Shown: positions 1 through 49,338 of the stretch, piece after piece
Numbering within the stretch: position 1 is the stretch's first letter
Layout of the letters: every line of letters begins with the position of its first letter
Assembly: GCA_947305505.1 (NCBI GenBank)
Contig: CAMZDX010000002.1
Span: 1 to 49,338, forward strand
DNA from: an uncultured bacterium
GTDB taxonomy: Bacteria > UBP6 > UBA1177
Direction of reading: 5' to 3'
Length of the DNA: 49,338 bases
Made by a program: the position numbers and the translations under genes
Notes under the pieces: generated by a model
What the model was told of the DNA's origin: nothing
The model's input: the letters and a program-made list of their open reading frames with translations, nothing else
Database searches by the model: none

Positions 1-221
1 ACTGGGATGTGCGGCAGAAGTGGAAAGATTTCGATAAAATCGAAGAAATGTGCCGTAAAATTGTCGTTATCGGCAGAGGCGAAGGGAAAGAAAACGGCTT
101 TTCACTCCCCGACATTTCGAGCACGATGATAAAAAATATGATCAAAAACAATCAGAATCCCGACGTTTTTCTTCCCGCGGGAATTCTGGATTATATAAGG
201 AAAAACGGGCTTTACGCCTGA
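1..221 (+). CDS. nadD: Nicotinate-nucleotide adenylyltransferase, C-terminal part (5' end outside window)
   Basis: Frame open to the window edge. The C-terminus DISSTMIKNMIKN..DVFLPAGILDYIRKNGLYA follows the conserved NadD C-terminal pattern. Motif reading only. Confidence 0.55.
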   Translation, partial: WDVRQKWKDFDKIEEMCRKIVVIGRGEGKENGFSLPDISSTMIKNMIKNNQNPDVFLPAGILDYIRKNGLYA

Positions 222-988
222 ATGCTTCCGGTTGGAAACACAAGAGATTTCCCCTCTTCAAAAGTACCGAAAGTAAGGAAATCGCTATTGAACAAAGTTT
301 TCAGTTTCCCGCTTTCAACAAGCTCAGCCGGTGTTCCGTCAAAAACGAGTCTCCCCTCTTTCAAAGCGAGAATCCTGTCGGAAAAAACAAGTGCTTCATT
401 GATTTCGTGCGTGACAGTTATCACAAGTTTTCCGCTTGCCGCGATTTTTCTGATGATTTCGGAAATTCCGATTCTCTGGACAGGATCAAGATAGGTCAGC
501 GGTTCGTCAAGAAGCAGGATCTCGCTATTCTGAGCGATCGCTCCCGCAATCAGAATTCTCTGCCGCTCTCCTCCGCTCAAAGTGCCGATTTTTCTAGATA
601 AGAATTTTTTCGTACCGGTGAGTTCAAGCGCCCGCTCTATCGCAGCTTTATCCTCTGCGGAAAGTTTTTCCCACGGCTTTCTGTAAGGATAGCGCGAAAG
701 TTCGATAAAATGCGACACATCGAAATCTCCGGTGATCTCAGCTCCCTGCGGTACGAACGAAATGAGTTTCGCCCGCTCGCGCTCGCTCATCGAGGCAACT
801 TCGACACCGTTTGCCAGAACACTTCCCGAATGCTTGAGCAACGAAGATACAGCACGCAGAAGAGTCGTTTTCCCCGCGCCGTTAGTCCCTATCAGCGAAA
901 TATTTTCCGATTTCCCTGCAGAAAAACTGATTTCCTTTATGATTTCCTTTCCTGATATTTCGACTGAAAGATTGCGGACTTGAAACAT
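212..988 (-). CDS. ABC transporter ATP-binding protein (FecE/BtuD-like iron-siderophore/cobalamin type)
   Basis: Walker A GTNGAGKTT, signature LSGGERQR, Walker B LLLDEP. Start moved from 1033 to MFQVRNL because GGAG lies 6 nt upstream of the ATG at 988. Confidence 0.85.
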   Translation of the reverse strand: MFQVRNLSVEISGKEIIKEISFSAGKSENISLIGTNGAGKTTLLRAVSSLLKHSGSVLANGVEVASMSERERAKLISFVPQGAEITGDFDVSHFIELSRYPYRKPWEKLSAEDKAAIERALELTGTKKFLSRKIGTLSGGERQRILIAGAIAQNSEILLLDEPLTYLDPVQRIGISEIIRKIAASGKLVITVTHEINEALVFSDRILALKEGRLVFDGTPAELVESGKLKTLFNSDFLTFGTFEEGKSLVFPTGSIQA

Positions 989-1179
989 CCTGAACTCCAA
1001 ATTTGCTTTATCGTTGCGCCGCACCGTTATCACGTTATCCCTGGATCCCAGTATTCCGTCAAGATCTGGCGCGACGGGAAATAACGATGCGACTATACTC
1101 AGAATTTCGGGAAATGCGAGAGGCTATATAATGAGTTAATAAAAACCACCAAACTGGCTGTTTTGAGTCTACCAGTCTC

Positions 1180-1782
1180 TCAGGCAGTCGGAAGTTTCAA
1201 ATCCCTCAAGTTTCCTATTTGACTTGATTCAGCAACTCCTGTTTTGCACCAAAGTGCGAAATGTTCGCAGTTGCGCCAAAACACATTGTAACCAGATCCA
1301 TCATTGAAACCATTTTTCCCAATTTGGCTTTCAGCTCTTCTTAAAGTTTCTTCCGGCGAGTACGGGTGGTAGCTACGACCTAAGATTTTTCTGATGGTAT
1401 CATGTATCTGCTGACCTAGCGCAGGGTTTTTTATGCATTCATTAAACATGTCAAAATCGAGAACGAATACTTCATCTTCACCTTTGAACAGGGAAAATGA
1501 ATCCTTGCGGACAGATACTTTCCCGCTCAAAAAATCGTCGCACCCGTTGGAGAAGTGGATAACTTCAAAGTTCCCTGCATATATGCCGTAATGGTCATAA
1601 TCCGGTAGTACTTTGGGCTTTCTGTGGACACCAATTACGTCTCCCGGTTTAAGCTGCCGCCAGTCTGAAATACGGCATTTAAAATCGGATGGTTTTTTGT
1701 AAGGTAAAAGAAACTTAACAGTTTCTCTAAAAGCTTTGATAGCAATAATAATGCGAATAATGCGTAAAAGAATTAGCGGCAT
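1180..1782 (-). CDS. LRAT / NlpC-P60 superfamily (NC-domain) protein with N-terminal membrane anchor; paralog of 13058..13711
   Basis: His box DHYGIYAG and Cys box NCEHFALWCKTG. Hydrophobic N-terminus. GAGG RBS before the ATG. Confidence 0.75.
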   Translation of the reverse strand: MPLILLRIIRIIIAIKAFRETVKFLLPYKKPSDFKCRISDWRQLKPGDVIGVHRKPKVLPDYDHYGIYAGNFEVIHFSNGCDDFLSGKVSVRKDSFSLFKGEDEVFVLDFDMFNECIKNPALGQQIHDTIRKILGRSYHPYSPEETLRRAESQIGKNGFNDGSGYNVFWRNCEHFALWCKTGVAESSQIGNLRDLKLPTA

Positions 1783-1825
1783 TTTTTCCTCAAAAAATAG
1801 TTGATAAAAAACATCCTCCCCTAAA

Positions 1826-2425
1826 TCACAACATTTCCTGCTTCAGAGTTATCTCCGGTGTTGTCGTTACACCGCTTATGAACCTGACTTGATACGTGGT
1901 ATATTTGTGGACAATCGAGCTTATCATCTCCTTGAATTCGTACGCGGCCTGAGCTGAATATACGGCCATTTCAGCTTTTACGAACTCTTCTTTCCGCTTA
2001 TTGACAACCCGCATCGTGTCATCCGGTTTGATATTATTCCACCAACCGTTTTCCTCGTGCAATATCCTTATGTTTTTAGGATTGACCTCATGACTTATGA
2101 CTCTGGCTCTCGGAATAAAGACATCTATGCGTTCGTTGGTATCGTCAACCTCGACCCTTATTTCATCAGTATCGAACCCGAACTTTATCTCGCCCTGATA
2201 TGCAAGAACCAGCCGCTTTGTAGAAAGCAACGAAGTATCTTCGAACGACACTTCCGGCACTGTGTACTTGCGGCTTACAAGAGCCATTTCTCCGATATTT
2301 TTTATTTGATCTTCCAGAAACGCGCTGTCAACATGACTTTCGCATTCACCATCGCCCAATTTCATAAAAATCACTGCTGTAAAAAGTATAACAGCGATTA
2401 AAATCACAAATGATTTCATCTGCAT
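1826..2425 (-). CDS. DUF4230-like membrane-anchored protein (family B, copy 1)
   Basis: N-terminal TM helix, then IKFGFD...ARVISHEV pattern shared with 2435..3121 and 19176..19838. GGAGG RBS. Confidence 0.6.
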   Translation of the reverse strand: MQMKSFVILIAVILFTAVIFMKLGDGECESHVDSAFLEDQIKNIGEMALVSRKYTVPEVSFEDTSLLSTKRLVLAYQGEIKFGFDTDEIRVEVDDTNERIDVFIPRARVISHEVNPKNIRILHEENGWWNNIKPDDTMRVVNKRKEEFVKAEMAVYSAQAAYEFKEMISSIVHKYTTYQVRFISGVTTTPEITLKQEML

Positions 2426-2434
2426 AGCGGCCTC

Positions 2435-3121
2435 CTAATTAAAAACCTTTGAAATCATGCCCGGATTTTCCTGAACGAATTCTATTCTGTAGTCCCCACC
2501 GTCTCTCCGTTTTGTCCTCAGAAGCGTTGAAAGGTGTCTTGAAACTATCCTTTCGAATTGAGCTGCTGCTTTACTGTCGAAATCCCTGAGGTGGGTTTTA
2601 ACATAAATCTCATTCTGTTCGGCAATCCTTTCCATGAAAATTTTCTGATCGAGCTTGTTCCACAGCCCGTTGTCCCACTCAAGCACCTTGACATCGTTGA
2701 CCTCATGACTGAGGATCTTAGAGTGCGGATATCTGACAATGATATTCTTTCCGTTCTTTTCGATTTTGACATTGTCTAGATCGTAGCCGATCTTCACCGT
2801 AGCTGAATATGAGACGCTGAAACTCTTTTCCGAAGAGACGAGTCTGATGTTGAATACGGGCGTTTTCACCCAATCTTTGCTTTTATATTCGATAGTGTCA
2901 GTATAATCCTGCCTTAAAGTGGAAAGCTCCCTGATTGATCTGACCTCATCAATGAGCAGCGAAGAGGAAACCGTTTCCTCGGTTTCCGATGAGCGTCCTT
3001 TAAAACCATATATTGACCAGGCTAAAAAAAGAACCGACGCACCCAACACGAGCATTTTAAGCATGAAAATTCTCCATTTGATCAAAAGTTTTATAAAAGC
3101 GAGTGCCATCACTTCCGACAT
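2435..3121 (-). CDS. DUF4230-like membrane-anchored protein (family B, copy 2)
   Basis: VKIGYDLDNVKIE...PHSKILSHEV pattern. Its ATG overlaps the upstream TGA by 1 nt (TGATG). Confidence 0.6.
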   Translation of the reverse strand: MSEVMALAFIKLLIKWRIFMLKMLVLGASVLFLAWSIYGFKGRSSETEETVSSSLLIDEVRSIRELSTLRQDYTDTIEYKSKDWVKTPVFNIRLVSSEKSFSVSYSATVKIGYDLDNVKIEKNGKNIIVRYPHSKILSHEVNDVKVLEWDNGLWNKLDQKIFMERIAEQNEIYVKTHLRDFDSKAAAQFERIVSRHLSTLLRTKRRDGGDYRIEFVQENPGMISKVFN

Positions 3122-3510
3122 CAGTTCCGACCTCTTGAAATTATAGAAGTAAGTTTCCTGTAGATAAAATCCAAGACATCTATCTGATTGCGGAAAAGAT
3201 CCAGTACGCCCATAATTCCGAGAATTATTCCACAGAAAGAGTATCCTGCAAACATAAGAATTGCCGAGACCACGCCAAGCAGCATCAGGTGAAGATTCTC
3301 CGCAACAAAAGTCGGTTTTCCATAATCATCATAAAAAGAATCAGGAAGTACTGATCTGAACCTCTCGAGTCTGGCCGACATCAGAATAATAAGCGAAACA
3401 AAAAGTGCCGTAAAAAAACCTGCAGTAAATGTGAGAATCAGAAAGCATACCAGCGCATCGGCAATTCTGTATTTCATAATTTTTGCAGTTCTATCTGTCG
3501 TGCTTATCAT
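3121..3510 (-). CDS. Small multi-pass membrane protein, family C copy 1
   Basis: FTAGFFTALF...RFRSVLPDSFYDD...MGVLDLFRN is shared with 4208..4564 and 16151..16531. GGAGG RBS. Confidence 0.7.
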   Translation of the reverse strand: MISTTDRTAKIMKYRIADALVCFLILTFTAGFFTALFVSLIILMSARLERFRSVLPDSFYDDYGKPTFVAENLHLMLLGVVSAILMFAGYSFCGIILGIMGVLDLFRNQIDVLDFIYRKLTSIISRGRN

Positions 3511-3550
3511 TCCGTACCTCCAAAAAATTAAAAATTAACCAATCACACTA

Positions 3551-3581
3551 TCTTAAAGTACCGATTCCTGCCTATTTCCGA
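3551..3581 (-). promoter_or_regulatory. Cassette bipartite motif, degenerate upstream half (TCGGAAATAG-N13-CTTTAAGA)
   Basis: Minus-strand reading. Same 13-nt spacing as the other copies. Upstream of the ATG at 3510. Confidence 0.4.
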
Positions 3582-3619
3582 AAATTTTAGAAAATTCATG
3601 TATTTTTTTGTCCCCGAAA

Positions 3620-4135
3620 CTAAGACAACCTTGCTTTTACATTGTATTCCAACATCTCAAGAGCGAACCTTAAGATCCACAAAATCACCACATACGCAAT
3701 GAGAGATATAGGCTCGAGCTTAAAAAGCCATGCTGTATAGAGATGGAGAACCACTGACAAAGGTACTGCAAAAATAAAATTCATGCCCGACAAATACACC
3801 GCAACCGCCAAAACAATGAAAATCCACGGCAATATGGTAGTGAAAAGATCCGAAGTAAGTTTGCAGACCGGCCACAGGACAAGCCACCATCCTTCAAGGC
3901 TGTCGCATGTAACATCGTACGAATCGGCATAAAGATGGAGAGCAGCAAACGCAGCATATGCGACTATAAATTTCCATTCAGGCCGCCTTATTCTAAACAA
4001 CTCCAGAATTAAATTTCCGCTGTTTTTCAACATAATATTCACGACATCTTGTCCGTCCATTTCATGTATTAACGTCTTCCCAGACCTCTTGTCTATTTTT
4101 GCTCTAAGAGTTTCCAAATCTCTTCTTCTATTCAT
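3620..4135 (-). CDS. Multi-pass membrane protein, family D copy 1
   Basis: LELFRIRRPEWKFIVAY matches LELLGARIPSWKYIISY in 6253..6609. Start moved to MNRRRDL (GAGAGG RBS). A partial CTTTATAAGTGTGTGAG motif lies upstream. Confidence 0.65.
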   Translation of the reverse strand: MNRRRDLETLRAKIDKRSGKTLIHEMDGQDVVNIMLKNSGNLILELFRIRRPEWKFIVAYAAFAALHLYADSYDVTCDSLEGWWLVLWPVCKLTSDLFTTILPWIFIVLAVAVYLSGMNFIFAVPLSVVLHLYTAWLFKLEPISLIAYVVILWILRFALEMLEYNVKARLS

Positions 4136-4207
4136 GGAAAGACCTCTCGAAAAGTTAAAAAACAACGCTCACACACTTATAAAGATGCAAATTTATCACA
4201 CTTTTAC

Positions 4208-4564
4208 CTACTTTCGGTTCATCAGTTTCTTAACGAAATCTATGCAAGTGTCACGCCCCTCAGCAAGATCGATCACTGTAGCCGCCAAAAGCAAACCTCC
4301 GCATACGAGGTTACCCAAAAGAATGAATACGGCTGACGCGGTTCCAATAATAACTGTCGGAAGCTTTCTCGCTATCCATGTACCGGGTTCGCCGGTTTCA
4401 TCATAGAGGATATCCGGCATAATGAAGCGGAAATATCTGAGATTTCTCGACATGATCAGCAAAATCGTGAATACAAACGCACTGAAAAAACCGCAAGTCG
4501 CTGCAAAAACCACAAAAGCCGTGATCTCGCTGATTTTGATTTTAGGCATTTTACTTACTAACAT
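4208..4564 (-). CDS. Small multi-pass membrane protein, family C copy 2
   Basis: Paralog of 3121..3510. Start moved to MLVSKMPK because GGAGGAG lies 5 nt upstream of that ATG; the ATG at 4597 has no RBS. Confidence 0.65.
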   Translation of the reverse strand: MLVSKMPKIKISEITAFVVFAATCGFFSAFVFTILLIMSRNLRYFRFIMPDILYDETGEPGTWIARKLPTVIIGTASAVFILLGNLVCGGLLLAATVIDLAEGRDTCIDFVKKLMNRK

Positions 4565-4608
4565 TTTCACTCCTCCGACATCTCTTTTGTCATCCATGTT
4601 TTATAAAA

Positions 4609-5214
4609 CTACTGAAATTCAACTTCGCCATCATGTGTTTCATGCCGCATAAGAACACCCCGTACCCGTTCTTCGATTCCTGCAATCTCTTCGGCAGCAC
4701 TGATCCCGTAAATCTCATCGTAGTGCATCGGATCTCTCAGATCGACCATGTCCCATATCTCGTAATAGGAAGCTTCTTCAAGGCGGTAGATCTCCTCTTC
4801 AATCGGTTTGTATGCCTCCATACTGATGACCTTATCCGCAACCGTATTGACTTTTGTTATTGTCTCAACAAGTTTGACCTTTCTCTGATCGCCGAGTCTC
4901 TGCCAGATGCATGATTTCTCACCTATGTACGGATAAAGATCGTACTTTTTAAAATTAAGAAGTTCTGCAGGTTTGATCTCATTCTTTCCGTTCATGACCA
5001 AAATCTTTCCGTCGACCCATTCGAGACGTACTGATTCCCTGTTTTCGTTGAGACCGAATGTTACTTTCTTTACGACAGCGTCTTTTCTTTTCATAGTTTT
5101 TCTCCATTTGTTCTCTGTTGTTAAATCCTGATTTTCCGAAACATCACTGATGTTGTTGCTGAAACTGTTCATTTTTTTCTCCTCTTTTTCTGTTGTCACA
5201 GCTTTTGTTGTCAT
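4609..5214 (-). CDS. Hypothetical soluble protein, family E copy 1 (near-identical core to 14235..14723)
   Basis: GGAGG RBS at 5214. An internal start MKRKDAVV at 5094 (GGAG RBS) corresponds to the start of copy 2, so the N-terminal 40 residues are uncertain. Confidence 0.65.
   Translation of the reverse strand: MTTKAVTTEKEEKKMNSFSNNISDVSENQDLTTENKWRKTMKRKDAVVKKVTFGLNENRESVRLEWVDGKILVMNGKNEIKPAELLNFKKYDLYPYIGEKSCIWQRLGDQRKVKLVETITKVNTVADKVISMEAYKPIEEEIYRLEEASYYEIWDMVDLRDPMHYDEIYGISAAEEIAGIEERVRGVLMRHETHDGEVEFQ
4665..4908. repeat. Near-identical dispersed repeat, copy 1 (partner 14278..14521)
   Basis: Hand alignment finds only 2 mismatches (4702, 4861) over 244 bp. The flanks are clearly more diverged. 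Confidence 0.85.
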
Positions 5215-5252
5215 GTTAAACCTCCAAAATTAAAAATTAACCAATCACGCTA

Positions 5253-5283
5253 TCTTAAAGTGCGCTTCATTCAGTTTTTCCGA
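5253..5283 (-). promoter_or_regulatory. Cassette bipartite motif (TCGGAAAAAC-N13-CTTTAAGA)
   Basis: Minus-strand reading, upstream of the ATG at 5214. Confidence 0.5.
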
Positions 5284-5287
5284 AAAT

Positions 5288-6148
5288 TCATGCACTTTTT
5301 TTGTTTTTTTCATCAAAATCACATGCCTGCAGAACTATTTTTCCGTATTCGGCATCGTCAGCAGGATCAAAAACTAAAAGGAATCCGCCATTGTGACAGA
5401 AAACCGGCTTTTCAGGTTCCGCCTTCGTGAAATCGATTTCTTTTCCCAAACCGGTTCTGTAGAGCGTGCGGCTTTCACTTCCGTCACCGTTCCAGCCGTA
5501 TGCGACTTCTATTCTGTTTTCGTTTATGACATCCCTGCTTGCCGCGTTGTAGGCCTGTATCGAGAAACCGGCTTTGAAAGGTGATGTTTCACACACAAAA
5601 ACTCTTACTCCGCCCCCGAGCATTTCAATATGCGAATTCGCCGCAATCCACTCTTTCACTTTTTTAATCTCATCAATCTCGGAAAGTCTTCTTCTGAAGC
5701 CGTCGGCAACAATATTCGCGATTTTAAGAGGCTCTCTTTCAAAGAGATTTACCATTGTAAACTCAGGAACTATCCACGGCGAAGAATTACCGAATTTCTG
5801 TTCAGCTGTCGGAATTCCGTAATTATCCTGCATTCTTACCCGTTCTATCAACGGAGCGTATTTTTCATCATGCAGCACCCACGGAGCGAAAGTTTTAGCG
5901 ACAAGAGTCAGAGCGCATTCGACTTTATCTGTGTTTTTAAACTGATGATGATCGAAAAAGCGCGATCCGTCGAACTTCATTCCGCAGTCAATAACAAAAT
6001 CGTTATCTACAGCCTCATTGATCCTTTTCGCATCTCTTATGATTTCAGTAAATTCAATATCAGGCTTCGATGCGATAAGAAGTCCGCACGCCCACATTTC
6101 ATCTGCGTGGGCCTTAAGGCCGTGAACAAAGATTCTGCCGCTTTTCAT
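5288..6148 (-). CDS. MYG1/UPF0160-family metal-dependent hydrolase
   Basis: HGLKAHADEMWACGLL and VIDCGMKFDGSRFFDHHQF match the MYG1 motifs H..FH.DEALAC.LL and VDVGG.YD....YDHHQ. Confidence 0.7.
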   Translation of the reverse strand: MKSGRIFVHGLKAHADEMWACGLLIASKPDIEFTEIIRDAKRINEAVDNDFVIDCGMKFDGSRFFDHHQFKNTDKVECALTLVAKTFAPWVLHDEKYAPLIERVRMQDNYGIPTAEQKFGNSSPWIVPEFTMVNLFEREPLKIANIVADGFRRRLSEIDEIKKVKEWIAANSHIEMLGGGVRVFVCETSPFKAGFSIQAYNAASRDVINENRIEVAYGWNGDGSESRTLYRTGLGKEIDFTKAEPEKPVFCHNGGFLLVFDPADDAEYGKIVLQACDFDEKNKKSA

Positions 6149-6157
6149 GACACACTC

Positions 6158-6241
6158 CTAAACAAGAAAGAAATAAATCAAAAAGTTAACGAGCAGAGAA
6201 ACAAGCGTGTCAAAAATCAAACTGATGATCCAAGTAGCCAT
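6158..6241 (-). CDS. 27-aa hydrophobic peptide MATWIISLIFDTLVSLLVNFLIYFFLV
   Basis: Not in the ORF track (too short). GGAGG 5 nt upstream of the ATG. Its TAG is part of the RBS of the MYG1-like gene. Confidence 0.4.
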   Translation of the reverse strand: MATWIISLIFDTLVSLLVNFLIYFFLV

Positions 6242-6252
6242 ATTTTCCTCCA

Positions 6253-6609
6253 TTAATTATTGTCCGATGTTGAAACAGCATGTAAAAATGTCCTGATAAG
6301 ACAAACTGCAAACATTGCAGATGCAAACTTTACCGGGCCGAAAAGCCAGTATATGTACACATAAAGAGCGGTCACCCCGATTATTCTTAACAGACTGTTG
6401 CCTGATGAATATGACCATATAGACAAAACAACAAATGCCACAAGGTATACTGTGGTAGAAAAAACGAAACTATCCCAAAAGAAAAAAAACATTGCGGCAA
6501 ATACAACCAAATATGAGATTATGTATTTCCAAGAAGGAATCCTTGCACCTAACAATTCAAGGAAAAGACTTCCGATGTTGCTCTCTGTGTTCTGGATCTC
6601 TTTTGTCAT
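6253..6609 (-). CDS. Multi-pass membrane protein, family D copy 2
   Basis: Shares the R.P.WK.I..Y segment with 3620..4135. GGAGG RBS. Confidence 0.65.
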   Translation of the reverse strand: MTKEIQNTESNIGSLFLELLGARIPSWKYIISYLVVFAAMFFFFWDSFVFSTTVYLVAFVVLSIWSYSSGNSLLRIIGVTALYVYIYWLFGPVKFASAMFAVCLIRTFLHAVSTSDNN

Positions 6610-6651
6610 AATAAACCTCCAAAAAAAGTTAAAAAACTCAAACTCACACTC

Positions 6652-6682
6652 TCTTAAAGCATCGGGTTTTCCGTTTTTCCGA
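6652..6682 (-). promoter_or_regulatory. Cassette bipartite motif (TCGGAAAAAC-N13-CTTTAAGA)
   Basis: Minus-strand reading, immediately downstream of the ssrA 3' end and upstream of the ATG at 6609. The flank is homologous to the flank of 19882..19912. Confidence 0.5.
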
Positions 6683-6708
6683 AAATTTCCGAAGAAAAGA
6701 GAAAAAAT

Positions 6709-7050
6709 TGGTGGAGGCGGCGGGAATCGAAACCGCGTCCAACCTGAGGAACAACGAAACTTCTACATGCTTAGCTGTCCGTTTTGATAAGTGCTTCGGC
6801 TCCCGGCAGCAGGATCCCCGCACTGTCTCGCATTAGGTTTCGCGGTTTCAGTCATGCGAAAAACTTTCACCGCTATCCCGCTATTAGACGCCCTGCTTCG
6901 CTGTCACGGGAAAACAAGCGAGAGGACGGGCCTTCAGTCGGCCAACGAGCTTTTTACGCTGCGTTTCTGGATTGCCGCTTTTTACGAGGCCAGCGGCACC
7001 TCGGCATGCGATAACGAGGTTCAGCCAGGCTGTCGAAACCTGGCGCCCCC
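6709..7050 (-). ncRNA. ssrA: tmRNA (transfer-messenger RNA)
   Basis: The 5' end is GGGGGCGCCAGGTTTCGACAGCC. The 3' end is GGACGCGGTTTCGATTCCCGCCGCCTCCACCA. Acceptor stem is 7 bp with G3-U70. PK1-like pairing UGCCGCU/AGCGGCA. 342 nt. Confidence 0.93.
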
Positions 7051-7076
7051 AATTCAAAAATCAATGAACGATACTT

Positions 7077-7107
7077 ATATAAAGCGGTGAAAGTCGGATT
7101 TTTCCGG
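7077..7107 (-). promoter_or_regulatory. Cassette-type bipartite motif upstream of ssrA (CCGGAAAAAT-N13-CTTTATAT)
   Basis: Same spacing as the cassette copies. The downstream half is closer to TATAAT. Confidence 0.5.
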
Positions 7108-7128
7108 TTTTTTGGAGAAAAAAATTGT

Positions 7129-8787
7129 TCAGCAGTTTTTAGCGGATCTATCGTTGGCTCTGCGTTTTGCGACCTCTCGTGTCTTCCCTTTTGTGAAATA
7201 ATCAAGATCTTCAAGATAACCCGATACACGGCGGATCCTTCTGATATTCTTCGAACCGCATACCGGGCAGTCGTCGAAAGTCCCTTTGTGCCCGCAGTCG
7301 CGGCATATATCCAGCGGGAAATTCATTCCGAAGTATGAGACTCCCTGAGCTGCGGCATAACCTACGAGATCTTCCAGAGCTTCGACATTTTCCATCGGAG
7401 CATCGTTGAATTCGACATACGCGATGCTGCCGCCGTTGCAAAGAGCGTGAAATTTTCCTTCAATACGCAGCTTGTCATAGAGAGAAATCCCCGAATCTAC
7501 TTCGACATGGAAAGAATTCGTGTAGAACTCTTTTTCGAGAACAGGGTGCTCGAACATTTTTTTGTCGGCCTCGGCGAAACGCCCGGAAATCAACTCTCCC
7601 GGAGTTGCCAGAAGCGAAAAGTTTAGTCCTGTCTCCCTGCGGAAGGAATCTGCACAGTTTCTGAGTTTTTTGACAATATCAAAACCGAGCTGTTCCGCAT
7701 TTTTCGAAAGATAGAGTTTTTCACCGGTCAGGATCTCGACAGTTTCGGAAATCCCGATAAAACCTAATGAAAGAGTTCCCTGTTTGACAAGTTCATCCAT
7801 ATTTGCGACTTCGTTCCAAAGGTGGTTTTCGAACACAAAACCGAGTTTTTGCGTCTTTTTAAGAGTCTCCATTCTGGAAAGCAGGATATCTTTGCATACA
7901 TGAGCCTTTTCTTCGAGCTTTTCCATAAAATCAACGACCGATCCCGACTGAAGGGCAATACGCGGAAGGTTTATCGAAACATAAGCGATGTTTCCGCGTC
8001 CGATGGTCTGCTCCGGTCCGTTGGAATTCTGGTATACTCTTGTACGGCATCCCATGATCCCCAGTTTTTCAGGGTCGCAGCCGCGGTTCGGTTCGCTGTC
8101 GAGAAGCAGATAGGTAGGTATCATCCTGTTTGCAGTGCAATGAAGAGCCTGCAGGAAAAGATCGTGATTCGGATCAGATGCATCGGCGTTCACACCTTTT
8201 TTCACTTTGAAAATGATGTTCGGGCGTTCATAGTGTATCGACTGCTCAAGATAAGCTTTGAGTATCGATTTCGTGATAAATCTCCCCCACTCCGATGTCG
8301 CAAGTCCGAGATTGAGCGATATATAGTAAGGTTCACGGCAGTATCTCGTGCGTGTCGTGTTGACCCAGTTCAAAAAAAGAGCCGCAAGATCGGTCATCGC
8401 ATCTCTGTTCGCTTCACTGAACGGCACATTGAGTTTTTCAAGAACATCCGCGATATCGATATCGAAATTGGCGAAACCGATCCCGCCCGTCTGGCAGACT
8501 GCAAGAGAAGAAATCAGCGATTCTATCTTTCCGAAGATCTCGGCAATCTTACTGAAATCATTAGTTGAAACGAACTTTTTGGCATCAAGGATATCCTGAA
8601 GCGCCGGTGTACAGCAGTTATAGACAAAGCGGTATCCTTCAAGATCATGAAGATGGATCTCGGCATTTCTGTGCATTTCGGCATATTCCGGCTTTACCAG
8701 ATTATTGAGAATAAAATTTTTCTCCTGCTTTACAGCCTCTTCATAAAGACCGCTTACGAAATTGTCTCTTGCAGCTGCATTTTCCAT
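7129..8787 (-). CDS. nrdD: Anaerobic ribonucleoside-triphosphate reductase (class III)
   Basis: C-terminal Zn ribbon CRDCGH..CPVCGS, followed by the glycyl-radical motif RRVSGYL. AGGAGG RBS. Confidence 0.9.
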   Translation of the reverse strand: MENAAARDNFVSGLYEEAVKQEKNFILNNLVKPEYAEMHRNAEIHLHDLEGYRFVYNCCTPALQDILDAKKFVSTNDFSKIAEIFGKIESLISSLAVCQTGGIGFANFDIDIADVLEKLNVPFSEANRDAMTDLAALFLNWVNTTRTRYCREPYYISLNLGLATSEWGRFITKSILKAYLEQSIHYERPNIIFKVKKGVNADASDPNHDLFLQALHCTANRMIPTYLLLDSEPNRGCDPEKLGIMGCRTRVYQNSNGPEQTIGRGNIAYVSINLPRIALQSGSVVDFMEKLEEKAHVCKDILLSRMETLKKTQKLGFVFENHLWNEVANMDELVKQGTLSLGFIGISETVEILTGEKLYLSKNAEQLGFDIVKKLRNCADSFRRETGLNFSLLATPGELISGRFAEADKKMFEHPVLEKEFYTNSFHVEVDSGISLYDKLRIEGKFHALCNGGSIAYVEFNDAPMENVEALEDLVGYAAAQGVSYFGMNFPLDICRDCGHKGTFDDCPVCGSKNIRRIRRVSGYLEDLDYFTKGKTREVAKRRANDRSAKNC

Positions 8788-8797
8788 TCGTTCCTCC

Positions 8798-9283
8798 TTA
8801 ATTGTGCAGTTTTATAAAACTCTGGTTTGTAGAACCGACATATGGCCTGACGCTCGTTTTTCTGTCGATCTGGAAATCACCGACCTTGATGTAGTCAATA
8901 TATTGAAGAAGTTCAGGATCGACATCTTCCATGCTGTTGCCGGTGTAAACAGCGATATCATAATCCTTTTCGTGAAGGATCTTGACCAGACTAATAAGCC
9001 CGTCGTACTGAAGCAGCGGTTCTCCGCCAGAGATCGTGACTCTGCGGAGCGGAGTATTTTCGTCTATGACCGAAACAAGCTCACCGACACTCATCTGATG
9101 TCCTACTTTCGTATTCCATGTCCCTGAATTGTGGCAGCCGGGGCAGTGACGGTCGCAACCTTGAAAAAATATAACGTTTCTTACTCCCGGCCCGTCGCAG
9201 GTAGAACCGCGGAGATCCAGATTGTTGATAAGAAGCATCTGCTCCCCGCTCTCACAAACACTGTTCACGTGCATAGACTCCAT
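8798..9283 (-). CDS. nrdG: Anaerobic ribonucleotide reductase activating protein (radical SAM)
   Basis: CDRHCPGCHN cluster motif. Start moved to MESMHVN because the GGAGG lies inside the longer ORF start. Confidence 0.85.
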   Translation of the reverse strand: MESMHVNSVCESGEQMLLINNLDLRGSTCDGPGVRNVIFFQGCDRHCPGCHNSGTWNTKVGHQMSVGELVSVIDENTPLRRVTISGGEPLLQYDGLISLVKILHEKDYDIAVYTGNSMEDVDPELLQYIDYIKVGDFQIDRKTSVRPYVGSTNQSFIKLHN

Positions 9284-9310
9284 CGTTTCCTCCAAAAAAC
9301 GCCATCAATA

Positions 9311-9341
9311 CTCTAAAGCTGAAAATTCCGCTGAATTCCGA
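9311..9341 (-). promoter_or_regulatory. Degenerate cassette-type motif upstream of nrdG (TCGGAATTCA-N13-CTTTAGAG)
   Basis: Correct 13-nt spacing, but both halves are weaker. Confidence 0.3.
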
Positions 9342-10015
9342 GTTCTCCGGTAAATTTTTCCGATTTGCGGAAAAGCGGTCTCGGCTCAGGCAGCAGATTT
9401 GAAACCAGCTTCTCCGACAAAGTTAATAAACAAACACATGCACGCTTACCGCACCGCGTTCCGAGGCTCTTCCTTCACAGACGCACACAGAGCCGCAGCG
9501 AAAGCGCGCATCACCTTCGGCAACAGGCGAAACTGCACAGTTTCCCTCTTGCGAAGGCTGAAAACTTCTCCGGCCGGCATCACCTCCTTTACTTGGAAGC
9601 GCCGAACATGGACTATGTGGTTACTTGGTAGATTCTCCCTCTACTCTGAATTCATTCTTAAGAAACATTCCTTGTTTCCGCAGAGTTACTAAACTTGCCG
9701 ATTTCGTAGAATCTTTGATGATGTGTGTGGAACTTTCTGACCCTTTTAATGATTTGTAAAACGATAAACTTTTAGGCGCTGTTTCGAGCCCCATCGACCC
9801 GCAACAGTTATACTGCGCAATTTCAGAAACTAGACCGCCCAGCCTCGATTTTATGTAGTATTTCTTAAACATGGGCGGCACGCTACCCGGTTTCAGACGA
9901 ATGTCAAGCGAATTTTCAAGATTTTTTAAAAAAGTTGATAACAGACTGTAATTATTATATTTTTTCAACTAGAAAACCGTGTTTTTTTCAAAAACGGAAT
10001 ATAAATTTCGCTGAT

Positions 10016-11086
10016 TTATACCGACGGAGTCATGAAAACTCTCCAGTATCCGCGGTCATCTTTTTCGATGTATCCGTTTTTCTGCAGCGACTGCAGTATC
10101 TTCTGCAATGCGGAGCGGTTTATCCCGATCTCATTCTGCAGATAAGACAGCGTTGCCTGAGGTTCGATCTGAAGTTCACGTAGAATTTTTCCAGTTGTAG
10201 GAGTCCTGAAAGATACGCGCTCACCGTCATACCACCAGACATTTTCATCTTTTTCAGTCACGAAAAGAATGTCGTTTTCAACTTCGTGCGTTATCAGTTC
10301 GACCATGTATTTGTGGAAGGGGCGGATACTTTTCAAAGGGGCTTTCACTCCGTCTGACGGTACCGCTCCAACGATCAGATCAGCGCGGTGCAGCGCGTCA
10401 AGATACTCCTGCTTCAGGCGGCTGCGCACAACTATCATGGGAAGATCATGCCTTGAAAGAATATAGTTGACCATAAGTCTCGCAATACGACCGTTGCCGT
10501 CCTCGAACGGATGAATACGGATAAACCTGTAATGAAATAAAACCGCCAAGTCTACCGGCGAAAACAAGCCTTCCTGCTCCGCCTTATTGTACCAGTCCAC
10601 CAGATCGGCCATAAATGCCGGCGTTTCCTCGGGAGACGCATAATCGAAACGCTCGCCGTATCTTGTTATGACGCTGTTCGGACGGGTCTTGTACTGCCCC
10701 GCGTGGACTGTATACCCAACTTGCATCCCGTCAGGAAGCGTGTGCGAAACATCGTAATCCCCGCGTATCAAAGTTTTGTGCAGAGCCCTGATAAAATTCT
10801 GAGTAAGCGGCTGATGCGCTTCGGCAGCCTCATTCAGCATCATTTTCAAACCGAGATCGCTTGCCTTCATCTCCTCGTATTCACGAAAATCTGCCGTGCC
10901 TATCACTTTGTCAAAAAGCAGAAGCAGTTCCGTCTGCCCGTAAGTTAAGGTGTTTCCTTCAATGTGGTTGCTGTTGTAGTTGAAATCGACCGTGAAACGG
11001 CGGCTCAATCTCCCCTTGTCGGTTTCGGAAAGCGGCTGCAGCTTCTGCCATTTGTCCAAAGCACTCAAAAGTTTCTTGTTTTCCAT
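10016..11086 (-). CDS. fic: Fic-family protein with C-terminal winged-helix domain
   Basis: Fic motif HPFEDGNGRIARL. Start moved to MENKKLL (GGAGG 5 nt upstream). Confidence 0.9.
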   Translation of the reverse strand: MENKKLLSALDKWQKLQPLSETDKGRLSRRFTVDFNYNSNHIEGNTLTYGQTELLLLFDKVIGTADFREYEEMKASDLGLKMMLNEAAEAHQPLTQNFIRALHKTLIRGDYDVSHTLPDGMQVGYTVHAGQYKTRPNSVITRYGERFDYASPEETPAFMADLVDWYNKAEQEGLFSPVDLAVLFHYRFIRIHPFEDGNGRIARLMVNYILSRHDLPMIVVRSRLKQEYLDALHRADLIVGAVPSDGVKAPLKSIRPFHKYMVELITHEVENDILFVTEKDENVWWYDGERVSFRTPTTGKILRELQIEPQATLSYLQNEIGINRSALQKILQSLQKNGYIEKDDRGYWRVFMTPSV

Positions 11087-11106
11087 AAAAACCTCCACAC
11101 CACTAT

Positions 11107-11131
11107 TTAAGGTGGTAACATTACCACTTAA
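11107..11131. promoter_or_regulatory. Operator-like palindrome 1 (GTGGTAA-CA-TTACCAC)
   Basis: Perfect 7+7 inverted repeat at 11112..11127, overlapping the putative fic -10 element (11130..11135) at its edge and covering the start-site region. Confidence 0.5.
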
Positions 11132-11158
11132 AATAGCATTTCTTTGTTATGCATGCAA
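11130..11158 (-). promoter_or_regulatory. Putative sigma-70 promoter of fic (TTGCAT-N17-TATTTT)
   Basis: Read on the minus strand. Lies between the two operator-like palindromes. Confidence 0.4.
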
Positions 11159-11182
11159 GATTTTTTGTTAAAAACCACCAAA

Positions 11183-11206
11183 TAAGGTGGTAACATTACC
11201 ACTAAA
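11183..11206. promoter_or_regulatory. Operator-like palindrome 2 (GTGGTAA-CA-TTACCAC)
   Basis: Identical 16-bp core at 11187..11202. On the RNA it also overlaps an ACCACC/GGTGGT hairpin followed by TTTTT. Confidence 0.5.
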
Positions 11207-11248
11207 AACGCCGCTTTTGATTGTATATGCAGATTTTCTGATGAAAAA

Positions 11249-11575
11249 CTATTCAGATTCTCTGTTTTGATTCGATGCCTTTGCCGCAAGATAATCGTCG
11301 TAAGCATTCATAAGTAACTTATCGGCAGCTCGATTTACGACCACAGATCTTCTTTCAGCCGCCAAAGATTTCCACAATATCCAAATATAAACAATGAGTA
11401 GCAATTCCTTCATTTTTTCATCTTTGATGTTTCTGTAGACATCTCCCCAAAGAGTTTCGAGAGATTTCGGATTCGGCTCCGTTCCGTCGTCACCGATACT
11501 GAGGATCTTGTCGAAAGCCTTTCCTGCAAAATTCTGTAAAGAAGAAATGACCTTGCCAAACAATCCCTTATTCAT
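11249..11575 (-). CDS. Hypothetical 108-aa protein with one TM helix
   Basis: Start moved to MNKGLFG. This ATG overlaps the end of the 62-aa ORF by 8 nt (translational coupling). Confidence 0.55.
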   Translation of the reverse strand: MNKGLFGKVISSLQNFAGKAFDKILSIGDDGTEPNPKSLETLWGDVYRNIKDEKMKELLLIVYIWILWKSLAAERRSVVVNRAADKLLMNAYDDYLAAKASNQNRESE

Positions 11576-11756
11576 TATTCCCCACCTCTTTTGCTTTGTT
11601 GATTTCTTCCGCGACAGCGCAACATTCATCCCATACTGCCGCAAGCTCGGCATCAGCCGCATAGTCCAACTGTGCGTCGTTAGTCATGTAAGCCTCTATC
11701 TTCGCTTTTTTCCAAGCCCCCACCATCGCCACAAGTTCGTTAAGTTTTTCTTCCAT
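11568..11756 (-). CDS. Hypothetical 62-aa acidic helical protein
   Basis: AGGAGG RBS. A cassette motif lies upstream. Confidence 0.55.
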   Translation of the reverse strand: MEEKLNELVAMVGAWKKAKIEAYMTNDAQLDYAADAELAAVWDECCAVAEEINKAKEVGNNE

Positions 11757-11787
11757 CGTATCGTCCTCCTAAAAAACTTTCACACCT

Positions 11788-11818
11788 TCTTAAAGCGTCT
11801 GACTTTCAGTTTTTCCGG
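11788..11818 (-). promoter_or_regulatory. Cassette bipartite motif (CCGGAAAAAC-N13-CTTTAAGA)
   Basis: Minus-strand reading. Overlaps the last codons of 11790..12749. Confidence 0.5.
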
Positions 11819-12749
11819 ATTTTTGTTCTTTTTTGTATGCCGCCCTGGCAAGTTCAATGACTTCAGCTTCTCTGAGATCGCTCAACGCACACGAAATAGG
11901 GTTTTCCCAATGACCGAACTTGGAATACTTCCGATCTATCTGCCTGAGATCCAGTTTGTCGTTCCATGCGCAAAGTGCTGCTCCGCAAGGAGATTCATCT
12001 ATGTAGACAAAGTCGGCAAAACCATATAAAAACATTCGGTATTTCGATATTCTGTGCGGCATTTCTTCAGAAAGGTAGAATATATCGATCCCGATATCAT
12101 CAAGTGTTATCCGCTTCCCGTGTTCTTCAGCCCATTTTGCGACATTTTGATAGTCTATTTCATGAATCCAACAGTGTATCCTCAACTTAATTTTTGAATA
12201 GAGAGCCTTTAATCTGGAGACACGCATCTTTTTTACCTTAATCTTGTGATCAATGGCCTTTCCGTAGGATTTTCTTTCCCTGCCCTCTTTTATCCAATAG
12301 AAAATATCTTCGTCAGAAGTCTCTCTCGGGAACGATGCGAAGTAGCTGGACGGAGCCGTTGTAAGAACATCTTCATCTATTCTGCAAAGATCGATATTGC
12401 CCTCCATGCACAATTTTTTATCGCCGATAACTTTTGTTTCACCATTTTGCCTGAATACACTGAGAGGAATTTTTTCAGATTTCATCTTTTCTCTAAGAAC
12501 TTTATTTACCGGGTTTCCGACATGAATCAAGCGGTATGCAATAAAAGAAGGTGAATGTCCGAGGAGAAGTCTTTCTGGAGCTTCATTATTGCAGAAAATG
12601 ACTTTGACACCGGAACATTCTATGATTTCCGCATTCTCTTCGACCCATTTTTTCGCCTCATATAAACGGATCTTGTCAAGGTCCTTACCGAAAAGTTTAA
12701 AAACGATGCTTTTGACATCCATCCAAAACTGATTCATCGAAATTCCCAT
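11790..12749 (-). CDS. Hypothetical 319-aa protein, family F copy 1 (internally duplicated)
   Basis: KIRLYEAKKWVEENAEII resembles KWRLDKAKKWVAKHTEVI in 17945..18913. A second A.KW.EEH-type segment occurs mid-protein. AGGAGG RBS. Confidence 0.65.
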   Translation of the reverse strand: MGISMNQFWMDVKSIVFKLFGKDLDKIRLYEAKKWVEENAEIIECSGVKVIFCNNEAPERLLLGHSPSFIAYRLIHVGNPVNKVLREKMKSEKIPLSVFRQNGETKVIGDKKLCMEGNIDLCRIDEDVLTTAPSSYFASFPRETSDEDIFYWIKEGRERKSYGKAIDHKIKVKKMRVSRLKALYSKIKLRIHCWIHEIDYQNVAKWAEEHGKRITLDDIGIDIFYLSEEMPHRISKYRMFLYGFADFVYIDESPCGAALCAWNDKLDLRQIDRKYSKFGHWENPISCALSDLREAEVIELARAAYKKEQKSGKTESQTL

Positions 12750-12790
12750 ACTGACCTCCTAAAAATTCTTAAAATCAACCAAAACCGATT

Positions 12791-12821
12791 AGTTAAAGTG
12801 TCTGATTTTCAGTTTTTCCGG
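12791..12821 (-). promoter_or_regulatory. Cassette bipartite motif (CCGGAAAAAC-N13-CTTTAACT)
   Basis: Minus-strand reading, downstream of mini-tmRNA 1 and upstream of the ATG at 12749. Confidence 0.5.
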
Positions 12822-12848
12822 ATTTTTTTATGAAAAACAGAAAAAAAC

Positions 12849-12960
12849 TGGTGGAGACGGCGGGAATCGAACCCGCGTCCTGAACGCCGGGCATAAGCCC
12901 GATCCATCGCCGGCCGGAACCGGTTAAGGTTTAACGCCCAGTCTAAACCATGTCATCCCC
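12849..12960 (-). ncRNA. tmRNA-derived tRNA-like-domain-only RNA (mini-tmRNA 1), 112 nt
   Basis: The 5' end GGGGAUGACAUGGUUUAGACUGGGCG resembles a tmRNA 5' end. The 3' end is CGUUCAGGACGCGGGUUCGAUUCCCGCCGUCUCCACCA. Acceptor stem is 7 bp with G3-U70. P2a-like pairing CUGGGCG/CGUUCAG. No mRNA-like domain. Confidence 0.7.
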
Positions 12961-12976
12961 AAAGAACACACATATA

Positions 12977-13006
12977 ATATAAAGGGATAAATTCAGATTT
13001 TTCCGG
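12977..13006 (-). promoter_or_regulatory. Cassette-type motif upstream of mini-tmRNA 1 (CCGGAAAAA-N13-CTTTATAT)
   Basis: The CTTTATAT box ends 16 nt before the predicted RNA 5' end. Confidence 0.45.
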
Positions 13007-13057
13007 ATTTCAGATTCTCTGTTTTGATCCGATATTTTGATGATTATCCCGACGGAA

Positions 13058-13711
13058 TCAGGAAACTATTTCCAGCATTTTGTTCGCTATTTGAATTTGA
13101 CTTGATTCAGCAACTCCCGTTTTACACCAAAGTGCGAAATGTTCGCAGTTGCGCCACGGTCGCCAGCCCTCCTTTCCCCCTTTGAAACCCTTTTTCCCGA
13201 TTTCTCTTTCGGCGTTTCTTAAAGTTTCTTCAGGCGAGTAAAAGTGGTATTTTCTGATTCTATCATGTACTCGTTGACCTATTTTCAGAGGCGGAAGATT
13301 CTCAATGTATTCATTAAATCCGTCAAAATCTACAGCGAATACTTTATCTTCACCTTTGAACCGATAAAACGAATCCTTGCGGACGGATACTTCCCCGCTG
13401 AAAGAATCGTCGCGCCCGTTGGAGAAGTGGATAACTTCCAAGTTTCCTGCATATATCCCGTAATGGTCATAAGCGTTTATCCCTTTGACGGGCTTTCTGT
13501 GGACGCCTATTACGTCGCCAGGTTTAAGCTGCCGCCAGTCTGAAACACGGCATTTAAAACCGGATGGAGTTTCGTAAGAGACAACATACTTAATAACTTT
13601 GGGAACAACAATCACAGCTATGGCTACACCTACACTGGCAGGCGAAATACATAGTGCACCTGCTGGCGAAACAACTGCATTTCCCAACGTTTTTGTCATC
13701 ACTTTTAACAT
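13058..13711 (-). CDS. LRAT / NlpC-P60 superfamily (NC-domain) protein with N-terminal membrane anchor; paralog of 1180..1782
   Basis: YDHYGIYAG and NCEHFALWCKTG boxes. GGAGGAGG RBS. Confidence 0.75.
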   Translation of the reverse strand: MLKVMTKTLGNAVVSPAGALCISPASVGVAIAVIVVPKVIKYVVSYETPSGFKCRVSDWRQLKPGDVIGVHRKPVKGINAYDHYGIYAGNLEVIHFSNGRDDSFSGEVSVRKDSFYRFKGEDKVFAVDFDGFNEYIENLPPLKIGQRVHDRIRKYHFYSPEETLRNAEREIGKKGFKGGKEGWRPWRNCEHFALWCKTGVAESSQIQIANKMLEIVS

Positions 13712-13781
13712 CTTAAAAACCTCCTCCGAAATTAAAAATTAACGAACCCGCACTTTCTTTCTATTTGTTTTCACCTCTCAA

Positions 13782-14225
13782 CTACCTGTTTTTATTACGC
13801 TTATTGCAGTATTTAACGATTTTGGAGGCCGCATACATTGTGCCGGCAGCACAAACTACCGGAATACCTACTGATACAGCTGCCGTCGGAACACCGATAG
13901 CACCCGCAACAACTTCCGCTGCTGTGACTGCGACCTCTTTCTTGAAAATAAACCAGCCGGTAGTCTTTGTCGCAACAACCATCGCAGTCAAAGCGTTTCC
14001 GCCTACAGCCGCACCACCACCGGCTGCTACAATACCTGCGTTTTCCAATGGTTTGCGAATTTTCGACAAAGATCCCGTCGGAATATGTTCTTTTACCGTA
14101 GAAACGCATTTCGAAGCAAAAGTTCCGATTTCAGTACACTTTTTCATAACATTACCTCCTGAAATATTTCTTATTGAATTAGTTTTACAACCATTTCCGA
14201 GATGTTTTGAAAATACGTTTCTCAT
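13782..14225 (-). CDS. Gly/Ala-zipper membrane protein, family G (short form)
   Basis: ATKTTGWFIFKKEVAVTAAE core shared with 14769..15377. AGGAGG RBS. Confidence 0.65.
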   Translation of the reverse strand: MRNVFSKHLGNGCKTNSIRNISGGNVMKKCTEIGTFASKCVSTVKEHIPTGSLSKIRKPLENAGIVAAGGGAAVGGNALTAMVVATKTTGWFIFKKEVAVTAAEVVAGAIGVPTAAVSVGIPVVCAAGTMYAASKIVKYCNKRNKNR

Positions 14226-14234
14226 GTTTACCTC

Positions 14235-14723
14235 CTAAAATTCAACTTTAACATCATTTGTTTCATGCTGCATAAGAACCGCCTGTGCCCGTTCTTCGAT
14301 TCCTGCAATCTCTTCGGCAGCACTAATCCCGTAAATCTCATCGTAGTGCATCGGATCTCTCAGATCGACCATGTCCCATATCTCGTAATAGGAAGCTTCT
14401 TCAAGGCGGTAGATCTCCTCTTCAATCGGTTTGTATGCCTCCATACTGATGACCTTATCCGCAACCGTATTGACTTTTGTTATCGTCTCAACAAGTTTGA
14501 CCTTTCTCTGATCGCCGAGTCTCTGCCAGATACATGATTTTTCACCGAGGTACGGATAGAGGTCGTACTTCTTGAAATTGAGAAGTTCCTCCGGTTTGAT
14601 CTCATTCTTTCCGTTCATGACCAAAATTTTTCCGTCGACCCATTCGAGACGTACTGATTCTCTGTTTGTGTTAAGGCCGAATGTTACTTTTTTTACGATT
14701 GCGTCTTTCTTTCTGTTAAGCAT
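14235..14723 (-). CDS. Hypothetical soluble protein, family E copy 2
   Basis: Near-identical to the C-terminal 160 residues of 4609..5214. GGAGAG RBS. Confidence 0.7.
   Translation of the reverse strand: MLNRKKDAIVKKVTFGLNTNRESVRLEWVDGKILVMNGKNEIKPEELLNFKKYDLYPYLGEKSCIWQRLGDQRKVKLVETITKVNTVADKVISMEAYKPIEEEIYRLEEASYYEIWDMVDLRDPMHYDEIYGISAAEEIAGIEERAQAVLMQHETNDVKVEF
14278..14521. repeat. Near-identical dispersed repeat, copy 2 (partner 4665..4908)
   Basis: Same alignment, constant offset of 9613 bp. Confidence 0.85.
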
Positions 14724-14768
14724 GATTTTCTCTCCATTGTTCTCTGTTGTTAAAGTTTTTTCCTCAAA

Positions 14769-15377
14769 TCAATATCCTATCTGAGTATAATTGCTACTTT
14801 CTGGAAGGGCGAGCTGCCGGTCAAACCAGTCCAAAAGTTTCGGAACCGTATCGTGTTCATACTGATCCATGACCCGGCTGATGATAGATTCCCGTTCGAA
14901 GCCGTTGACCATTTTTGTTACCGCGTAGGCTCCGGCTCCGGCAAGAATAACTGAAAGACCAAATGTCGCAGCACCCGTGCTTATACCTATTGCCGCAGCG
15001 ATAGAATCAGCTAAAGAGACAGCCACCGTCTTTTTGAATATCCACCAACCTGTCGTTTTTGTCGCAACAGTAACCGTAGCCAATGTTCCGCCTGCCATCC
15101 AACCGCCGATACCACCTCCGACCTTGCCTGCGACACCGCCCCACGCAACAGGAGCCTTCATTGCCGTGAAAGAGGTTTTCGAGTTGCACTGTCCCAGTTC
15201 CAGAGCATATCGTGAAGCTACAACTTTGAGGTGATCGTTGAACGTGTTGAGACAATTCTGCAGCACAGCCCTGTTCTTGACATCGTTCTGTGAAAGAAGC
15301 TTCCTGAGCTCGTAGCCTTCGTTTGCAAGATCCATTTTAAATCTGTTTCTCATCATGTTTGCGTTCGTGCTTGTCAT
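14769..15377 (-). CDS. Gly/Ala-zipper membrane protein, family G (long form)
   Basis: ATKTTGWWIFKKTVAVS core. N- and C-terminal segments shared with 15419..16024. GGAGG RBS. Confidence 0.7.
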   Translation of the reverse strand: MTSTNANMMRNRFKMDLANEGYELRKLLSQNDVKNRAVLQNCLNTFNDHLKVVASRYALELGQCNSKTSFTAMKAPVAWGGVAGKVGGGIGGWMAGGTLATVTVATKTTGWWIFKKTVAVSLADSIAAAIGISTGAATFGLSVILAGAGAYAVTKMVNGFERESIISRVMDQYEHDTVPKLLDWFDRQLALPESSNYTQIGY

Positions 15378-15416
15378 AATAAACCTCCAAAAAATAAAAA
15401 TTAATCAATTACATCT

Positions 15417-15447
15417 TGTTAAAGTGTCGCTTTTCCGTTTTTTCCGA
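15417..15447 (-). promoter_or_regulatory. Cassette bipartite motif (TCGGAAAAAA-N13-CTTTAACA)
   Basis: Minus-strand reading, upstream of the ATG at 15377. Confidence 0.5.
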
Positions 15448-16024
15448 AAATTTTCACAAAATTTTCATTATTTTTTTCTCCGCATGCCGGACACTCCCTC
15501 TTTGAACCGCAGATTTCGTTATCAAACCATTTGAGAAGCTGCGGAACGAGTTTGTTTTCATAGGAGCGCATCAATGTGGAGAGTATCATTCTGCGTTTGA
15601 AGTGTTTTTTGACTTTCGACAGCGCGAACATCCCTATTCCGGTAAGTGCAAGGGAGACCGATATCGAAACTGCTGCCGAATCTATAGGGGTATATGATAC
15701 AGCAAGATCTGACAACGCAAAAAGCAGTGTCGATTCCACCACTTCTGAAATGGCGCCGTTCGGATAGGGCCACTCTTTGAGTAAAACTTCCGAAGGAATA
15801 GAGAACTCATGCTCAGGTATTTTGAGATCAGCAGTTCCGGCTTCGGCAGCATATTCACGGCACAGACTTTCGATACGTTTAGAGGAATCGTCTAGAATAT
15901 TTTGCGCTTCTTCGGCATTTTTAACCACATCGGTCCGAGAAAGGAGTTTTCTAAGTTTGCATCCTTCGTCTGCAAGAGCCGTGCTGAATCCGTTTTTCAT
16001 TGTATCTGCACTAACGTATCTCAT
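15419..16024 (-). CDS. Membrane protein, family G-related
   Basis: LADEGCKLRKLLS and VPQLLKWFD match LANEGYELRKLLS and VPKLLDWFD in 14769..15377. Start moved to MRYVSADT (GGAGG RBS). Confidence 0.65.
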   Translation of the reverse strand: MRYVSADTMKNGFSTALADEGCKLRKLLSRTDVVKNAEEAQNILDDSSKRIESLCREYAAEAGTADLKIPEHEFSIPSEVLLKEWPYPNGAISEVVESTLLFALSDLAVSYTPIDSAAVSISVSLALTGIGMFALSKVKKHFKRRMILSTLMRSYENKLVPQLLKWFDNEICGSKRECPACGEKNNENFVKIFGKNGKATL

Positions 16025-16067
16025 ACTGACCTCCAAAAACAACATTGATAAGACTCAAGCCACGCTC

Positions 16068-16098
16068 TCTTAAAGAGGTAAAAACCCGGTTTTTCCGG
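16068..16098 (-). promoter_or_regulatory. Cassette bipartite motif (CCGGAAAAAC-N13-CTTTAAGA)
   Basis: Minus-strand reading, upstream of the ATG at 16024. Confidence 0.5.
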
Positions 16099-16150
16099 TT
16101 TTTCGGAGAATCTTTTAAAAAAAGTGCCGGATCACGAAAAAACGCCATTG

Positions 16151-16531
16151 TCACTGCTCCTTTGAATGTATGCCGTTTATCTTGGAACGGAAAAAACCGA
16201 TAAAGTCGAATCTGTTCCTCATAAGATCCATTACCGCAGCGACACAAAGGATAAGCGCTGCAAAGCTGTGACCGATAATGAAGAAGAGAAGCGCGATGAA
16301 TCCCATGATACCTACAGGAAGCAGATTCTCAGCCCAGTAAGCGGGATAACCGCCGGCATCACAAAACGCTTTCGGCAAAACAAAGCGGAATTTGCTGAGG
16401 TGCGCCGTCAGAAAAACAGCTAATGCGAACACAAGAGCCGTAAAGAATCCCGATACGAATGTCATAACTGCAAATGTCGTTACCGCACTGATCGTTCTGG
16501 CCTTTCTCATATTAGCGTCTGCGTTTGTCAT
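16151..16531 (-). CDS. Small multi-pass membrane protein, family C copy 3
   Basis: FVSGFFTALVF...KFRFVLPKAF...AAVMDLMRN parallels the other family C copies. Start moved to MTNADAN (GGAGG RBS). Confidence 0.7.
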   Translation of the reverse strand: MTNADANMRKARTISAVTTFAVMTFVSGFFTALVFALAVFLTAHLSKFRFVLPKAFCDAGGYPAYWAENLLPVGIMGFIALLFFIIGHSFAALILCVAAVMDLMRNRFDFIGFFRSKINGIHSKEQ

Positions 16532-16570
16532 AATAACCTCCAAAAAATTAAAAATTGTTCAACAACACTT

Positions 16571-16601
16571 TCTTAAAGCGGCACTTCTTTGGTTTTTCCG
16601 A
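16571..16601 (-). promoter_or_regulatory. Cassette bipartite motif (TCGGAAAAAC-N13-CTTTAAGA)
   Basis: Minus-strand reading, upstream of the ATG at 16531. Confidence 0.5.
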
Positions 16602-16630
16602 AAATTTTCACATTTTTTTGAAAAAAATTT

Positions 16631-17875
16631 TCAGAACGCATTGCGAAGCCCCTGTTCGTTCGGATAGAAGATGCTGTTATCAATGAAACCTACAGGTTCT
16701 CTCGAAAGCCCTGACAGCGCCGTTTCCGCATCGAACCGGACATCGTGGAAAGAGGATCTCGCTATTTTGGAAAGTTCACTCTGCTCGAACATTTCTCCGG
16801 GAAGTGAAAGTACGCTCGGATTTGAAAGGGCACTCGGTTTTGAAAGTTCACTCGGCGTTGAAAATATACTGGGGGACGTGAGAAGATCAGTTCCGCATTT
16901 AAAGAAGCCGTTTCCCTTTCCGTTCGGATCTCCGACTGCAAAAAACGGCTCGTTGCTTTCAGGAAAAACAGTGTCGAGAAGCTTTTTTGCGACAAAAAAC
17001 GTTGCGACACCTGCCGCGGCTGATGCCAGAAATGTACCGGTCGCAAAATTGGTGAAAGTTGCCGCAGCGGCCGACAGACTTGAACTTGCCGATGTTTTGA
17101 CCGCTTCGCCGAGAGTTCCTCCTCTCAAAAGCGAGAGCCCACCGCCCAGAATTCCGCCTGTGAGCATGCTTTGGAAAAGTACGGGATAGAAAACACTGCC
17201 GGGAACACCGAGAACGGGTATGATCGGATCTGTTACAGCCCTGTAAAGCGTAACGGCACTTGTGAAAAACTCCCCTATCGAAGCTCCGACAACGAGAACA
17301 TTCGGAAACATAAGCCCTGTCGCAAGATCGAAGCAACCTAAAGCAAAATGAAGACCGGCAGCGGAAAAAGTGTGAGGAATGGCATCTGCAAAGACCATAA
17401 GAACATCGACCCCGCTGCACAAGAACGCAACTCCTCCGTTAAGGACCTGGGCAACATTCAAAGAGCACAGATTGGAAATGTAGGTCTCACTAAAACCTGT
17501 TTTAGCCAACGCTTCTATCATGAAGCGCGGAACTACCGGAACACCTTTTACAGAAAGAAAATCCATTCCGAGATGGTGAAGAAGATGCCCTAACTTCAGA
17601 TCGGGAGCTTTGATTACGCTCAACCCGTCTTCTATAAGGTGGTGTCCGTGAAAAATACGGTGATTTGGCCCCTTGAGAGCGTCTATCCACGCGCCGGTGG
17701 GACCGGGGAGATGATGCGCAACGTGATATTCGGTAAGACCTCTTTGAATGGAAAGCGGAAGCGCCAGCGGTTTCCCGAGACCTCGGAAACCGAAACCGGC
17801 TGCACTCCTGAAAACATCAGTACTTCCGTGAATTATAGCCCCTGCATTATAGAGTGCCGTAGTGTCAAACATCAT
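16631..17875 (-). CDS. Hypothetical 414-aa His-rich / Gly-Ala-rich membrane protein
   Basis: Single long ORF with a GGAGG RBS (either of the two adjacent ATGs). His-rich N-terminal third, several Gly/Ala-rich hydrophobic segments, and a PS.LS. repeat near the C-terminus. Confidence 0.65.
   Translation of the reverse strand: MMFDTTALYNAGAIIHGSTDVFRSAAGFGFRGLGKPLALPLSIQRGLTEYHVAHHLPGPTGAWIDALKGPNHRIFHGHHLIEDGLSVIKAPDLKLGHLLHHLGMDFLSVKGVPVVPRFMIEALAKTGFSETYISNLCSLNVAQVLNGGVAFLCSGVDVLMVFADAIPHTFSAAGLHFALGCFDLATGLMFPNVLVVGASIGEFFTSAVTLYRAVTDPIIPVLGVPGSVFYPVLFQSMLTGGILGGGLSLLRGGTLGEAVKTSASSSLSAAAATFTNFATGTFLASAAAGVATFFVAKKLLDTVFPESNEPFFAVGDPNGKGNGFFKCGTDLLTSPSIFSTPSELSKPSALSNPSVLSLPGEMFEQSELSKIARSSFHDVRFDAETALSGLSREPVGFIDNSIFYPNEQGLRNAF
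16806..16877. repeat. 18-bp in-frame tandem repeat, about 4 units (gaaagNNcNctcggNNtt)
   Basis: Units start at 16806, 16824, 16842 and 16860. They encode the PS.LS. hexapeptide repeat of the 414-aa protein. Confidence 0.7.
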
Positions 17876-17902
17876 TTCCTCCGAAAATTAATAAATCTGC
17901 TT

Positions 17903-17933
17903 AGTTAAAGTGTCTGATTTTCAGTTTTTCCGG
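17903..17933 (-). promoter_or_regulatory. Cassette bipartite motif (CCGGAAAAAC-N13-CTTTAACT)
   Basis: Identical over the motif to the copy at 12791..12821. Upstream of the ATG at 17875. Confidence 0.5.
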
Positions 17934-17944
17934 ATTTTTTTACT

Positions 17945-18913
17945 TTACACGCTTTGCACAACCACAGATTCATCAGTTTCTGGCAGGATCACCTGTTTCA
18001 GCATTTCTACGACATCTGAATTTCCAATAAAATCGGTGCGCATAAAGATCGTATTGCTGCTGGAGACAATTATAGCCTCGGACTTTATTTTGCGCAGATC
18101 ATAGTTTTTCTTACTAAACACCATAAGATCCCCGCACCTGCCCTCAAGATCCCTGCAAAAAATAAACTCCACATTCTTTTTGGCGCAAATATCTTTTATA
18201 TATTTACTCTCAAGAAACTTGAACGCATCCTGATCACACACCAGAAGTGCATGATCTTTTACGACTTTAAGGACGCGGCAGTGTTCTTCGAAATATTTTG
18301 CGGCTTCATTCTCCAACTCACCGCCCTCTTTAGATTTCTTGAATAATTTATACCATTTATACTTACAATCTATTACAAACATTTTAAATCTTGCAATCAA
18401 ACCTGGTTGAAAAGGCTGCATCTTTGCCGTTATCGGATTTATTTCTTCATTCGGATCGCAACACAGATTTGCCTCATGAATGAGCTCTTCTTCGCTTACA
18501 GGTTCTTTGAATGAGACTCCGAGAGTACTCTGAGAAAACTCTATGATCCTTTCCGATTTTGCACGTAACGGGTCGATCCCTTTCTGATAAGCATCTCCGA
18601 CCGGCATTATGGAGACTATTGACGGAGTGTCCCAATAAAAAAGAAGCGAAACACGATCCTTTTCCGCAGCTTCGTACATCGCAGAAAACCCCGGTCCTCC
18701 GGCTTTTCCATCAGGAGTGTATATCTTGAGTTCATAGAGAAGCGGGAACGGTCCGTCAGCCTTCAGCATTTTGAAACCGTTTTTAAGCGTTATCACTTCA
18801 GTGTGTTTTGCCACCCACTTCTTTGCTTTATCCAGACGCCATTTGTTAAGATTGAATCTGAAAAAATAAGCAAGAAATATCGTTACGCAGTCCATGATCA
18901 TCTGAAGCATCAT
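17945..18913 (-). CDS. Hypothetical 322-aa protein, family F copy 2
   Basis: Distant paralog of 11790..12749 (shared AKKWV..H.E.I segment and a second NEAAKYFEEH segment). AGGAGG RBS. Confidence 0.65.
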   Translation of the reverse strand: MMLQMIMDCVTIFLAYFFRFNLNKWRLDKAKKWVAKHTEVITLKNGFKMLKADGPFPLLYELKIYTPDGKAGGPGFSAMYEAAEKDRVSLLFYWDTPSIVSIMPVGDAYQKGIDPLRAKSERIIEFSQSTLGVSFKEPVSEEELIHEANLCCDPNEEINPITAKMQPFQPGLIARFKMFVIDCKYKWYKLFKKSKEGGELENEAAKYFEEHCRVLKVVKDHALLVCDQDAFKFLESKYIKDICAKKNVEFIFCRDLEGRCGDLMVFSKKNYDLRKIKSEAIIVSSSNTIFMRTDFIGNSDVVEMLKQVILPETDESVVVQSV

Positions 18914-18953
18914 CTTTCACCTCCTAAAAGTTCTTAATCAACCAAAACCTACT

Positions 18954-18984
18954 TTTTAAAGCGTCAAACTTTCAGTTTTTCCGG
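18954..18984 (-). promoter_or_regulatory. Cassette bipartite motif (CCGGAAAAAC-N13-CTTTAAAA)
   Basis: Minus-strand reading, upstream of the ATG at 18913. Confidence 0.5.
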
Positions 18985-19022
18985 ATTTTTGATGAAAGAA
19001 TGTTCAGACAACAGAAAAACGA

Positions 19023-19145
19023 CTATTTTTTACCTGAAAAGTGTTTGATTATGCAGTACAAGAGAAAAATAACAATTAACGCAACAAGGATTTTTCCGCC
19101 TCTCGATGCGTTTTCCATAACTTCCCAAACAGTCATCGTTCTCAT
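19023..19145 (-). CDS. 40-aa single-TM peptide MRTMTVWEVMENASRGGKILVALIVIFLLYCIIKHFSGKK
   Basis: Not in the ORF track. AAGGAG 5 nt upstream of the ATG. Translated by hand. Confidence 0.4.
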   Translation of the reverse strand: MRTMTVWEVMENASRGGKILVALIVIFLLYCIIKHFSGKK

Positions 19146-19175
19146 AACAACTCCTTAAAACAATATTCCCTAAGA

Positions 19176-19838
19176 TCAGGCTGCCGTTTTATCCCTGTTT
19201 TTTTCTATCGGCAGCAGAGACACTATCTGATCAAATTCAGAATCTTTATAGTTTTGATAAACAGTTTTTCCACCGACTTCGACACGGAATTTCATCTTCG
19301 CATCCAGGAAAGGTCTGATCTGTTCTATTCTTTTACAAAGTTCTTCTATTACTTTATCTTTCTTTTGTTCCATATTCTTCACATGCTCCTGTTTTTTACT
19401 TTCAATAGTCCTCTCGATTTCCAGATCTTTAAGTTTTCTCCATCCAGTCTTAAACACTCTCTTTTTAGTAATATCGTGGCTGAGTATCTCAGGTTCTGGC
19501 AAATTGATGACATATACATCTCCATCTTTGCGTGTATTCGCAGCATCTATTTTGAATCCGTATTTGATACAGCCGTTACACAGGATCGTTCCTTTAGCTT
19601 TAATCCATCTCCCGATTTCCAAGTCAAAATCATCGCTATAGTTGTTTTCATAAAACGCAGCTTCTAAGATCGGTTTTAAGGCCTCGACTATATAAGAGTT
19701 TGAGACAGTTATTCCGGAATCCTTGAGATATCTGTTCAAAAGAGACTTCAGAAAAACAAAGACTGCAGCAAAAGATGTAAGAACAATGATCAATGTAAAG
19801 AAACCTTCTATAAGTTTTGAAATGATAACTTCTGACAT
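19176..19838 (-). CDS. DUF4230-like membrane-anchored protein (family B, copy 3)
   Basis: N-terminal TM helix. CIKYGFKIDAAN...PEPEILSHDI pattern. AGGAGG RBS. Confidence 0.6.
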   Translation of the reverse strand: MSEVIISKLIEGFFTLIIVLTSFAAVFVFLKSLLNRYLKDSGITVSNSYIVEALKPILEAAFYENNYSDDFDLEIGRWIKAKGTILCNGCIKYGFKIDAANTRKDGDVYVINLPEPEILSHDITKKRVFKTGWRKLKDLEIERTIESKKQEHVKNMEQKKDKVIEELCKRIEQIRPFLDAKMKFRVEVGGKTVYQNYKDSEFDQIVSLLPIEKNRDKTAA

Positions 19839-19881
19839 GATTTACCTCCTAAAAAACATTAATAAAACTCAAACCACACTC

Positions 19882-19912
19882 TCTTAAAGCGTCGGATTTT
19901 CCGTTTTTCCGA
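19882..19912 (-). promoter_or_regulatory. Cassette bipartite motif (TCGGAAAAAC-N13-CTTTAAGA)
   Basis: Minus-strand reading, immediately downstream of mini-tmRNA 2. Flank homologous to the ssrA downstream flank. Confidence 0.5.
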
Positions 19913-19938
19913 AAAATTCCGAAAAAAAGAGAAAAAAC

Positions 19939-20051
19939 TGGTGGAGACGGCGGGAATCGAACCCGCGTCCTGAACGCCGGGGCCTAAGCCCGATCCTTCG
20001 CCGGCCGGAACCGGTTCAGGTTTAATGCCCAGTCAAAACCATGTCATCCCC
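19939..20051 (-). ncRNA. tmRNA-derived tRNA-like-domain-only RNA (mini-tmRNA 2), 113 nt
   Basis: Differs from copy 1 by 5 substitutions and one 1-nt indel. None of these falls in the acceptor stem or T-arm. The hairpin CGGGC-UUAU-GCCCG becomes GGGC-UUAG-GCCC. Confidence 0.65.
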
Positions 20052-20094
20052 ATAATTAATCGTCAGCTGCCCTTTTTATCCTCCTCGCAACACG

Positions 20095-20541
20095 TCATTT
20101 TTTAGCATCTTTCAGCATACTTATGATCACGTCTAAAGGTGTGCCGGGAATAAAGATTGCACAGGCAGGAAGCGCTGTCCGGCAGCACTTCCCTATCATT
20201 TTTTCCATATTATATTTTTCAGAGTCATACCCCGGCTTCCACCATTCGCAGCTTACAGCATAGCAGCCGTACTTGGTATAGTTTCCCACGATCTCCAACT
20301 TGGGATTGCTTTTTCTTCGCTGTGTCGCATAGTTAAGAAAATCGTTTATATCACAGTACCACGGAAACTTCTTGGTGCACATCAGAGCCTCACACTCTTC
20401 CGAGACGACTACCTTTCTCACAATATCCGGGTCATTCAGCATCTTCTTTCTCAATCTCGGTTTGATTGCAAAATAGATGATTGCCGCAAGAATCCCCGTA
20501 GACGCCGCACTCATCAAAGCATTCAACAAAATGTCGTTCAT
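20095..20541 (-). CDS. Hypothetical 148-aa Cys-rich protein with N-terminal TM helix
   Basis: AGGAGA RBS with a cassette motif upstream. The stop lies 43 nt before mini-tmRNA 2. Confidence 0.6.
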   Translation of the reverse strand: MNDILLNALMSAASTGILAAIIYFAIKPRLRKKMLNDPDIVRKVVVSEECEALMCTKKFPWYCDINDFLNYATQRRKSNPKLEIVGNYTKYGCYAVSCEWWKPGYDSEKYNMEKMIGKCCRTALPACAIFIPGTPLDVIISMLKDAKK

Positions 20542-20583
20542 TTTTCTCTCCTAAAAAACGTTAATAAAAAAACATTCACGCCT

Positions 20584-20615
20584 TCTTAAAGCGGTGAAGT
20601 TTCGTTTTTTTCCGG
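20584..20615 (-). promoter_or_regulatory. Cassette bipartite motif (CCGGAAAAAAA-N13-CTTTAAGA)
   Basis: Minus-strand reading, upstream of the ATG at 20541. Confidence 0.5.
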
Positions 20616-20735
20616 ATTTTCAGGCGCTTTTTTGACAAATTTTTCAGAAACGTCTGATAGATGATGTTTTTTATTGGACAAAACACGCTGTTTTTCTATG
20701 CTTTTGCGACTAAAACGGATTGGAAGAGGTGTAAA

Positions 20736-23700
20736 ATGGCTGGAAAAAAGAATAAAAATGCTATGATGATAGTAGGGGCGACCCCGGGTGTTGTTCTTGG
20801 TCTTGTGGCATTTATAATCTCACTGACGGATACACAAGGTTTTATAGTTGCTTTTATAATTGGATTTATTGTGTTTGCTGTACTTGCACCGTTGGGAGCC
20901 TTTTTAGCCTTGTTTATAATACCATTATTAGTGTTTGTGGGCCATGTTCTTCATATTCATTCTTTGGAGCAACTTCAACCTGATGATGATATCCCTGAAA
21001 AAAAGGAAGAGTTCTTTGATTCTATAGAACGCATGTTAAGTCCGATATATACAAGTAAAATAGGTAAAATTGACAGAGCCATTATTGCAATCAAAAAATC
21101 CCGTGATGGTAAGCAGCGCAGAGAGGAATATCTGGATCGGATATGCTTGGATAGAGCAAAAAAATTTGCCGAATTTTACAAATATTCATCAAAACAGGTT
21201 CCTGCTGAAAACTCTGAATATGATAAGGCTTTAAAAAACTGGTTTATTTTTCAAAATTATGATCTTGCAAACGAATTTTTTCAAAATTCCATAGAAAAAG
21301 AGGAAAGCTGTCGTAAACTTGTGATATGTGACTATGTAAATTTCATATCTCAAACGGAAGGAGAAGAACAAGCCGTCAGAAAATTGGAAGAATATATAAA
21401 ATTATATGGGCAAAAGACCGAATTCTTTGAAAAAGCTGTAACTTTATACTCTCAAACAAATAATTTAGAGAAATTACAAGCAAGTCTGAATCGTTTGATA
21501 AACGACAAATCGGATCCAAACAGAGAACAAAATCTTGGAAGATGGCTTTTAAGACGGGCTGACTGTGAATACAGACTCGGTTATTTTGAAAAATCAATTG
21601 AGACTGCCAAAAAAGCTTACGATGCTAAGTGTTGGAAAGTCGGATATGCGAAACAGATCGTTGATTCATACATAGCCATTGGAAAATATGATGAAGCCAA
21701 AAAAAGCATAGATAAGAAATTTTTATTTGATAAAATATATTCCATATTAACAGATAGAATCAGAATCGCTGAAAAAAACAGCTATAATGCGGAAAACAGA
21801 TCTGTTTTTTATTCAGACGATGAGTTTGTAGAGAGCGTTATGGCTCAGCACCGGAATATTATTATCAAAACCATGACTCCCGTGGATGAATATACGCTCA
21901 AGTTCATTCTGAAAAAGATAGAGACAAATCAAAAAGATCTAGATAAAATTTGTGAAAGAATGCTTACTGCAGCCTATATAACAAAACATCTTTACGGTAA
22001 AACCGAGAAATATTATGAGTATATTTCCAAAGGTTTGTTCTACTGTTCACAAAAATATAAAAGTTCAAGTTATTGTTTAAGTGCCATCAAAGCCTCCACT
22101 ATGATCAAAGACGATCAAATAGAGGAACAGGCGCTGCGGAGTTATTTTTTAAATGTGCCTAAATATGCGTTGAGGAAATTAGAAGCTTATGTAATGGATA
22201 ACAATGCACCGCACGGCGTTTACAGTGAATCTCAGATAATTCAAATAATTAAGTACAGCCGTATATGCAGAAAATATTATGAAAGCAAAAAGATAAGTTG
22301 TGAGAATATAGACAAAAGATTTGACGATGCAGAGAGAAAATTTAAAGATTGGCTTGACGCAGTCAGAAAAAATGCCGATTTTAAGGAAGATTTAAAAAAT
22401 GCAGCTGATGAAGTGAAAAACTCTGTTCTAACATTCGATTCTGATAAAGAATTTATGGATTTATATATCGCAAAAATCTCTAAAATGGATGAGTTTTATA
22501 AATATGATGATTTCGACAACCGCAACCACATCGTATCTCAGGTTTTAAATGAATTGAAAAGATTGAAATCTAATGCGAAAGATTTCAATATGACAATATT
22601 TACTGAAAATTATCTTGCAAAAATCCTTTCTGCAACGATAGACAATTTAGAGAAAATCACTGAAAGGACCCGGAATGATTTTGCAACAAAAATCATAATA
22701 GATGTGCCTGAAAACAAACTTAGCCTGGATGAAAACAACGACGTAATATTCTCAGTAAATATCAGTAATACTGCCAACAGAGCACCTGCCCAAGAAATGA
22801 AACTGCTTATTGAAGATTTGTCCGGAAAAGAAATTTTTAAAAAAGATTTTTCAGAAAAAAATCTGACGGCAGGCGCTTCAATATCGGAACTTATAAAATT
22901 CAATATTAAAGACATTATTAAAGATAAAGCGGCTGTTGGTGTAAGAATAAAAGTTTCCTACAAAGGCGGTTTCGTTGAAATGTTGAAACAACTGACGATT
23001 GATTCGGATGATTTTGAGGAGATTAGAGACCCCTATATTGCAGGAAGTGTTGTCGAAAAAGACAAGATGTTCTTTGGAAGAGATGAATTGATTGGAAGAT
23101 TGGCAAGATCGCTGAAAAACGACACGACACGCTGTGTTGTTATTTACGGGCAGAAGCGTTCAGGCAAATCATCGATATTCTATCATCTCAAACGAAAACT
23201 TGAAGACAAGTTTATTATTCTTGATTTTACTGCCGGTTCAGGCATTACAAGTGAACAAAATTTTTATACCCAGGTCAGAAATATATTGTCAGAATATCTG
23301 GAAGACAACGATTTCGACAGCAGAATTATTGAAGAATTTAAGCATTTTGATATTTCAGAGTACTTGGATTTCGAACAATTTCTACGTAAAGTCAATCGAG
23401 AGATCTGCAAACCTGCTAATAAAGAGCTTTTGCTTATGATTGACGAGTTTACTAAAATATATGATTACATTAAAAACGACCATGTTTTCACTGAAAATTT
23501 TATGGATAAGTGGAAAGCCATGTCTGAACGGAATCTTTTTAAGTCTGCATTGATCGGTCAGGACAATATGCCTGAATTTATAAGGGCTTATCCAAATCAG
23601 TTCCAGGTTACAGAACTGATACGTGTTTCCTATCTTGAAAAAAGATATGCCATTGATCTGATAACCAAGCCGATACTTTTGAGTGGCGGCAAAAACAGAT

Positions 23701-24101
23701 ATTTGGAGGGCGCAGAAGAAAAGATCGCTGACTGGTTCAATGGCCAGCCGTTTTTTATCCAAAAATACTGTAAAAAACTGGTTAAGTATTTAGACCTGGA
23801 ACATGAAAGTTATATAACTTTAGCCGTTGCAGAAAATGTTAAAAACGAACTGCTTTCAGAATTTATGGACTCTGATTTCGATAATTTAGTTTATCAAGAA
23901 GAAAGTGAAGATTTTTGGAATGTACTTAAAAAGATAGCTTCTTCCGATGTCGAGGATGTTCCGCTTGATCTTTCGACTTTAAATGATGCGGAAAAATATG
24001 CTTTGGCCAAGTTAACAGACAGGGATGTTATTACTAAAAAGCAGGACAGATACCAAATCAAGATACCTTTTTTTAGAGAATGGATAAGAGAATATAAATA
24101 A
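20736..24101 (+). CDS. Membrane-anchored TPR / Ig-like / P-loop NTPase protein (gene A of three-gene operon)
   Basis: Start moved to MAGKKNK (AGAGGTG RBS). Two to three N-terminal TM helices, then a helical-repeat region. An Ig/CARDB-like segment (DVIFSVNISNTANRAP...VGVRIKVSYKGG). Walker A GQKRSGKSS and Walker B LLLMIDEF. Confidence 0.75.
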   Translation: MAGKKNKNAMMIVGATPGVVLGLVAFIISLTDTQGFIVAFIIGFIVFAVLAPLGAFLALFIIPLLVFVGHVLHIHSLEQLQPDDDIPEKKEEFFDSIERMLSPIYTSKIGKIDRAIIAIKKSRDGKQRREEYLDRICLDRAKKFAEFYKYSSKQVPAENSEYDKALKNWFIFQNYDLANEFFQNSIEKEESCRKLVICDYVNFISQTEGEEQAVRKLEEYIKLYGQKTEFFEKAVTLYSQTNNLEKLQASLNRLINDKSDPNREQNLGRWLLRRADCEYRLGYFEKSIETAKKAYDAKCWKVGYAKQIVDSYIAIGKYDEAKKSIDKKFLFDKIYSILTDRIRIAEKNSYNAENRSVFYSDDEFVESVMAQHRNIIIKTMTPVDEYTLKFILKKIETNQKDLDKICERMLTAAYITKHLYGKTEKYYEYISKGLFYCSQKYKSSSYCLSAIKASTMIKDDQIEEQALRSYFLNVPKYALRKLEAYVMDNNAPHGVYSESQIIQIIKYSRICRKYYESKKISCENIDKRFDDAERKFKDWLDAVRKNADFKEDLKNAADEVKNSVLTFDSDKEFMDLYIAKISKMDEFYKYDDFDNRNHIVSQVLNELKRLKSNAKDFNMTIFTENYLAKILSATIDNLEKITERTRNDFATKIIIDVPENKLSLDENNDVIFSVNISNTANRAPAQEMKLLIEDLSGKEIFKKDFSEKNLTAGASISELIKFNIKDIIKDKAAVGVRIKVSYKGGFVEMLKQLTIDSDDFEEIRDPYIAGSVVEKDKMFFGRDELIGRLARSLKNDTTRCVVIYGQKRSGKSSIFYHLKRKLEDKFIILDFTAGSGITSEQNFYTQVRNILSEYLEDNDFDSRIIEEFKHFDISEYLDFEQFLRKVNREICKPANKELLLMIDEFTKIYDYIKNDHVFTENFMDKWKAMSERNLFKSALIGQDNMPEFIRAYPNQFQVTELIRVSYLEKRYAIDLITKPILLSGGKNRYLEGAEEKIADWFNGQPFFIQKYCKKLVKYLDLEHESYITLAVAENVKNELLSEFMDSDFDNLVYQEESEDFWNVLKKIASSDVEDVPLDLSTLNDAEKYALAKLTDRDVITKKQDRYQIKIPFFREWIREYK

Positions 24102-24112
24102 CGGAGAAAAAC

Positions 24113-25786
24113 ATGAAAAACAGGTTCGCAAATTACGGCAATACAATGAAAGGAGATTCCTATGTTCACAGGAACAAACTGGAAAAACAGTTGCTTGATA
24201 GAACGGTAAATTATGACGATTATGGTTCAGTGAACGTGGTCGGTTTACAGAGAATGGGAAAATCTTCTTTGGTTTATAATGCTTTAGAGGCAAAAGCTGA
24301 TGAATTTTACGAAAAGAATGTTGTTATTGCGAAAATATCGGCTAATGAAATACCGACTAATGAAATACCGACTACTGAGCCTAAGCCTAATCCTGCTGAC
24401 AAATTTTTTAAAGATATGGTTCAAGAAGTTTTTGAAGTTATGAAAGAACACAACGATGTTGATGAAATTCTGCAGAAACGTTATGAAGAATTTAAAAATG
24501 ACGACATTGTTAAAGAAGGCAGTTTTTCTTTGAGAAAGTTCTTTAAAAGGATAAAAAAATCAGATAAACGCGTTGTCATGATTATTGATGAGTTTGATTA
24601 TTCTGCAAAAATTTTCTCCGATTTTCCTGAGGGTTTTAATATTTTGAGACAGTTGGCTTATGAACCTGAAACCCATGTTGCTTTTATTTTTGTTTCAAGA
24701 AGGCGGGCAGAGTATTTGGAACGTAAATGTGAAGGTATATCGCCTTTTCACAATATTCTTGATTACGTATATGTGAAAGGATTTTCCGATGAGGAGTTGG
24801 AAGAATATTTCAAATGCTGCGAAAAATCAGGTGTCACTCTTGACGATAAAGAACGAGAAACTCTCAAATCCATTACCGGTGGTCAGCCCTATTGGTCTGA
24901 CATTATGCTTAAAGCTTATAAAGAAGAAAAAGAGAACAATGAAAATACAGATCTTGAAACTGTTTTTCATAAAAACATTGATAAATTTCACGGCAAATAT
25001 GGAGGATTCCAGCACACACTTGATTTGTTGGAAGAACAGGGGCTTCTGAACAAGCTTTATCAGATAGTATTCGGACCGATGGAACCTGACTGCACCAGAA
25101 GCGATATCCAGACTTTATATAATTACGGAATCATTGTTGATAAAGATAAATCAACTGTTATCTCAGACAAATTTTATGACTATCTGAAATCGAAAGAGCG
25201 TGAAGTTGATTTCTATCCTCTCTGGCACGAGACCGAGACGGGGTTAAGAAAAATACTCAAGAATAAACTGAAAATAAAAGAAGAGTACAAGCCTGATTGG
25301 GAAAGACATCTTATAGAAAGCTATCTTCTTAATGACCCAAAAGAACTAATGAAACTGCTCGAGATACATTTTTTTAAAAATCACATGGAAAACGATTACA
25401 TTTTACAATCACAAGATTCTAAGAGACCGTATTCCAAGAAAGATTATTATCTTTCGTACGATTTGGATGAGGCGATAAAGCAGAAAAACAGAATGCTGAA
25501 TAATAAAATTTGTTATGACAGCAACAAAGACATCACAATTGTTGAAGCCTTGTATACCAAAGGTCTATTTCTGCTCTATGATTTTGAGTATTCTAAACTT
25601 CAATTGGATAAAATATTCGGAGATAAGGATAAATTCGTTGAAAAGTCCATCCATCTAAGCAAGGCAAGAAATCCCTATCAGCATAACAACGAAGAATTGC
25701 TTAACGATGATTACAAAAAGAAGACAAAAGAATACTGCGAAGCTCTTTACAACAGTATAAGAGCATTTTTAGAAAACCAGAAATAG
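24113..25786 (+). CDS. P-loop NTPase fused to a Swt1-like HEPN domain (gene B)
   Basis: Walker A GLQRMGKSS and Walker B VVMIIDEFD. C-terminal HEPN motif ARNPYQH (R at 25667..25669, H at 25682..25684), preceded by WHETETGLRKILKNKL. GGAG RBS 11 nt after the gene A stop. Confidence 0.75.
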   Translation: MKNRFANYGNTMKGDSYVHRNKLEKQLLDRTVNYDDYGSVNVVGLQRMGKSSLVYNALEAKADEFYEKNVVIAKISANEIPTNEIPTTEPKPNPADKFFKDMVQEVFEVMKEHNDVDEILQKRYEEFKNDDIVKEGSFSLRKFFKRIKKSDKRVVMIIDEFDYSAKIFSDFPEGFNILRQLAYEPETHVAFIFVSRRRAEYLERKCEGISPFHNILDYVYVKGFSDEELEEYFKCCEKSGVTLDDKERETLKSITGGQPYWSDIMLKAYKEEKENNENTDLETVFHKNIDKFHGKYGGFQHTLDLLEEQGLLNKLYQIVFGPMEPDCTRSDIQTLYNYGIIVDKDKSTVISDKFYDYLKSKEREVDFYPLWHETETGLRKILKNKLKIKEEYKPDWERHLIESYLLNDPKELMKLLEIHFFKNHMENDYILQSQDSKRPYSKKDYYLSYDLDEAIKQKNRMLNNKICYDSNKDITIVEALYTKGLFLLYDFEYSKLQLDKIFGDKDKFVEKSIHLSKARNPYQHNNEELLNDDYKKKTKEYCEALYNSIRAFLENQK

Positions 25787-25798
25787 TGAGGTGAAATC

Positions 25799-28537
25799 AT
25801 GACGGAAAAAAACGAAAACGAACTTCTGCTTATAAAAGCGGCAGTTTATGCAGGTTTTACAATTTTAGTTTTGCAAGATGAATCTAAAAGATTAAAGAAA
25901 TTCGGAAGTTTCAATGGATATTTGAACCTATGCGGACAATTCGGAATTTATTTCAACCATATTAATAAATTGCAGAATGTGCAGCAAAATATTGATGATT
26001 TTAAGACACTTGTTTCCATATTAGATAGTTGCATAGCAAAAAAAGAAATAAATTCTGAGAGATATCAAGACTTTTTTGCGAATGCAAATAACTTTTTTCA
26101 GGAATTAAAGCCTTACGCCGAAGCTTATTATGAAGTTAAAACAAAAAATTTAAAATTGAACAAATTAGGTTTTTACTGCACAACCGGTAATCAAGCAGTT
26201 CCCAAACCTGCAGTTGTTAAAACACCTCAAGAAAATGCAATCACAAGCACCCAAGAACATACCAAAGAAAAAACAAATCCGATCGTTCCTGAGAAACATT
26301 CGGAAAACAGAGACTTATCGTCAAAAGTCAAGACGGAAGTTCCCAAGAACTCAAGTGGAAATTCGGTAAAAAAAATGAAACCGATTGACTTGGATAAGAA
26401 ACTTAAACCTGTTAAAAAGATAGCAAATATAAAATTCAACGATTTTACTGATTTTTCCGCTGATTCCGCAGAATTGAACATATACATTGATGAGGCATGG
26501 CCTTGGCCTGGTAAAGATTATAACACTTTTGTTCCTCAGAATCCTGATGATAAAAAGACAGGCGTTATTGCCGGAATAGTTTGGCTCGGAAGCGAAACAG
26601 ATCCCGAAATCCTGCCTAAAATAGGGACTCATTTGCGGGAAGAAATAAAACCATATAGTGATACAGGCAAACCTATTCCGGAACAAATTGAAAAAATTTT
26701 AATGCCACCTATCCAAAACCTGCTGAACTGTAAAAAAGCTATGCCTTTTATTTTTCCGTTAAATATTGAATCAGAAATAGATTGGCAAAATGACTACTTC
26801 CCTATTTTTGAAGCTGCGATTAAAATCCTTCTCGGCTGGGTTCTTCCTCAAAACGGTAAAAAATGCAATGTCTGCATATATCCTGAACATATAGGCAAAT
26901 TCGTTGATGGAAGAAGTAAGTCGGAATATTTCAGAGGAGTTCTTAGTCAGGCCATGAAAAATACCGGGCGTTTTTCCCGATTTAATATTAAAAAAGTCGA
27001 ATGGCAGGACAAAGAATTCGGATATATTCCTTACGGAGATCTGCTCGGCTATATGACATTGCCGATATACAATAGTCTTGTTTTTAAAAAAATGGCTCGA
27101 TGTGAAGAGCTTGCAGGTTATCTGCCGATTTCCATCGGACTGTTCGAACTGCTTTCAAGACTTGATATCATAGAGGAAACCAAAAATGTTGATGATATCT
27201 ACAATCTTATCGACAGCATTTACGGCACAAAAATTTACAATTTTATTATGTCGGATCTGAAAAAACGCTTGGAAAACAATGTCGAATTGAAAACGAAGAT
27301 CCTAGAGTCAATAGAAGCTAAATACTTGGCTAAAAACCGAGACTTGAGGAAGCTCCGCTGGTATTTCAAGGAAATCATGCCCTTTATAGAGTCTCTTGAA
27401 GAAACCGCAGACACAGTAACAAAACTTATGTTTACATCGGTAAGGCTTCAGGATGCGAACCACGAGGGAAATCCCGCTAAAATAGAAAAATATCTCGCGG
27501 ATTATGATGAAAAATGGGCAAAAGCGATTCAGTTGAGAGAATTTGAGATTGCAGCCGACTGTGAACTTCATCTTGCAGTCCACTACAACGATATGTTCCA
27601 GTTTGACAAAGCTTTTGAAACATTGAAAAGAAACGAAAAATATTTCGACTATTTCAAACTTCCGACTGTCGCCAAATTTTACAGCAGTTTGGGGCAGAAC
27701 AAGTCTATAAATAAGAATTTTGGCGAGGCGAAACGCTGGTTCGACAAGGCTCTGGAAGAGTTCAACAAATCGGAAGACCGCAACAAAGCCCTGGAAATCG
27801 AGCAGACTTCGGTTTACCGCCTTTTCAACGCATTGGAAGGCAACGATCCTGAATATCCAAAAATGTTCACCGGATTTTTCGGTACTTCACCTGAAATTGC
27901 CGCCAAATTCGCTAATGAAAATTCTGTAGCCGACCAGTACAAGCACCATCTTCTTGTCCGTTCTCTCTTCTCACGCAATGATCTCGGCGAATTCAAAACA
28001 GCCTATCTTGCAGAAAAGAAAAACTGGAATTTCCTCCCGCAGCATCCGTGGCAACTCATAGAATTTTACAGAGCGATGCTGGAAAACGACTCTGAAAAAT
28101 CTTACGTTCACATGAAAAATGCTTTGGCAATCTGTGAAAATGAAGAGCACGGCGGAGTAATTTATCTGATCGGAGCAGTGATCGCGGCAGCAGGAGCAAC
28201 AAAATTCACCGGAGACAAAAAAGAAGATCTTCAGCAAAAAGCTCTCGAATTTGTTGAAAAAGCAGAAAATATGCGCGTAGCCGGGAAAAAAACAGCAATG
28301 CTTAGCGAAAAAATAAAGGAAAATATTTATCTTATCGGAACAGTAATCGCGACAGCAGGAGCAACAAAATTCACCGGAGCAAAAAAAGAATTCCTTCAGA
28401 AAAAAGCAACCGAATTTGCGGAAAAAGCAGAAAGTATGCGTGTTGCGGGAAGTGCTGCGGCAATGCTTAGCGAAAAAATAAAGGAAAATTGCGGAATTGA
28501 AAATATTCTGGAGATTTTACCGTTTAATTACAGATAG
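25799..28537 (+). CDS. Large protein with a DUF3800-like central region and C-terminal TPR-like repeats (gene C)
   Basis: GAGGTG RBS 12 nt after the gene B stop. LNIYIDEAW...GVIAGIVW...IPYGDLLGYM weakly resembles the DUF3800 pattern. The C-terminal half is helical-repeat and ends in a 55-aa tandem duplication. Confidence 0.7.
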   Translation: MTEKNENELLLIKAAVYAGFTILVLQDESKRLKKFGSFNGYLNLCGQFGIYFNHINKLQNVQQNIDDFKTLVSILDSCIAKKEINSERYQDFFANANNFFQELKPYAEAYYEVKTKNLKLNKLGFYCTTGNQAVPKPAVVKTPQENAITSTQEHTKEKTNPIVPEKHSENRDLSSKVKTEVPKNSSGNSVKKMKPIDLDKKLKPVKKIANIKFNDFTDFSADSAELNIYIDEAWPWPGKDYNTFVPQNPDDKKTGVIAGIVWLGSETDPEILPKIGTHLREEIKPYSDTGKPIPEQIEKILMPPIQNLLNCKKAMPFIFPLNIESEIDWQNDYFPIFEAAIKILLGWVLPQNGKKCNVCIYPEHIGKFVDGRSKSEYFRGVLSQAMKNTGRFSRFNIKKVEWQDKEFGYIPYGDLLGYMTLPIYNSLVFKKMARCEELAGYLPISIGLFELLSRLDIIEETKNVDDIYNLIDSIYGTKIYNFIMSDLKKRLENNVELKTKILESIEAKYLAKNRDLRKLRWYFKEIMPFIESLEETADTVTKLMFTSVRLQDANHEGNPAKIEKYLADYDEKWAKAIQLREFEIAADCELHLAVHYNDMFQFDKAFETLKRNEKYFDYFKLPTVAKFYSSLGQNKSINKNFGEAKRWFDKALEEFNKSEDRNKALEIEQTSVYRLFNALEGNDPEYPKMFTGFFGTSPEIAAKFANENSVADQYKHHLLVRSLFSRNDLGEFKTAYLAEKKNWNFLPQHPWQLIEFYRAMLENDSEKSYVHMKNALAICENEEHGGVIYLIGAVIAAAGATKFTGDKKEDLQQKALEFVEKAENMRVAGKKTAMLSEKIKENIYLIGTVIATAGATKFTGAKKEFLQKKATEFAEKAESMRVAGSAAAMLSEKIKENCGIENILEILPFNYR
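28160..28489 (+). repeat. 165-bp in-frame tandem duplication (2 units) inside gene C
   Basis: The units 28160..28324 and 28325..28489 encode IYLIGAVIAAAGATKFTGDKKE...MLSEKIKEN and IYLIGTVIATAGATKFTGAKKE...MLSEKIKEN. Confidence 0.9.
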
Positions 28538-28580
28538 TGGCCGCCTGTGAATAAGTTTGCGGTAAGGACAATCTAAAAAA

Positions 28581-29834
28581 TCATAACTCCAACTTATTCA
28601 AAAGGGTTTCTACAGCTTTTTTCCCTTCTTCATAGACTTTCGGAATGTCAGCCACTGACGGAAGTTTGCCTGTTATATCTTTTGCACCTCCGTGGGCGAC
28701 ATTGTTCCTGCGATGTCCAAGATTTTCTAATTCCGGATATATTTTCGCCTTTCTTACGGCTCTATTTAAACACGTTTTTCCATGATCCTGCCACCATACA
28801 TAGTCTCCGATACTCTTTCCGCCTGCTTCACCGAACTTTTCCGCAATCGCAGTTTCGACCGTATTCTGAAGAGTGATTACGGCCTGGGTCTTGAGATCGT
28901 GTTCATACAAATAGGCTGAATAATTATAAAGCGTTCGTGACAATGAGCGCTGATCTTCCAGTTTTATCACCTCTTGCAAAGGAACTTTGATTTTTTCGAT
29001 CCATACCGGCGAGCCTTCAGGAACACATTCTAATGCAGATTGAATCTTTCTGATTACATCCGGCAGCTGAAGGGCAAAATTAGCCTGAACTATATCAGAC
29101 ATGAATTCTACTGCACCAGCCCCCTGAGGCCATTCAGGTTTTATCAACCTGGCCAAAGTAAAACCGTCCAATTTTTTGATAAAAACCTGTAATGCTGCCG
29201 AAATCTGCGAATAACGCCAGTATTCGCTCAAATTTCTTGCATACGCCGGTTTATCCTTGCTGGTAAACTCGCCATATACAAGCTCAATTTTTCTTTCGGC
29301 ATCATCTGAAAAATGGTATTGCATTGCCTGATAAAAAAGCATCGGCATCGATCTGAATCCGTGGGTCATATCGAAAAGGACATCGTTGTTTTCCTTGATA
29401 ATAGGATAAATGGAACTGTAGCATTCAAAAAGTTCCCGAACATGATCCTGATCAACCAGCGGAGTGTGCACTTTGATAGTCACCGGAATGCCGAAACGCC
29501 TTTCGAGATAGGTTTCCAGCTCTGTTCTCAACGATTCCGTTATACCTTTTTTAATTCCGTCTTTTTCTGTAGAGGCCTCCTTCAGTTCTTCCCATAGTTC
29601 TGCATCTTTTTCCGTAAGCTCCTCATCTTCAGCCTTCACCAGAGCATCCCATGACGAAGTTTCAGTTCCGATAACAATAAGTTGGTCAATATTTCTGTAT
29701 TTTCCCTTCAGCAGAGCTTCCATAAAGAGTCTTGTTTTAAAATGCTGCGTTTCGCTCAAAAAGTAATCAGTTTCGACATATCCTTCTTTCTTATACATGC
29801 CCGTTCCGACAGATGTGATCAATGTGTAAGCCAT
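28581..29834 (-). CDS. csx1: Csx1/Csm6-family CARF-HEPN protein (DxTHG type)
   Basis: N-terminal LITSVGTG...LIVIGTETS, DxTHG motif FDMTHGFR, and C-terminal HEPN motif HRRNNVAHGG. GGGAG RBS. Confidence 0.8.
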   Translation of the reverse strand: MAYTLITSVGTGMYKKEGYVETDYFLSETQHFKTRLFMEALLKGKYRNIDQLIVIGTETSSWDALVKAEDEELTEKDAELWEELKEASTEKDGIKKGITESLRTELETYLERRFGIPVTIKVHTPLVDQDHVRELFECYSSIYPIIKENNDVLFDMTHGFRSMPMLFYQAMQYHFSDDAERKIELVYGEFTSKDKPAYARNLSEYWRYSQISAALQVFIKKLDGFTLARLIKPEWPQGAGAVEFMSDIVQANFALQLPDVIRKIQSALECVPEGSPVWIEKIKVPLQEVIKLEDQRSLSRTLYNYSAYLYEHDLKTQAVITLQNTVETAIAEKFGEAGGKSIGDYVWWQDHGKTCLNRAVRKAKIYPELENLGHRRNNVAHGGAKDITGKLPSVADIPKVYEEGKKAVETLLNKLEL

Positions 29835-29888
29835 TTTTTACTCCCAAAAAAGCCAAAATATAAAACATTTATGCCAAAGAGCACCGTT

Positions 29889-29916
29889 TTTATACTGAAT
29901 TTCAAGGTTTTATCAA
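29889..29916 (-). promoter_or_regulatory. Putative sigma-70 promoter of csx1 (TTGATA-N16-TATAAA)
   Basis: Read on the minus strand, upstream of the ATG at 29834. Confidence 0.4.
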
Positions 29917-30139
29917 CGCTTCTTTTATTGTTGAAAAACAGAATTTTTCCGCTGACCTCACCACTTTTGTTCCCCTCTCTAACCTCATCCCCACCCTTCT
30001 CCAGTGTGACGAAGGGAGCAAATTCAGGAGATGGGATCTGTCGGAGCTTAGGTCCGCTCGCCCGCATAAGGAATCGGCGACGGCAGTCGTAATAACGTAA
30101 TATCGATATCACGAAAATATTTGCCGCCGCATACATCTC

Positions 30140-30175
30140 CATCCAACCAGAGCCAGGCAGACGTTTCAGGAAACG
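30140..30175 (-). repeat. Fossil CRISPR repeat
   Basis: caaccagagcc (30144..30154) matches the repeat core exactly. The rest has decayed. Confidence 0.3.
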
Positions 30176-30232
30176 TCTCTGCAAAACACCAACGAAATCA
30201 AAGCCTTAACAGTAGAGACGTAACCTGATACG

Positions 30233-30476
30233 TCTCAAATTGGAGCCCGGGTTCTGCCTACATTAAACTAAGTGTTTAATAATATTTTATTTGGAGGTGA
30301 ACATTTCAACCAGAGCCCGGGTTCTGCCTACATTAAACTGTTGAATCTATAAAGGATCTTGGTGACAAAGGTTTCAACCAGAGCCCGGGTTCTGCCTACA
30401 TTAAACAAAGAACTGGTCACGTTTCGATAAAGGGATCACTGTTTCAACCAGAGCCCGGGTTCTGCCTACCTGTAAC
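30233..30476 (-). CRISPR. CRISPR array: four 36-bp repeats, three spacers of 34/32/34 bp
   Basis: Plus-strand repeat is GTTTCAACCAGAGCCCGGGTTCTGCCTACATTAAAC, at 30233 (degenerate), 30303, 30371 and 30441 (degenerate end). Strand is tentative: the minus-strand reading ends in GTTGAAAC. Confidence 0.85.
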
Positions 30477-30711
30477 TCTCTACTCTCATCGTAAAGGCAC
30501 TTTTTCTCGCCTCTTTGTCTCCGCTGCCGCCGAAAATCAGTGTTTCTTTTCTTTTGAGCTCATCCAACTTTAAATTTGAATTTGCCGCTCTCCACCAGAA
30601 ACGCATCGAAGCCTTGATCTCAGGCACGCGGATCTCACATTTTGTCTGATCCGCACCGCTTGAAAACATCGGTGTCACAACGCGGCACTTGCAAATAATC
30701 GTTTCACTCAT
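30466..30711 (-). pseudogene. cmr1: Truncated cmr1 (type III-B RAMP), N-terminal 81 codons only
   Basis: VTPMFSSGAD..IRVPEIKASMRFWWRAAN..LIFGGSGDKEARKSAFTMRVE matches the Cmr1 N-terminus. The frame ends at a TAG inside CRISPR repeat 4. Confidence 0.7.
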
Positions 30712-32058
30712 TCACTCCTCCCTTTTTATCAATTTATCGTAAAAATCCTGTCCGTCCTGATATGTTTTTTTCGGTCCGTCGTTTCCCTTCGATCCTATTC
30801 TGATACCGTTGCGCAGAAAATCGACATCCAAACCTTCCTTTACTCTGCCGTATATTTTGCCGTACAGAGGCGGGAACTCGCTGTATTGCAGAAGATTGAA
30901 TATTATGAGGCTCGCATCCTCTTTTTCGCGTCCTTTGTCATCACCGTTTATATCACGGTAGATCATCTCGACATTGTGATAGAGCCTCGCTATTGACTGG
31001 ACTGCTGTAGCCATAAGCCGGTTTCCGCTAGTAAAATTGAAGATGATTCTCGTCCCCGACGAAATGTCGCGGGAATTAAAGTATCTTTTGAGACTTGCTT
31101 CGGCTTCAAGCAGCGACGATGATGACAATTTCTGCTTTTCCGGAGTTATGCCTCTGTATTTTTCCGCGATCTCGCAAATTTCATCGGCATTCACTTCAGA
31201 AGTTTCTGAATGCCAGAGGACAATCTTCTTTGCATTTACAAGCACGATGGAGGCGATCTGCGGAGAAAGCGCGGCACCGACAAGTATGTGGAGTTCGTCT
31301 ACTTCTTCAGGAAATTCGCGGTCGACGATCGGCTTTACACCTTTTTTCGAGATAAGATTCACTGCCGTTTCGACAGTATCCACAGAAAACATGTCAAGCA
31401 TCTTTTCTTCATCAGAAAGAGAACCGATGTTTTCCTGCGGAATAACGAATTTCTTTTTTGTTTTCAGTGTCAGCTTTCTGCCGAGCCCGACTTTTTTTAT
31501 ATTACCGTTTTTACCAGCATCGCCTGTAACGATCCAATTTTTTGCCGCCTCATAGACATGCTCTCTCATTTCAGGCTCGAGAAGCCTCGCTGCAAGCGCC
31601 TCGGCAAGTCTGTACGAACCATCGGTTCCGCTCCATCCTCGTTTCCAAACGCAGTCTTTGGAATCGAAGAAAAATGTTCCGCCGTTACTGCTTCTGACAC
31701 ACAATCCCCACTCCGGATTTGCTCCGGTTTCTATAGGGAAAAACATCGCGGAATAATCATATTTGTCGAGTTCGGCGAAAGACGCTTCATTATCAGAAGA
31801 CTTGAAAGGGATCATGTCTTTGAAACGGCTCTTTATCTTCCGGATTTCTTCGTTTTCCTCATTTTTATCTATCATCATCAGCGCAAGCGATGCCAAATCA
31901 ACGAACAAACCGGCAACATCATCATTTTCAGGAAACTTTTCGAATGTTATTCCGTTAAAATCTTCTGTCTTGTACGGAAAATTGTCAAAAAACCATCCGA
32001 GCAGACGTTTTTTTGACATAATTTCAATGTGACCGGGATCGAAGATATTAACTACCAT
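30712..32058 (-). CDS. Lon-type (S16) protease domain fused to a C-terminal CARF domain (CalpL-like)
   Basis: GTDGS148YRLAEALAARLL...IVTGDAGKNGNIKKVGLGRK195LTLKTKKKFVIPQEN fits the Lon Ser-Lys pattern. LHILVGAALSPQIASIVLV...IIFNFTSGNRLMATAV is CARF-like. Confidence 0.6.
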   Translation of the reverse strand: MVVNIFDPGHIEIMSKKRLLGWFFDNFPYKTEDFNGITFEKFPENDDVAGLFVDLASLALMMIDKNEENEEIRKIKSRFKDMIPFKSSDNEASFAELDKYDYSAMFFPIETGANPEWGLCVRSSNGGTFFFDSKDCVWKRGWSGTDGSYRLAEALAARLLEPEMREHVYEAAKNWIVTGDAGKNGNIKKVGLGRKLTLKTKKKFVIPQENIGSLSDEEKMLDMFSVDTVETAVNLISKKGVKPIVDREFPEEVDELHILVGAALSPQIASIVLVNAKKIVLWHSETSEVNADEICEIAEKYRGITPEKQKLSSSSLLEAEASLKRYFNSRDISSGTRIIFNFTSGNRLMATAVQSIARLYHNVEMIYRDINGDDKGREKEDASLIIFNLLQYSEFPPLYGKIYGRVKEGLDVDFLRNGIRIGSKGNDGPKKTYQDGQDFYDKLIKREE

Positions 32059-33224
32059 GGAACATAAACCTCGAGAACGACCTGTGAAGCCGCTGTTACA
32101 GGCAGGAACAAAGCCTCAGGAATGAGATGTTCTAGATTTGCGACTCCTTTGCGGATCTCGCCGAAACCGATGTTATTCCCGTTTCTTAAATCCCTGAGTA
32201 CAAAAACCATGCCGTCAGGAACAGCCGCATCTTTATCTACGCTCCATGTCGGAAGTTCGTGCTCCTGCTCAAGTTTTTCGCAGCTGCCAGCATCGAGTCT
32301 GATTGCAGAATCAAGCGCTGCTGCGAAATGTCCGACTGCAAGATCCCCTTTTCTGACCACGATCCTGCTTACCTCTTCATCGCCTGCAGCGGATTTGCGG
32401 AAAGGAACCGATTCATATTTTTTCAACTCATCAACAGAGACCAAATGTTCATTTTGCCACTCAGCTCTCGCCATTTCAGCATCAGCCATTGCCGGAACAT
32501 AGTCGGCCTTTGCCATAAGTCTTCTTTCCTCTCTGCCGTAACGCGTCATTTTGTTTTCGGAAAAGAAGTAATCATTCACAACTGGCGCGATCTCATCTAT
32601 ATTGTCAACCGAAGCAACTTTGCGCGTGCAGTCGATCTGGGAAAAACTTAACGGATAACAGAGCCACTTATGAAGGATCCAGCCATTTTCCAGCTCCATA
32701 TCCTGACCTGCGACAGCATCGCCGGCGTAATCCGGTGTTACAACAACACATCTGAAAATCCTGCCCCACGGCATTTTGTTTCCGTTGTCAAGAAGAAGTA
32801 CCGCCTGCGGAAGGAAAGTATAAACACAATAGTTTCTGCCGTTGTCAAAGACTTTGAGTTTGCTTTTGGTATAGAAAATATCGCCTTTCTGCGGAACATA
32901 AACAGATTTTCCCGCCTTCTTTCCGATATTGAGTTTTTCAGAAGGCGCAGGAAGCGAATCCATAATTTTGCGCATTTCTTCATCCGAAAGAGAAAAACCT
33001 TTCTCGACTCCGGACGATTTGCGTTCGAGTTTTCTCAAAGCCGCTCTGCAGTTTATATCTGTTTCTATCTGGTGTACCAAATCGGAATCAAGCTTTTCCG
33101 GTTCTTTTATGAATTTTACCAAAGTATCTTCCGACGGAACACTCGGAGCTTCCGACGGATCATCCCAAAGATACATTTCCCTTGAATAATTTTCAATCAG
33201 TTGTCTCTGTTTTTCACTGAGCAT
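32052..33224 (-). CDS. CalpT-like protein: anti-sigma-like N-terminal helix plus MazF/PemK-like domain
   Basis: Start moved to MLSEKQ (GGAG RBS). LVKFIKEPEKLDSDLVHQIETDINCRAALRKL resembles zf-HC2-type anti-sigma factors. VPQKGDIFYT..RIFRCVVVTPDY..LSFSQIDCTRKV is MazF-like. Tentative. Confidence 0.4.
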   Translation of the reverse strand: MLSEKQRQLIENYSREMYLWDDPSEAPSVPSEDTLVKFIKEPEKLDSDLVHQIETDINCRAALRKLERKSSGVEKGFSLSDEEMRKIMDSLPAPSEKLNIGKKAGKSVYVPQKGDIFYTKSKLKVFDNGRNYCVYTFLPQAVLLLDNGNKMPWGRIFRCVVVTPDYAGDAVAGQDMELENGWILHKWLCYPLSFSQIDCTRKVASVDNIDEIAPVVNDYFFSENKMTRYGREERRLMAKADYVPAMADAEMARAEWQNEHLVSVDELKKYESVPFRKSAAGDEEVSRIVVRKGDLAVGHFAAALDSAIRLDAGSCEKLEQEHELPTWSVDKDAAVPDGMVFVLRDLRNGNNIGFGEIRKGVANLEHLIPEALFLPVTAASQVVLEVYVPW

Positions 33225-33283
33225 TTTAATCTCCATTATTAAAAAAAATCAGAATGCACCATTAACATAAAGCGTTTCTCCCG

Positions 33284-34207
33284 CTAATTTTCCGAATTTT
33301 TTTCAGATTTTTTCGGTTTACGCGTTTCGAACTTGTCCCGAAGGAGGTCTTTAAAGAGCTCGTCCCAGTAGTCGATTGCTGTTTCCATAACTTTTTCTTC
33401 GGTAAGAATTTCGTGGAAACGACTCTCGATCCCGACTTTTCGTCCGCTTTCGGTTGAGTCGCTCAACTTTTCCGACAACCCTTTGGATTTAATGTAAGCG
33501 ATATACTTTTCCAGCGTATATTTGCCGAAGCCGGCAAGTTTGCATTTTTCCCACGGCATAAACAGAATGAAGACTCGCGCATTTTTTCCTTCATCATTCA
33601 GCATGTTGTTGGCGACAACACTCTTCGACCAGACCAGGTTTTCAAAATCGGAAGAATTGTTTATATCTACAAATCTCGGATCGTTGAAATAAATAGGTTT
33701 TCTTTCCGTTCCTGTTCCCCTTGCATCTTTTTTCTCAATAAAATCGACGACTTTATCAAATGCGATTTCCATAACCCTTTCCTTGTCAATAAAAAAGTCA
33801 TTGTCGTCGGAAGAGGAAATCTGAATAACAGGCCCGTTTTCTCCGTCTGCCGCATCCACGCTCTGCGATTTCCTGTCGATCTGATCTTTCTTCTGCTTTT
33901 CTTTTACACAGTCTCTGACTATTATGAAATATATGTAGGCTTTAGTCTCTTTTTCGCGGACATCTTCATCTGTCAGATTTTCATGGTCTTCGATAAATTT
34001 ATTCAGGGCGCCTTTGCGTATTTTCTCCATACACAAAACAACCGCGTTCATTTCAAGTTCATCCTTCATCCACTCTGCCCCGCCGAGAAAAGATTCCCAC
34101 AACTTTCTGTTGAGTCTGATCCTTTCTGCAAAAAAATCGAAAAGATCATCCCAGACCTGTTTGGATTTGTCTCCGCCTCTGAACTTCACAAGACTGTCCC
34201 AGATCAT
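33284..34207 (-). CDS. Possible sigma-70-family (ECF/CalpS-like) factor; otherwise hypothetical
   Basis: DELEMNAVVLCMEKIRKG...KAYIYFIIVRDCVKEKQKK resembles sigma regions 2.1-2.4. No clear region 4 HTH seen. GGAGG RBS. The CDS is solid; the function is tentative. Confidence 0.35.
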   Translation of the reverse strand: MIWDSLVKFRGGDKSKQVWDDLFDFFAERIRLNRKLWESFLGGAEWMKDELEMNAVVLCMEKIRKGALNKFIEDHENLTDEDVREKETKAYIYFIIVRDCVKEKQKKDQIDRKSQSVDAADGENGPVIQISSSDDNDFFIDKERVMEIAFDKVVDFIEKKDARGTGTERKPIYFNDPRFVDINNSSDFENLVWSKSVVANNMLNDEGKNARVFILFMPWEKCKLAGFGKYTLEKYIAYIKSKGLSEKLSDSTESGRKVGIESRFHEILTEEKVMETAIDYWDELFKDLLRDKFETRKPKKSEKNSEN

Positions 34208-34217
34208 TTACCCCTCC

Positions 34218-34637
34218 TTATTTAAGTATTTTGTTCTTATTCAGTATTCTGACAAGCTCCATTTTGTCCTGGTTGCTTATCGTTCCTATCGGAGAACCGT
34301 TCTCTACAAGACACCTGTCCACTTTTCTCGGGTAAAGGTAATGGTATGTTCCGATAAGATCCTCTGTAGCAATATTGTGTGTTATTACTTTAGGAATAAA
34401 GATGCCGTTATCATCAAGGCACTTAGATGTTCCAGGAATCATAAGAACAGGATCCGGATCAAAACTTTTCACAATAACCATTCCTGGTCTGTAAGGTTTC
34501 ATCTCATTTTGCCCGAACGGGGTGTCCATCCATGGTCTTCTGGCAGTCCAGAAAATCTCCCCTAAAAAATAAGTCCGACCATTATTGCGAATATGGGTTT
34601 TACCTTTAATTGAACTATCCTTTCCATATCTGCTCAT
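34218..34637 (-). CDS. MazF/PemK-like protein without adjacent antitoxin
   Basis: GEIFWT...YRPGMVIVKS...VLMIPGTSK...IGTISNQDKMELVRIL follows the MazF pattern GD.IWV..RP.VVLS...VP.T. GAGGTG RBS. Confidence 0.55.
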   Translation of the reverse strand: MSRYGKDSSIKGKTHIRNNGRTYFLGEIFWTARRPWMDTPFGQNEMKPYRPGMVIVKSFDPDPVLMIPGTSKCLDDNGIFIPKVITHNIATEDLIGTYHYLYPRKVDRCLVENGSPIGTISNQDKMELVRILNKNKILK

Positions 34638-34805
34638 TTCCGCACCTCAGCGTAAACTATTTATTCCCCTAAAAAGACTGGGAATTATAGCCGAAACGCT
34701 TCAAAAATGAATTTTTCTATACTCTGGTCTATAGAAAAATATACAAAAATCCTATGGTTTAAATTTGACTTGAAAGAAATTCGATGGGATCAGTGAAGAA
34801 AGTGG

Positions 34806-34997
34806 TTAGACAGCTTTCTGAACCTTGCCGGAACGAAGGCAGCGCGAGCATACGGTGACCGTTTTTACCGTGCCGTTCTCAACGATTTTGACTTTCTGGA
34901 TATTGGGATTCTGGATCTTCTGAGTTCTGTTGTTCGAGTGGCTTACATTGTGACCGAACATCGGTTTTTTGCCGCATATTTCACATTTGCGTGACAT
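34806..34997 (-). CDS. rpmB: 50S ribosomal protein L28
   Basis: MSRKCEICGKKPMFGHNVSHSNNRTQ. Start moved to MSRKC (GGAG RBS). Confidence 0.9.
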   Translation of the reverse strand: MSRKCEICGKKPMFGHNVSHSNNRTQKIQNPNIQKVKIVENGTVKTVTVCSRCLRSGKVQKAV

Positions 34998-35041
34998 GAT
35001 TTTCTCCATAAAATTAAAACAACAACAAAAAAAACGCAGGC

Positions 35042-35069
35042 ATTATAGACATTTTTAATGAAAAAGCAA
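35042..35069 (-). promoter_or_regulatory. Putative sigma-70 promoter of rpmB (TTGCTT-N16-TATAAT)
   Basis: Read on the minus strand upstream of rpmB. Confidence 0.5.
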
Positions 35070-35126
35070 TTTTTTTGAGCAAAAAAACTAAAAATATCGG
35101 ATTTCTATCGGTAAAAAGAGAGTAGT

Positions 35127-37715
35127 TTAGAAAAGATCCTCGGCGCCTTGAGTCGGATCAAGGACGTCTTTTTCTTCAACGGTTTTGTTCGGTTCGCTTC
35201 CGGCATGGAAGTACATTCTGACGCCGTCTTTATCGGAAACAAGACCTGTTTTCGGGTCGATATTTCTGCCGACAACGCCTGCTGGGAGTTCATAATCAGC
35301 CGTCGGCGGGAAATTTTTGAGATATCTTTCCATGAAATCGCGCCAGATCGGAAGAGCTGTTTTCGAACCTGTTTCAACTCTGCCGAGCGGACGGCCGTGC
35401 TGGTCGTTTCCAACCCAGACACCGGCAACAAAATTGGGCGAATAGCCGATGAACCATGCATCGAAATAATCGTTCGTCGTTCCGGTTTTTCCGGCGACGT
35501 GACGGCTGCAAGTCCCTTCTTCGCTTTCTTCGCTCTCGATATTGCCCTTTTTGCATTTGTAGTGGTTGAAGCCTCTGACGCTCGCCGCAGTTCCGCGGTT
35601 GACGACATCTTCAAGAATTTTGTTGGTTATGTATGCCGTCTGCGGTGTAAGCGCCTGATTTTCCTCTCTTTTTGCAAAATAGAGAAGCCTTTCCATTTTT
35701 GCAGGTGCAGAGATGTACGGATCGTAAAAAACGGTGTTGTCTTCGAGGACGTTTCCGTTTTTGTCGTAAATTTTTCTGATGTAAGTCGTGTGTGGCGCCT
35801 TTCCCATATTCGGGAAGTGGGCATAAGCGTCGGTGAGTTCGTCTATAGTAAGACAGCTCGAACCGAGCATACTGCCGAATTCAGGCTTGATCTCGCTTTT
35901 GATGCCTAAAGCCTTTGCGCCGTCAATGGCATCGCGAAGCCCGAGTTTCTGCAGAACTCTGATTGCAGGAGTGTTCATCGAATGAATGAGCGCTTCCCAA
36001 ACCGTAACTTCACCTTTGAAAGTGTTCTCGAAGTTAGCCGGCTTGAAATTCGTGTCGGTAACCGTTACGGGCGCGTCAAGCACCATCGTTGCCGGAGTGA
36101 GAAGCGGAGATCTGCCGCCCCGTTTTTCGAGCGCCAGAGTATAGAAAATCGGTTTTATCGAGCTTCCGGGCTGGCGGCAGGCCTGAGTCGTGCGGTCGAA
36201 TTCGCTTATTTCGAAATCGTAACCGCCCATGAGCGCCTTGACATAACCCGAATACGGGTCTTTTACGATTATAGCAGCCTGAGACGAAGGAATCTGTTCG
36301 AGAACGAAATAGAAGTCTTTTCCCAGTTCTTTCGAATAGTTGCGGAAATCGTACTGGTCGCGCGTTCCGGCCTTGTCGGTCGCTCTCACGAGAATGACAT
36401 CCCCTGGTTTGAAAACTTCTTTTACCGATTTTACAACCGAGTAAGAACCTGTCGGACTCCACGGACGCGCCCATTGCAAATCTTCAAGATAGATATTGCG
36501 TTTAACTTCGCCGACTTGAACAAGTGCGCTTTTTTCGGCAGTTTCCAGAACGACGCCCTGATAGTAGATGCCGCTTTGTATCGTTTCTTCGGTTATTTTT
36601 CCGAAGACTTTCTCGTGCCGTGCCAAATATGTGTCGAGATCTTTTTTGATGTTTATCGAATAAAGCGGATTTGTGACTTCACCGCTGAATTTATCTCCTT
36701 TTTTGTAGCTGTCAGCTTCGCCTCTCGCGTAACCCTGACGCTTCGAAAGCTCTCTAACGCCGTAAAAAACAGCCTCGTGGGCGAATTTCGTGGCACGCAT
36801 ATCTACCGTTGTCTGAACGGTAAGACCCTCTTTGTAAAGTTTGTCGAAACCGTATTTGTCAAGCAGATATCTGCGCACTTTTTCGCTGAAATAAGGTGCT
36901 TTGTCGAGGAAGAGCTCCTTCTGGACATTCGTTTTTATCGGCTTGGCAAGTGCCGTGTCATACTCTGCCTTTGTGATGTATTTGTCTTCCAGCATTCTTT
37001 TGAGGACATAGTTTCTGCGGCGCAGAGCCTTGTCTGGATTGAGAATCGGAGAAGCCGCCGACGGGAATTTCGGAAGTCCGGCAAGAATCGCCATTTCGTC
37101 GATTTCAAGTTCCCAGATGTGCTTGCTGAAATATTTGCGGGAAGCAGCTTCGACACCGTAGGCACCGCTTCCGAGGTAGACTTCATTAAGGTAAAGATAA
37201 AGAATTTCCTCTTTCGAAAGATGTTTTTCAAGCTCCATCGCAAGAATCATATCCTTTATTTTACGGCTGAAAGTTCTTTCAGTACCGACAAACGATTTGG
37301 AAAGCTGCTGCGTTATCGTACTTCCGCCCTGCTTGATGCCTGTGGTCATGTACTTGAACGCGGCACGGATTATACCGAGCGGATCGATGCCGTGATGAGT
37401 GTAGAACGAAGAATCTTCGCCGGCAACGAAAGCAAAACGCAGTTTTTCGGGAATTTTATCGTAAGGCACGATAATCCTTCGGTTTTCGTGATAAAACTCG
37501 GCAATAAGTTCACCGTCGTAGGAATAAACTTTAGTACCTGCATCGGGCTTGTAGTCGCTAACGGTGTTGAGAGCCGGGATCTCCGATTTGAATTTGGAGA
37601 AAAGCGCAATGCTCACGATAACGGCTAAAACAAAAAGAGCCGCAGTTGCAATGAGCACTATTTTAAGTATCTTACGGAACTTTGCTGATTTGAAATCGAA
37701 CTTCTTTTGAGCCAT
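35127..37715 (-). CDS. mrcA: Penicillin-binding protein 1A (bifunctional transglycosylase/transpeptidase)
   Basis: GT51 motifs EDSSFYTHHGID and GGSTITQQL. Transpeptidase motifs SSIKP, SMN and KTGTT. N-terminal TM helix. Confidence 0.92.
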   Translation of the reverse strand: MAQKKFDFKSAKFRKILKIVLIATAALFVLAVIVSIALFSKFKSEIPALNTVSDYKPDAGTKVYSYDGELIAEFYHENRRIIVPYDKIPEKLRFAFVAGEDSSFYTHHGIDPLGIIRAAFKYMTTGIKQGGSTITQQLSKSFVGTERTFSRKIKDMILAMELEKHLSKEEILYLYLNEVYLGSGAYGVEAASRKYFSKHIWELEIDEMAILAGLPKFPSAASPILNPDKALRRRNYVLKRMLEDKYITKAEYDTALAKPIKTNVQKELFLDKAPYFSEKVRRYLLDKYGFDKLYKEGLTVQTTVDMRATKFAHEAVFYGVRELSKRQGYARGEADSYKKGDKFSGEVTNPLYSINIKKDLDTYLARHEKVFGKITEETIQSGIYYQGVVLETAEKSALVQVGEVKRNIYLEDLQWARPWSPTGSYSVVKSVKEVFKPGDVILVRATDKAGTRDQYDFRNYSKELGKDFYFVLEQIPSSQAAIIVKDPYSGYVKALMGGYDFEISEFDRTTQACRQPGSSIKPIFYTLALEKRGGRSPLLTPATMVLDAPVTVTDTNFKPANFENTFKGEVTVWEALIHSMNTPAIRVLQKLGLRDAIDGAKALGIKSEIKPEFGSMLGSSCLTIDELTDAYAHFPNMGKAPHTTYIRKIYDKNGNVLEDNTVFYDPYISAPAKMERLLYFAKREENQALTPQTAYITNKILEDVVNRGTAASVRGFNHYKCKKGNIESEESEEGTCSRHVAGKTGTTNDYFDAWFIGYSPNFVAGVWVGNDQHGRPLGRVETGSKTALPIWRDFMERYLKNFPPTADYELPAGVVGRNIDPKTGLVSDKDGVRMYFHAGSEPNKTVEEKDVLDPTQGAEDLF

Positions 37716-37730
37716 TTATCCTCCAAACAG

Positions 37731-38078
37731 CTAATCCTTTTTTATCGCTTCAAAAATCTTTTCAAGTCTGATCTCGCGGTCGACAGAATCGTCGTAAACG
37801 AACTTTATTTCGGGTACGAATTTGAGTCTGCTTAAGTGCGACGCGAGTTTGAAGCGGATATTTTTAAGGTTTGAATCAAGGTATTCCTGGATTTTTTCGA
37901 CGTTTTCGGGCTTGAAAGTCGAATAGTAGATTTTCGCCGCCCTAAGATCCTGCAGAACAGAAACGTGAGTTATCGTTATCATGTCTGCCGGCGTACCGCC
38001 GAAATCACTGTAAACCATAGTGCTGATGAACCTTTTTATCGATTCGGCAACTCTGTCCTGCCTTATTGCGCCAGCCAT
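37731..38078 (-). CDS. rbfA: Ribosome-binding factor A
   Basis: Typical RbfA size and pattern (RVAESIKR...ITITHVSVLQDLRAAKIYYS...PEIKFVYD). Follows infB with a 1-nt overlap. Confidence 0.88.
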   Translation of the reverse strand: MAGAIRQDRVAESIKRFISTMVYSDFGGTPADMITITHVSVLQDLRAAKIYYSTFKPENVEKIQEYLDSNLKNIRFKLASHLSRLKFVPEIKFVYDDSVDREIRLEKIFEAIKKD

Positions 38079-40693
38079 TAAAGAACCTCGTCTCTGAATT
38101 CTTTGTCAATGTAACATTCGATTATGTCGCCGACTTTGATGTCGTTGTAGCTGTCGATCGTCGCACCGCATTCGTAACCGCTCTTAACCTCTTTGACATC
38201 GTCTTTGAAGCGTTTGAGCGTGCCGAGTTTGCCGCTGTAAATAACGACGTTGTCGCGGACGAGCTTGATTTTGGACATTCTGACGACTCTTCCTTCGATA
38301 ACCATGCAGCCTGCGATCGTGCCAACTTTGCCGACTTTGAAAATTTCGCGGACTTCGAGTTTTCCGATGTATTCCTCTTTGATGATCGGAGCAAGCATAC
38401 CCGACATTGCCGCTTTGATCGCGTCGATAAGTTCGTAAATGATCGAGAATATCTCAATGTTGACACCTTCAGCCGCAGCAAGCTGTTTAGCTTTGTTGTC
38501 GACACGGACGTTGAAGCCGATGATCATTCCCTGGGACGCGCTTGCAAGCAGAACGTCGTTTTCGTTGATGCCGCCGACGCCCGAGTGAATGACTTTTATC
38601 TTCATCTTTTTATGCTCTATCTTGTTGAGAGACGCGATGATAGCTTCGACTGAACCGTCGACGTCGCCTTTTACGATAACGTTGAGATCCTTGACCTCTT
38701 CCTGTTCCGCGGCAAAGAACTCTTCGATCGAAGGAGTTGCTTTTTCGACGTTCTTTTTCTCGCGCTGTTTGTTGATTCTGAGTTCGACCAGACCCTTCGC
38801 CTTTCTTTCATCTTTGAAGACGTAAAGTTTTTCGCCTGCCGGCGGAACGAGGTCAAGACCCGTAATCTCGACTGCCATTGAAGGAGTCGCCTCTTTTACA
38901 CGCTTTCCTGTCCAGTCCATCATGCTTCTGACATAACCGATCGATGTGCCTGTAACAACCAGATCTCCGATTTTAAGCGTTCCGTCTTTGACAAGAACTG
39001 TCGCAACGGGGCCTTTGCCAGGATCCATTCTCGATTCGATGACGATACCTTCGGCAGGTTTTGTCGGATCAGCCTTGAGATCCATCATTTCGACCTGAAG
39101 AAGAACAGCTTCGAGAAGACCTTCGATGTTGATTCTCTGTTTTGCCGAAATTTCGACGAACAGGTTTTCTCCGCCCAGTTCTTCCGCAACGATCTCGTAT
39201 TTGAGAAGTTCGTTTTTGACCTTTGCCGGATTTGCCGTCGGTTTGTCGATTTTGTTGATCGCAACGATTATAGGAACATTCGCAGCCTTTGCATGGTTGA
39301 TAGCTTCGACTGTCTGAGGCATAACGCCGTCATCGGCTGCAACTATAAGGATAACTACGTCTGTCGCCTGTGCTCCTCTGCTTCTCATCGCCGTGAAAGC
39401 TTCGTGACCCGGAGTATCGAGGAACGTGATTTTTCCGCCTTCGATCTCGACCGAGTAAGCACCGATGTGCTGCGTGATACCGCCGGCTTCGCGGTCAACG
39501 ACATTCGTGTGCCTGATTGCGTCGAGAAGTTTCGTTTTGCCGTGGTCGACGTGACCCATGACAGTGACTACCGGCGGACGCGGAACCATATTTTCAGGTT
39601 TGCTCTCGGTGACTTCGATGAACGATTCTTCGCTGAGAGCGACGTTTTCAGCAGTAAATCCGAACTCTTCGGCAAGGAACTGCGCAGTGTCGTAAGGAAT
39701 TCTGTCGTTGATTCCGAACATTTCACCCATAGCCATGAGCTTTGAAAGAAGCTGAGCCGCCTTCACACCCATTCTGCGTGCAAGTTCTGCGACCTGAACG
39801 AAATCTTCGAGTTTGAGTATTTTCTTTATAGCTTTTGTCGGATTCGGTGCAACGACCGGCTGCTGTTTCGCCTTTTTCTTATCTTTCTTTTTCTTTCTTA
39901 TTTCGGAGTAACCGCCGCCGTAGCCGCCGCCCTGGTCATCGCCCATAAACTGCGAAATGTCGGCACCTCTGAGCTTGCCGGTAACAACAAGATGAACGGA
40001 ATCGTCTCCGCCGCCGCGATTGTTGTTTTTCTTTTTGCCGCCGTGGCGCTGCTGCATATTGAGATTCTGGCTGACCGGAGCATCCGATTCGGGAATGACG
40101 ATTTTTCTCTTTTTGTTTTTGTTCCTGAAATCGCCTGAATAATCGTCATCTTCGTCTTCAGCCTTTTCTTCCTCTTTTTTGTGGACATGCTGTGGTTTTC
40201 TATCCTCTTCAGGAAGCTCTTCCTCCTGATTTGCCGCAGCAATCTTTCTGATTTCATCTTCAACGCTGACGATCTTATCTTCCGGAGCTTCCTGCTCTTC
40301 AGGAACTTCCTCGGTCTCGGGTTCCGCTGCCTGTTCCGGAGAAGTTTCGGGGGTCACCTCTTCCGCACTCTCGACCGGAGTCTCTTCAACTTTTTCTTCC
40401 GCTGCTTCCTCAGCAGGACTTTCGGGCTGTTTAGCCTCTTCCGGCTGCTCTGCCGGCCTTTCGTCCGAAGGAATGAAACTCCTCTCTCTGTTTCCTCTGC
40501 GGAGTATCGCCTTGGGTTTTGCAGTTTCAGGCTCCTCCTTTTTGGCCGCAGGAAAATGGTCTCTCACCATCTCTTCAAGATATCCTTCGATTTTGTTTGC
40601 AGCTTTGTAACCGCCGTGCCCCTCTGAATCGAGATAAGCGATGACAACTTTGCTTTCGATACCGAGTTCTTTTGCCAATTCACTGATACGCAT
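38078..40693 (-). CDS. infB: Translation initiation factor IF-2
   Basis: GHVDHGKTKLLD, DTPGHEAF and NKID GTPase motifs. Charged low-complexity N-terminal region. Confidence 0.95.
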   Translation of the reverse strand: MRISELAKELGIESKVVIAYLDSEGHGGYKAANKIEGYLEEMVRDHFPAAKKEEPETAKPKAILRRGNRERSFIPSDERPAEQPEEAKQPESPAEEAAEEKVEETPVESAEEVTPETSPEQAAEPETEEVPEEQEAPEDKIVSVEDEIRKIAAANQEEELPEEDRKPQHVHKKEEEKAEDEDDDYSGDFRNKNKKRKIVIPESDAPVSQNLNMQQRHGGKKKNNNRGGGDDSVHLVVTGKLRGADISQFMGDDQGGGYGGGYSEIRKKKKDKKKAKQQPVVAPNPTKAIKKILKLEDFVQVAELARRMGVKAAQLLSKLMAMGEMFGINDRIPYDTAQFLAEEFGFTAENVALSEESFIEVTESKPENMVPRPPVVTVMGHVDHGKTKLLDAIRHTNVVDREAGGITQHIGAYSVEIEGGKITFLDTPGHEAFTAMRSRGAQATDVVILIVAADDGVMPQTVEAINHAKAANVPIIVAINKIDKPTANPAKVKNELLKYEIVAEELGGENLFVEISAKQRINIEGLLEAVLLQVEMMDLKADPTKPAEGIVIESRMDPGKGPVATVLVKDGTLKIGDLVVTGTSIGYVRSMMDWTGKRVKEATPSMAVEITGLDLVPPAGEKLYVFKDERKAKGLVELRINKQREKKNVEKATPSIEEFFAAEQEEVKDLNVIVKGDVDGSVEAIIASLNKIEHKKMKIKVIHSGVGGINENDVLLASASQGMIIGFNVRVDNKAKQLAAAEGVNIEIFSIIYELIDAIKAAMSGMLAPIIKEEYIGKLEVREIFKVGKVGTIAGCMVIEGRVVRMSKIKLVRDNVVIYSGKLGTLKRFKDDVKEVKSGYECGATIDSYNDIKVGDIIECYIDKEFRDEVL

Positions 40694-41268
40694 TAAATAT
40701 CCCCCGAAGTGAAATTATTCAGTAAATTCATATAAAACATAAGTTTTTCCGATTGTTTTGAAGGTTTCAGCGCGAGTACCGAAACACCTCTTCCGTCAAA
40801 TTTTTTTCCGAGCAGCTCTTTTGTAAACATGCTCTTAATCCCATTAAGTCCAGTCTTTTTTTCGAGTTCCGCAACTGTTTTCCCCGATGCGTCGGAAGCA
40901 AACAAAATCGCGGCGAAAACCGTTCCTTTACCTGCTTCTTCGGCAATAAGGTTCTGCCCTTTGAGCAAAACTCCGCTTCTGCGGCATATAGCAAAATAAT
41001 AATCAAACGATTTTTCAGCCTGAGAGCGGACGAAATCGATGATTTTATCCTGCGGAACACCGAAAGAAGTGCAGTTGTCGAAAGAGGAAAAAACTTTTTT
41101 AAGACCGTAAATTCCGCAGAGGCACTTTCTGTCAAAATGGGTGTAGACCGAGCGTCCCTCGAGCTTCTGAGTCCAGTCCGGAACAAGAGTCCCGCCGGCT
41201 GCTACCCAGCGCAGAAGATTTTCCTTTTCGTCTCTGCCGCCGCAGAAAACACAGCTTCTTTCAGACAT
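40693..41268 (-). CDS. YlxR (DUF448)-like RNA-binding domain fused to an L7Ae/YlxQ-like domain
   Basis: CVFCGGRDEKENLLRWV is YlxR-like. CRRSGVLLKGQNLIAEE..AAILFASDASGKT is L7Ae-like. Start moved to MSERSC (AAGGAG RBS, 1 nt after the nusA stop). Confidence 0.75.
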   Translation of the reverse strand: MSERSCVFCGGRDEKENLLRWVAAGGTLVPDWTQKLEGRSVYTHFDRKCLCGIYGLKKVFSSFDNCTSFGVPQDKIIDFVRSQAEKSFDYYFAICRRSGVLLKGQNLIAEEAGKGTVFAAILFASDASGKTVAELEKKTGLNGIKSMFTKELLGKKFDGRGVSVLALKPSKQSEKLMFYMNLLNNFTSGDI

Positions 41269-41269
41269 A

Positions 41270-42841
41270 CTACTCCTTTTCTTCTTTTTCGCCGTCTTCT
41301 TCAAGTTTTGAGAAGTCGAAGAACGAATCAGGCGTTATTCTGCCGACTTTATCGCGTTTTTTGCCGTTGAGCTCGTCGATGTGGATCTGAAGGCTGTAAC
41401 GGATCTGACGCGCCCTTCTTATGCTGAGTTCAGCATTCTTGGCGAAAGATTCGGTATCAGGCTCGCTCTGGATGTCGGCAAGGGTGAGGTATCCTCTTTC
41501 TGCAAGGAACTGTGCAAGTTCTTCGTTTATGCACTTGAGAGCCGTGGTCGGAACATCGAGTTTCTTTTCAAGTTCGTCGTCGATGTTGATGACGCCCATG
41601 CCTTTTTCAAGCATCATATTTGCCTGTTCAATGATTGATTCAGCTTTTTCGACAGTAATATCGGGAAGCTCTGCAAGGACTTCTGGAGAAACGGTAGTAA
41701 GGTCTTCCAAAGTCGTGTAGCCGAGTTTAATAAGCGAATCTGCAATGCTTTCGTCGATGCCGTCGATGAAAAGAAGTCTTCTCTTCGCCTCTTCAAGCAT
41801 CATCTGCATCTGGCTTTCGCTCTGAATATCGATGCTCCAGCCTGTAAGCTGACTTGCAAGTCTTACGTTTTCACCGCCGCGGCCTATTGCAACCGAAAGC
41901 TGGTCGTCGGGAACGATGACATCCATGCTGTGCTCGTCGTCGTCAATGATGATCTGCGAAACTTCGACAGGAGAAAGAGTATTGCAGATGTATTTTACGG
42001 AATCCTCATCCCACGGAATGATGTCGATTTTTTCGCCGCTGAGTTCGTGAACGACGTTCTGGATCCTGGAGCCTTTCATACCGACACATGCACCGACAGG
42101 ATCGACGTCGTGGTCGATCGATCTGACGCTGATTTTGGAACGGTGACCCGGATCACGCGCAACGCCTTCGATTTTAACGATTTTCTCAGCAATTTCTGGA
42201 ACTTCAAGTTCAAAAAGTTTGATCAAGAACATTGTGTTAACACGGCTTAGAAGAATGTTGCAGCTCTGTCCTGATGCCGGTTTTTTGACTTCGAGAATGA
42301 GAGCTTTGATTCTGTCGCCGGTTTTGAATCTGTCGGACGGGATCTGCTGCGTGTAGGGCAGATAAGCCTCGGTTTTGCCGATGTCGACGATGATGCCAGC
42401 CTTTTCGAAACGTCTGACCGTTCCGGTGATGATTTCGGACTGTCTGTTCTTGAACTCGTCATAAATTATGTCGCCTTCAAGAGTTTTTATCTTCTGCAGA
42501 ATAACCTGCTTTGCGACCTGAGCCGCGATTCTTCCGAGTTCGTCGGCTTCCATTTTGATGCCGAGCGTATCGCCCAACTGTGCCTCAGGGTCGATCTTGT
42601 GCGCTTCAGCAAGTGAAATGTCGAGCAGAGGATCTTCAACTCTGTCGGTTACAAGCCTGAAATAGTAAGCCTCGAGGTTTCCCGTTTCATCGTCGTACAT
42701 GATGTCGATGTCGGCTTCCGTTCCGAGCTTTTTCTGAACGGCGCGGTAAAGAGCCTCTTTCACGATGTCGATGATAAGTTCCCTTTTGATACCCTTCATT
42801 TTGACCAGCTGGTCGATCAATTCCTTCAAATTAAAATCCAT
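41270..42841 (-). CDS. nusA: Transcription termination/antitermination factor NusA
   Basis: S1 and KH domains (GDRIKALILEV, RDPGHRSKISV, GMKGSRIQNV, AIGRGGENVRLASQLTGW) plus a C-terminal acidic repeat region. Start moved to MDFNLKEL, overlapping the rimP stop. Confidence 0.93.
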   Translation of the reverse strand: MDFNLKELIDQLVKMKGIKRELIIDIVKEALYRAVQKKLGTEADIDIMYDDETGNLEAYYFRLVTDRVEDPLLDISLAEAHKIDPEAQLGDTLGIKMEADELGRIAAQVAKQVILQKIKTLEGDIIYDEFKNRQSEIITGTVRRFEKAGIIVDIGKTEAYLPYTQQIPSDRFKTGDRIKALILEVKKPASGQSCNILLSRVNTMFLIKLFELEVPEIAEKIVKIEGVARDPGHRSKISVRSIDHDVDPVGACVGMKGSRIQNVVHELSGEKIDIIPWDEDSVKYICNTLSPVEVSQIIIDDDEHSMDVIVPDDQLSVAIGRGGENVRLASQLTGWSIDIQSESQMQMMLEEAKRRLLFIDGIDESIADSLIKLGYTTLEDLTTVSPEVLAELPDITVEKAESIIEQANMMLEKGMGVINIDDELEKKLDVPTTALKCINEELAQFLAERGYLTLADIQSEPDTESFAKNAELSIRRARQIRYSLQIHIDELNGKKRDKVGRITPDSFFDFSKLEEDGEKEEKE

Positions 42842-43320
42842 TACTTTTCTCCATTCCAAACTTCATTTATTTTTCTGACGAATCCTTTTGCTATCTTAAG
42901 TTCCGTTCCGTCTTCGGCGCGGACGACGAATTCTTCTTTGTCGTCATCGACCGAAACAAGCTCACCCGTAAAGCGTTTTCTTCCCTCTACAAGTTCCGAA
43001 AGCTTGATTTTAAGCGTTTTTCCGATCTCGTCGCGGAGATCATCCCACCTTCTTACCGGTCTGTCGAGACCCGGCGAGCTCACTTCGAGGTAATAGCGGA
43101 AAGGAAAAGGATCCTCCGCATCGAGAAAATCGCTCACAATAGGACTGAATCTGCCGCACTCATCAAGCGAAATGCGCGTCTCAGGCGAAAGCGTGTCCAA
43201 ATAAACTCTGAAAACGCCGTTCTGCCCGGTCGGGAGATCCAGCTCCACGATTTTGAAGCCCATTTTGTTTGCCAACGGCTCCAATTTTAAAAAAATATCC
43301 TTAGCTCTGCCACTCCACAT
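42841..43320 (-). CDS. rimP: Ribosome maturation factor RimP
   Basis: LEVSSPGLDRPV motif. Position upstream of nusA. Start moved to MWSGRAKD (GAGG RBS). Confidence 0.85.
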   Translation of the reverse strand: MWSGRAKDIFLKLEPLANKMGFKIVELDLPTGQNGVFRVYLDTLSPETRISLDECGRFSPIVSDFLDAEDPFPFRYYLEVSSPGLDRPVRRWDDLRDEIGKTLKIKLSELVEGRKRFTGELVSVDDDKEEFVVRAEDGTELKIAKGFVRKINEVWNGEK

Positions 43321-43502
43321 CTTAACAACCTCACTCTTTGGATTAAAACCTGCGAAAACGTATGCAGAGAAATGAGACAAAAGAACCTCACGCGGCTATT
43401 TACCATCAAATTTATAAAAATCAAAAAAATTTTGTTAAAAAAGGAGGAACAACAATACAGATCGTCGGTAAAAGGAAGTTTTAGAATTGAAAATGAAAAA
43501 TA

Positions 43503-45269
43503 TTAGTGAGCCAGGGACTTTGCTATATCGACTATTTCGGTGAATTCACCGCGATATCCGAATTTGTCTTCACCGATATTCGCAGCAGCACGCTCCAAAA
43601 CAGCGTCATAGCTTGCATCTGCCTTGAATTTGGAATCTCTGAGCAACATTCCGAACTCTGCAACTGCCGAAGCAAAGCCCATATTCTGACTCATTTCAGA
43701 TTTAACATCAGCCGAAGTCATGAAAGTGTCCATATACTTGCTGATATCTTCCTCAGGCTCTTTGTAACGCATTTTGAGAAGGAGAAAATCGTCTGCGCCG
43801 AATTCGACCTCAGGCTCTGCATCAGGCTGTTCGCCGCCTTCACTCTCACCTGAATCTCCGCCTTCTTCAGTATCACTCTCTGTTTCGGCAGGTTTTTCAG
43901 TAAGAACAACTTCATAGAACGCCGTGACTCTGTGTCCCGCTCCGATCTCACCTGCATCTTTGGTGTCGTCGTTGAAATCCTGATTGTTCATAACGCGGTT
44001 TTCATAGCCGACAAGGCGGTATTTCGCAATTTTTGCAGAGTTGAAAACGACCTGAAGTTTTACGTCTTTTGCAATTACAAACATCGTTCCCATGAGGTCG
44101 AACGTGAATATTTTTTCGGCCTCTCTTTCACCGTCGACATAGTAGTAGTTTCCGTTGCCGGCGTTGGAAAGCTGTTCCATTTTGTCGTCCTGATAGTTGC
44201 CCATGCCAAAACCGAGGATCGTGAGGAAAATTCCTTTGTTTCTCTCGGTTTCGATATATGCAACGAGTTCTGACGTACTTGTCATTCCGACATTGAAATC
44301 ACCGTCCGTAGCAAGAATTATTCTGTTGTTTGCATCTGAACTGTAGTTCTTTTCAGCAATTGCATAAGCCTTCTGCAGACCGTCGCCGCCGGATGTCGCG
44401 CCGGAAGCTACCAGAGAATCTATCGCGGCATTTATTTCATCTTTGTTGTCGCCGCTTACTGAATCGAGAACGACTTTTACACCGCTTGCATAAGTTACGA
44501 TCGAAATTTTGTCCTCTTCTTCAAGCTTTTCTACAAGTTTTTTGAACGATTTTTTAAGAAGCGGAAGCTTGTTGGTCGATGACATGGAACCTGAAACGTC
44601 AATGAGGAAAACCAGATTGTTGGAAACTCTCTCGTTTACATCGATCATTCTGCCCTGAAGACCGAACATAACGAGTTTGGTATCCTTGTTCCATGGTGAA
44701 TCAGCCATTTCCATCGTTACCGAGAAGGGTTTTCCTTCTTCGGGCTGCGGATAGTCATAGTCGAAATAGTTTACCATTTCTTCGATTCTGACGATGTTTT
44801 TCGGCGGCATCTGGTGATAGTTCATTATATAGTTTCTGACCTGCGCATAACTTGCTGTATCGACGTCAATCGAGAAAGTTGAGGTGCTTTCCTTTGAAGT
44901 TTCTACCCATTCGTTTTCTACAAGGTCGCCCGGTTCAGGCTGTTCCTGCGGATCTTCCGTGTCCCACGCTCCATCGTCAGGTGATTCCCAGTCTTCGTAA
45001 TCAGTAGGATCAGCAGAGTTAGTAGGATCACCCGGCTCATAAGGAGCTCCTGTATCAGTATTGTCGTATTCCTCGTCATAACCCGGGTCGTAATTCTCGC
45101 TGTCACTGTTTTCGTAATAACCGGAATCTGACGTGTCGCCGGTGTCGTGACCGACTTCAGAAGAACCGTTGTCTTTTCCGCCTTCTCCGGCTGCATTGTC
45201 AGCACCGCCGCAAGCAGCAAAGAAAAGAAGAAAAACCATCAAAACCAATGAAATCACTGACCTTTTCAT
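43503..45269 (-). CDS. von Willebrand factor A domain lipoprotein (YfbK-like)
   Basis: Lipobox LLFFAAC. MIDAS motif DVSGSMS. Acidic low-complexity linker. Confidence 0.8.
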   Translation of the reverse strand: MKRSVISLVLMVFLLFFAACGGADNAAGEGGKDNGSSEVGHDTGDTSDSGYYENSDSENYDPGYDEEYDNTDTGAPYEPGDPTNSADPTDYEDWESPDDGAWDTEDPQEQPEPGDLVENEWVETSKESTSTFSIDVDTASYAQVRNYIMNYHQMPPKNIVRIEEMVNYFDYDYPQPEEGKPFSVTMEMADSPWNKDTKLVMFGLQGRMIDVNERVSNNLVFLIDVSGSMSSTNKLPLLKKSFKKLVEKLEEEDKISIVTYASGVKVVLDSVSGDNKDEINAAIDSLVASGATSGGDGLQKAYAIAEKNYSSDANNRIILATDGDFNVGMTSTSELVAYIETERNKGIFLTILGFGMGNYQDDKMEQLSNAGNGNYYYVDGEREAEKIFTFDLMGTMFVIAKDVKLQVVFNSAKIAKYRLVGYENRVMNNQDFNDDTKDAGEIGAGHRVTAFYEVVLTEKPAETESDTEEGGDSGESEGGEQPDAEPEVEFGADDFLLLKMRYKEPEEDISKYMDTFMTSADVKSEMSQNMGFASAVAEFGMLLRDSKFKADASYDAVLERAAANIGEDKFGYRGEFTEIVDIAKSLAH

Positions 45270-45370
45270 AAAAAGACCTCAACAAAAAAAGTTAATAACA
45301 ACTATTTAGTTCCGCAAAGAGCCGATTTTTCTGACTCAAAACCAAAAAAAATTAAAAAAAAACGATTTTT

Positions 45371-46408
45371 TTACAAACGGTCGAAAATTTTGATCTTCGA
45401 ATCGGTGTTTTCGATCTTGCTGTCCAGCTTTTCGCGGATCTGATCGTCCATTTTCAGAACGGCAAGCGCCTCAACATCGTCCGGAGCATATTTCAAAACT
45501 TTGTGATAGTAGATGTTTCTGTAGATAAGGTTATTTTCCTTGGCATATATATTCGCGATAATCTTGAATATTTTCACACAGTTGTTTATGTCGTTCATCT
45601 GTTTGTAGACAAAAGCCTGACGCTTGAGGAAATTGATGTTGTCGGGATCTTTAGCGATAAGTTTTTTCAGCAGAACCATAACGCTTTCATACTGCCCCAT
45701 CTCGATCCTGGCCTCGATCAGCTCGCCCAGGATGATGTCGTCGTCCTTTTTCATTGAATAGAGCATCAGAAGACAGGCTTCCAAATCTCTGACGTTGCTT
45801 ATTTCCCCTTTTTTGTGGCTTTCTCTGATCGATATCAATATTTTTTCTGCCTCGTCAGTCATGTTTTCACGGATCAGAATACTCGAAAGGTTGAGAAGAT
45901 CCCGTACCGTCGCCTTGTTCATCTCCTTTATCGTGTGGAGAAGATAGATTGCCGTCATTCTGTCGTTCTTTTTGATGTAATAATTGACGGCTGCGCGGTA
46001 TTTTTCGGCAGCATCCGAAAATTTGCCTTTTCTGATATCGATATCGGCACTGAACTTGTTCAAAATACCGTTGTCAGGTGCCACATTGAGTCCCATTTTG
46101 ACGTAACTTGCCGCAAGATCGAGGTGTTTTGCATCAAGTTCTCGCTGCGCCATACCCAGATAGACATCTACAGCCTTGTCGATTTTGTTTTTATAGCGGT
46201 AAAGTTCGGCAAGCTGAATATAATTTTCAACTTTATCGGGATTTTTTTCTATTTCGGAAAGAAGTTTTGAAGCCTTGGCGTCACCAACGATATCCGAAAT
46301 GTCGGTATTTGCCAGTTTGCCGATATTTTTCAGCGTCTCAGCCGAAAAAATCTCACCGACATCTTTCTTTAAAAAACTGACTATTTTATCGAAAACTTTC
46401 GATGCCAT
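45371..46408 (-). CDS. TPR-repeat protein
   Basis: Repeated A..Y..A...P.N-type helical pairs throughout. Start moved to MASKVF (GAGG RBS). Confidence 0.7.
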   Translation of the reverse strand: MASKVFDKIVSFLKKDVGEIFSAETLKNIGKLANTDISDIVGDAKASKLLSEIEKNPDKVENYIQLAELYRYKNKIDKAVDVYLGMAQRELDAKHLDLAASYVKMGLNVAPDNGILNKFSADIDIRKGKFSDAAEKYRAAVNYYIKKNDRMTAIYLLHTIKEMNKATVRDLLNLSSILIRENMTDEAEKILISIRESHKKGEISNVRDLEACLLMLYSMKKDDDIILGELIEARIEMGQYESVMVLLKKLIAKDPDNINFLKRQAFVYKQMNDINNCVKIFKIIANIYAKENNLIYRNIYYHKVLKYAPDDVEALAVLKMDDQIREKLDSKIENTDSKIKIFDRL

Positions 46409-46479
46409 AGAACCTCGAATCAACCAAAACGCGGTATAATATATTTTCGTGATTATAAGTCAATGATTACAGAAAAGAA

Positions 46480-47241
46480 TTACAGCTCGTCGAAGATGTC
46501 AGGTTCGTCCGGTTTCGGCATCTCGAAAAGCGATTCCGGAAGTTCGACCGAAGCATCCAGGTATTTGTTTTCAAAGATGAAAGCAGGTTTTCCGCGGCTC
46601 ACTCCGATCCAGCGTTTCGGTTTTTTAACGGCGTTTCTGTTTCCGGTTTTATTCTTTTTGCTTCTCCCTTTTCCATAGCCCGAAGTTTTCTTTTCAGAGA
46701 CAATGTAAAGGTCACCGCTCACGATCTCGACAACTTTTCCTTTTGCGATTTTATAGTAAATCCCGTTTTTTCTGCACAGTTTATCGCCGTTTCCAAGCTC
46801 GGCGCACTCTCCTTCAAAGCGGAATCTGCCGCCCAGCATCACCGAAAAAAGGTCACCGTCGACCGATGCATTGAAAAGCTGCTTTGAAATTTCGCTCCAC
46901 GGGCCGCTGTCCCAGATTCCTTCGTGAAAAATATTCGCCGTTTCGCCGTTTATTATCACCGTTGCGACCGAAATATTGAAAGGACCGGTAATTATCATCC
47001 GCCATTTTTCGGGATCAGACGAAAGAATCTGGTAATCGCCTGTGAATTTGCCCTTGAACTGCTCGACATCTATCCACATCGTGACGGCACCTTCGGCTGA
47101 AAATGCGGCGTTCTGCGGATTAAGCTCGAATTTTTCAGGCTTCCATGCGTAACTTCCCTTCTCATCTACCGTTTTCTGCGGCAGAGTCGAACAGGAAATA
47201 AGAAGAAAAAATGCGAAAAAGAATAAAAATAATTTTTTCAT
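46480..47241 (-). CDS. Lipoprotein (LolB/DUF4292-like, tentative)
   Basis: Start moved to MKKLFLFFFAFFLLISC (lipobox). Family guess rests only on size, lipobox and adjacency to the TPR gene. Confidence 0.6.
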   Translation of the reverse strand: MKKLFLFFFAFFLLISCSTLPQKTVDEKGSYAWKPEKFELNPQNAAFSAEGAVTMWIDVEQFKGKFTGDYQILSSDPEKWRMIITGPFNISVATVIINGETANIFHEGIWDSGPWSEISKQLFNASVDGDLFSVMLGGRFRFEGECAELGNGDKLCRKNGIYYKIAKGKVVEIVSGDLYIVSEKKTSGYGKGRSKKNKTGNRNAVKKPKRWIGVSRGKPAFIFENKYLDASVELPESLFEMPKPDEPDIFDEL

Positions 47242-47251
47242 GCACATCACG

Positions 47252-47629
47252 CTATTTGACGGCAATGCACTCTATTTCGACCATTGCGCCGAGCGGAAGT
47301 TTCACGACCTGAAAAGCGGCTCTTGCCGGGCACTCGGAAGTGAAGAATTTCGCATAAACTTCGTTCATATCCTTGAAATTGTTCATATCGCTTAAGAATA
47401 CCGTGGTTTTTACGACATTTTCATAGCCGCAGCCCGCAGCTTTGAGTATTTCACCGATATTTTTAAGCGACTGTTCAGTCTGTTCTTTGATGCCGCCTTC
47501 AACGAATTTGCCCGTTTTAACGTCAACCGGAAGCTGACCCGAAACATAAACCGTGCCGTTTGCCTCAACTGCCTGGCTGTAAGGACCAATAGCAGCCGGA
47601 GCGTTCGGTGAACTGATGATTTTTTTCAT
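47252..47629 (-). CDS. ridA: RidA/YjgF-family reactive-intermediate deaminase
   Basis: APAAIGPYSQA...VYVSGQLP...PARAAFQV..LP.GA.VEIE pattern. Confidence 0.9.
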   Translation of the reverse strand: MKKIISSPNAPAAIGPYSQAVEANGTVYVSGQLPVDVKTGKFVEGGIKEQTEQSLKNIGEILKAAGCGYENVVKTTVFLSDMNNFKDMNEVYAKFFTSECPARAAFQVVKLPLGAMVEIECIAVK

Positions 47630-47704
47630 TTTTCTCTCCTAAAAATAATTACAAAACACAAAAAAAAACGACCGATTATAGCGGCTTTAAAAATTTTTCA
47701 TACT

Positions 47705-48367
47705 TTACAGCCGATTTTTATCCGCCAGATCAAGAAGTTCGCGCGGTTCAGAAATAAGAATGTCTGCCCCCAGAGCGATCAGATCCTCTTTTCTGCCGAA
47801 GCCCCAGAGACAACCTACCGAAGTTATCCCTGCATTTTTTGCAGTCAGGATGTCGGCTTTCATGTCGCCGACATAAACGGTTTGGGAAAGCGGAACTTTA
47901 GTGATTTCAGATATTTCGAATATCCCGTCGGGAGCGGGTTTGAGCGGAATTCCAGGACGTTCGCCCAGGATCGCGTCGAAATGGAATTCTCCGAGAATGG
48001 TTTCGGCGTTTAGCAGTGCATATTTGTGTTCTTTGTTTGTGAGAATCGAGATCTTGACACCTCTTTCGACAAGCCCCGAAAGGGTTTCCCAGATCCCTTC
48101 AAAAGGCGGGATCGTGCCTACTCCTTCTTCATGGTAAAGGTCTAAAACTTCAGGCAGAAGGACCGGGATCACATCGTCAGGAGCCTCTTTCGGAAGCGCG
48201 CGCCGAAGCAGCATCCGCATTCCGTCACCGACGAAACCCTTGTATTCATCGATCGTATGCTCCGGAAAACCGTGTTTCTGCAAAATCCTGTTGTTTGTCC
48301 TTGAAATGATGTCGAGTGTGTCGAGAAGCGTTCCGTCCATATCGAAAATAACCGATTTCAGCTGCAT
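47705..48367 (-). CDS. HAD-superfamily hydrolase (phosphoglycolate phosphatase-like)
   Basis: FDMDGTLLDT motif I, LTNK motif II, GDMKADI motif IV. Confidence 0.85.
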   Translation of the reverse strand: MQLKSVIFDMDGTLLDTLDIISRTNNRILQKHGFPEHTIDEYKGFVGDGMRMLLRRALPKEAPDDVIPVLLPEVLDLYHEEGVGTIPPFEGIWETLSGLVERGVKISILTNKEHKYALLNAETILGEFHFDAILGERPGIPLKPAPDGIFEISEITKVPLSQTVYVGDMKADILTAKNAGITSVGCLWGFGRKEDLIALGADILISEPRELLDLADKNRL

Positions 48368-48396
48368 TTTTCCTCCGTCATCATAAAAAGCAGCGG

Positions 48397-48424
48397 ATTA
48401 TAGAGGTGAAACCTGACAATTCAA
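48397..48424 (-). promoter_or_regulatory. Putative sigma-70 promoter of the HAD gene (TTGAAT-N16-TATAAT)
   Basis: Read on the minus strand upstream of the ATG at 48367. Confidence 0.5.
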
Positions 48425-48494
48425 ATTTTATTCATCATACGCTCCAAATTGTTATTCCGAGCGGACGCAGCGGAAAGAAAGGTTCTTGGGATAG

Positions 48495-48554
48495 TAGGGA
48501 AACTAGGGAATTTAGGGAGTTTAGGGATTTTTTCCCTAGTTTCCCTAGATTCCC
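48495..48554. repeat. 9-bp repeat block A: four TAGGGANNT units followed by two inverted units (TTTCCCTAG)
   Basis: The units are tagggaaac, tagggaatt, tagggagtt, tagggattt, tttccctag and tttccctag. The block can fold as a hairpin and overlaps the stop of 48545..49114. Confidence 0.8.
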
Positions 48555-49114
48555 TTTTCCTGCTTTTCTTTTCGTTGTTGTGACCGCAGCCGGTACATTT
48601 GTTCGGTGAAACCGCCGTTTTTCTCGAAATTGTCGGCGAGTCGCTGCAACTGTCTGAATAGCAGATAATCAGCCTGTTTTATCAGGACAATACACATGTT
48701 TGCTATTGTTTCAGGCGGTCTGGTCTGAGCGATTTCCATAAAAAAATCAGGATCGCTGTGCGTCCGGCCGAGTTCACGCATTTTCAGAAGTTCAGGGGAT
48801 TTTTCCTCCCATTGCCTGTGGTTGCGGGTTTTAAGATAGTCTTCGTAGTCCTCAAGCAGTTCCTGAAGACTTGCTTTGGCGACATTCACGAGTTTTATTT
48901 CGGTTTTGGAACTTGTGATTCCGGCAGCACAACCTTCAATTATGTTCTGCTTTCCAGAACGTGCAGCCTGTATCATCTGGTCGCAGGTGCGGTCTCCTTT
49001 CTGCAGAAAATGTTCCACAAAATAGTATGTGAGACAGAAAATAACATCTGCTTTCCGGTATGAAATCAAATTCTTATAATCGCCCTTTTGTCGAATCAAC
49101 TTTTCATTTTCCAT
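48545..49114 (-). CDS. Four-helix-bundle protein (23S rRNA intervening-sequence protein family) with C-terminal extension
   Basis: YRKADVIFCLTYYF...DQMIQAARSGKQNIIEGC...KASLQELLEDYEDYL matches the family pattern. GAGG RBS. Confidence 0.7.
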   Translation of the reverse strand: MENEKLIRQKGDYKNLISYRKADVIFCLTYYFVEHFLQKGDRTCDQMIQAARSGKQNIIEGCAAGITSSKTEIKLVNVAKASLQELLEDYEDYLKTRNHRQWEEKSPELLKMRELGRTHSDPDFFMEIAQTRPPETIANMCIVLIKQADYLLFRQLQRLADNFEKNGGFTEQMYRLRSQQRKEKQEKGI

Positions 49115-49232
49115 TAGCAGCCTCGTTTTTGAGAATCAAAAAATCCACGTTTTATTTAATAAGACTTTAGGAAAAATCAACTTTTTATTAACCCCCCCTT
49201 ACAGGCTCACAATTCTACTAAAACCAAATTAA

Positions 49233-49292
49233 ATTCCCTAAATTCCCTAGATTCCCTAGACACCTTAGACTCCCTAGATTCCTTAGACTCCC
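49233..49292. repeat. 9-bp repeat block B: about seven tandem NNTCCCTAG-type units
   Basis: Sequence is attccctaa attccctag attccctag acaccttag actccctag attccttag actccc. Inverted relative to the first four units of block A. Confidence 0.8.
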
Positions 49293-49338
49293 TTCTTCAA
49301 CAGCCGGGTAAAACCTGAGCGCTCATTTCCGGTTGCTG

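What the first reader, a model, noticed from the sequence alone, without database searches (positions are those of the whole stretch)
3551..20615. Fifteen copies of a fixed-spacing bipartite motif YCGGAAAAA-N14-CTTTAAGA define a putative regulon covering the cassette genes, ssrA and mini-tmRNA 1
Seen: I located 15 minus-strand copies. Their plus-strand start coordinates are 3551, 5253, 6652, 7077, 9311, 11788, 12791, 12977, 15417, 16068, 16571, 17903, 18954, 19882 and 20584.

In 14 of them, exactly 13 nt separate the 10-mer YCGGAAAAAC from CTTTAAGA-like. The copy at 12977 is off by one. The copies at 3551 and 9311 are degenerate.

Each copy sits a few tens of nt upstream of a strong GGAGG RBS, or of an RNA 5' end. 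The 5' UTRs fall into three sequence subtypes:
- GTTAATTTTTAATTTT
- GAGTTTTATTAATG
- GGTTTTGGTTGATT

Core genes in the same window show ordinary TTGnnn-N16/17-TATAAT promoters instead: rpmB at 35042..35069, the HAD gene at 48397..48424, csx1 at 29889..29916 and fic at 11130..11158.

Inference: the downstream half (TAAGAN / TATATA) could be a weak -10 element. The upstream half is unlike TTGACA. This suggests an alternative sigma factor or an activator site controlling the whole accessory array.

One speculative candidate encoded nearby is the sigma-like protein at 33284..34207. Against that idea, I see no copy of the motif upstream of its own operon.
Basis: partly seen in the sequence, partly recalled or inferred. 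Interest (0 to 1): 0.7.

Follow-up and report, generated by a model that had tools for sequence, protein, structure and literature searches.

The report
Lineage-specific non-sigma-70 promoter module, reused many times

Summary
All 15 copies are at the stated coordinates on the minus strand. I found a 16th at 33268-33294. A relaxed pattern gives 16 hits where shuffles predict 0.3.

The conserved core is CGGAA-N17-CTTTA, not CTTTAAGA. It also has an A-tract at -44..-40, CG at -17/-16 and RGnGT at -6..-2. Spacing is 17 in 40 of 43 instances. The module lies 35-51 nt before start codons, or 24-34 nt before tmRNA and mini-tmRNA 5' ends. It always points the same way as the gene.

The flanks are unrelated, no RNA structure is predicted, and there are no terminal inverted repeats. 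No sigma-70-like promoter sits in these gaps, whereas core genes have canonical ones.

The module recurs in related metagenomic contigs and in UBP6 bacterium UBA1177. It is conserved before nrdG across relatives with 68-97% NrdD identity. So this is a lineage-specific promoter class, not an accessory-only regulon. An ECF-like alternative sigma is the best guess; an activator acting with sigma-A is the main rival.

The proposed "sigma-like" ORF 33284-34207 shows no sigma features. It belongs to a rare four-gene module with a CARF-domain gene, found upstream of type III-B cmr operons in relatives. That module contains one motif copy. The regulator remains unidentified.

The parts
3554..3580 (-). 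Promoter copy (CGGAA-N17-CTTTA) before 129-aa membrane protein gene 3121-3510 and the DUF4230/LRAT genes after it
   Evidence: C of CTTTA is 48 nt from the ATG
5256..5282 (-). Promoter copy before gene 4609-5214
   Evidence: 46 nt to the ATG
6655..6681 (-). Promoter copy just after the tmRNA 3' end, before gene 6253-6609 and the MYG1-like gene 5288-6148
7080..7106 (-). Promoter copy before full-length tmRNA (6709-7050). CTTTA lies 34 nt before the mature 5' end
9314..9340 (-). Promoter copy before nrdG (8798-9295) and nrdD (7129-8787). Extra CGGAA-like boxes occur at about 10-nt phasing. Orthologous copy in seven related loci
11791..11817 (-). Promoter copy before small ORFs 11568-11756 and 11249-11662. 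It overlaps the last codons of ORF 11790-12749
12794..12820 (-). Promoter copy after mini-tmRNA 1, before gene 11790-12749
12980..13005 (-). Promoter copy (spacing 16) before mini-tmRNA 1 (12849-12960). CTTTA lies 24 nt before the RNA 5' end
15420..15446 (-). Promoter copy before the operon 14769-15377, 14235-14723, 13782-14225, LRAT 13058-13711
16071..16097 (-). Promoter copy before gene 15419-16045
16574..16600 (-). Promoter copy before gene 16151-16543
17906..17932 (-). Promoter copy before gene 16631-17875
18957..18983 (-). Promoter copy before gene 17945-18913
19885..19911 (-). Promoter copy after mini-tmRNA 2, before DUF4230 gene 19176-19838
20587..20614 (-). Promoter copy (spacing 18) before gene 20095-20541, which is followed by mini-tmRNA 2 (19939-20051)
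33268..33294 (-). 16th copy. Its -35 box overlaps the last codons of ORF 33284-34207. It lies 48 nt upstream of ORF 32052-33236, which is followed by CARF-domain gene 30712-32058
   Evidence: same position in homologous modules L227 and L229
6709..7050 (-). tmRNA gene driven by the 7084 copy
   Evidence: Rfam RF00023, 151 bits
12849..12960 (-). Mini-tmRNA 1 (tRNA-like domain only) driven by the 12984 copy
   Evidence: Rfam RF00023, 70 bits

Best explanation
Each copy is a transcription promoter of a lineage-specific class, distinct from the organism's sigma-70-type promoters.

**Shown.** Numbering the A of CTTTA as -11, the conserved blocks are:
- an A-tract at -44..-40;
- YCGGAAAAAC at -38..-29;
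- CGCTTTA at -17..-11;
- RGnGT at -6..-2.

This layout matches how RNA polymerase holoenzyme contacts a promoter: UP-like, -35, extended -10/-10 and discriminator regions.

**Inferred.**
- Transcription would start about 10-12 nt after the C of CTTTA. That gives 20-36 nt leaders for protein genes, and 9-20 nt leaders on tmRNA and mini-tmRNA that RNase P would remove.
- The -35 is GGAA-type, and the -10 keeps T-12/A-11 but not T-7. The most likely reader is therefore an alternative, ECF-like sigma factor encoded outside the DNA available here. Compare GGAAa-N16-CTT with the ECF patterns GGAAC-N16-CGT and GTAA-N16-CGT.
- The roughly 45-nt module has been reused in front of many non-homologous genes at one variable locus. 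That locus comprises nrdGD, ssrA, DUF4230, LRAT, small membrane proteins and type III CRISPR-associated genes. This places them under common control.
For: **Statistics and anatomy.**
- Enrichment over shuffles.
- Spacing is 17 nt in 40 of 43 instances, with the C of CTTTA 35-51 nt from the start codon.
- The logo has four blocks.
- All copies are co-oriented with the downstream gene or RNA.

**No other promoter candidate.** Sigma-70-like sites in 3-21 kb number 32 against 28 expected, and none lies in these gaps. Core genes do carry canonical TTGnnn-N16/17-TATAAT sites.

**Not a segmental duplication.** Flanking coding and upstream sequences are unrelated at the DNA level, while the boxes are invariant and the spacer varies.

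**Not an RNA element or transposon.**
- RNAalifold energy is 0.0 for the aligned modules, and leader z-scores average about 0.
- Rfam finds only the three tmRNA matches in the window.
- No terminal inverted repeats flank the modules.

**Comparative evidence.**
- Arrays occur in L164 (10 copies), L104 and L225 (6 copies); single copies occur in L147 and L205/L034, the last being UBP6 bacterium UBA1177.
- The nrdG promoter keeps CGGAA-N17-CTTTA/CTTAT in relatives with 68-97% NrdD identity.
- A mini-tmRNA in L219 is preceded by CCGGAAAAAT-N13-CTTAC.

**Precedents.**
- tmRNA (ssrA) belongs to the ECF SigR regulon (PMC4921905).
Against: - There are no transcription start data.
- No sigma or anti-sigma gene occurs in the window or in any related locus fetched (Pfam lists).
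- The ECF hallmark CGT in the -10 is absent; this motif has CTT.
- Degenerate CGGAA/GAAA boxes are phased at about 10 nt (-47, -37, -27). They fit a DNA-binding activator or intrinsic curvature as well as a sigma.
- ssrA and nrdDG are genes one expects to be expressed constitutively.
- The sample of related DNA is biased. It was retrieved through the motif itself or through NrdD, so genome-wide distribution is unknown.
Confidence: 0.5

Rival explanations
1. These are promoters read by the housekeeping sigma-A, but they depend on a class II activator. The activator, for example a response-regulator-like protein, would bind direct CGGAA/GAAA repeats that overlap and replace the -35 element.
For: - Three phased boxes lie about 10 nt apart at -47, -37 and -27.
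- The nrdG promoter has three to four clear CGGAA boxes.
- L227 and L229 have TTGGAA/TTCGGAA repeats at 10-11 nt spacing.
- T-12 and A-11 are invariant, as in sigma-A -10 elements.
Against: - T-7, the other key sigma-A -10 position, is not conserved, whereas the organism's core promoters have full TATAAT.
- The upstream and downstream boxes are weak (information 0.3-0.9 bit).
- No DNA-binding regulator was found next to the arrays. The only hint is a weak HTH_22 match in ORF 34218-34637 (E = 0.004, below the cut-off).
Confidence: 0.25
2. The regulator is encoded by the adjacent type III CRISPR-associated four-gene module (34218-34637, 33284-34207, 32052-33236, CARF gene 30712-32058). The promoters would then be the output of cyclic-oligoadenylate signalling, in analogy to CalpL-CalpT-CalpS.
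For: - In relatives the module sits directly upstream of type III-B cmr operons.
- One motif copy lies inside the module at the same place in the window, L227 and L229.
- L229-L231 carry a strong copy just upstream of the module.
- The motif-rich arrays are next to type III loci in this lineage.
- There is a precedent for a CRISPR-released sigma factor (bioRxiv 10.1101/2024.05.08.593097; PMC12751052).
Against: - No sigma, HTH (above cut-off), protease or SAVED domain was detected in the module.
- The TCGGAA of the internal copy also encodes a conserved C-terminal Ser-Glu of the 307-aa protein family, which is kept in distant homologues. Its conservation is therefore ambiguous.
- ssrA and nrdDG would become dependent on infection signalling.
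- UBA1177 and L164 carry motif copies, but no such module is visible in the DNA held for them.
Confidence: 0.08
3. The repeats are not promoters. They could instead be operator or nucleoid-protein sites (for example CodY-like), cassette-boundary recombination sites, or remnants of a mobile element.
For: - The TTTTCGGAAAA subtype resembles the CodY box AATTTTCWGAAAATT.
- The modules mark the boundaries of shuffled cassettes.
- Promoter-like repeats can be spread by mobile elements (PMC3575422).
Against: - Only 5 of 16 copies match the CodY box, and only at 3 mismatches.
- The conserved part is asymmetric and bipartite with fixed spacing.
- There are no terminal inverted repeats and no integrase or transposase nearby.
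- Strict co-orientation and a fixed distance to the RBS or RNA 5' ends are not expected for recombination sites.
Confidence: 0.07

Closest known systems
ECF sigma-dependent promoters, especially the DdvS regulon of Myxococcus xanthus (GTAA-N16-CGT; PMC6061681, PMC11506125)
   Same: - Both are bipartite motifs with rigid spacing and a GGAA/GTAA-type -35 element.
- Both occur as several copies spread across one variable or defence locus that includes type III-B CRISPR-Cas genes.
- Both are distinct from sigma-A promoters.
   Different: - The -10 is CTTTA, not CGT.
- No sigma/anti-sigma pair lies next to the locus in any DNA examined.
- The targets include ssrA, mini-tmRNAs and nrdGD.
- The copy number per locus is much higher: 15 in 17 kb.
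SigR (ECF) regulon of Streptomyces coelicolor. The consensus GGAAT-N18-GTT is from memory; ssrA membership is from PMC4921905
   Same: It has a GGAA-type -35 and a T-rich -10 triplet at similar spacing, and tmRNA is a regulon member.
   Different: The phylum is unrelated. No thiol-stress genes were seen among the targets, and no SigR/RsrA homologues were identified.
Putative mobile promoters / promoter reuse (Matus-Garcia, Nijveen and van Passel 2012; PMC3575422)
   Same: Highly similar upstream regions sit in front of non-paralogous genes within one genome. One variant is shared with a genome of different G+C content (UBA1177).
   Different: Most pairs are only 40-70% identical over 60 nt, with conservation confined to the functional boxes. 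This looks like long-term selection on a promoter consensus, plus some recent copying, rather than recent mobilisation of an element.
CalpL-CalpT-CalpS (type III CRISPR, cA4-activated protease releasing an ECF-like sigma)
   Same: A multi-gene ancillary module next to a type III system contains a cyclic-oligoadenylate sensor-type (CARF) domain. A dedicated promoter class is present nearby.
   Different: No SAVED-Lon protease, anti-sigma or sigma domain is detectable. The link between the module and the promoters is purely positional.

Membership tests
Sigma-70 / sigma-A housekeeping promoter | -35 hexamer resembling TTGACA about 17 nt upstream of the -10 | tested here: not met
   The -35 region is an invariant CGGAAAAAC. 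The consensus scan finds no sigma-70-like site in any of these gaps.
Sigma-70 / sigma-A housekeeping promoter | -10 hexamer TATAAT with conserved A-11 and T-7 | tested here: not met
   T-12 is 43/43 and A-11 is 41/43, but position -7 is A22/G12/T7/C2. Core genes of the same window have TATAAT or TATTAT.
ECF (group 4) sigma promoter | -35 element containing GGAAC/AAC | tested here: inconclusive
   GGAA is invariant at -36..-33. AAC is present at -31..-29 (C in 26/43), but it is offset from the usual position.
ECF (group 4) sigma promoter | -10 element with CGT about 16 nt after the -35 AAC | tested here: not met
   The -10 is C-15 T-14 T-13 T-12 A-11. CG is at -17/-16, followed by C, not T. The GGAAa-N16-CTT geometry is ECF-like only.
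ECF (group 4) sigma promoter | Cognate sigma/anti-sigma operon, usually autoregulated by the same motif | not testable with these tools
   No Sigma70_r2/r4 protein occurs in the window or in L217-L231. Whole genomes of the lineage could not be retrieved.
Sigma-54 promoter | TGGCAC-N5-TTGCW (-24/-12) | tested here: not met
   13 matches at up to 2 mismatches against 18 expected, and none at the motif copies.
CodY box regulon | 15-nt palindrome AATTTTCWGAAAATT | tested here: not met
   Only 5 of 16 copies match, and only at 3 mismatches. The conserved half is asymmetric.
Putative mobile promoters (PMP) | At least 80% identity over at least 50 nt upstream of genes whose coding regions are not paralogous | tested here: inconclusive
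   The downstream coding regions are unrelated. Only a few pairs reach the threshold: 6659/19889 at 93%, and 12798/17910 at 94% over 50 nt. Most pairs are 40-70% identical.
MITE / Correia-like promoter-carrying element | Terminal inverted repeats and target-site duplication | tested here: not met
   No inverted repeats flank the modules.
Structured RNA element (riboswitch, leader, processing site) | Conserved secondary structure or covariation | tested here: not met
   The RNAalifold consensus is unstructured (0.0 kcal/mol). Leader z-scores average +0.12. Rfam finds nothing except tmRNA.
Sigma-70-family protein (claim for ORF 33284-34207) | Sigma region 2 and region 4 domains | tested here: not met
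   - No Pfam hit at E up to 10, and no NCBIfam hit.
- No hit for 10 relatives.
- No PDB hit by sequence or profile.
- The AlphaFold model (pLDDT 69.6) gives no sigma factor match by Foldseek at E up to 10.
- The conserved motifs DFIEKKDG, EG..A.NF.LF.PW and FEERKPEI are not sigma motifs.
CalpL-CalpT-CalpS | SAVED-Lon protease plus anti-sigma plus ECF-like sigma next to a type III CRISPR system | tested here: not met
   The type III association is met, and a CARF domain is present in ORF 30712-32058. No Lon, SAVED or sigma domain was found.

The most novel reading that the evidence does not exclude
The CGGAA-N17-CTTTA promoters are the transcriptional output of the adjacent, very rare four-gene module with a CARF-domain gene that precedes type III-B cmr operons in this lineage. 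A cyclic-oligoadenylate signal would then switch on a whole locus through a new kind of RNAP specificity factor unrelated to known sigma factors. That locus holds the cmr operon, dNTP supply genes (nrdGD, dNK), tmRNA, tRNA-like mini-tmRNAs and a shuffled set of membrane and LRAT/DUF4230 cassettes.
Probability: 0.07. Interest if true: 0.85.

Novelty: new member of a known kind. Interest (0 to 1): 0.45.

Why it matters
- It defines a clean, testable promoter consensus for an uncultured rumen-associated lineage. The lineage includes a UBP6 genome, and nothing is known about its transcription.
- It shows a single promoter module being reused in front of about 15 unrelated genes within 17 kb. In relatives that lack the repeats, much the same gene cluster is packed tightly, like a single operon, so this is a natural case of promoter propagation.
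- It links ssrA, tRNA-like mini-tmRNAs, anaerobic ribonucleotide reductase and type III CRISPR-associated genes in one putative regulon. That suggests a coordinated stress or anti-phage programme.
- If the cognate factor were found, the consensus would give a direct handle on that programme. It would also provide a portable expression signal for this lineage.

Tried and rejected
1. **Public collections.** I scanned for CGGAAAAAC-N13-CTTTAAGA.
   - Genome contigs gave 101 loci, all chance single hits except UBA1177.
   - Viral contigs gave 5 chance hits, so the motif is not phage-associated.
   - Metagenome contigs gave 110 loci, of which only L164, L104, L147 and L205 are real.
2. **Source genome.** Exact-protein look-up of window proteins, meant to extend the genome, found nothing on record.
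3. **Taxonomy.** Cluster-member names for NrdD relatives carried no names.
4. **The 'sigma-like' ORF.**
   - Family libraries and PDB sequence or profile searches found nothing.
   - Two AlphaFold runs gave pLDDT 46 with 4 sequences and 69.6 with 11.
   - Two Foldseek searches found nothing significant. The only sigma entry was SigI1, at E = 8.3 and probability 0.03, from the poor model.
5. **Alternative motif classes.** CodY box and sigma-54 readings were rejected.
6. **RNA-structure reading.** Rejected.
7. **Mobile-element reading.** Rejected for lack of inverted repeats.
8. **Recent segmental duplication.** Rejected because the flanks are unrelated.
9. **Cassette functions.** Pfam on the cassette proteins of L164 and L225 gave almost no annotation, so regulon function could not be inferred from content.

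Full report
**1. Observation**

- The octamer CGGAAAAA occurs 34 times, against 8.0 +/- 2.9 in dinucleotide shuffles.
- A matrix built from the copies finds them again, plus one new site at 33272. The best hit in 20 shuffled windows scored 13.6, whereas most real copies scored 20-56.
- The relaxed pattern CGGAAWWWH-N12-14-CTTWH gives 16 hits, all on the minus strand, against 0.32 expected. Two of these hits (43024, 3220) lie inside genes and are probably chance.
- An unsupervised repeat finder independently recovers the copies as 40-73 nt direct-repeat families.

**2. Anatomy**

I aligned 43 instances from the window and related DNA on the C of CTTTA. Numbering the A of CTTTA as -11, the conserved positions are:
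- A-44..A-40 (A-43 in 42/43);
- Y-38 C-37 G-36 G-35 A-34 A-33 A-32 A-31 a-30 c-29;
- C-17 G-16 C-15 T-14 T-13 T-12 A-11;
- R-6 G-5 n G-3 T-2.

Other features:
- CGGAA-to-CTTTA spacing is 17 nt in 40 of 43 instances. It is 16 at 12984 and 18 at 20591 and at L225 4775.
- The spacer is variable but carries a weak GAAA box at -27..-23. The A-tract region looks like a third, degenerate box at -47..-40. The A-tracts are therefore phased at about 10 nt.
- The C of CTTTA lies 35-51 nt upstream of the start codon. It lies 34 nt upstream of the mature tmRNA 5' end and 24 nt upstream of the mini-tmRNA 1 5' end.
- Mini-tmRNA 2 has no copy and follows the gene driven by the 20591 copy.
- Several copies overlap the last codons of the preceding ORF. 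The cassettes are therefore not insulated by terminators.
They resemble the rpmB leader, so they are a general translation-initiation feature and not part of the motif.

**3. What it is not**
- Sigma-70-like sites in 3-21 kb are at chance level (32 against 28.2), and none lies in the cassette gaps.
- The core genes rpmB, HAD, the TPR gene and rimP, plus fic and csx1, carry canonical TTGnnn-N16-18-TAnnnT sites just upstream.
- Sigma-54 and CodY-box readings fail.
- The aligned modules have no consensus RNA structure (0.0 kcal/mol), and the leaders are not unusually stable.
- Rfam finds only the three tmRNA-family matches.
- No terminal inverted repeats flank the modules.
- The 300 nt of coding sequence downstream, and the 300 nt upstream, are unrelated between copies. 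The exceptions are the tmRNA-like genes and one paralogous pair. Within the module, overall identity is only 40-70%, yet the boxes are invariant.
- This is the signature of selection on protein-DNA contacts, not of recent segmental duplication.

**4. Relatives**

An exact-pattern scan of 185,579 species genomes returned one real relative, UBP6 bacterium UBA1177 (L034). There the module precedes an LRAT gene. The metagenome scan returned four real loci:
- L164, with 10 copies in 14.5 kb;
- L104, with 4 copies plus a mini-tmRNA;
- L147;
- L205.

Viral contigs gave nothing real.

NrdD homologues define a clade at 61-97% identity, clearly separated from the next hits at about 52%. I fetched their contigs.
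- L225 (85% NrdD identity) has six strong copies.
- L217, L221, L222 and L224 (80-82% identity) keep the same genes: dNK, nrdG, nrdD, a 127-aa gene, a MYG1-like gene, DUF4230 genes and, in L224, LRAT. Here they form a tightly packed cluster. It keeps one clear CGGAA-N17-CTTTA copy, before nrdG, plus weaker variants such as TTTTCGGAATTTC-N13-CTTAC after nrdD.
- L219 (68% identity, 52% G+C) still has CCGGAAAAAT-N13-CTTAT before nrdG, and CCGGAAAAAT-N13-CTTAC before an 81-nt mini-tmRNA.

So the two boxes are footprinted at an orthologous promoter across the clade. In some members the module has been multiplied, so that almost every gene of the locus has its own copy. The targets are not only accessory genes: nrdGD, ssrA and dNK are included.

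**5.

ORF 33284-34207 shows no sigma features.
- It has no hit in Pfam (even at E = 10), NCBIfam, PADLOC or PDB sequences.
- Its family is tiny: three close clusters, and nine proteins at E up to 0.001 among 1.84 billion representatives.
- None of the family members has a sigma domain.
- The conserved motifs are DFIEKKDG, EG..A.NF.LF.PW and FEERKPEI.
- An AlphaFold model from 11 sequences (pLDDT 69.6) gives no Foldseek match below E = 1.8, and no sigma factor.

The context is nevertheless informative. The ORF is the second gene of a conserved four-gene module: a 139-161 aa gene, a 307-385 aa gene, a 390-394 aa gene, and a 443-452 aa gene carrying a CARF domain. In L227-L231 this module lies directly upstream of type III-B cmr operons. 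In the window the cmr genes are reduced to a fragment, a four-repeat CRISPR array (about 30243-30469) and csx1.

The 16th motif copy lies between genes 2 and 3 of this module, and the same holds in L227 and L229. L229-L231 also carry a strong copy just upstream of the module.

One caveat applies. The TCGGAA of the internal copy also encodes a C-terminal Ser-Glu that is conserved even in distant family members. Its conservation is therefore not clean evidence.

**6. Mechanism**

The layout is that of an RNAP holoenzyme promoter: a UP-like A-tract, a -35 block, an extended -10/-10 block, a discriminator block, rigid 17-nt spacing and a fixed distance to the RBS or RNA 5' end. I rate this promoter reading at about 0.85.

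Which factor reads it is inferred, not shown.
- A GGAA-type -35, together with a -10 that keeps T-12/A-11 but not T-7, differs from the organism's own sigma-A promoters. It resembles ECF geometry: GGAAa-N16-CTT compared with GGAAC-N16-CGT.
- DdvS promoters are GTAA-N16-CGT. Four of them run a defence island that contains a type III-B system (PMC6061681).
- ssrA is a member of the ECF SigR regulon (PMC4921905).
- Against a strict ECF assignment, there is no CGT and no sigma/anti-sigma pair in any DNA examined.
- The phased CGGAA/GAAA boxes keep a sigma-A-plus-activator model alive.
- A CRISPR-linked factor encoded by the four-gene module (the one containing the CARF-domain gene) is possible but unsupported by any domain evidence. 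CalpS shows that such logic exists.

**7. Novelty and verdict**

No known motif or family matches. The phenomenon belongs to known kinds: an alternative promoter class or regulon, and promoter reuse (PMC3575422). It is a well-defined new member in an unstudied lineage. It has an unusual target set (tmRNA, tRNA-like mini-tmRNAs, nrdGD, CRISPR-associated genes) and a striking copy density. Interest is moderate at 0.45.

Noticed in passing
window 12849-12960 and 19939-20051 (minus); L104 5196-5307; L219 5818-5898: These are 'mini-tmRNAs' of 81-113 nt. They match both ends of the Rfam tmRNA model (56.7-73 bits) and so consist of the tRNA-like domain only, without the mRNA part. They sit beside a full-length tmRNA (6709-7050). 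ARAGORN detects none of the three in the window, not even the full tmRNA. Mini-tmRNA 1 has its own promoter copy. Mini-tmRNA 2 sits 43 nt after a 148-aa gene, and L104 has the same arrangement.
   Followed up: partly
window 30712-34637 (minus); L227 9519-13676; L229 9519-13709: A conserved four-gene module: a 139-161 aa gene, a 307-385 aa gene, a 390-394 aa gene and a 443-452 aa gene with a CARF domain. In relatives it lies directly upstream of type III-B cmr operons. The second protein belongs to a very rare family (9 hits in 1.84 billion representatives) with no recognisable domain. This is probably an undescribed type III ancillary system.
   Followed up: partly
window about 30243-30469 (minus) and 30470-30720: A remnant CRISPR array of four 35-nt repeats (GTTTAATGTAGGCAGAACCCGGGCTCTGGTTGAAA). 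It is preceded by a short fragment that looks like the start of a RAMP/cmr gene, and csx1 (28581-29834) follows. Relatives have a full cmr operon at this position.
   Followed up: partly
window 11099-11133 and 11174-11208: Two 35-nt direct repeats, each containing the palindrome GGTGGTAACATTACCAC, bracket the sigma-70-like promoter of the fic gene (10016-11098). This looks like a pair of operator sites for autoregulation.
   Followed up: no
window 1-9300 compared with L217, L221, L224: In relatives the locus backbone is tightly packed, like a single operon: dNK, nrdG, nrdD, a 127-aa gene, MYG1-like, DUF4230, a 76-aa gene, a 116-aa gene, two DUF4230 genes, LRAT and ABC. In the window, tmRNA and extra cassettes interrupt the backbone. 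dNK is lost, and only its leader remnant survives near 9400-9460.
   Followed up: partly
window 4609-4908 and 14232-14531: A 300-nt direct repeat at 96% identity lies inside two paralogous genes (4609-5214 and 14235-14723). It shows recent exchange between cassettes, in contrast to the otherwise diverged paralogue families.
   Followed up: no
window 11252-11276 and 13009-13033: The same 25-nt sequence (96% identity) lies immediately upstream of the mini-tmRNA 1 promoter and upstream of the fic region. It may be a scar left by cassette insertion or recombination.
   Followed up: no
window 4150-4200 (minus): A possible 17th, degenerate copy: AGGTAAAAG...CATCTTTATAAGTGTGTG followed by the usual U-rich leader, before ORF 3620-4165. 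The -10 and discriminator blocks are intact, but the -35 block and the spacing are off.
   Followed up: no
window 20661-28537 (plus): Three large plus-strand genes, two with STAND/AAA ATPase domains and one without any hit, form a defence-island-like block between the cassette array and csx1. L104 has a 43%-identical homologue of the first gene in the same relative position.
   Followed up: no

Follow-up and report, generated by a model that had tools for sequence, protein, structure and literature searches.

Two short tmRNA paralogues that retain the tRNA-like domain alone, encoded near a complete ssrA on a bacterial chromosome

When a bacterial chromosome encodes, some kilobases from a complete tmRNA gene (ssrA), a sequence of 112 nt that resembles only the two ends of a tmRNA, is this an RNA that is retained for a function, the residue of a duplication, or part of something larger? 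The sequence that raises this question, designated mini-tmRNA 1 (mini 1), is located at 12849..12960 on the minus strand of the window, the 49,338-nt stretch of DNA from an uncultured bacterium that was analysed here. Read from 12960 to 12849, it starts with GGGGAUGACAUGGUUUAGACUGGGCG, ends with CGUUCAGGACGCGGGUUCGAUUCCCGCCGUCUCCACCA and as a whole is GGGGAUGACAUGGUUUAGACUGGGCGUUAAACCUUAACCGGUUCCGGCCGGCGAUGGAUCGGGCUUAUGCCCGGCGUUCAGGACGCGGGUUCGAUUCCCGCCGUCUCCACCA. A first-pass annotation, made from the sequence, had described it as a tmRNA derivative that keeps the tRNA-like domain (TLD) alone, and this description is upheld by its match to the Rfam tmRNA model, RF00023, by the sequence itself and by the predicted fold. 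The RF00023 match scores 70.1 bits (E=2.4e-25; gathering score 47) and is not truncated; it spans model positions 1-374, with both model ends matched, and within the alignment 282 internal model positions are deleted and replaced by 22 unaligned bases. A chance match is excluded.

The TLD elements of mini 1 that the first-pass annotation listed are all readily apparent. The 5′-strand of the acceptor stem, GGGGAUG (12954..12960), forms 7/7 pairs with 12853-12859 and carries the G3 of a G3·U70 pair, and the 3′-strand, CGUCUCC, is followed by a discriminator A and an encoded CCA, all read directly from the sequence at 12849..12859. Mini 1 contains the tmRNA D-loop analogue GGUUUAGAC; as mapped at 12942..12953 (ACAUGGUUUAGA, with the GG...GAC motif of the tmRNA TLD), this element aligns to RF00023 positions 8-20, and position 17 within it is A or U depending on the allele. 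The P2a helix is 8 bp (C20-U27 with G74-G81), formed by the strands CUGGGCGU (12934..12941) and GCGUUCAG (12880..12887), with 95.8% of cells paired in the three alleles known. The T-arm, GCGGG-UUCGAUU-CCCGC (12860..12876), has a perfect 5-bp stem and is invariant in all alleles. Immediately after the CCA there is a T-rich run, GUUUUUUUCUGUUUUU (12833..12848), that resembles a terminator tail, and similar runs follow mini-tmRNA 2 (mini 2, below) and ssrA. The minimum free energy (MFE) structure of mini 1 is the tmRNA-like fold, and the sequence determinants recognized by RNase P, AlaRS (G3·U70, A73) and SmpB (the GAC/GGAC elbow) are all intact.

Relative to a standard one-piece tmRNA as described by RF00023, the minis therefore have homologous 5′- and 3′-ends and P2a, together with the G3·U70 pair, the GAC/GGAC elbow and a UUCGAUU T-loop, but the pseudoknots PK1-PK4 are gone, as are the resume codon, tag ORF and stop codon, and the minis cannot serve as an mRNA. 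Where these elements would be, between the P2a strands, mini 1 has a 46-nt insert (12888..12933) that forms two simple hairpins, with none of the pseudoknots PK1-PK4. As the first-pass annotation noted, there is no tag ORF or resume codon, and nor is there a stop codon: no ORF is conserved across mini 1, mini 2 and a third allele from locus L011 (loci recovered from the collections searched are given L numbers), and the AUG present in mini 1 is missing from mini 2. Mini 1 is also not a tRNA-Ala, having neither a D stem nor an anticodon loop, and the best model for it in Rfam clan CL00001 is tmRNA. ARAGORN, suggested earlier as a check, calls no tRNA or tmRNA at either mini and leaves the full-length ssrA likewise uncalled. 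Nor does mini 1 represent one piece of a permuted two-piece tmRNA, a possibility that had been raised as potentially fatal to the TLD-only description. The corresponding model, RF04321 (gathering score 47), reaches 28.1 bits, over 12709-12888, with only the T-arm matched; mini 1 is followed by an ORF (11790-12749) and by no coding piece of a permuted tmRNA, and both gene halves are present within mini 1 itself.

The full-length ssrA, correctly placed by the first-pass annotation at 6709..7050, is on the same strand, 6-13 kb from the minis, retains its pseudoknots and matches RF00023 with 151 bits. In the window it has a T-stem mismatch, G to U at 6732; in two loci of the same species, L045 and L046, the ssrA scores 161 bits and has a perfect T-stem. 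The sequence aligned with the resume position, 10 nt downstream of PK1, is GCA GCG UAA (6954-6962), and from this alignment the window ssrA probably encodes a tag of two amino acids, Ala-Ala. There are 25 tmRNAs with such 2-aa Ala-Ala tags in the survey by Nawrocki et al. 2025 (PMC11915505). The acceptor strands of ssrA are GGGGGCG/CGCCUCC and those of the minis GGGGAUG/CGUCUCC. The change at pair 5, from G-C to A-U, is two-sided, and that at pair 6, from C-G to U-G, is one-sided. Thus, one double change relative to ssrA remains of the initial argument from compensatory changes, and there is none among the three mini alleles. The 3′-terminal 32 nt of the minis differ from ssrA at one base. Since the A5-U/U6-G acceptor allele is fixed in every mini, the minis have not simply been homogenised with ssrA.

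Mini 2 (19939..20051, minus strand) is 113 nt, 94% identical to mini 1, and matches RF00023 with 72.7 bits; its P2a contains an A·C mismatch. It begins 43 nt downstream of ORF148 (20095..20541, minus strand), which encodes a small membrane-anchored protein, and orthologues of mini 2 are located directly after ORF148 in L011, L028, L036 and L037. ORF148 was considered as a divergent SmpB-like partner and rejected, as a transmembrane helix is present at the N-terminus of the protein and neither Pfam nor PDB gives a significant match. ORF148 is preceded by its own copy of the promoter-like box described below (20586-20613), and mini 2, which has no box of its own, is probably co-transcribed with ORF148.

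The box upstream of mini 1, CCGGAAAAA-N13-CTTTATAT, is located at 12977..13006 on the minus strand, 16 nt from the mini. A second copy (12793..12819, minus strand) lies downstream of mini 1, ahead of the ORF at 11790-12749, and a motif scan identified the similar box, with an N14 spacer, before ssrA (7079..7105, minus strand). The presence and position of the box, and its resemblance to the one in front of ssrA, were therefore as first described, but a promoter specific to tmRNA genes it is not. The motif GGAAAAA-N12-16-CTTTAW is present in 13 copies between 5255 and 20613, each of them on the minus strand (0.16 expected by chance), and it precedes ssrA, mini 1 (motif at 12979-13004) and the majority of the ORFs there, in many cases together with a conserved 5′-UTR and a GGAGG sequence. 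As there are 13 copies ahead of most of the ORFs, the box is an element of the entire island. Its terminal hexamer is CTTTAT in the two copies ahead of ssrA and mini 1 and CTTTAA in the other eleven. The box is a putative promoter; scans for sigma-70 promoters and terminators returned counts equal to the shuffled expectation. Downstream of each of the three tmRNA-like genes there is first a T-run and then the next copy of the box.

The window is bacterial chromosome, with rimP-nusA-infB-like genes and PBP1A at 35-43 kb and a GC content of 43%. By its NusA, the organism belongs to a deep lineage, with 64-97% identity within the clade and ≤53% outside, and exact-protein look-ups for three window proteins returned no record. 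Every gene from 212 to 20541 is on the minus strand. In order of transcription, these are ORF148, mini 2 and nine small ORFs (from a DUF4230 protein to an LRAT/NlpC-like protein); then mini 1, a 319-aa ORF, a 137-aa ORF, a Fic/wHTH protein, a 115-aa ORF, NrdG and NrdD; and then ssrA, a 118-aa ORF, a MYG1-like gene, several unannotated small ORFs, two DUF4230 genes, an LRAT-like gene and an ABC ATPase. No integrase, transposase, recombinase or phage structural gene was identified by Pfam among the sizeable ORFs of 212-29834 and ten larger ORFs of 30.7-48.4 kb. The island ORFs were compared additionally with PHROGs and PADLOC, and the ten unannotated ORFs at 9.6-18.9 kb had no PHROG match. The Fic protein near the minis matches the SoFic/PDC-S04 models. 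Other defence genes are close by: two STAND-type NTPases are encoded at 20661-25786, a CARF-HEPN Csx1 at 28581-29834, and there is a CRISPR array of four repeats at 30221-30476.

Relatives of the minis were sought in genome, viral and metagenome collections with a structural DNA pattern consisting of the 5′-acceptor strand and D-loop analogue, a 40-70 nt gap and the T-arm. Among the matches listed, this identified the third allele, in the two metagenome loci L011 and L028. The sole homologue of ORF148, P0001, led to two short contigs, L036 and L037, that have the L011/L028 allele at the same position. Since five independent metagenome assemblies (the window, L011, L028, L036 and L037) carry the same mini, it is not an assembly artefact. 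A series of NrdD homologues defines the extent of the family. L045 and L046, same-species contigs with 97% identity, have NrdG-NrdD-ssrA. In the sister species L038-L044 and L047 (NrdD 80-87% identical) there is no tmRNA-like match with E<0.01 in flanks of up to 10 kb per side. Five of these (L038-L042) have a collinear dNK-NrdG-NrdD-~125 aa-MYG1-DUF4230 cluster, with only ~125 nt after NrdD. Conservation of the gene cluster in sister species identifies the surroundings as ordinary chromosomal DNA, to which ssrA, mini 1 and mini 2 have been added in one species-level lineage only. The genes that lie between the ORF148-mini site and NrdG are not the same in the window, L011 and L036. The DNA downstream of mini 2 is 87% identical to that downstream of ssrA, and the DNA downstream of the L011 mini resembles that of mini 1; downstream modules have been swapped between copies, and the region recombines readily.

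An att duplication, as left by a genomic island, had also been named as an origin that would explain the minis away. Like the tmRNA fragments of genomic islands, the minis are extra tmRNA-like sequences near ssrA in a variable region. Such fragments, however, are 3′-pieces beside an integrase, whereas the minis have both ends, mutually paired, there is no integrase in the window ORFs searched, and the sister species have the flanking genes as conserved parts of their chromosomes. An att or island origin is therefore rejected. A phage source was also considered, and no donor was found: a scan of viral contigs with the 5′-end of the mini returned nothing but phage tmRNAs of the normal permuted type, complete with tag ORFs, a pattern specific for the insert matched unrelated coding DNA on viral contigs, and in a BLAST search of the mini against GenBank phages the universal T-arm alone was matched.

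Comparison of the alleles provides some evidence for selection. Between the window and L036/L011, identity is 89-92% for ORF148, 95% for the upstream spacer, 73-75% for the downstream intergenic DNA and 93.8% for the mini, so that the flanks differ by 5-27%. All 7 differences within the mini are in columns 17-71 and there are none in columns 1-16 and 73-113; for these 57 nt, P=0.0025 at 10% divergence, with boundaries that were chosen post hoc. When the three alleles are compared, 2/66 columns are variable in the TLD and P2a and 7/47 in the insert (Fisher p=0.03), which thus has 7/9 of the variable alignment columns. The proposed pairs are formed in 99% of cells in the three alleles, compared with 36-57% for slid partners, and the acceptor and T-arm pairs in 100%. 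Three one-sided changes in the insert hairpins preserve a pair (U-G to U-A, C-G to U-G and G-C to G-U), and one substitution breaks a pair, giving the A·C in mini 2. Whether homologues show decay or conserved structure had been proposed as a test, and it gave a divided answer. Conservation is higher in the TLD than in the insert and flanks, but the three alleles come from a single species-level lineage and include not one double compensatory change, and for this reason the shuffle control is powerless. For mini 2 and the L011 allele the MFE structure is a different one, more stable than the tmRNA-like fold by 8.1 and 4.8 kcal/mol, respectively; the folding z-scores, -1.1 and -0.3, are not significant, and thermodynamic stability is not counted here in favour of selection. 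The insert evolves at about the neutral rate, and the inserts of the two paralogues have diverged by ~12%.

What unselected decay looks like in this lineage is documented by L011 itself. At 4894-5036, 160 nt downstream of the intact mini, L011 has an internally deleted copy of ssrA that scores 34 bits, below the threshold. This remnant has lost the region from PK1 to the 3′-strand of P2 and has then acquired mismatches in the T and acceptor stems, so non-functional deletion derivatives do arise here. As the 3′-terminal 32 nt are one base from ssrA, gene conversion among copies could also inflate the apparent conservation of the 3′-end. On balance, the pattern of substitutions indicates that the mini is probably maintained by selection as a TLD-only paralogue of tmRNA.

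The first-pass annotation knew of no bacterial chromosomal family of this kind and named reduced tmRNAs of jakobid mitochondria as precedent, which overstates the novelty, since a TLD-only tmRNA in a phage and several organellar forms without a coding sequence (CDS) are known (PMC4131195, PMC11915505). Hudson et al. 2014 list mycobacteriophage DS6A as having a 'TLD only' tmRNA (PMC4131195). This RNA, tmRNA Website ID 11587 ('Phage__Mycobacterium.9'), was located at JN698994 28478-28560, and its 83 nt match RF00023 with 43 bits. The DS6A RNA and the minis are alike in being tmRNAs of standard order cut to the acceptor stem, D-loop analogue, a short P2 and the T-arm, with no pseudoknots or tag ORF, and in matching RF00023 from end to end with a large internal deletion. 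They differ in that the DS6A RNA is phage-borne and single-copy, has an insert of ~20 nt and ends in ACUA rather than an encoded ACCA, whereas the minis are chromosomal, present in two copies beside a full ssrA, and have the 46-nt two-hairpin insert and an encoded CCA. As there is no similarity outside the universally conserved TLD, the minis are of independent origin. The CDS-less organellar tmRNAs (jakobid and oomycete mitochondria; the ~65-bp form of Mallomonadaceae plastids) resemble the minis in having an alanine-accepting TLD and no tag frame (PMC11915505), but they are much shorter and are the sole tmRNA of a reduced genome, not an extra copy. Nawrocki et al. 2025 describe the CDS-less plastid forms and also two bacterial groups that possibly have no tag frames (PMC11915505). 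A search of the published literature found no report of chromosomal TLD-only paralogues beside a complete ssrA. The minis of the window are, accordingly, a chromosomal and duplicated variant of a known TLD-only form and not a categorically new RNA.

The searches also identified, among the matches listed, about a dozen other tmRNA-like families of 100-120 nt with 7/7 acceptor pairs and G3·U70; false positives of the pattern scans were removed by ARAGORN and an acceptor-pairing check. Several of these families are encoded on IMG/VR viral contigs or among tRNA genes clustered in groups of 6-16. The short genes on the viral contigs L009 and L010 and in the tRNA arrays of L008 and L013, for example, share the D-loop analogue and T-arm with the minis and likewise have no tag domain. 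They differ in their inserts and in their mostly phage or tRNA-array context, several have no encoded CCA, and none is close kin. In one five-member TLD-only family, which includes viral contigs, there are double compensatory changes in 6/27 pairs, and the TLD-only class therefore contains bona fide structured RNAs. It appears that TLD-only tmRNAs are a genuine class that recurs, mainly in phages, and is under-recorded, and the data suggest that mini-tmRNAs are far commoner, particularly in phage tRNA arrays, than tmRNA databases reflect.

What the minis of the window might do is a separate matter. Our leading interpretation, offered tentatively, is that they are intact, selectively maintained TLD-only tmRNA derivatives with a likely role as competitors or modulators of full-length tmRNA. 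Mini 1 would be transcribed from the island-type box and mini 2 as the 3′-part of the ORF148 transcript, RNase P would cleave at G1, and at the 3′-end no more than trimming to the encoded CCA would be required. AlaRS could then charge the mini with alanine through G3·U70 and A73, SmpB would bind at the GAC/GGAC elbow, EF-Tu would bind as well, and the mini would draw SmpB, AlaRS, EF-Tu or the A sites of stalled ribosomes from full-length tmRNA. Each step of this scheme, from transcription and processing to charging and SmpB binding, is predicted from sequence, and so is the direction in which rescue would be affected. With no resume codon, tag frame or stop codon, a mini cannot complete canonical trans-translation, and it is for this reason that competition or modulation is the most likely role. 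A similar TLD-only molecule strongly inhibits the endogenous tmRNA in E. coli, perhaps by titrating SmpB, according to the accounts given in PMC4131195, which cites Mao et al. 2009, and in PMC11915505.

The serious alternative is that the minis are young and non-functional deletion derivatives, generated when ssrA was duplicated in a recombination-prone region and then suffered internal deletions, and that their intact state reflects no more than a recent origin and the upkeep of their 3′-terminal 32 nt by gene conversion. We consider this rather unlikely, although much is consistent with it: the decaying ssrA copy in L011, the restriction of the family to one species-level lineage with none in the sister species, alleles that have no double compensatory changes, a nearly neutral insert and the exchange of downstream modules between copies. 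It does not readily account for acceptor strands, a D-loop analogue and a T-arm that are unchanged in three alleles next to flanks that differ by 5-27%, and conversion from ssrA fails to explain the 5′-half, where the minis have their own A5-U, U6-G allele. Two paralogues with inserts ~12% diverged are both still intact, and a decayed remnant located so close to an intact mini argues that decay is not uniformly slow at this site. Alternatively, the minis could be productive rescuers that add no tag, Ala-mini and SmpB taking over the nascent chain, followed by peptidyl-RNA drop-off and hydrolysis by Pth or an ArfB-like factor; tag-less rescue by drop-off has reportedly been proposed for CDS-less mitochondrial tmRNAs. 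The anatomical evidence for such a role is the same as for a competitor, the tag of the resident tmRNA is so short that tagging seems of minor importance in this lineage, and CDS-less tmRNAs co-occur with SmpB in organelles (PMC11915505). This nevertheless seems improbable, as no efficient way of release is known for an RNA with no stop codon, the presence of full-length tmRNA leaves no apparent need for a second rescuer, and the sole experimental report on such a molecule, as cited in PMC4131195 and PMC11915505, is of inhibition.

Two further explanations assign the conservation to something other than a trans-acting RNA, and both are given little weight. That the minis act in cis, recruiting RNase P or RNase Z or terminating transcription so that the preceding mRNA is given a defined 3′-end and the promoter that follows is insulated, would fit the position of mini 2, 43 nt after ORF148 and with no box of its own, and the T-run and box that follow all three tmRNA-like genes. 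A simple hairpin terminator would, however, suffice for this purpose, mini 1 has its own box, and retention of the AlaRS identity elements, encoded CCA and D-loop analogue is left unexplained, making this very unlikely. The probability is slighter still that the sequences are conserved as DNA, as tRNA-like attachment or recombination sites for cassette exchange. tmRNA genes are classic integration sites for islands (PMC4131195, PMC11915505), each tmRNA-like gene here is at a module boundary, and the cargo after the mini differs in the window, L011 and L036. But no integrase, transposase or recombinase is present in the window ORFs searched or in L011, att duplications of islands keep the 3′-part only whereas the minis keep both halves, paired, and the NrdGD-MYG1-DUF4230 surroundings are conserved chromosomal DNA in sister species. 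The breakpoints between the window and L011 are, moreover, within the repeated box/5′-UTR units, where the differences in cargo start, and not at the ends of the mini.

A more specific form of the competitor reading, for which we would claim only a small likelihood, is that TLD-only tmRNAs on chromosomes act, under regulation, as inhibitors or decoys of trans-translation and share the island promoter motif of a hypervariable cluster flanked by defence genes (CRISPR/Csx1, STAND NTPases, the SoFic-like Fic and membrane-protein cassettes). If the decoy reading were true, the cell could switch ribosome rescue down, for example starving phages that depend on tmRNA, or alternatively the minis might soak up factors that target tmRNA or SmpB, and the system would be the cellular counterpart of the apparent strategy of phage DS6A. 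Together with the other mini families, TLD-only tmRNAs would then be a widespread and overlooked class of RNAs in phage-host conflict.

In the literature searched, TLD-only or CDS-less forms are those of phage DS6A and of organelles, plus the two bacterial groups that possibly have no tag frame. The minis, located beside a complete ssrA, would provide a natural system in which to ask what a tag-less tmRNA does alongside trans-translation. They also bear on whether competition for SmpB or for the ribosomal A site can act as regulation and, with the probable two-residue tag of this lineage, on the extent to which the mRNA role of tmRNA can be pared down.

The full-length tmRNA gene of the window (ssrA, 6709-7050, minus strand) has GCA GCG UAA at the position that aligns with the resume codon (6954-6962, minus strand), 10 nt 3′ of PK1, and judged from this alignment the sequence implies a tag of only two amino acids, Ala-Ala. 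Such a tag would be of the same kind as the two-residue Ala-Ala tags of 25 tmRNAs, mostly from Fermentibacterota (PMC11915505), and its length probably explains why this ssrA was missed by ARAGORN. A G to U change at base 6732 breaks the fifth pair of the T-stem (GCGGU...CCCGC); the stem reads GCGGG in two same-species contigs with NrdG-NrdD-ssrA (L045 and L046), where ssrA scores 161 bits with RF00023 versus 151 bits in the window. Either a mutation in this strain or an error in the sequence may account for the change.

The island-specific motif GGAAAAA-N12-16-CTTTAW, which is unlike sigma-70, occurs at 13 minus-strand sites between 5255 and 20613, with a conserved 5′-UTR and GGAGG, and precedes most ORFs in this region as well as ssrA and mini-tmRNA 1. 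Two copies are present in a sister-species locus (L043). Directly upstream of a Fic/winged-helix gene (10016-11098) are two 35-nt direct repeats (11099-11133 and 11174-11208), each with the perfect palindrome GTGGTAACATTACCAC, that probably constitute an autoregulatory operator. A GC-rich non-coding stretch of ~320 nt upstream of NrdG (9300-9620, minus strand) is a possible leader or regulatory RNA; it has no match in Rfam, and L011, a metagenome locus with a third mini-tmRNA allele, has no counterpart at this position. The region is recombination-prone and the duplications of cassette genes within the window are recent: a 300-nt block is duplicated with 96% identity (4609-4908 versus 14232-14531), and LRAT/NlpC-like paralogues (1180-1782 versus 13058-13711) have blocks that are 83-97% identical.

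A small CRISPR array (30221-30476), in which four ~36-nt repeats that follow the pattern GTTTAATGTAGGCAGAACCCGGGCTCTGGTTGAAAC recur with a period of 68-70 nt, adjoins a gene encoding a CARF-HEPN Csx1 (28581-29834). Two 108-nt repeats in L011 (4428-4679) resemble the array's degenerate end or leader, and in a sister species (L038) a full type III-B cas operon lies upstream of the NrdGD cluster.

L011 also contains an internally deleted, decaying copy of ssrA (4894-5036, minus strand, 34 bits) that retains the first 58 nt and the last ~100 nt, with the intact mini-tmRNA 160 nt upstream. The permuted-tmRNA model gives this tandem 46.8 bits, purely because of the arrangement. Permuted, two-piece phage tmRNAs with normal tag ORFs, on four IMG/VR viral contigs (L050-L053), have exactly the same 5′ acceptor sequence, GGGGAUGACAUGGUUU, as the mini-tmRNAs of the window, probably through convergence on a common tRNA-like domain sequence.

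Two short forms probably reflect misassembly and not biology: in a Pseudescherichia MAG, a tmRNA of E. coli type that lacks a large internal part (L007, 4791-4892), and a 'mini' broken up by Ns (L005). Among the matches listed from pattern scans there are at least about a dozen further families of tmRNA-like genes of 100-120 nt with only the tRNA-like domain (loci L001, L002, L003, L008, L009, L010, L012, L013, L016, L017, L018, L019, L020, L022, L023, L024, L025, L026, L027, L029, L030, L032 and L035). Several belong to tRNA arrays of 6-16 genes or come from IMG/VR viral contigs, and one family (L009/L010/L016/L020/L023) has double compensatory changes in 6 of 27 pairs. The class of tmRNA-like genes reduced to the tRNA-like domain looks far commoner than is indicated by the literature found.

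Follow-up and report, generated by a model that had tools for sequence, protein, structure and literature searches.

The tmRNA of mycobacteriophage DS6A (tmRNA Website tmID 11587, placed at JN698994 28478-28560) consists of the tRNA-like domain (TLD) only. Its tmRNA ends are joined directly, and it keeps a 7-bp acceptor stem with G3·U, a D-loop analogue, the helix P2a and a T-arm, with neither tag frame nor pseudoknots. The gene is phage-borne and 83 nt long, has one small internal hairpin and no encoded CCA, and scores 43 bits, below the Rfam gathering score. According to secondary accounts of Mao et al. (2009) in PMC4131195 and PMC11915505, a DS6A-like TLD is a strong inhibitor of tmRNA in E. 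coli, in chargeable and non-chargeable form alike, perhaps through titration of SmpB.

CDS-less tmRNAs have also been described in organelles: PMC11915505 lists jakobid and oomycete mitochondria and two Mallomonadaceae plastids (~65 bp), and the mitochondrial forms, which are found together with SmpB, are presumed to be of some help. A different kind of tmRNA-like sequence arises where the 3' end of ssrA is duplicated at island att sites (Williams; Islander). There, several direct-oriented tmRNA-like sequences stand in a variable region, the locus next to ssrA being a recombination hot spot; the att repeats comprise the resident gene's 3' part only and come with an integrase.

Here we describe mini-tmRNA 2 (mini2), encoded in a 49,338-nt stretch of DNA (the window, to which all positions refer) from an uncultured ruminant-gut bacterium in which a normal tmRNA gene is also present. 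In the best reading of its sequence, mini2 is a longer, chromosomal variant of the DS6A TLD-only RNA, a form previously known from one phage and some organelles. The directly joined ends, the retained stems and arms and the lack of tag frame and pseudoknots are common to both. Unlike the DS6A RNA, mini2 is 113 nt long with two hairpins, has an encoded CCA and is chromosomal; two minis accompany a full ssrA, and mini2 is fused behind a protein gene. Like the organellar RNAs, it is a tmRNA homologue conserved without a tag reading frame, but these are the sole tmRNA of a reduced genome, whereas mini2 is an extra paralogue beside a canonical ssrA.

Architecture of mini2

The Rfam family RF00023 matches mini2 with 72.7 bits against a gathering score of 47 (E = 2e-26). 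The alignment takes in model positions 1 to ~45 and ~315 to 374, with both ends matched, and 7 nt stand where the model has 269 positions, which leaves the middle absent: the RNA is a TLD only, and tag frame, resume codon and stop codon are all missing. Between its P2a strands there are just two simple hairpins and none of the pseudoknots PK1-PK4, so that mini2 has neither the mRNA-like domain nor the pseudoknots of a canonical one-piece tmRNA. The marks of the tmRNA TLD are all there, namely a score above the gathering threshold, an acceptor stem with G3·U and CCA, a T-arm with a D-loop analogue, and P2a (Table 1).

With its contiguous 5' and 3' TLD parts and no tag frame, mini2 agrees with the TLD-only, CDS-less type of DS6A. 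It departs from that type in size, which there is ~65-87 nt with one short internal hairpin, and in its carrier, which there is a phage or an organelle with the RNA as sole tmRNA-like gene. The window is chromosomal, encoding NusA, IF-2, PBP1 and NrdDG, and contains a full ssrA; no phage structural genes were found among its genes.

Table 1. Features of the mini2 locus and of the other tmRNA genes in the window
Feature	Position	Strand	Basis
Resident full-length ssrA	6709..7050	-	RF00023, 151.3 bits
Mini-tmRNA 1 (mini1), paralogous copy	12849..12960	-	RF00023, 70.1 bits
First cassette gene after mini2, DUF4230	19176..19838	-	Pfam PF14014, E = 1.5e-6
Downstream flank of mini2: U-rich tract, bipartite motif, leader, RBS of next gene	19839..19938	-	repeat families D2-D5
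Mini-tmRNA 2 (mini2), 113-nt tRNA-like-domain-only tmRNA paralogue	19939..20051	-	RF00023, 72.7 bits
Acceptor stem 3' strand CGUCUCC, discriminator A and encoded CCA	19939..19949	-	pairing with 5' strand
T-arm GCGGG-UUCGAUU-CCCGC (RNA 86-102)	19950..19966	-	5/5 pairs, invariant
P2a helix 3' strand (RNA 75-82)	19970..19977	-	pair counts
Internal hairpin B CGGGC-UUAG-G(C)CCCG (RNA 60-74), extra C at 19982	19978..19992	-	pair counts
Internal hairpin A CCGG-UUCCGG-CCGG (RNA 38-51)	20001..20014	-	stem invariant
P2a helix 5' strand (RNA 20-27)	20025..20032	-	pair counts
D-loop analogue ACAUGGUUUUGA (RNA 8-19), unpaired, conserved GG	20033..20044	-	tmRNA model positions 8-19
Acceptor stem 5' strand GGGGAUG (RNA 1-7), with G3 of the G3·U alanine identity pair	20045..20051	-	7/7 pairs
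43-nt spacer, ORF148 stop to RNA 5' end; U at -1	20052..20094	-	scans and strain comparison
ORF148, 148 aa, N-terminal hydrophobic helix, Cys-rich	20095..20541	-	always 5' of mini2 orthologue
Bipartite motif CCGGAAAAAAAC-N-CTTTAAGA, upstream of ORF148	20584..20615	-	motif scan

Mini2 is neither a copy of the resident ssrA nor an att-type 3' fragment of it, because its 5' half differs (GGGGAUG versus GGGGGCG). The window resembles an island att region in that several direct-oriented tmRNA-like sequences lie along a variable stretch next to ssrA. An island att repeat was nevertheless rejected: mini2 has a full 5' half of its own, its acceptor stem is not that of the resident gene, and the Pfam matches of the window's annotated genes include no integrase or recombinase domain. 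A two-piece (permuted) tmRNA was rejected as well; RF04321 has no match in the window, and its 46.8-bit match in two relatives' loci (L001 and L012) is an adjacency artefact, a mini 3' end standing beside the 5' end of an ssrA remnant. The resident ssrA, as read from the window, has a mismatch in its T-stem.

None of the three tmRNA-like genes in the window, nor those in the relatives' loci, was found by ARAGORN; Rfam alone detected them, which is of practical note for annotation. The folding energy of mini2 is no better than that of shuffled sequence (z = -0.33), and a search for an antisense partner RNA gave only chance matches of at most 11 nt. Neither ssrA nor mini2, used as bait, picked out a run of RNA sequencing that contains this organism.

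Phages carry RNAs of the same design. Six TLD-only genes of uncultured phages in IMG/VR (L019-L024) and others in phage-like metagenome contigs (L002 and L004/L005) have the architecture and the alanine identity of mini2; these phage-encoded genes are mostly 80-87 nt long, some of them in or beside tRNA genes, and have no sequence in common with mini2 beyond the universal TLD core. Inside P2a, mini2 holds 45 nt with two hairpins, versus 12-17 nt in DS6A and L019-L024. The P2a sequences of the unrelated TLD-only genes L002-L005, L012b, L019-L024 and DS6A are entirely different, with the pairing still kept. A pattern search of viral contigs gave six matches with an internal gap of 10-40 nt and none with gaps of 40-70 or 70-100 nt, and BLAST against phages and plasmids matched the universal T-arm and 3' end and nothing else. 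Searched against the contigs of species-representative genomes, the architecture pattern, exact and degenerate, gave 0 matches, although it recovers the window; the mini2 form is therefore absent or very rare among these genomes at that stringency.

The first-pass annotation had described mini2 as a second, 113-nt copy with five substitutions and one indel relative to mini1, none of them in the acceptor stem or T-arm. Our alignment agrees, placing the substitutions at RNA positions 17, 26, 35, 55 and 68 and an extra C at 70. The internal hairpin changes with its stem kept, as had been noted (CGGGC-UUAU-GCCCG in mini1, GGGC-UUAG-GCCC in mini2), and in mini2 it also has a bulged C.

Conservation of the RNA gene with ORF148

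The RNA starts 43 nt after the stop codon of ORF148, a distance already given in the first-pass annotation and borne out by the coordinates. This unit of ORF148, 43-nt spacer and mini is unbroken in eight loci, which represent six or more samples (besides the window, seven contigs of related gut strains carry it), and mini2 orthologues scoring 72.7-73 bits are intact in L001, L006, L007, L008, L009, L012, L015 and L016. The spacer is 91-100% identical across strains, and motif and terminator scans found neither the bipartite (promoter) motif nor a terminator in it; mini2 was thus rightly said to have no motif of its own, the nearest lying at 20584-20615. Since the spacer is free of both signals and the unit is conserved in eight loci, the proposed co-transcription of mini2 with ORF148 is plausible, and the motif upstream of ORF148 is the likely promoter of their transcript. 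A relative's true ssrA likewise stands behind a small ORF, with a 7-nt gap.

ORF148 itself has a dN/dS of 0.11-0.21. It forms one 90% cluster only among 5.8 billion proteins and has no match in Pfam, NCBIfam, PADLOC or PHROG, and its AlphaFold2 model (pLDDT 42) is unusable.

Between strains the RNA differs at 0-6% of sites, versus 16-31% at the fourfold-degenerate sites of ORF148 (Fisher p = 0.007 to 3e-7), a 4-fold to >10-fold slower divergence. The mini2 RNA is 94.6-100% identical between strains, while true ssrA is 90.9% identical in the same genome pair. The strain comparison shows that the mini2 gene is conserved under purifying selection and linked to ORF148; the low divergence of the RNA could partly reflect recent inter-strain recombination or gene conversion with mini1. 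The first-pass annotation had named absence or decay of the element in relatives as grounds for its refutation; with the relatives' copies intact, mini2 is a genuine second TLD-only gene and not a decaying fragment. Low scores in L010 and L011 were considered as decay and set aside: divergence there appears only after the T-loop, at contig ends, and is probably an assembly chimera.

The locus does yield degenerate derivatives of ssrA. L001 and L012 carry, at the same locus, an internal-deletion remnant of 143-144 nt (26-34 bits) in which the acceptor and T stems are broken, and its joint (6795 to 6993) recurs in one further sample; the region is, besides, strongly rearranged between strains. 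Mini2, with a mismatch in its P2a (see below), could be a neutral relic of this kind, one that arose lately by internal deletion from a foreign or duplicated ssrA, stayed behind after island traffic at the tmRNA locus and has yet to decay. We think this quite improbable, for the divergence of the RNA lies far below that of the adjacent neutral sites and the mini is intact in every sampled strain, whereas the true remnant alongside it is broken; the distinct 5' half and the lack of an integrase among the window's annotated genes also argue against a relic.

Three RNA haplotypes besides that of mini2 occur among the strains. Invariant in all four are the acceptor stem GGGGAUG/CGUCUCC, with its G3·U, and the ACCA that follows. 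Position 17 (U or A) is the sole variable site of the D-loop analogue, and hairpin A has a single change in relatives, G47A, at a loop position. Hairpin B changes in relatives from C-G to U·G and from G-C to G·U, and relatives of type C carry C76U in the 3' strand of P2a, where a G·U pair is kept. The eight pairs of P2a (columns 20-27 with 75-82) are all formed in the haplotypes other than that of mini2. In mini2 alone, A26 (window 20026) makes an A·C mismatch at pair 26/76, which is G-C or G·U in the other haplotypes. Apart from this mismatch, the variable sites of the RNA family are in loops or linkers or keep their pairing as a wobble.

The first-pass annotation had called the differences between the two copies structure-preserving. 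This description is only partly right. The four haplotypes show three one-sided wobble changes and no double compensatory change (the covariation shuffle control ran on 4 sequences only), and because position 26 gives the A·C mismatch in P2a, not every difference between mini1 and mini2 is structure-neutral. Given this mismatch and the bulged C of hairpin B, which is missing from the other strains' contigs, the mini2 copy could be slightly impaired.

The neighbours of mini2 in the window include a STAND-HEPN operon, a CRISPR remnant and a gene of the Csx1/CARF type, and in a relative a CRISPR array borders directly on a third type of mini (L012b). An RNA in such a place might be a decoy or regulator not of the ribosome but of RNases or defence nucleases (RNase R, or the HEPN, Csx1 or type III CRISPR accessory nucleases of the adjacent genes); according to PMC11662646, the protein-RNA anti-CRISPR complex of AcrIIIA1 works with tmRNA fragments of ~90 nt, which bind RNase R. 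We rate this possibility as very slight. The linkage to defence genes is not conserved, the ORF148-mini unit of L009 standing beside housekeeping genes with no defence island, and the RNAs of AcrIIIA1 arise by cleavage of host RNAs and have no dedicated genes.

The downstream flank and the cassettes

A U-rich tract (19921-19938) follows immediately after the CCA of mini2, and the flank has its bipartite motif at 19882-19912. Between the 100 nt before the next ATG after mini2 and the 100 nt that follow ssrA (6610-6709) the identity is 86%, which ranks first among 276 gene-upstream pairs (median 51%, 90th percentile 60%) and confirms the homology of the two flanks proposed in the first-pass annotation. 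Different genes follow, as it had also noted: the DUF4230 gene after mini2, and after ssrA a gene for a 118-aa protein with no family above cut-off. NCBIfam and PADLOC did not recognise the cassette genes.

The bipartite module occurs in the window in at least ten strict copies, all on the minus strand, from 5253 to 20613, with 0.05 expected by chance; the resident ssrA has one at 7077-7107. Promoter/leader modules stand before nearly every cassette gene (at least ten). The flank is therefore not a tmRNA-specific element, being one copy of a repeated module. The proposal that ssrA and the two minis head three cassette runs does not hold in this form, both because modules precede nearly every cassette gene and because the relatives' true ssrA is located elsewhere, between a CRISPR array and a defence island, which makes the three-run layout strain-specific.

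The suggestion that the flank is a recombination or expression module fared better. The gene following mini2 differs in relatives, and the cassette content 3' of the conserved mini varies by strain, a question that the first-pass annotation had raised. The flank of the ORF-linked mini is of the ssrA type in L009 and in the window and of the mini1 type in L012 and L007, and in one contig module is joined directly to module, without ORF148 and mini2. Cassettes are thus swapped at the promoter/leader modules, with the flank behaving as a module of both recombination and expression. As DNA, the RNA gene would also supply, together with the promoter module behind it, the homology for recombination that exchanges the downstream cassettes.

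The same observations would suit an element that works in cis or as DNA only, its tRNA-like fold processing, stabilising and terminating the ORF148 mRNA at its 3' end and its sequence serving, with the following module, as portable homology for cassette shuffling, with no role in trans. The strict linkage to ORF148 through the conserved spacer and the U-tract directly 3' of the CCA are in line with this, as are the exchange of flank types at the RNA gene, the module-to-module junction and the top-ranking similarity of the mini2 and ssrA flanks. It is nevertheless unlikely to be the whole function. Mini1 has its own bipartite motif (12977-13006, with a CTTTATAT box) and no ORF148 paralogue upstream, so that the RNA is kept outside the context of the ORF148 mRNA. 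Moreover, a terminator or processing signal needs no G3·U, encoded CCA, D-loop analogue or perfect T-loop, all of which are invariant, and unrelated phages have a free-standing gene for such an RNA.

A candidate modulator of ribosome rescue

From these features we infer how mini2 would be transcribed, processed, charged and bound by SmpB, and how it would affect rescue. Transcription would proceed from the bipartite-motif promoter at ~20584-20615, with mini2 as the 3' part of the ORF148 transcript, and would terminate at the U-tract right after the stack of acceptor stem and T-arm. Cleavage by RNase P 5' of G20051 would release a 113-nt RNA with its encoded CCA end and would leave the stop codon of the ORF mRNA untouched. 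AlaRS would charge this RNA with alanine through G3·U, and SmpB would bind it as it binds the TLD of tmRNA. Being without resume codon, tag frame and stop codon, mini2 would be unable to complete trans-translation; it would therefore vie with the tmRNA of the resident gene for SmpB, EF-Tu and stalled ribosomes and in this way tune or damp rescue.

We give about an even chance to the reading of mini2 as a functional small-RNA gene, the product of which would be a tag-less paralogue of tmRNA, processed by RNase P, chargeable with alanine, bound by SmpB and acting as a modulator of trans-translation. On the sequence evidence, competition with ribosome rescue or a modification of it is its probable effect. 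A cell would seem to pay a high price for constitutive inhibition of its own rescue, which speaks against the competitor model.

The tag of the resident ssrA has just two codons (GCA GCG UAA at RNA nt 89-97, the Rfam-aligned resume position), and the Ala-Ala tag is kept in a relative's ssrA that is 91% identical. Such tags are a rare class, with 25 sequences according to the 2025 tmRNA database paper (PMC11915505). Set beside a mini2 that retains every element needed for charging, and beside the CDS-less mitochondrial tmRNAs with their SmpB and presumed benefit (PMC11915505), this tag raises the possibility of productive, tag-free rescue: a charged mini would enter stalled ribosomes with SmpB and donate one alanine. 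With no template, a non-stop complex would form again, on which another mini or the full tmRNA would act next. The outcome would be a longer C-terminal alanine tail that adds to rescue or to degron strength, not inhibition. We consider this unlikely, since a TLD without an mRNA-like domain would have to be translocated and recycled, the sole experimental result for such a molecule is inhibition (in the account given in PMC4131195), and short tag and mini are correlated in one lineage only.

It is highly doubtful that in this lineage, with its tmRNA tag reduced to Ala-Ala, the minis are template-free alanine donors, which with SmpB add alanines singly to nascent chains on non-stop ribosomes. 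If they were, tmRNA would have its own counterpart of RqcH-type alanine tailing, and the degron would be extended before the cycle is ended by full tmRNA or by a release factor. How strong protein quality control is would then depend on the number of mini copies and on their cassette-like mobility.

Tag-less tmRNAs have hitherto counted as oddities of a single phage and a few organelles. In the present case such an RNA is a conserved, selected and duplicated gene on a bacterial chromosome, beside an ssrA with a minimal Ala-Ala tag. If expressed as predicted, it would be a built-in bacterial RNA that competes with or modifies the main ribosome-rescue pathway, and would bear on the regulation of trans-translation, on the minimal requirements of TLD-SmpB function and on the question whether inhibitors of trans-translation have counterparts among natural RNAs.

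TLD-only genes of the window and their resident ssrA

Three genes in the window match the Rfam tmRNA model (see table): a full-length ssrA and two short copies, mini1 and mini2. Both short copies match the model at its 5' and 3' ends alone (positions 1 to ~45 and ~315 to 374), a few nucleotides replacing the mRNA-like domain and four pseudoknots, so that only the tRNA-like domain (TLD) and the helix joining it to the body (P2a) are left. The window is bacterial chromosome, encoding NusA, IF-2, a class A PBP and NrdD/NrdG, and its sequence is present in DNA runs from sheep, bovine and other gut metagenomes.

ARAGORN detected none of the three genes in the window, and it probably missed ssrA because of its very short tag. 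This tag, GCA GCG UAA (Ala-Ala, two codons), lies at the Rfam-aligned resume position (RNA nt 89-97) and is kept in the 91%-identical ssrA of a relative strain (L025 9482-9821); the 2025 paper on the tmRNA database (PMC11915505) lists no more than 25 sequences of this two-residue Ala-Ala class. In the window's ssrA T-stem, GCGGU/CCCGC, the pair closing the loop (6732) is a U·C mismatch, either real or an assembly error; the relative's stem has the canonical GCGGG.

The tmRNA-like genes, parts of mini2 and compared loci
Feature	Location (strand)	Description
Full-length ssrA	7050..6709 (-)	Rfam tmRNA, 151 bits
mini1	12960..12849 (-)	Rfam tmRNA, 112 nt, 70.1 bits
mini2	20051..19939 (-)	Rfam tmRNA, 113 nt, 72.7 bits
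Acceptor stem	mini2 RNA	GGGGAUG/CGUCUCC, 7/7 pairs, G3·U
D-loop analogue	mini2 RNA	ACAUGGUUUUGA, 12 nt, unpaired
P2a helix	mini2 RNA	8 bp
Two small internal hairpins	mini2 RNA	CCGG-UUCCGG-CCGG; CGGGC-UUAG-G(C)CCCG
Linker	mini2 RNA, between hairpin/P2a part and T-arm	GAC
T-arm	mini2 RNA	GCGGG-UUCGAUU-CCCGC
3' end	mini2 RNA	discriminator A and encoded CCA, U-rich tract immediately after
Decayed ssrA internal-deletion derivative	L001 4894-5037 (-); L012 10762-10904 (+)	143-144 nt
Third mini type (L012b)	L012 19309-19406 (+)	98 nt, 45.8 bits, just before CRISPR array
CRISPR locus of the relative	L025 1-9203	intact type III operon (Cas10, RAMPs, Cas6) and 15-repeat array directly upstream of ssrA
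TLD-only genes	L002, L004, L005	phage-like contigs with small terminase, anti-restriction protein, exonuclease
TLD-only gene	L003	
TLD-only genes, IMG/VR		four distinct, 80-86 nt
TLD-only gene of DS6A	JN698994 28478-28560	83 nt, 43 bits

The first-pass annotation had placed all differences between the two copies outside the acceptor stem and T-arm, with the internal hairpin preserved. Both points hold for the five substitutions (RNA positions 17, 26, 35, 55 and 68) and the extra C of mini2, although an A·C mismatch in P2a at position 26, found only in mini2, qualifies the view that they are neutral for structure. The TLD fold is the minimum-free-energy structure of mini1 and lies within 0.3 kcal/mol of the minimum for mini2. 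Since folding energies show no advantage over shuffled sequences (z = -0.3 to -1.2), thermodynamics adds nothing for the fold.

Linkage to ORF148 and conservation among relatives

As annotated, mini2 starts 43 nt past the stop of a 148-aa ORF (ORF148, 20095..20541, minus strand), and the interval lacks the bipartite motif, whose strict copies follow GGAAAAA-N13-16-CTTTAWRW; the nearest copy, at 20584-20615, is upstream of ORF148. Strict copies number at least ten (0.05 expected by chance); every one is on the minus strand in the array at 5253-20615, and the housekeeping half of the window has none. The motif also precedes ssrA, mini1 and nrdG; for ssrA and mini1, the RNA genes with their own copy, the second box is CTTTATAT rather than CTTTAAGA.

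Relatives were searched with a degenerate pattern, validated on the window and restricted to tmRNA ends separated by 40-70 nt. It had no match in 185,579 species-representative genomes or, at this spacing, in IMG/VR, and matched six metagenome loci, two of which (L001 and L006) are mini2 orthologues. Using ORF148, which forms one 90% cluster in the protein collection, as a handle recovered further relatives: six loci (L007, L008, L009, L012, L015 and L016) carry ORF148, then 43 nt, then an intact mini at 72.7-73 bits. L010 and L011 diverge solely past the T-loop, at contig ends, and are probably assembly chimeras.

These relatives add three RNA haplotypes to mini1 and mini2. The differences are loop or linker changes, one-sided changes that retain a wobble (C-G to U·G once, G-C to G·U twice), and two features specific to mini2, its A·C mismatch and its bulged C; with no double compensatory change, covariation within the mini family is not demonstrated.

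The dN/dS of 0.11-0.21 (dS 0.20-0.38) identifies ORF148 as a real gene. Between haplotypes, 16-31% of its fourfold-degenerate sites differ, against 0-6% of the mini RNA 43 nt downstream (Fisher p = 0.007 to 3e-7). Comparison of the window with the L012/L025 strain gives 94.6% identity for the mini and 90.9% for the true ssrA.

One rival reading is a neutral relic, and decay or absence in relatives had been set beforehand as the outcome that would refute a functional mini2. What was found are intact orthologues beside a decayed ssrA: in L001 and L012, ~160 nt past the intact mini, the 5' 58 nt of an ssrA are fused to its 3' 100 nt, with broken acceptor and T stems and a score of 26-34 bits. Relics thus decay at this locus and the mini does not. 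The same deletion joint occurs in another sample. Upstream of the remnant lie a copy of the promoter/leader repeat that carries the bipartite motif (the module) and a 17-aa ORF (MNGNSTINVFLNDNSGN), a pair also found upstream of the real ssrA in L025.

Modules and cassette shuffling

The flank downstream of mini2 had been called homologous to that after ssrA, and the two are indeed 86% identical, the best of 276 gene-upstream pairs (median 51%). The flank is one copy of the module; as the module has at least ten copies in the array, it is not tmRNA-specific, even if these two copies are unusually alike. Its proposed nature as a recombination or expression module is largely borne out, but holds for cassettes in general rather than for tmRNA-like genes alone.

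Cassette content varies by strain. The mini is followed by DUF4230 in the window, in L009 by a 193-aa gene with LRAT after it, and in L012 by the tiny ORF and ssrA remnant. The flank of the ORF-linked mini is of ssrA type in L009 and the window but of mini1 type in L012 and L007, which implies crossovers within or adjoining the RNA gene. A contig from another sample (run X3) fuses modules 20548 and 19841 without ORF148 and mini2; the unit is thus polymorphic for presence, like a cassette. Against this background a rival reading makes mini2 purely cis-acting and recombinational. Genes duplicated between the post-ssrA and post-mini2 runs (4609-4908/14232-14531 and 1217-1718/13095-13593; 83-97% identity) are consistent with recent cassette copying.

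The suggestion that three tmRNA-like genes head three runs applies to the window strain only, because ssrA is placed elsewhere in the relative: preceded by the module and 17-aa ORF, it is flanked on one side by a CRISPR array whose type III cas genes are intact and on the other by a Csx1/STAND island, and no ssrA follows NrdD. In the window, Csx1 and a CRISPR remnant of only four repeats (30221-30476) persist, and ssrA has moved to a place behind NrdD.

The window also contains a tandem 165-nt duplication (84% identical; 28160-28489, plus strand) inside a 912-aa gene of a low-GC STAND operon, and 9-nt tandem repeats (TTCCCTAGA-like) at 49234-49293, with a related copy at 48532-48555.

Known TLD-only RNAs and a possible role

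TLD-only or CDS-less tmRNAs are known from phage DS6A, mitochondria and two plastids (PMC11915505), and our viral scan suggests that short forms may be common in phages. All compared TLD-only genes have 7/7 acceptor pairs with G3·U and 5/5 T-stem pairs, and resemble mini2 only in this universal TLD core. Their P2a, 6-9 bp, is formed by unrelated sequences, hence compensatory variation at the class level. Within P2a, mini2 has 45 nt and two hairpins, whereas the phage forms have 12-17 nt. L012b (GGGGAUG/CAUCUCC, G3·U, T-loop UGCGAUU) has no counterpart in the window. Directly upstream of the L004 gene, at 5660-5699 (plus strand), is a tRNA-minihelix-like hairpin of 10 bp with a 7-nt loop and an ACCA end, GGAGCGCCGG-GUACGAU-CCGGCGCUCC-ACCA.

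Given the demonstrated anatomy, conservation and ORF148 linkage of mini2, the following pathway is proposed. Because the conserved 43-nt spacer has no terminator, we infer read-through: transcription would start at the motif at ~20584-20615, pass through ORF148 into the RNA and end at the U-tract. RNase P would cleave at G20051 (U at position -1), AlaRS would charge the RNA with alanine via G3·U, and SmpB would bind it. With neither resume codon nor stop codon, it would be unable to finish trans-translation. A TLD-like molecule, chargeable or not, is cited as strongly inhibiting tmRNA in E. coli, perhaps through SmpB titration (Mao et al. 2009, cited in PMC4131195 and PMC11915505). On these two grounds we favour, at roughly even confidence, the reading that mini2 may compete with ribosome rescue or modulate it. 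The boldest alternative, productive alanine donation by the minis as template-free alanine addition, is motivated by the Ala-Ala tag of the resident ssrA. A nuclease decoy would fit the HEPN, Csx1 and CRISPR genes adjoining mini2 and the tmRNA fragments present in AcrIIIA1 (PMC11662646), but is weakened by L009, which carries the ORF148-mini unit without any defence island.

The novelty lies in a TLD-only form of greater length, with two hairpins: it is chromosomal and duplicated, conserved across strains under selection, fused to the 3' side of a lineage-specific ORF, and accompanied by a canonical ssrA of minimal tag.

What the first reader, a model, noticed from the sequence alone, without database searches (positions are those of the whole stretch)
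30712..34637. CalpL/CalpT/CalpS-like CRISPR signalling operon built on a Lon-CARF fusion, with an extra stand-alone MazF-like gene
Seen in sequence: four tightly packed minus-strand genes sit directly upstream of a cmr1 stump and a CRISPR array.

(i) 30712..32058. The N-terminal half carries a Lon/S16-type Ser-Lys pattern, GTDGS148YRLAEALAARLL ... IVTGDAGKNGNIKKVGLGRK195LTLKTKKKFVIPQEN. I checked both codons: 31615-31617 reads TCG and 31474-31476 reads AAG. The C-terminal half looks like a CARF Rossmann domain (LHILVGAALSPQIASIVLV..KKIVLWHSETS ... IIFNFTSGNRLMATAV).

(ii) 32052..33224. It has an anti-sigma-like N-terminal helix (LVKFIKEPEKLDSDLVHQIETDINCRAALRKL), then a MazF/PemK-like signature.

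(iii) 33284..34207. Its N-terminus resembles sigma-70 region 2.

(iv) 34218..34637. It is MazF/PemK-like, with no antitoxin next to it.

Established knowledge: the characterised CalpL-CalpT-CalpS system uses a Lon-SAVED protease. cA4 activates it to cleave a partner protein and release an ECF sigma factor.

Inference: this locus looks like a variant of that logic, with three differences. The sensor appears to be CARF rather than SAVED. The partner proteins are much larger. A second MazF-like protein is present. I do not know of an experimentally characterised Lon-CARF version. All domain calls are motif readings, not search results.
Basis: partly seen in the sequence, partly recalled or inferred. 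Interest (0 to 1): 0.85.

Follow-up and report, generated by a model that had tools for sequence, protein, structure and literature searches.

The report
CRISPR-linked Lon protease with CARF sensor
This is a four-gene CRISPR accessory operon built around a protease that is probably switched on by the CRISPR alarm molecule; the protease type had been predicted from sequence but never studied, its partner proteins look new, and in this genome the enzyme that makes the alarm signal has been deleted from beside it.

Summary
Four tightly packed minus-strand genes sit directly upstream of an 81-aa cmr1 stump. A CRISPR repeat cuts that stump off, and a 4-repeat array and csx1 follow.

The 448-aa protein is a genuine Lon-CARF fusion. 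The C-terminal half matches solved CARF domains of Csm6, Can2, Card1 and Cam1 (Foldseek probability 1.0; PADLOC CARF4 E=2e-8). The N-terminal half carries invariant S148 and near-invariant K195, which align to the catalytic Ser and Lys of Lon protease domains.

It belongs to a large superfamily of at least 195 clusters at 50% identity. Some members match PADLOC's 'CARF_m2--CARF_LON' model. That class was predicted in 2020 and I found no experimental study of it.

In all 15 loci I inspected that carry a complete homologue (16-member close family plus one more distant relative), the module lies directly upstream of a Cas10-containing type III operon.

The Calp analogy is only partly supported:
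- The 307-aa protein shows no sigma-factor signal by Pfam or by Foldseek on a usable AlphaFold model.
- The 390-aa protein has no detectable MazF, DUF2080 or anti-sigma domain. It does have a conserved Ala-rich linker before a constant ~105-aa C-terminal domain, like the CalpT cleavage layout.
- The 139-aa protein is weakly PemK-like, through one ortholog only.

Verdict: a new variant of a known kind, here orphaned from its cyclase.

The parts
34218..34637 (-). P4: 139-aa accessory protein, possibly with a PemK/MazF-like fold. It is optional: four of the related locus types lack it.
   Evidence: The ORF is. Orthologs occupy the same position in L001, L006, L010, L012, L015 and L017. The L017 ortholog hits Pfam PemK_toxin at E=1.2e-3 (19.5 bits, cutoff 23.1, model positions 18-101 of 109). 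The window protein itself has no PemK hit and no PDB sequence hit.
33284..34207 (-). P3: 307-aa two-domain, almost all-helical protein with a disordered acidic linker (aa 109-140). It is always present in the module. No known fold or family matches it.
   Evidence: Homologues are. The AlphaFold model has pLDDT 75.5, with the C-terminal domain around 90. Foldseek against the PDB gave only 4 hits, all with E>3. There are no Pfam hits in 9 members and no PDB sequence hits.
32052..33224 (-). P2: 390-aa protein whose stop overlaps the P1 start. It is the candidate substrate or adaptor. It has a conserved N-terminal segment, a middle domain with a 'KGDIFYT...VVTPD' motif, an Ala-rich linker (aa ~277-281) and a constant 104-106-aa C-terminal domain.
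   Evidence: The family of 16 proteins is always adjacent to P1. There are no Pfam hits in 15 members and no PDB sequence hits.
30712..32058 (-). P1: 448-aa Lon-CARF protein, made of an N-terminal helical domain, a Lon-type protease domain and a CARF domain.
31339..31761 (-). P1 aa ~100-240: the Lon-like protease domain.
   Evidence: The M. jannaschii Lon protease domain (1xhk) is the top PDB hit for two profiles, at E=0.028 and E=0.011, with the Ser and Lys aligned. hhalign against LonA P-domains gives E=4e-4. The order of secondary-structure elements fits Lon.
31615..31617 (-). S148 codon (TCG), the candidate nucleophile.
   Evidence: It is invariant in 16/16 and 97/97 family members. It aligns to the catalytic Ser of MjLon and EcLon.
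31474..31476 (-). K195 codon (AAG), the candidate general base.
   Evidence: It is invariant in 16/16 members and conserved in at least 90% of 97. It aligns to the catalytic Lys of Lon.
30829..31305 (-). P1 aa ~252-410: a single CARF domain, carrying the motifs ELHILVG and FNFTSGNRLM.
   Evidence: Foldseek probability is 1.0 to the CARF domains of Csm6, Can2, Card1, Cdn1, Cam1 and Cad1. PADLOC CARF4 gives E=2e-8. The motifs are invariant.
30466..30711 (-). Truncated cmr1. Only the first ~79 codons remain, fused to a CRISPR repeat.
30234..30476 (-). Residual CRISPR array. Four ~35-nt repeats (GTTTAATGTAGGCAGAACCCGGGCTCTGGTTGAAA) lie at 30442-30476, 30372-30406, 30304-30338 and 30234-30268 (degenerate). 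There are three spacers of 33-35 nt.
   Evidence: The same repeat core follows cas6 in L010.
28581..29834 (-). csx1 (CARF-HEPN), a second cOA-responsive effector in the same locus.
   Evidence: PADLOC CARF2--CARF_HEPN gives E=5.7e-133 over the full length, and the DxTHG motif is found by TIGR02549.

Best explanation
The four genes are an ancillary signalling module of a type III CRISPR-Cas system. Its core is P1, a Lon-type Ser-Lys protease fused to a CARF sensor.

Proposed mechanism:
1. When a Cas10 cyclase detects target RNA, it makes cyclic oligoadenylate, most likely cA4.
2. The messenger binds the CARF domain of P1, presumably a homodimer, and switches on the Lon domain (S148/K195).
3. 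P1 then cuts its translationally coupled partner P2, most likely at the conserved Ala-rich linker just before P2's constant ~105-aa C-terminal domain.
4. The cut frees the rest of P2 together with P3. P3 is a two-domain helical protein that is always present and is the likely output component. Where P4 is present, this PemK-like protein is freed as well.

Shown: the domain identity of P1, the conservation of the dyad, the conservation of the module, and its position next to Cas10 operons in relatives.

Inferred: cOA activation, P2 as the substrate, the cleavage site, and the nature of the output.

In this window the cyclase is gone. A deletion joins cmr1 codon ~80 to a CRISPR repeat. The module can therefore work only if another type III system elsewhere in the genome supplies the signal.
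For: CARF domain:
- Foldseek probability 1.0 to the solved CARF domains of Csm6, Can2, Card1, Cdn1, Cam1 and Cad1.
- PADLOC CARF4 E=2e-8.
- The motifs are invariant.

Lon domain:
- S148, T178, G179 and K195 are invariant in 16 homologues.
- S148 and G179 are invariant, and K195 is at least 90% conserved, in 97 distant relatives.
- A Lon protease domain (1xhk) is the top PDB hit for two independent profiles, with the catalytic residues aligned.
- hhalign against LonA gives E=4e-4 with S148 on S679 and K195 on K722.
- S148 sits at the N-terminus of a helix and K195 after a beta-hairpin, as in Lon.

Family:
- 195 clusters match at E<=1e-3, mostly 420-490 aa with the same layout.
- 72 of 97 hit the commonest CARF4 model, and 10 of 97 hit PADLOC 'CARF_m2--CARF_LON'.
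- One relative is fused to Cas10.

Context:
- The order P4?-P3-P2-P1 lies directly upstream of cas10 operons in L001-L012 and L014-L017.
- Those Cas10 proteins carry GGDD or GGED.

Substrate analogy:
- CalpL needs Ala or Gly at P1 and cuts CalpT at VA|ST or LAA|A, just before a ~10-kDa C-terminal domain (bioRxiv 10.1101/2021.12.06.471393 and 10.1101/2024.05.08.593097).
- P2 has AA(G/D) about 7 residues before its 104-106-aa C-terminal domain.

cA4:
- The best CARF matches are cA4 binders.
- Csx1 is co-located.
- Effectors that use different cOA signals rarely co-occur (PMC11229360).
Against: - Pfam Lon_C does not hit P1, and the PDB E-values (0.01-0.03) are weak on their own.
- I could not run a fold search on the Lon domain alone or superpose the dyad.
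- P1 itself does not hit the CARF_LON model.
- The one relative I inspected matched that model only over its CARF part.
- P2, P3 and P4 have no significant match to CalpT, CalpS, MazF or any PDB chain, so their roles rest on synteny and analogy.
- No cas10 or cmr2-6 is present in the window.
Confidence: 0.6

Rival explanations
1. This is a full Calp-type pathway. P2 is a CalpT-like anti-sigma factor with a MazF-like core, P3 is a highly divergent ECF-like sigma factor, and cleavage releases P3 to reprogramme transcription.
For: - P1 has the same domain order as CalpL, and its dyad sits at nearly the same positions (S152/K193 and S154/K195 in the two CalpL proteins).
- P2 has an Ala-rich linker followed by a ~105-aa C-terminal domain.
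- The motifs GDIF..KP.AVLLL..VVTP are colinear with MazF motifs.
- In a distant Lon-CARF locus (L025), the first gene of the module hits Sigma70_r4_2 (E=0.0032) and Sigma70_r4 (E=0.015) at its C-terminus.
Against: - No Sigma70_r2, r4 or ECF hit appears in any of 9 P3 homologues.
- The P3 model, whose C-terminal domain has pLDDT ~90, matches no PDB structure, although the PDB holds many sigma-factor structures.
- The C-terminal domain of P3 is about 160 aa, and the candidate helix-turn-helix has an 8-residue loop.
- P2 has no PemK, DUF2080 or zf-HC2 hit in 15 members.
- hhalign of P2 against MazF is not significant.
- P3 shows no profile similarity to the L025 sigma-like protein.
Confidence: 0.22
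2. P1 is a promiscuous abortive-infection protease. Once cOA activates it, it degrades many host proteins, and the neighbouring genes are not specific substrates.
For: The 2022 review speculated this for predicted CARF-Lon fusions (PMC9704534). Canonical Lon proteases have broad specificity.
Against: - P2 and P3 are co-conserved with P1 in every close locus, with overlapping start and stop codons.
- Distant loci keep 2-3 genes of similar size directly upstream of the P1 homologue.
- The only characterised CRISPR Lon protease, CalpL, is substrate-specific.
Confidence: 0.1
3. In this genome the module is a stranded remnant with no current function, because the deletion that removed cas10-cmr6 and the adaptation genes cut off its signal source.
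For: - cmr1 is truncated at codon ~80 by a CRISPR repeat.
- tblastn with Cas10, Cmr3-6, Cas1, Cas2 and Cas6 from relatives finds nothing in the 49 kb window.
- Only 3 spacers are left.
Against: - All four module genes and csx1 are intact and full-length compared with their homologues. This suggests either a recent deletion or a signal supplied in trans by another type III locus outside the window.
- This rival concerns activity in this genome, not what the module is.
Confidence: 0.3
4. The Lon-like domain is a non-catalytic scaffold, as in RadA/Sms, and P1 acts only as a cOA-binding regulator or ring nuclease.
For: Lon-like domains without activity exist; RadA was noted in the CalpL paper. Pfam Lon_C does not recognise P1.
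Against: The Ser and Lys are invariant or nearly invariant across about 100 diverged relatives, in the canonical motif context (G-x-S...TG...K...P..N).
Confidence: 0.05

Closest known systems
CalpL-CalpT-CalpS (the type III CRISPR Lon-SAVED protease system of Sulfurihydrogenibium and Ca. Cloacimonas)
   Same: - It has the same domain order: N-terminal helical domain, Lon Ser-Lys protease domain, C-terminal cyclic-nucleotide sensor.
- The dyad lies at nearly the same residue numbers.
- It is encoded next to type III effector genes, together with small partner genes.
- The adjacent partner has an Ala-containing linker in front of a ~10-12 kDa C-terminal domain.
   Different: - The sensor is one CARF domain, so P1 is expected to act as a homodimer. 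CalpL has a two-lobed SAVED domain, is a monomer and forms filaments.
- There is no detectable sequence similarity to any PDB chain other than archaeal Lon.
- The partners are larger (390 and 307 aa, against 271 aa for SsCalpT; CalpS is about 190 aa by my recollection, not checked here) and have no detectable MazF, DUF2080 or ECF-sigma domains.
- The gene order is reversed.
- An extra PemK-like gene is often present.
'CARF_m2 -- CARF_LON', the predicted CARF-Lon fusions (PADLOC-DB model PDLC01981; discussed as 'CARF-Lon effectors' in PMC9704534)
   Same: The architecture is the same, with Lon N-terminal and CARF C-terminal. Ten of 97 superfamily relatives hit this model. The family is associated with type III systems. 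It is uncharacterised.
   Different: The window protein does not reach the model even at E<=1. It belongs to a diverged branch found in rumen and gut MAGs of the UBP6 type. I know of no description of its partner genes.
Other CRISPR-associated protease switches: SAVED-CHAT/PCaspase and the type III-E Craspase (Csx29-Csx30-Csx31-CASP-sigma)
   Same: The logic is the same: RNA sensing by a type III system leads to site-specific proteolysis of a dedicated partner and release of an effector or regulator.
   Different: The protease folds differ (caspase-like) and so do the activation routes. No sequence relationship was detected here.
CARF4-type effectors Can2/Card1, and Csm6
   Same: The CARF domain of P1 is closest to these in sequence and in fold. 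This suggests recognition of cA4, or possibly cA6.
   Different: Their effector domains are nucleases (PD-D/ExK, HEPN), not a protease.

Membership tests
Lon (MEROPS S16) protease domain | A Ser-Lys catalytic dyad in the canonical motif context (G-x-S at a helix N-terminus ... TG ... hairpin ... K ... P-x-x-N) | tested here: met
   S148, T178, G179, K195 and P207 are invariant in 16 sequences. S148 and G179 are invariant, and K195 is at least 90% conserved, in 97 sequences.
Lon (MEROPS S16) protease domain | Statistically significant profile similarity to Lon_C | tested here: inconclusive
   Pfam Lon_C gives no hit at E<=1. Lon 1xhk is the top hit in the PDB profile searches, but only at E=0.028 and 0.011. 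Pairwise hhalign gives E=4e-4 with probability 35%.
Lon (MEROPS S16) protease domain | The Lon P-domain fold, with the dyad superposed | not testable with these tools
   CARF hits dominated the full-length Foldseek search, and the viral library was uninformative. The order of secondary-structure elements agrees with Lon.
CARF domain | A Rossmann-like fold matching solved CARF domains | tested here: met
   Foldseek gives E from 2e-5 to 6e-4 and probability 1.0 to the CARF domains of Csm6, Can2, Cdn1, Card1 and Cam1.
CARF domain | An HMM match and the conserved ligand-site motifs | tested here: met
   PADLOC CARF4 gives E=2e-8 and CARF1 gives E=7.6e-7. Pfam CARF_Card1 gives E=0.011, below its cutoff, but 35 of 97 relatives hit it, the best at 1.4e-9. 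The motifs LHxLVG and N-x-T-S-G-N-R are invariant.
CARF domain | Binds cyclic oligoadenylate | not testable with these tools
   This needs biochemistry.
SAVED domain (as in CalpL) | Two fused CARF-like lobes of about 250-300 aa | tested here: not met
   The sensor region is a single CARF of about 160 aa. No SAVED structure is among the top 50 Foldseek hits, and no SAVED model is hit in PADLOC.
PADLOC/Makarova 'CARF_m2--CARF_LON' | A match to model PDLC01981 | tested here: not met
   P1 gives no hit at E<=1. Ten of 97 superfamily relatives hit the model. In the one relative examined, the hit covered only the CARF part.
PADLOC/Makarova 'CARF_m2--CARF_LON' | Lon + CARF architecture with type III association | tested here: met
   
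CalpT (substrate and anti-sigma factor) | A MazF-like domain | tested here: inconclusive
   There is no PemK_toxin hit in 15 P2 members. hhalign against MazF aligns only the P-x-GDI motif, at E=0.066.
CalpT (substrate and anti-sigma factor) | A DUF2080 C-terminal domain | tested here: not met
   No Pfam hit was found.
CalpT (substrate and anti-sigma factor) | A small-residue (Ala) P1 site in a linker before a ~10 kDa C-terminal domain | tested here: inconclusive
   A conserved AA(G/D) motif lies about 7 residues before a 104-106-aa C-terminal domain. This is an analogy; cleavage was not tested.
CalpS / ECF sigma factor | Sigma70 region 2 and region 4 domains | tested here: not met
   There is no Sigma70 family hit in 9 P3 homologues at E<=10 and no PDB sequence hit. 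Foldseek on the model found no sigma factor; all 4 hits had E>3. Caveat: the N-terminal domain of the model has pLDDT of only 55-85.
MazF/PemK toxin (P4) | A match to PemK_toxin | tested here: inconclusive
   The window protein gives no hit. The L017 ortholog gives E=1.2e-3 at 19.5 bits, below the cutoff of 23.1, but covers model positions 18-101 of 109. hhalign is colinear but weak, at E=0.02. There is no PDB hit.
Complete type III-B CRISPR-Cas locus | Cas10/Cmr2 plus the Cmr3-6 effector genes | tested here: not met
   tblastn finds none of them in the window. Only 79 codons of cmr1 remain.

The most novel reading that the evidence does not exclude
The CARF-Lon module is a CRISPR-triggered proteolytic switch whose released component, P3, is neither a sigma factor nor a known toxin. 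P3 would instead be a new protein fold with a new kind of downstream response. That would make this a third, mechanistically distinct protease branch of type III signalling, alongside CalpL and the CHAT/Craspase proteases.
Probability: 0.3. Interest if true: 0.75.

Novelty: new variant of a known kind. Interest (0 to 1): 0.58.

Why it matters
Only one cOA-activated Lon protease has been characterised, CalpL, and it uses a SAVED sensor that works by forming filaments. A true CARF-Lon should be a dimer, so the cyclic nucleotide must switch on the protease in a different way.

The family is large: at least 195 clusters at 50% identity, spread over Verrucomicrobiota, Kiritimatiellota (Pontiellaceae), Spirochaetales, Caldithrix and uncultured rumen and gut bacteria of the UBP6 type. 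It was predicted bioinformatically in 2020 and I found no experimental work on it in the searchable literature.

This work defines the conserved partner set. P2 and P3 are always present and P4 is optional. It gives a testable cleavage site in P2. It also shows that the obvious assumption, that the partner is a sigma factor as in Calp, is not borne out for P3. If the output is new, it widens the range of CRISPR-triggered responses and offers a new cOA-controlled protease with a specific substrate for tool building.

Tried and rejected
- Foldseek of the full-length P1 model against the viral library, hoping for hits to the Lon domain, gave nothing useful.
- PDB profile searches with the P2, P3 and P4 families found nothing meaningful.
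- Pfam scans of every member of the P2, P3 and P4 families gave no consistent hits.
- hhalign of P4 against the middle domain of P2 was not significant.
- hhalign between the window's partner families and the equally sized upstream genes of distant loci (L018, L019, L021, L023, L025) showed no significant homology. I therefore claim only positional and size conservation there.
- The search for related loci with the broad alignment failed.
- The CARF classification paper (Makarova 2020) could not be retrieved.
- I considered and rejected SAVED as the sensor, zf-HC2 as the anti-sigma motif in P2, and the idea that the CRISPR array might be a chance repeat.

Full report
**Observation**

- P1: 30712-32058, 448 aa.
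- P2: 32052-33224, 390 aa. A GGAG lies 8 nt upstream of this ATG, and the public gene call is also 390 aa.
- P3: 33284-34207, 307 aa.
- P4: 34218-34637, 139 aa.

The codons for S148 (TCG) and K195 (AAG) are as stated. P2 and P1 overlap by 7 nt, and the P1 stop abuts the next ATG.

That next ORF, 30466-30711, is the first ~79 codons of cmr1 (PADLOC Cmr1 E=2.8e-18; TIGR01894 E=9e-11). It is 88.6% identical to the start of a 352-aa Cmr1 in related locus L004. It runs directly into a CRISPR repeat.

The array has three exact copies of a 28-nt repeat core and one degenerate terminal copy, spaced 68-70 nt start to start, with none expected by chance. The same repeat core follows cas6 in related locus L010. 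An intact csx1 follows at 28581-29834 (CARF2-HEPN, E=5.7e-133).

**P1 is a Lon-CARF fusion**

An AlphaFold model built on 16 homologues has mean pLDDT 82.

*CARF half.* Foldseek against the PDB returns only CARF proteins at the top: T. thermophilus Csm6, Can2, Cdn1, Card1, Cam1 and Cad1, all with probability 1.0 and aligned to the C-terminal part. PADLOC CARF4 and CARF1 models hit residues ~256-375 (E=2e-8 to 1e-5). The sensor is one CARF domain of about 160 aa, and no SAVED model or structure is hit.

*Lon half.* Pfam finds nothing in the N-terminal half, so I tested it in other ways:
- In the 16-member family, S148, T178, G179, K195 and P207 are invariant.
- A profile of residues 84-245 searched against 1.84 billion representative proteins found 195 clusters at E<=1e-3. 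Most are 420-490 aa with the match at the same position.
- In 97 of these, S148 and G179 are invariant and K195 is at least 90% conserved.
- Against PDB sequences, the family profile and a broader 49-sequence profile both have the M. jannaschii Lon protease domain (1xhk) as top hit, at E=0.028 and 0.011. S148 aligns to the catalytic Ser (DGDS) and K195 to the catalytic Lys. A. fulgidus Lon also appears.
- hhalign of the broad profile against E. coli and B. subtilis LonA protease domains gave E=4e-4 over 86 columns, with S148 on S679 and K195 on K722.
- The predicted secondary structure puts S148 at the N-terminus of a helix, then the WIVTG strand, a hairpin, K195 at the start of a helix, and the VIPxxN strand. 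That is the Lon order.

I could not run a fold search on the Lon domain alone. The fold and the geometry of the dyad therefore remain inferred.

**Place among known families**

Of the 97 relatives, 72 hit the commonest CARF4 model and 10 hit PADLOC model PDLC01981, named 'CARF_m2--CARF_LON'. P1 itself does not reach that model. In the one relative I inspected, the hit covered the CARF part only.

A 2022 review has a section on 'CARF-Lon effectors'. It describes them as bioinformatically predicted and only speculates about their function (PMC9704534). The 'Lon-CARF' of the older literature was CalpL, later recognised as Lon-SAVED.

My searches for CARF-Lon or CARF plus Lon protease, covering papers dated up to 2026, found only Lon-SAVED work. 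CalpL has the same N-helical/Lon/sensor order, with its dyad at S152/K193 or S154/K195.

**The module and its context**

In every close locus the order is (P4)-P3-P2-P1. A cas10-containing type III operon follows directly. It is either Cmr1-6 or another type III gene set whose subtype I did not determine. Cas1 and Cas2 follow in most loci where the fetched stretch reaches that far. Those Cas10 proteins carry GGDD or GGED. P4 is missing in four locus types (L004, L008, L009, L011).

More distant Lon-CARF genes come from Pontiellaceae, Verrucomicrobiota and Caldithrix, and one sits in a Csm-type locus. They still have two or three unannotated genes of similar sizes immediately upstream. I could not show that those genes are homologous to P2-P4. 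One relative is a single polypeptide of Lon-CARF fused to Cas10.

In the window itself, tblastn with Cas10, Cmr3-6, Cas1, Cas2 and Cas6 from relatives finds nothing. A deletion evidently joined cmr1 to a repeat of the downstream array. That left the ancillary genes without a local cyclase.

**The partners**

*P2.* It has 16 homologues, always adjacent to P1. No member has a Pfam hit and there is no PDB sequence hit. The 'MazF signature' reduces to motifs that are colinear with MazF (KGDIFYT, KP-AVLLL, VVTPD), but hhalign is not significant.

One feature does stand out. A conserved AA(G/D) motif lies about 7 residues before an invariant Ser, followed by a C-terminal domain of constant length, 104-106 aa. 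CalpL needs Ala or Gly at P1, and it cuts CalpT (VA|ST or LAA|A) just before a ~9-11-kDa C-terminal domain that stays bound to the protease. I therefore propose P2 as the substrate and this linker as the cleavage site. This is an inference.

*P3.* I obtained database ids for locus-derived homologues and built a 12-sequence alignment. The resulting model has pLDDT 75.5. The C-terminal domain (aa 141-300) is around 90, the N-terminal domain is 55-85, and the acidic linker (aa 109-140) is disordered. The model is almost all helical. Foldseek against the PDB found nothing: four hits, all with E>3. No Sigma70 family hits any of 9 homologues. The sigma-factor reading is therefore not supported.

The only sigma-like signal anywhere is in the distant locus L025. 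There the first gene of the module hits Sigma70_r4_2 (E=0.0032) and Sigma70_r4 (E=0.015), both sub-threshold, and it shows no detectable similarity to P3.

*P4.* The window protein has no PemK hit. Its L017 ortholog hits PemK_toxin at E=1.2e-3, below the cutoff, but over almost the whole model. The GEIFW...RP-xV...PGT motifs align colinearly with MazF. This is suggestive, not established.

**Mechanism**

The best-supported reading is a cOA-gated, substrate-specific protease switch. Cas10 makes cOA. The messenger is probably cA4, because the CARF domain is closest to cA4 binders, Csx1 is co-located, and effectors with different signals rarely co-occur (PMC11229360). The CARF dimer of P1 binds the messenger, and the Lon domain cuts P2 at the Ala-rich linker. 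This releases P3, and P4 where it is present.

What the released proteins do is unknown. A transcriptional output like that of Calp is possible but unsupported for this branch.

The rivals are a promiscuous abortive-infection protease, an inactive scaffold, and a dead remnant in this genome. They are listed with their evidence.

**Novelty and verdict**

The protease class is catalogued but uncharacterised. This branch, its partner set, the proposed cleavage site, and the lack of sigma or MazF identity in the partners go beyond what I could find described. It is a new variant of a known kind. A type III CRISPR specialist would find it interesting, less so because this particular copy has lost its effector complex.

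Noticed in passing
window 30234-30711: cmr1 is cut after about 79 codons by a CRISPR repeat. No cas10, cmr3-6, cas1, cas2 or cas6 is present anywhere in the 49 kb window. A deletion between cmr1 and the downstream array has orphaned the ancillary genes (the Lon-CARF module and csx1) and left only 3 spacers.
   Followed up: yes
window 20661-28537 (+ strand): Three large genes (1146, 557 and 912 aa) lie in a low-GC stretch (34-38%, against about 44% elsewhere). The first two carry STAND/AAA_35-type NTPase domains. The stretch sits right next to the CRISPR remnant and may be a separate, horizontally acquired defence island.
   Followed up: partly
window 28160-28489: A 165-nt tandem duplication (2 copies, 84% identical) lies inside the 3' end of the 912-aa ORF. 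It duplicates a ~55-aa segment (IYLIGTVIA..AGATKFTG..).
   Followed up: no
window 48495-48555 and 49230-49293: Short arrays of a 9-nt unit (TAGGGAATT / ATTCCCTAG, in opposite orientations) flank the 189-aa gene at 48545-49114. They could be iteron-like or regulator-binding repeats.
   Followed up: no
window 10016-11098: [quoted passage not shown]
   Followed up: no
protein P0112 (1011 aa, from the representative search): A single polypeptide combines the Lon-like domain (aa ~141-245), a CARF domain (aa ~274-393) and a full Cas10 (aa ~480-960). The sensor-protease and the cyclase are fused.
   Followed up: partly
L025:570-1451: In a distant Lon-CARF locus of Csm type, the first gene of the upstream trio (293 aa) ends in a sigma region-4-like helix-turn-helix (Sigma70_r4_2 E=0.0032, sub-threshold). 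This hints that some branches of the family do pair with a sigma-like factor.
   Followed up: partly
L018:6265-7176: In the Pontiellaceae locus, the gene directly downstream of the Lon-CARF gene begins with a CxxxCxxC motif (RPCNGRCNYCF), as in radical-SAM enzymes such as viperin-like proteins.
   Followed up: no
L001, L004, L006 and L011 (for example L004:18927-20702), and L021:11015-13819: Cas1 in the related loci is about 590 aa, roughly twice the usual length. In L021 a 934-aa ORF with a reverse-transcriptase-like N-terminus lies about 1.9 kb downstream of the Lon-CARF gene. These may be RT-Cas1 fusions.
   Followed up: no
L001:11325-12689, and the equivalents in L008, L010 and L012: In several relatives an extra 414-525-aa gene with the Pfam 'MJ1674_2nd' domain sits between the Lon-CARF gene and cas10/cmr1. 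It is probably another CARF-family effector and is absent from the window.
   Followed up: no
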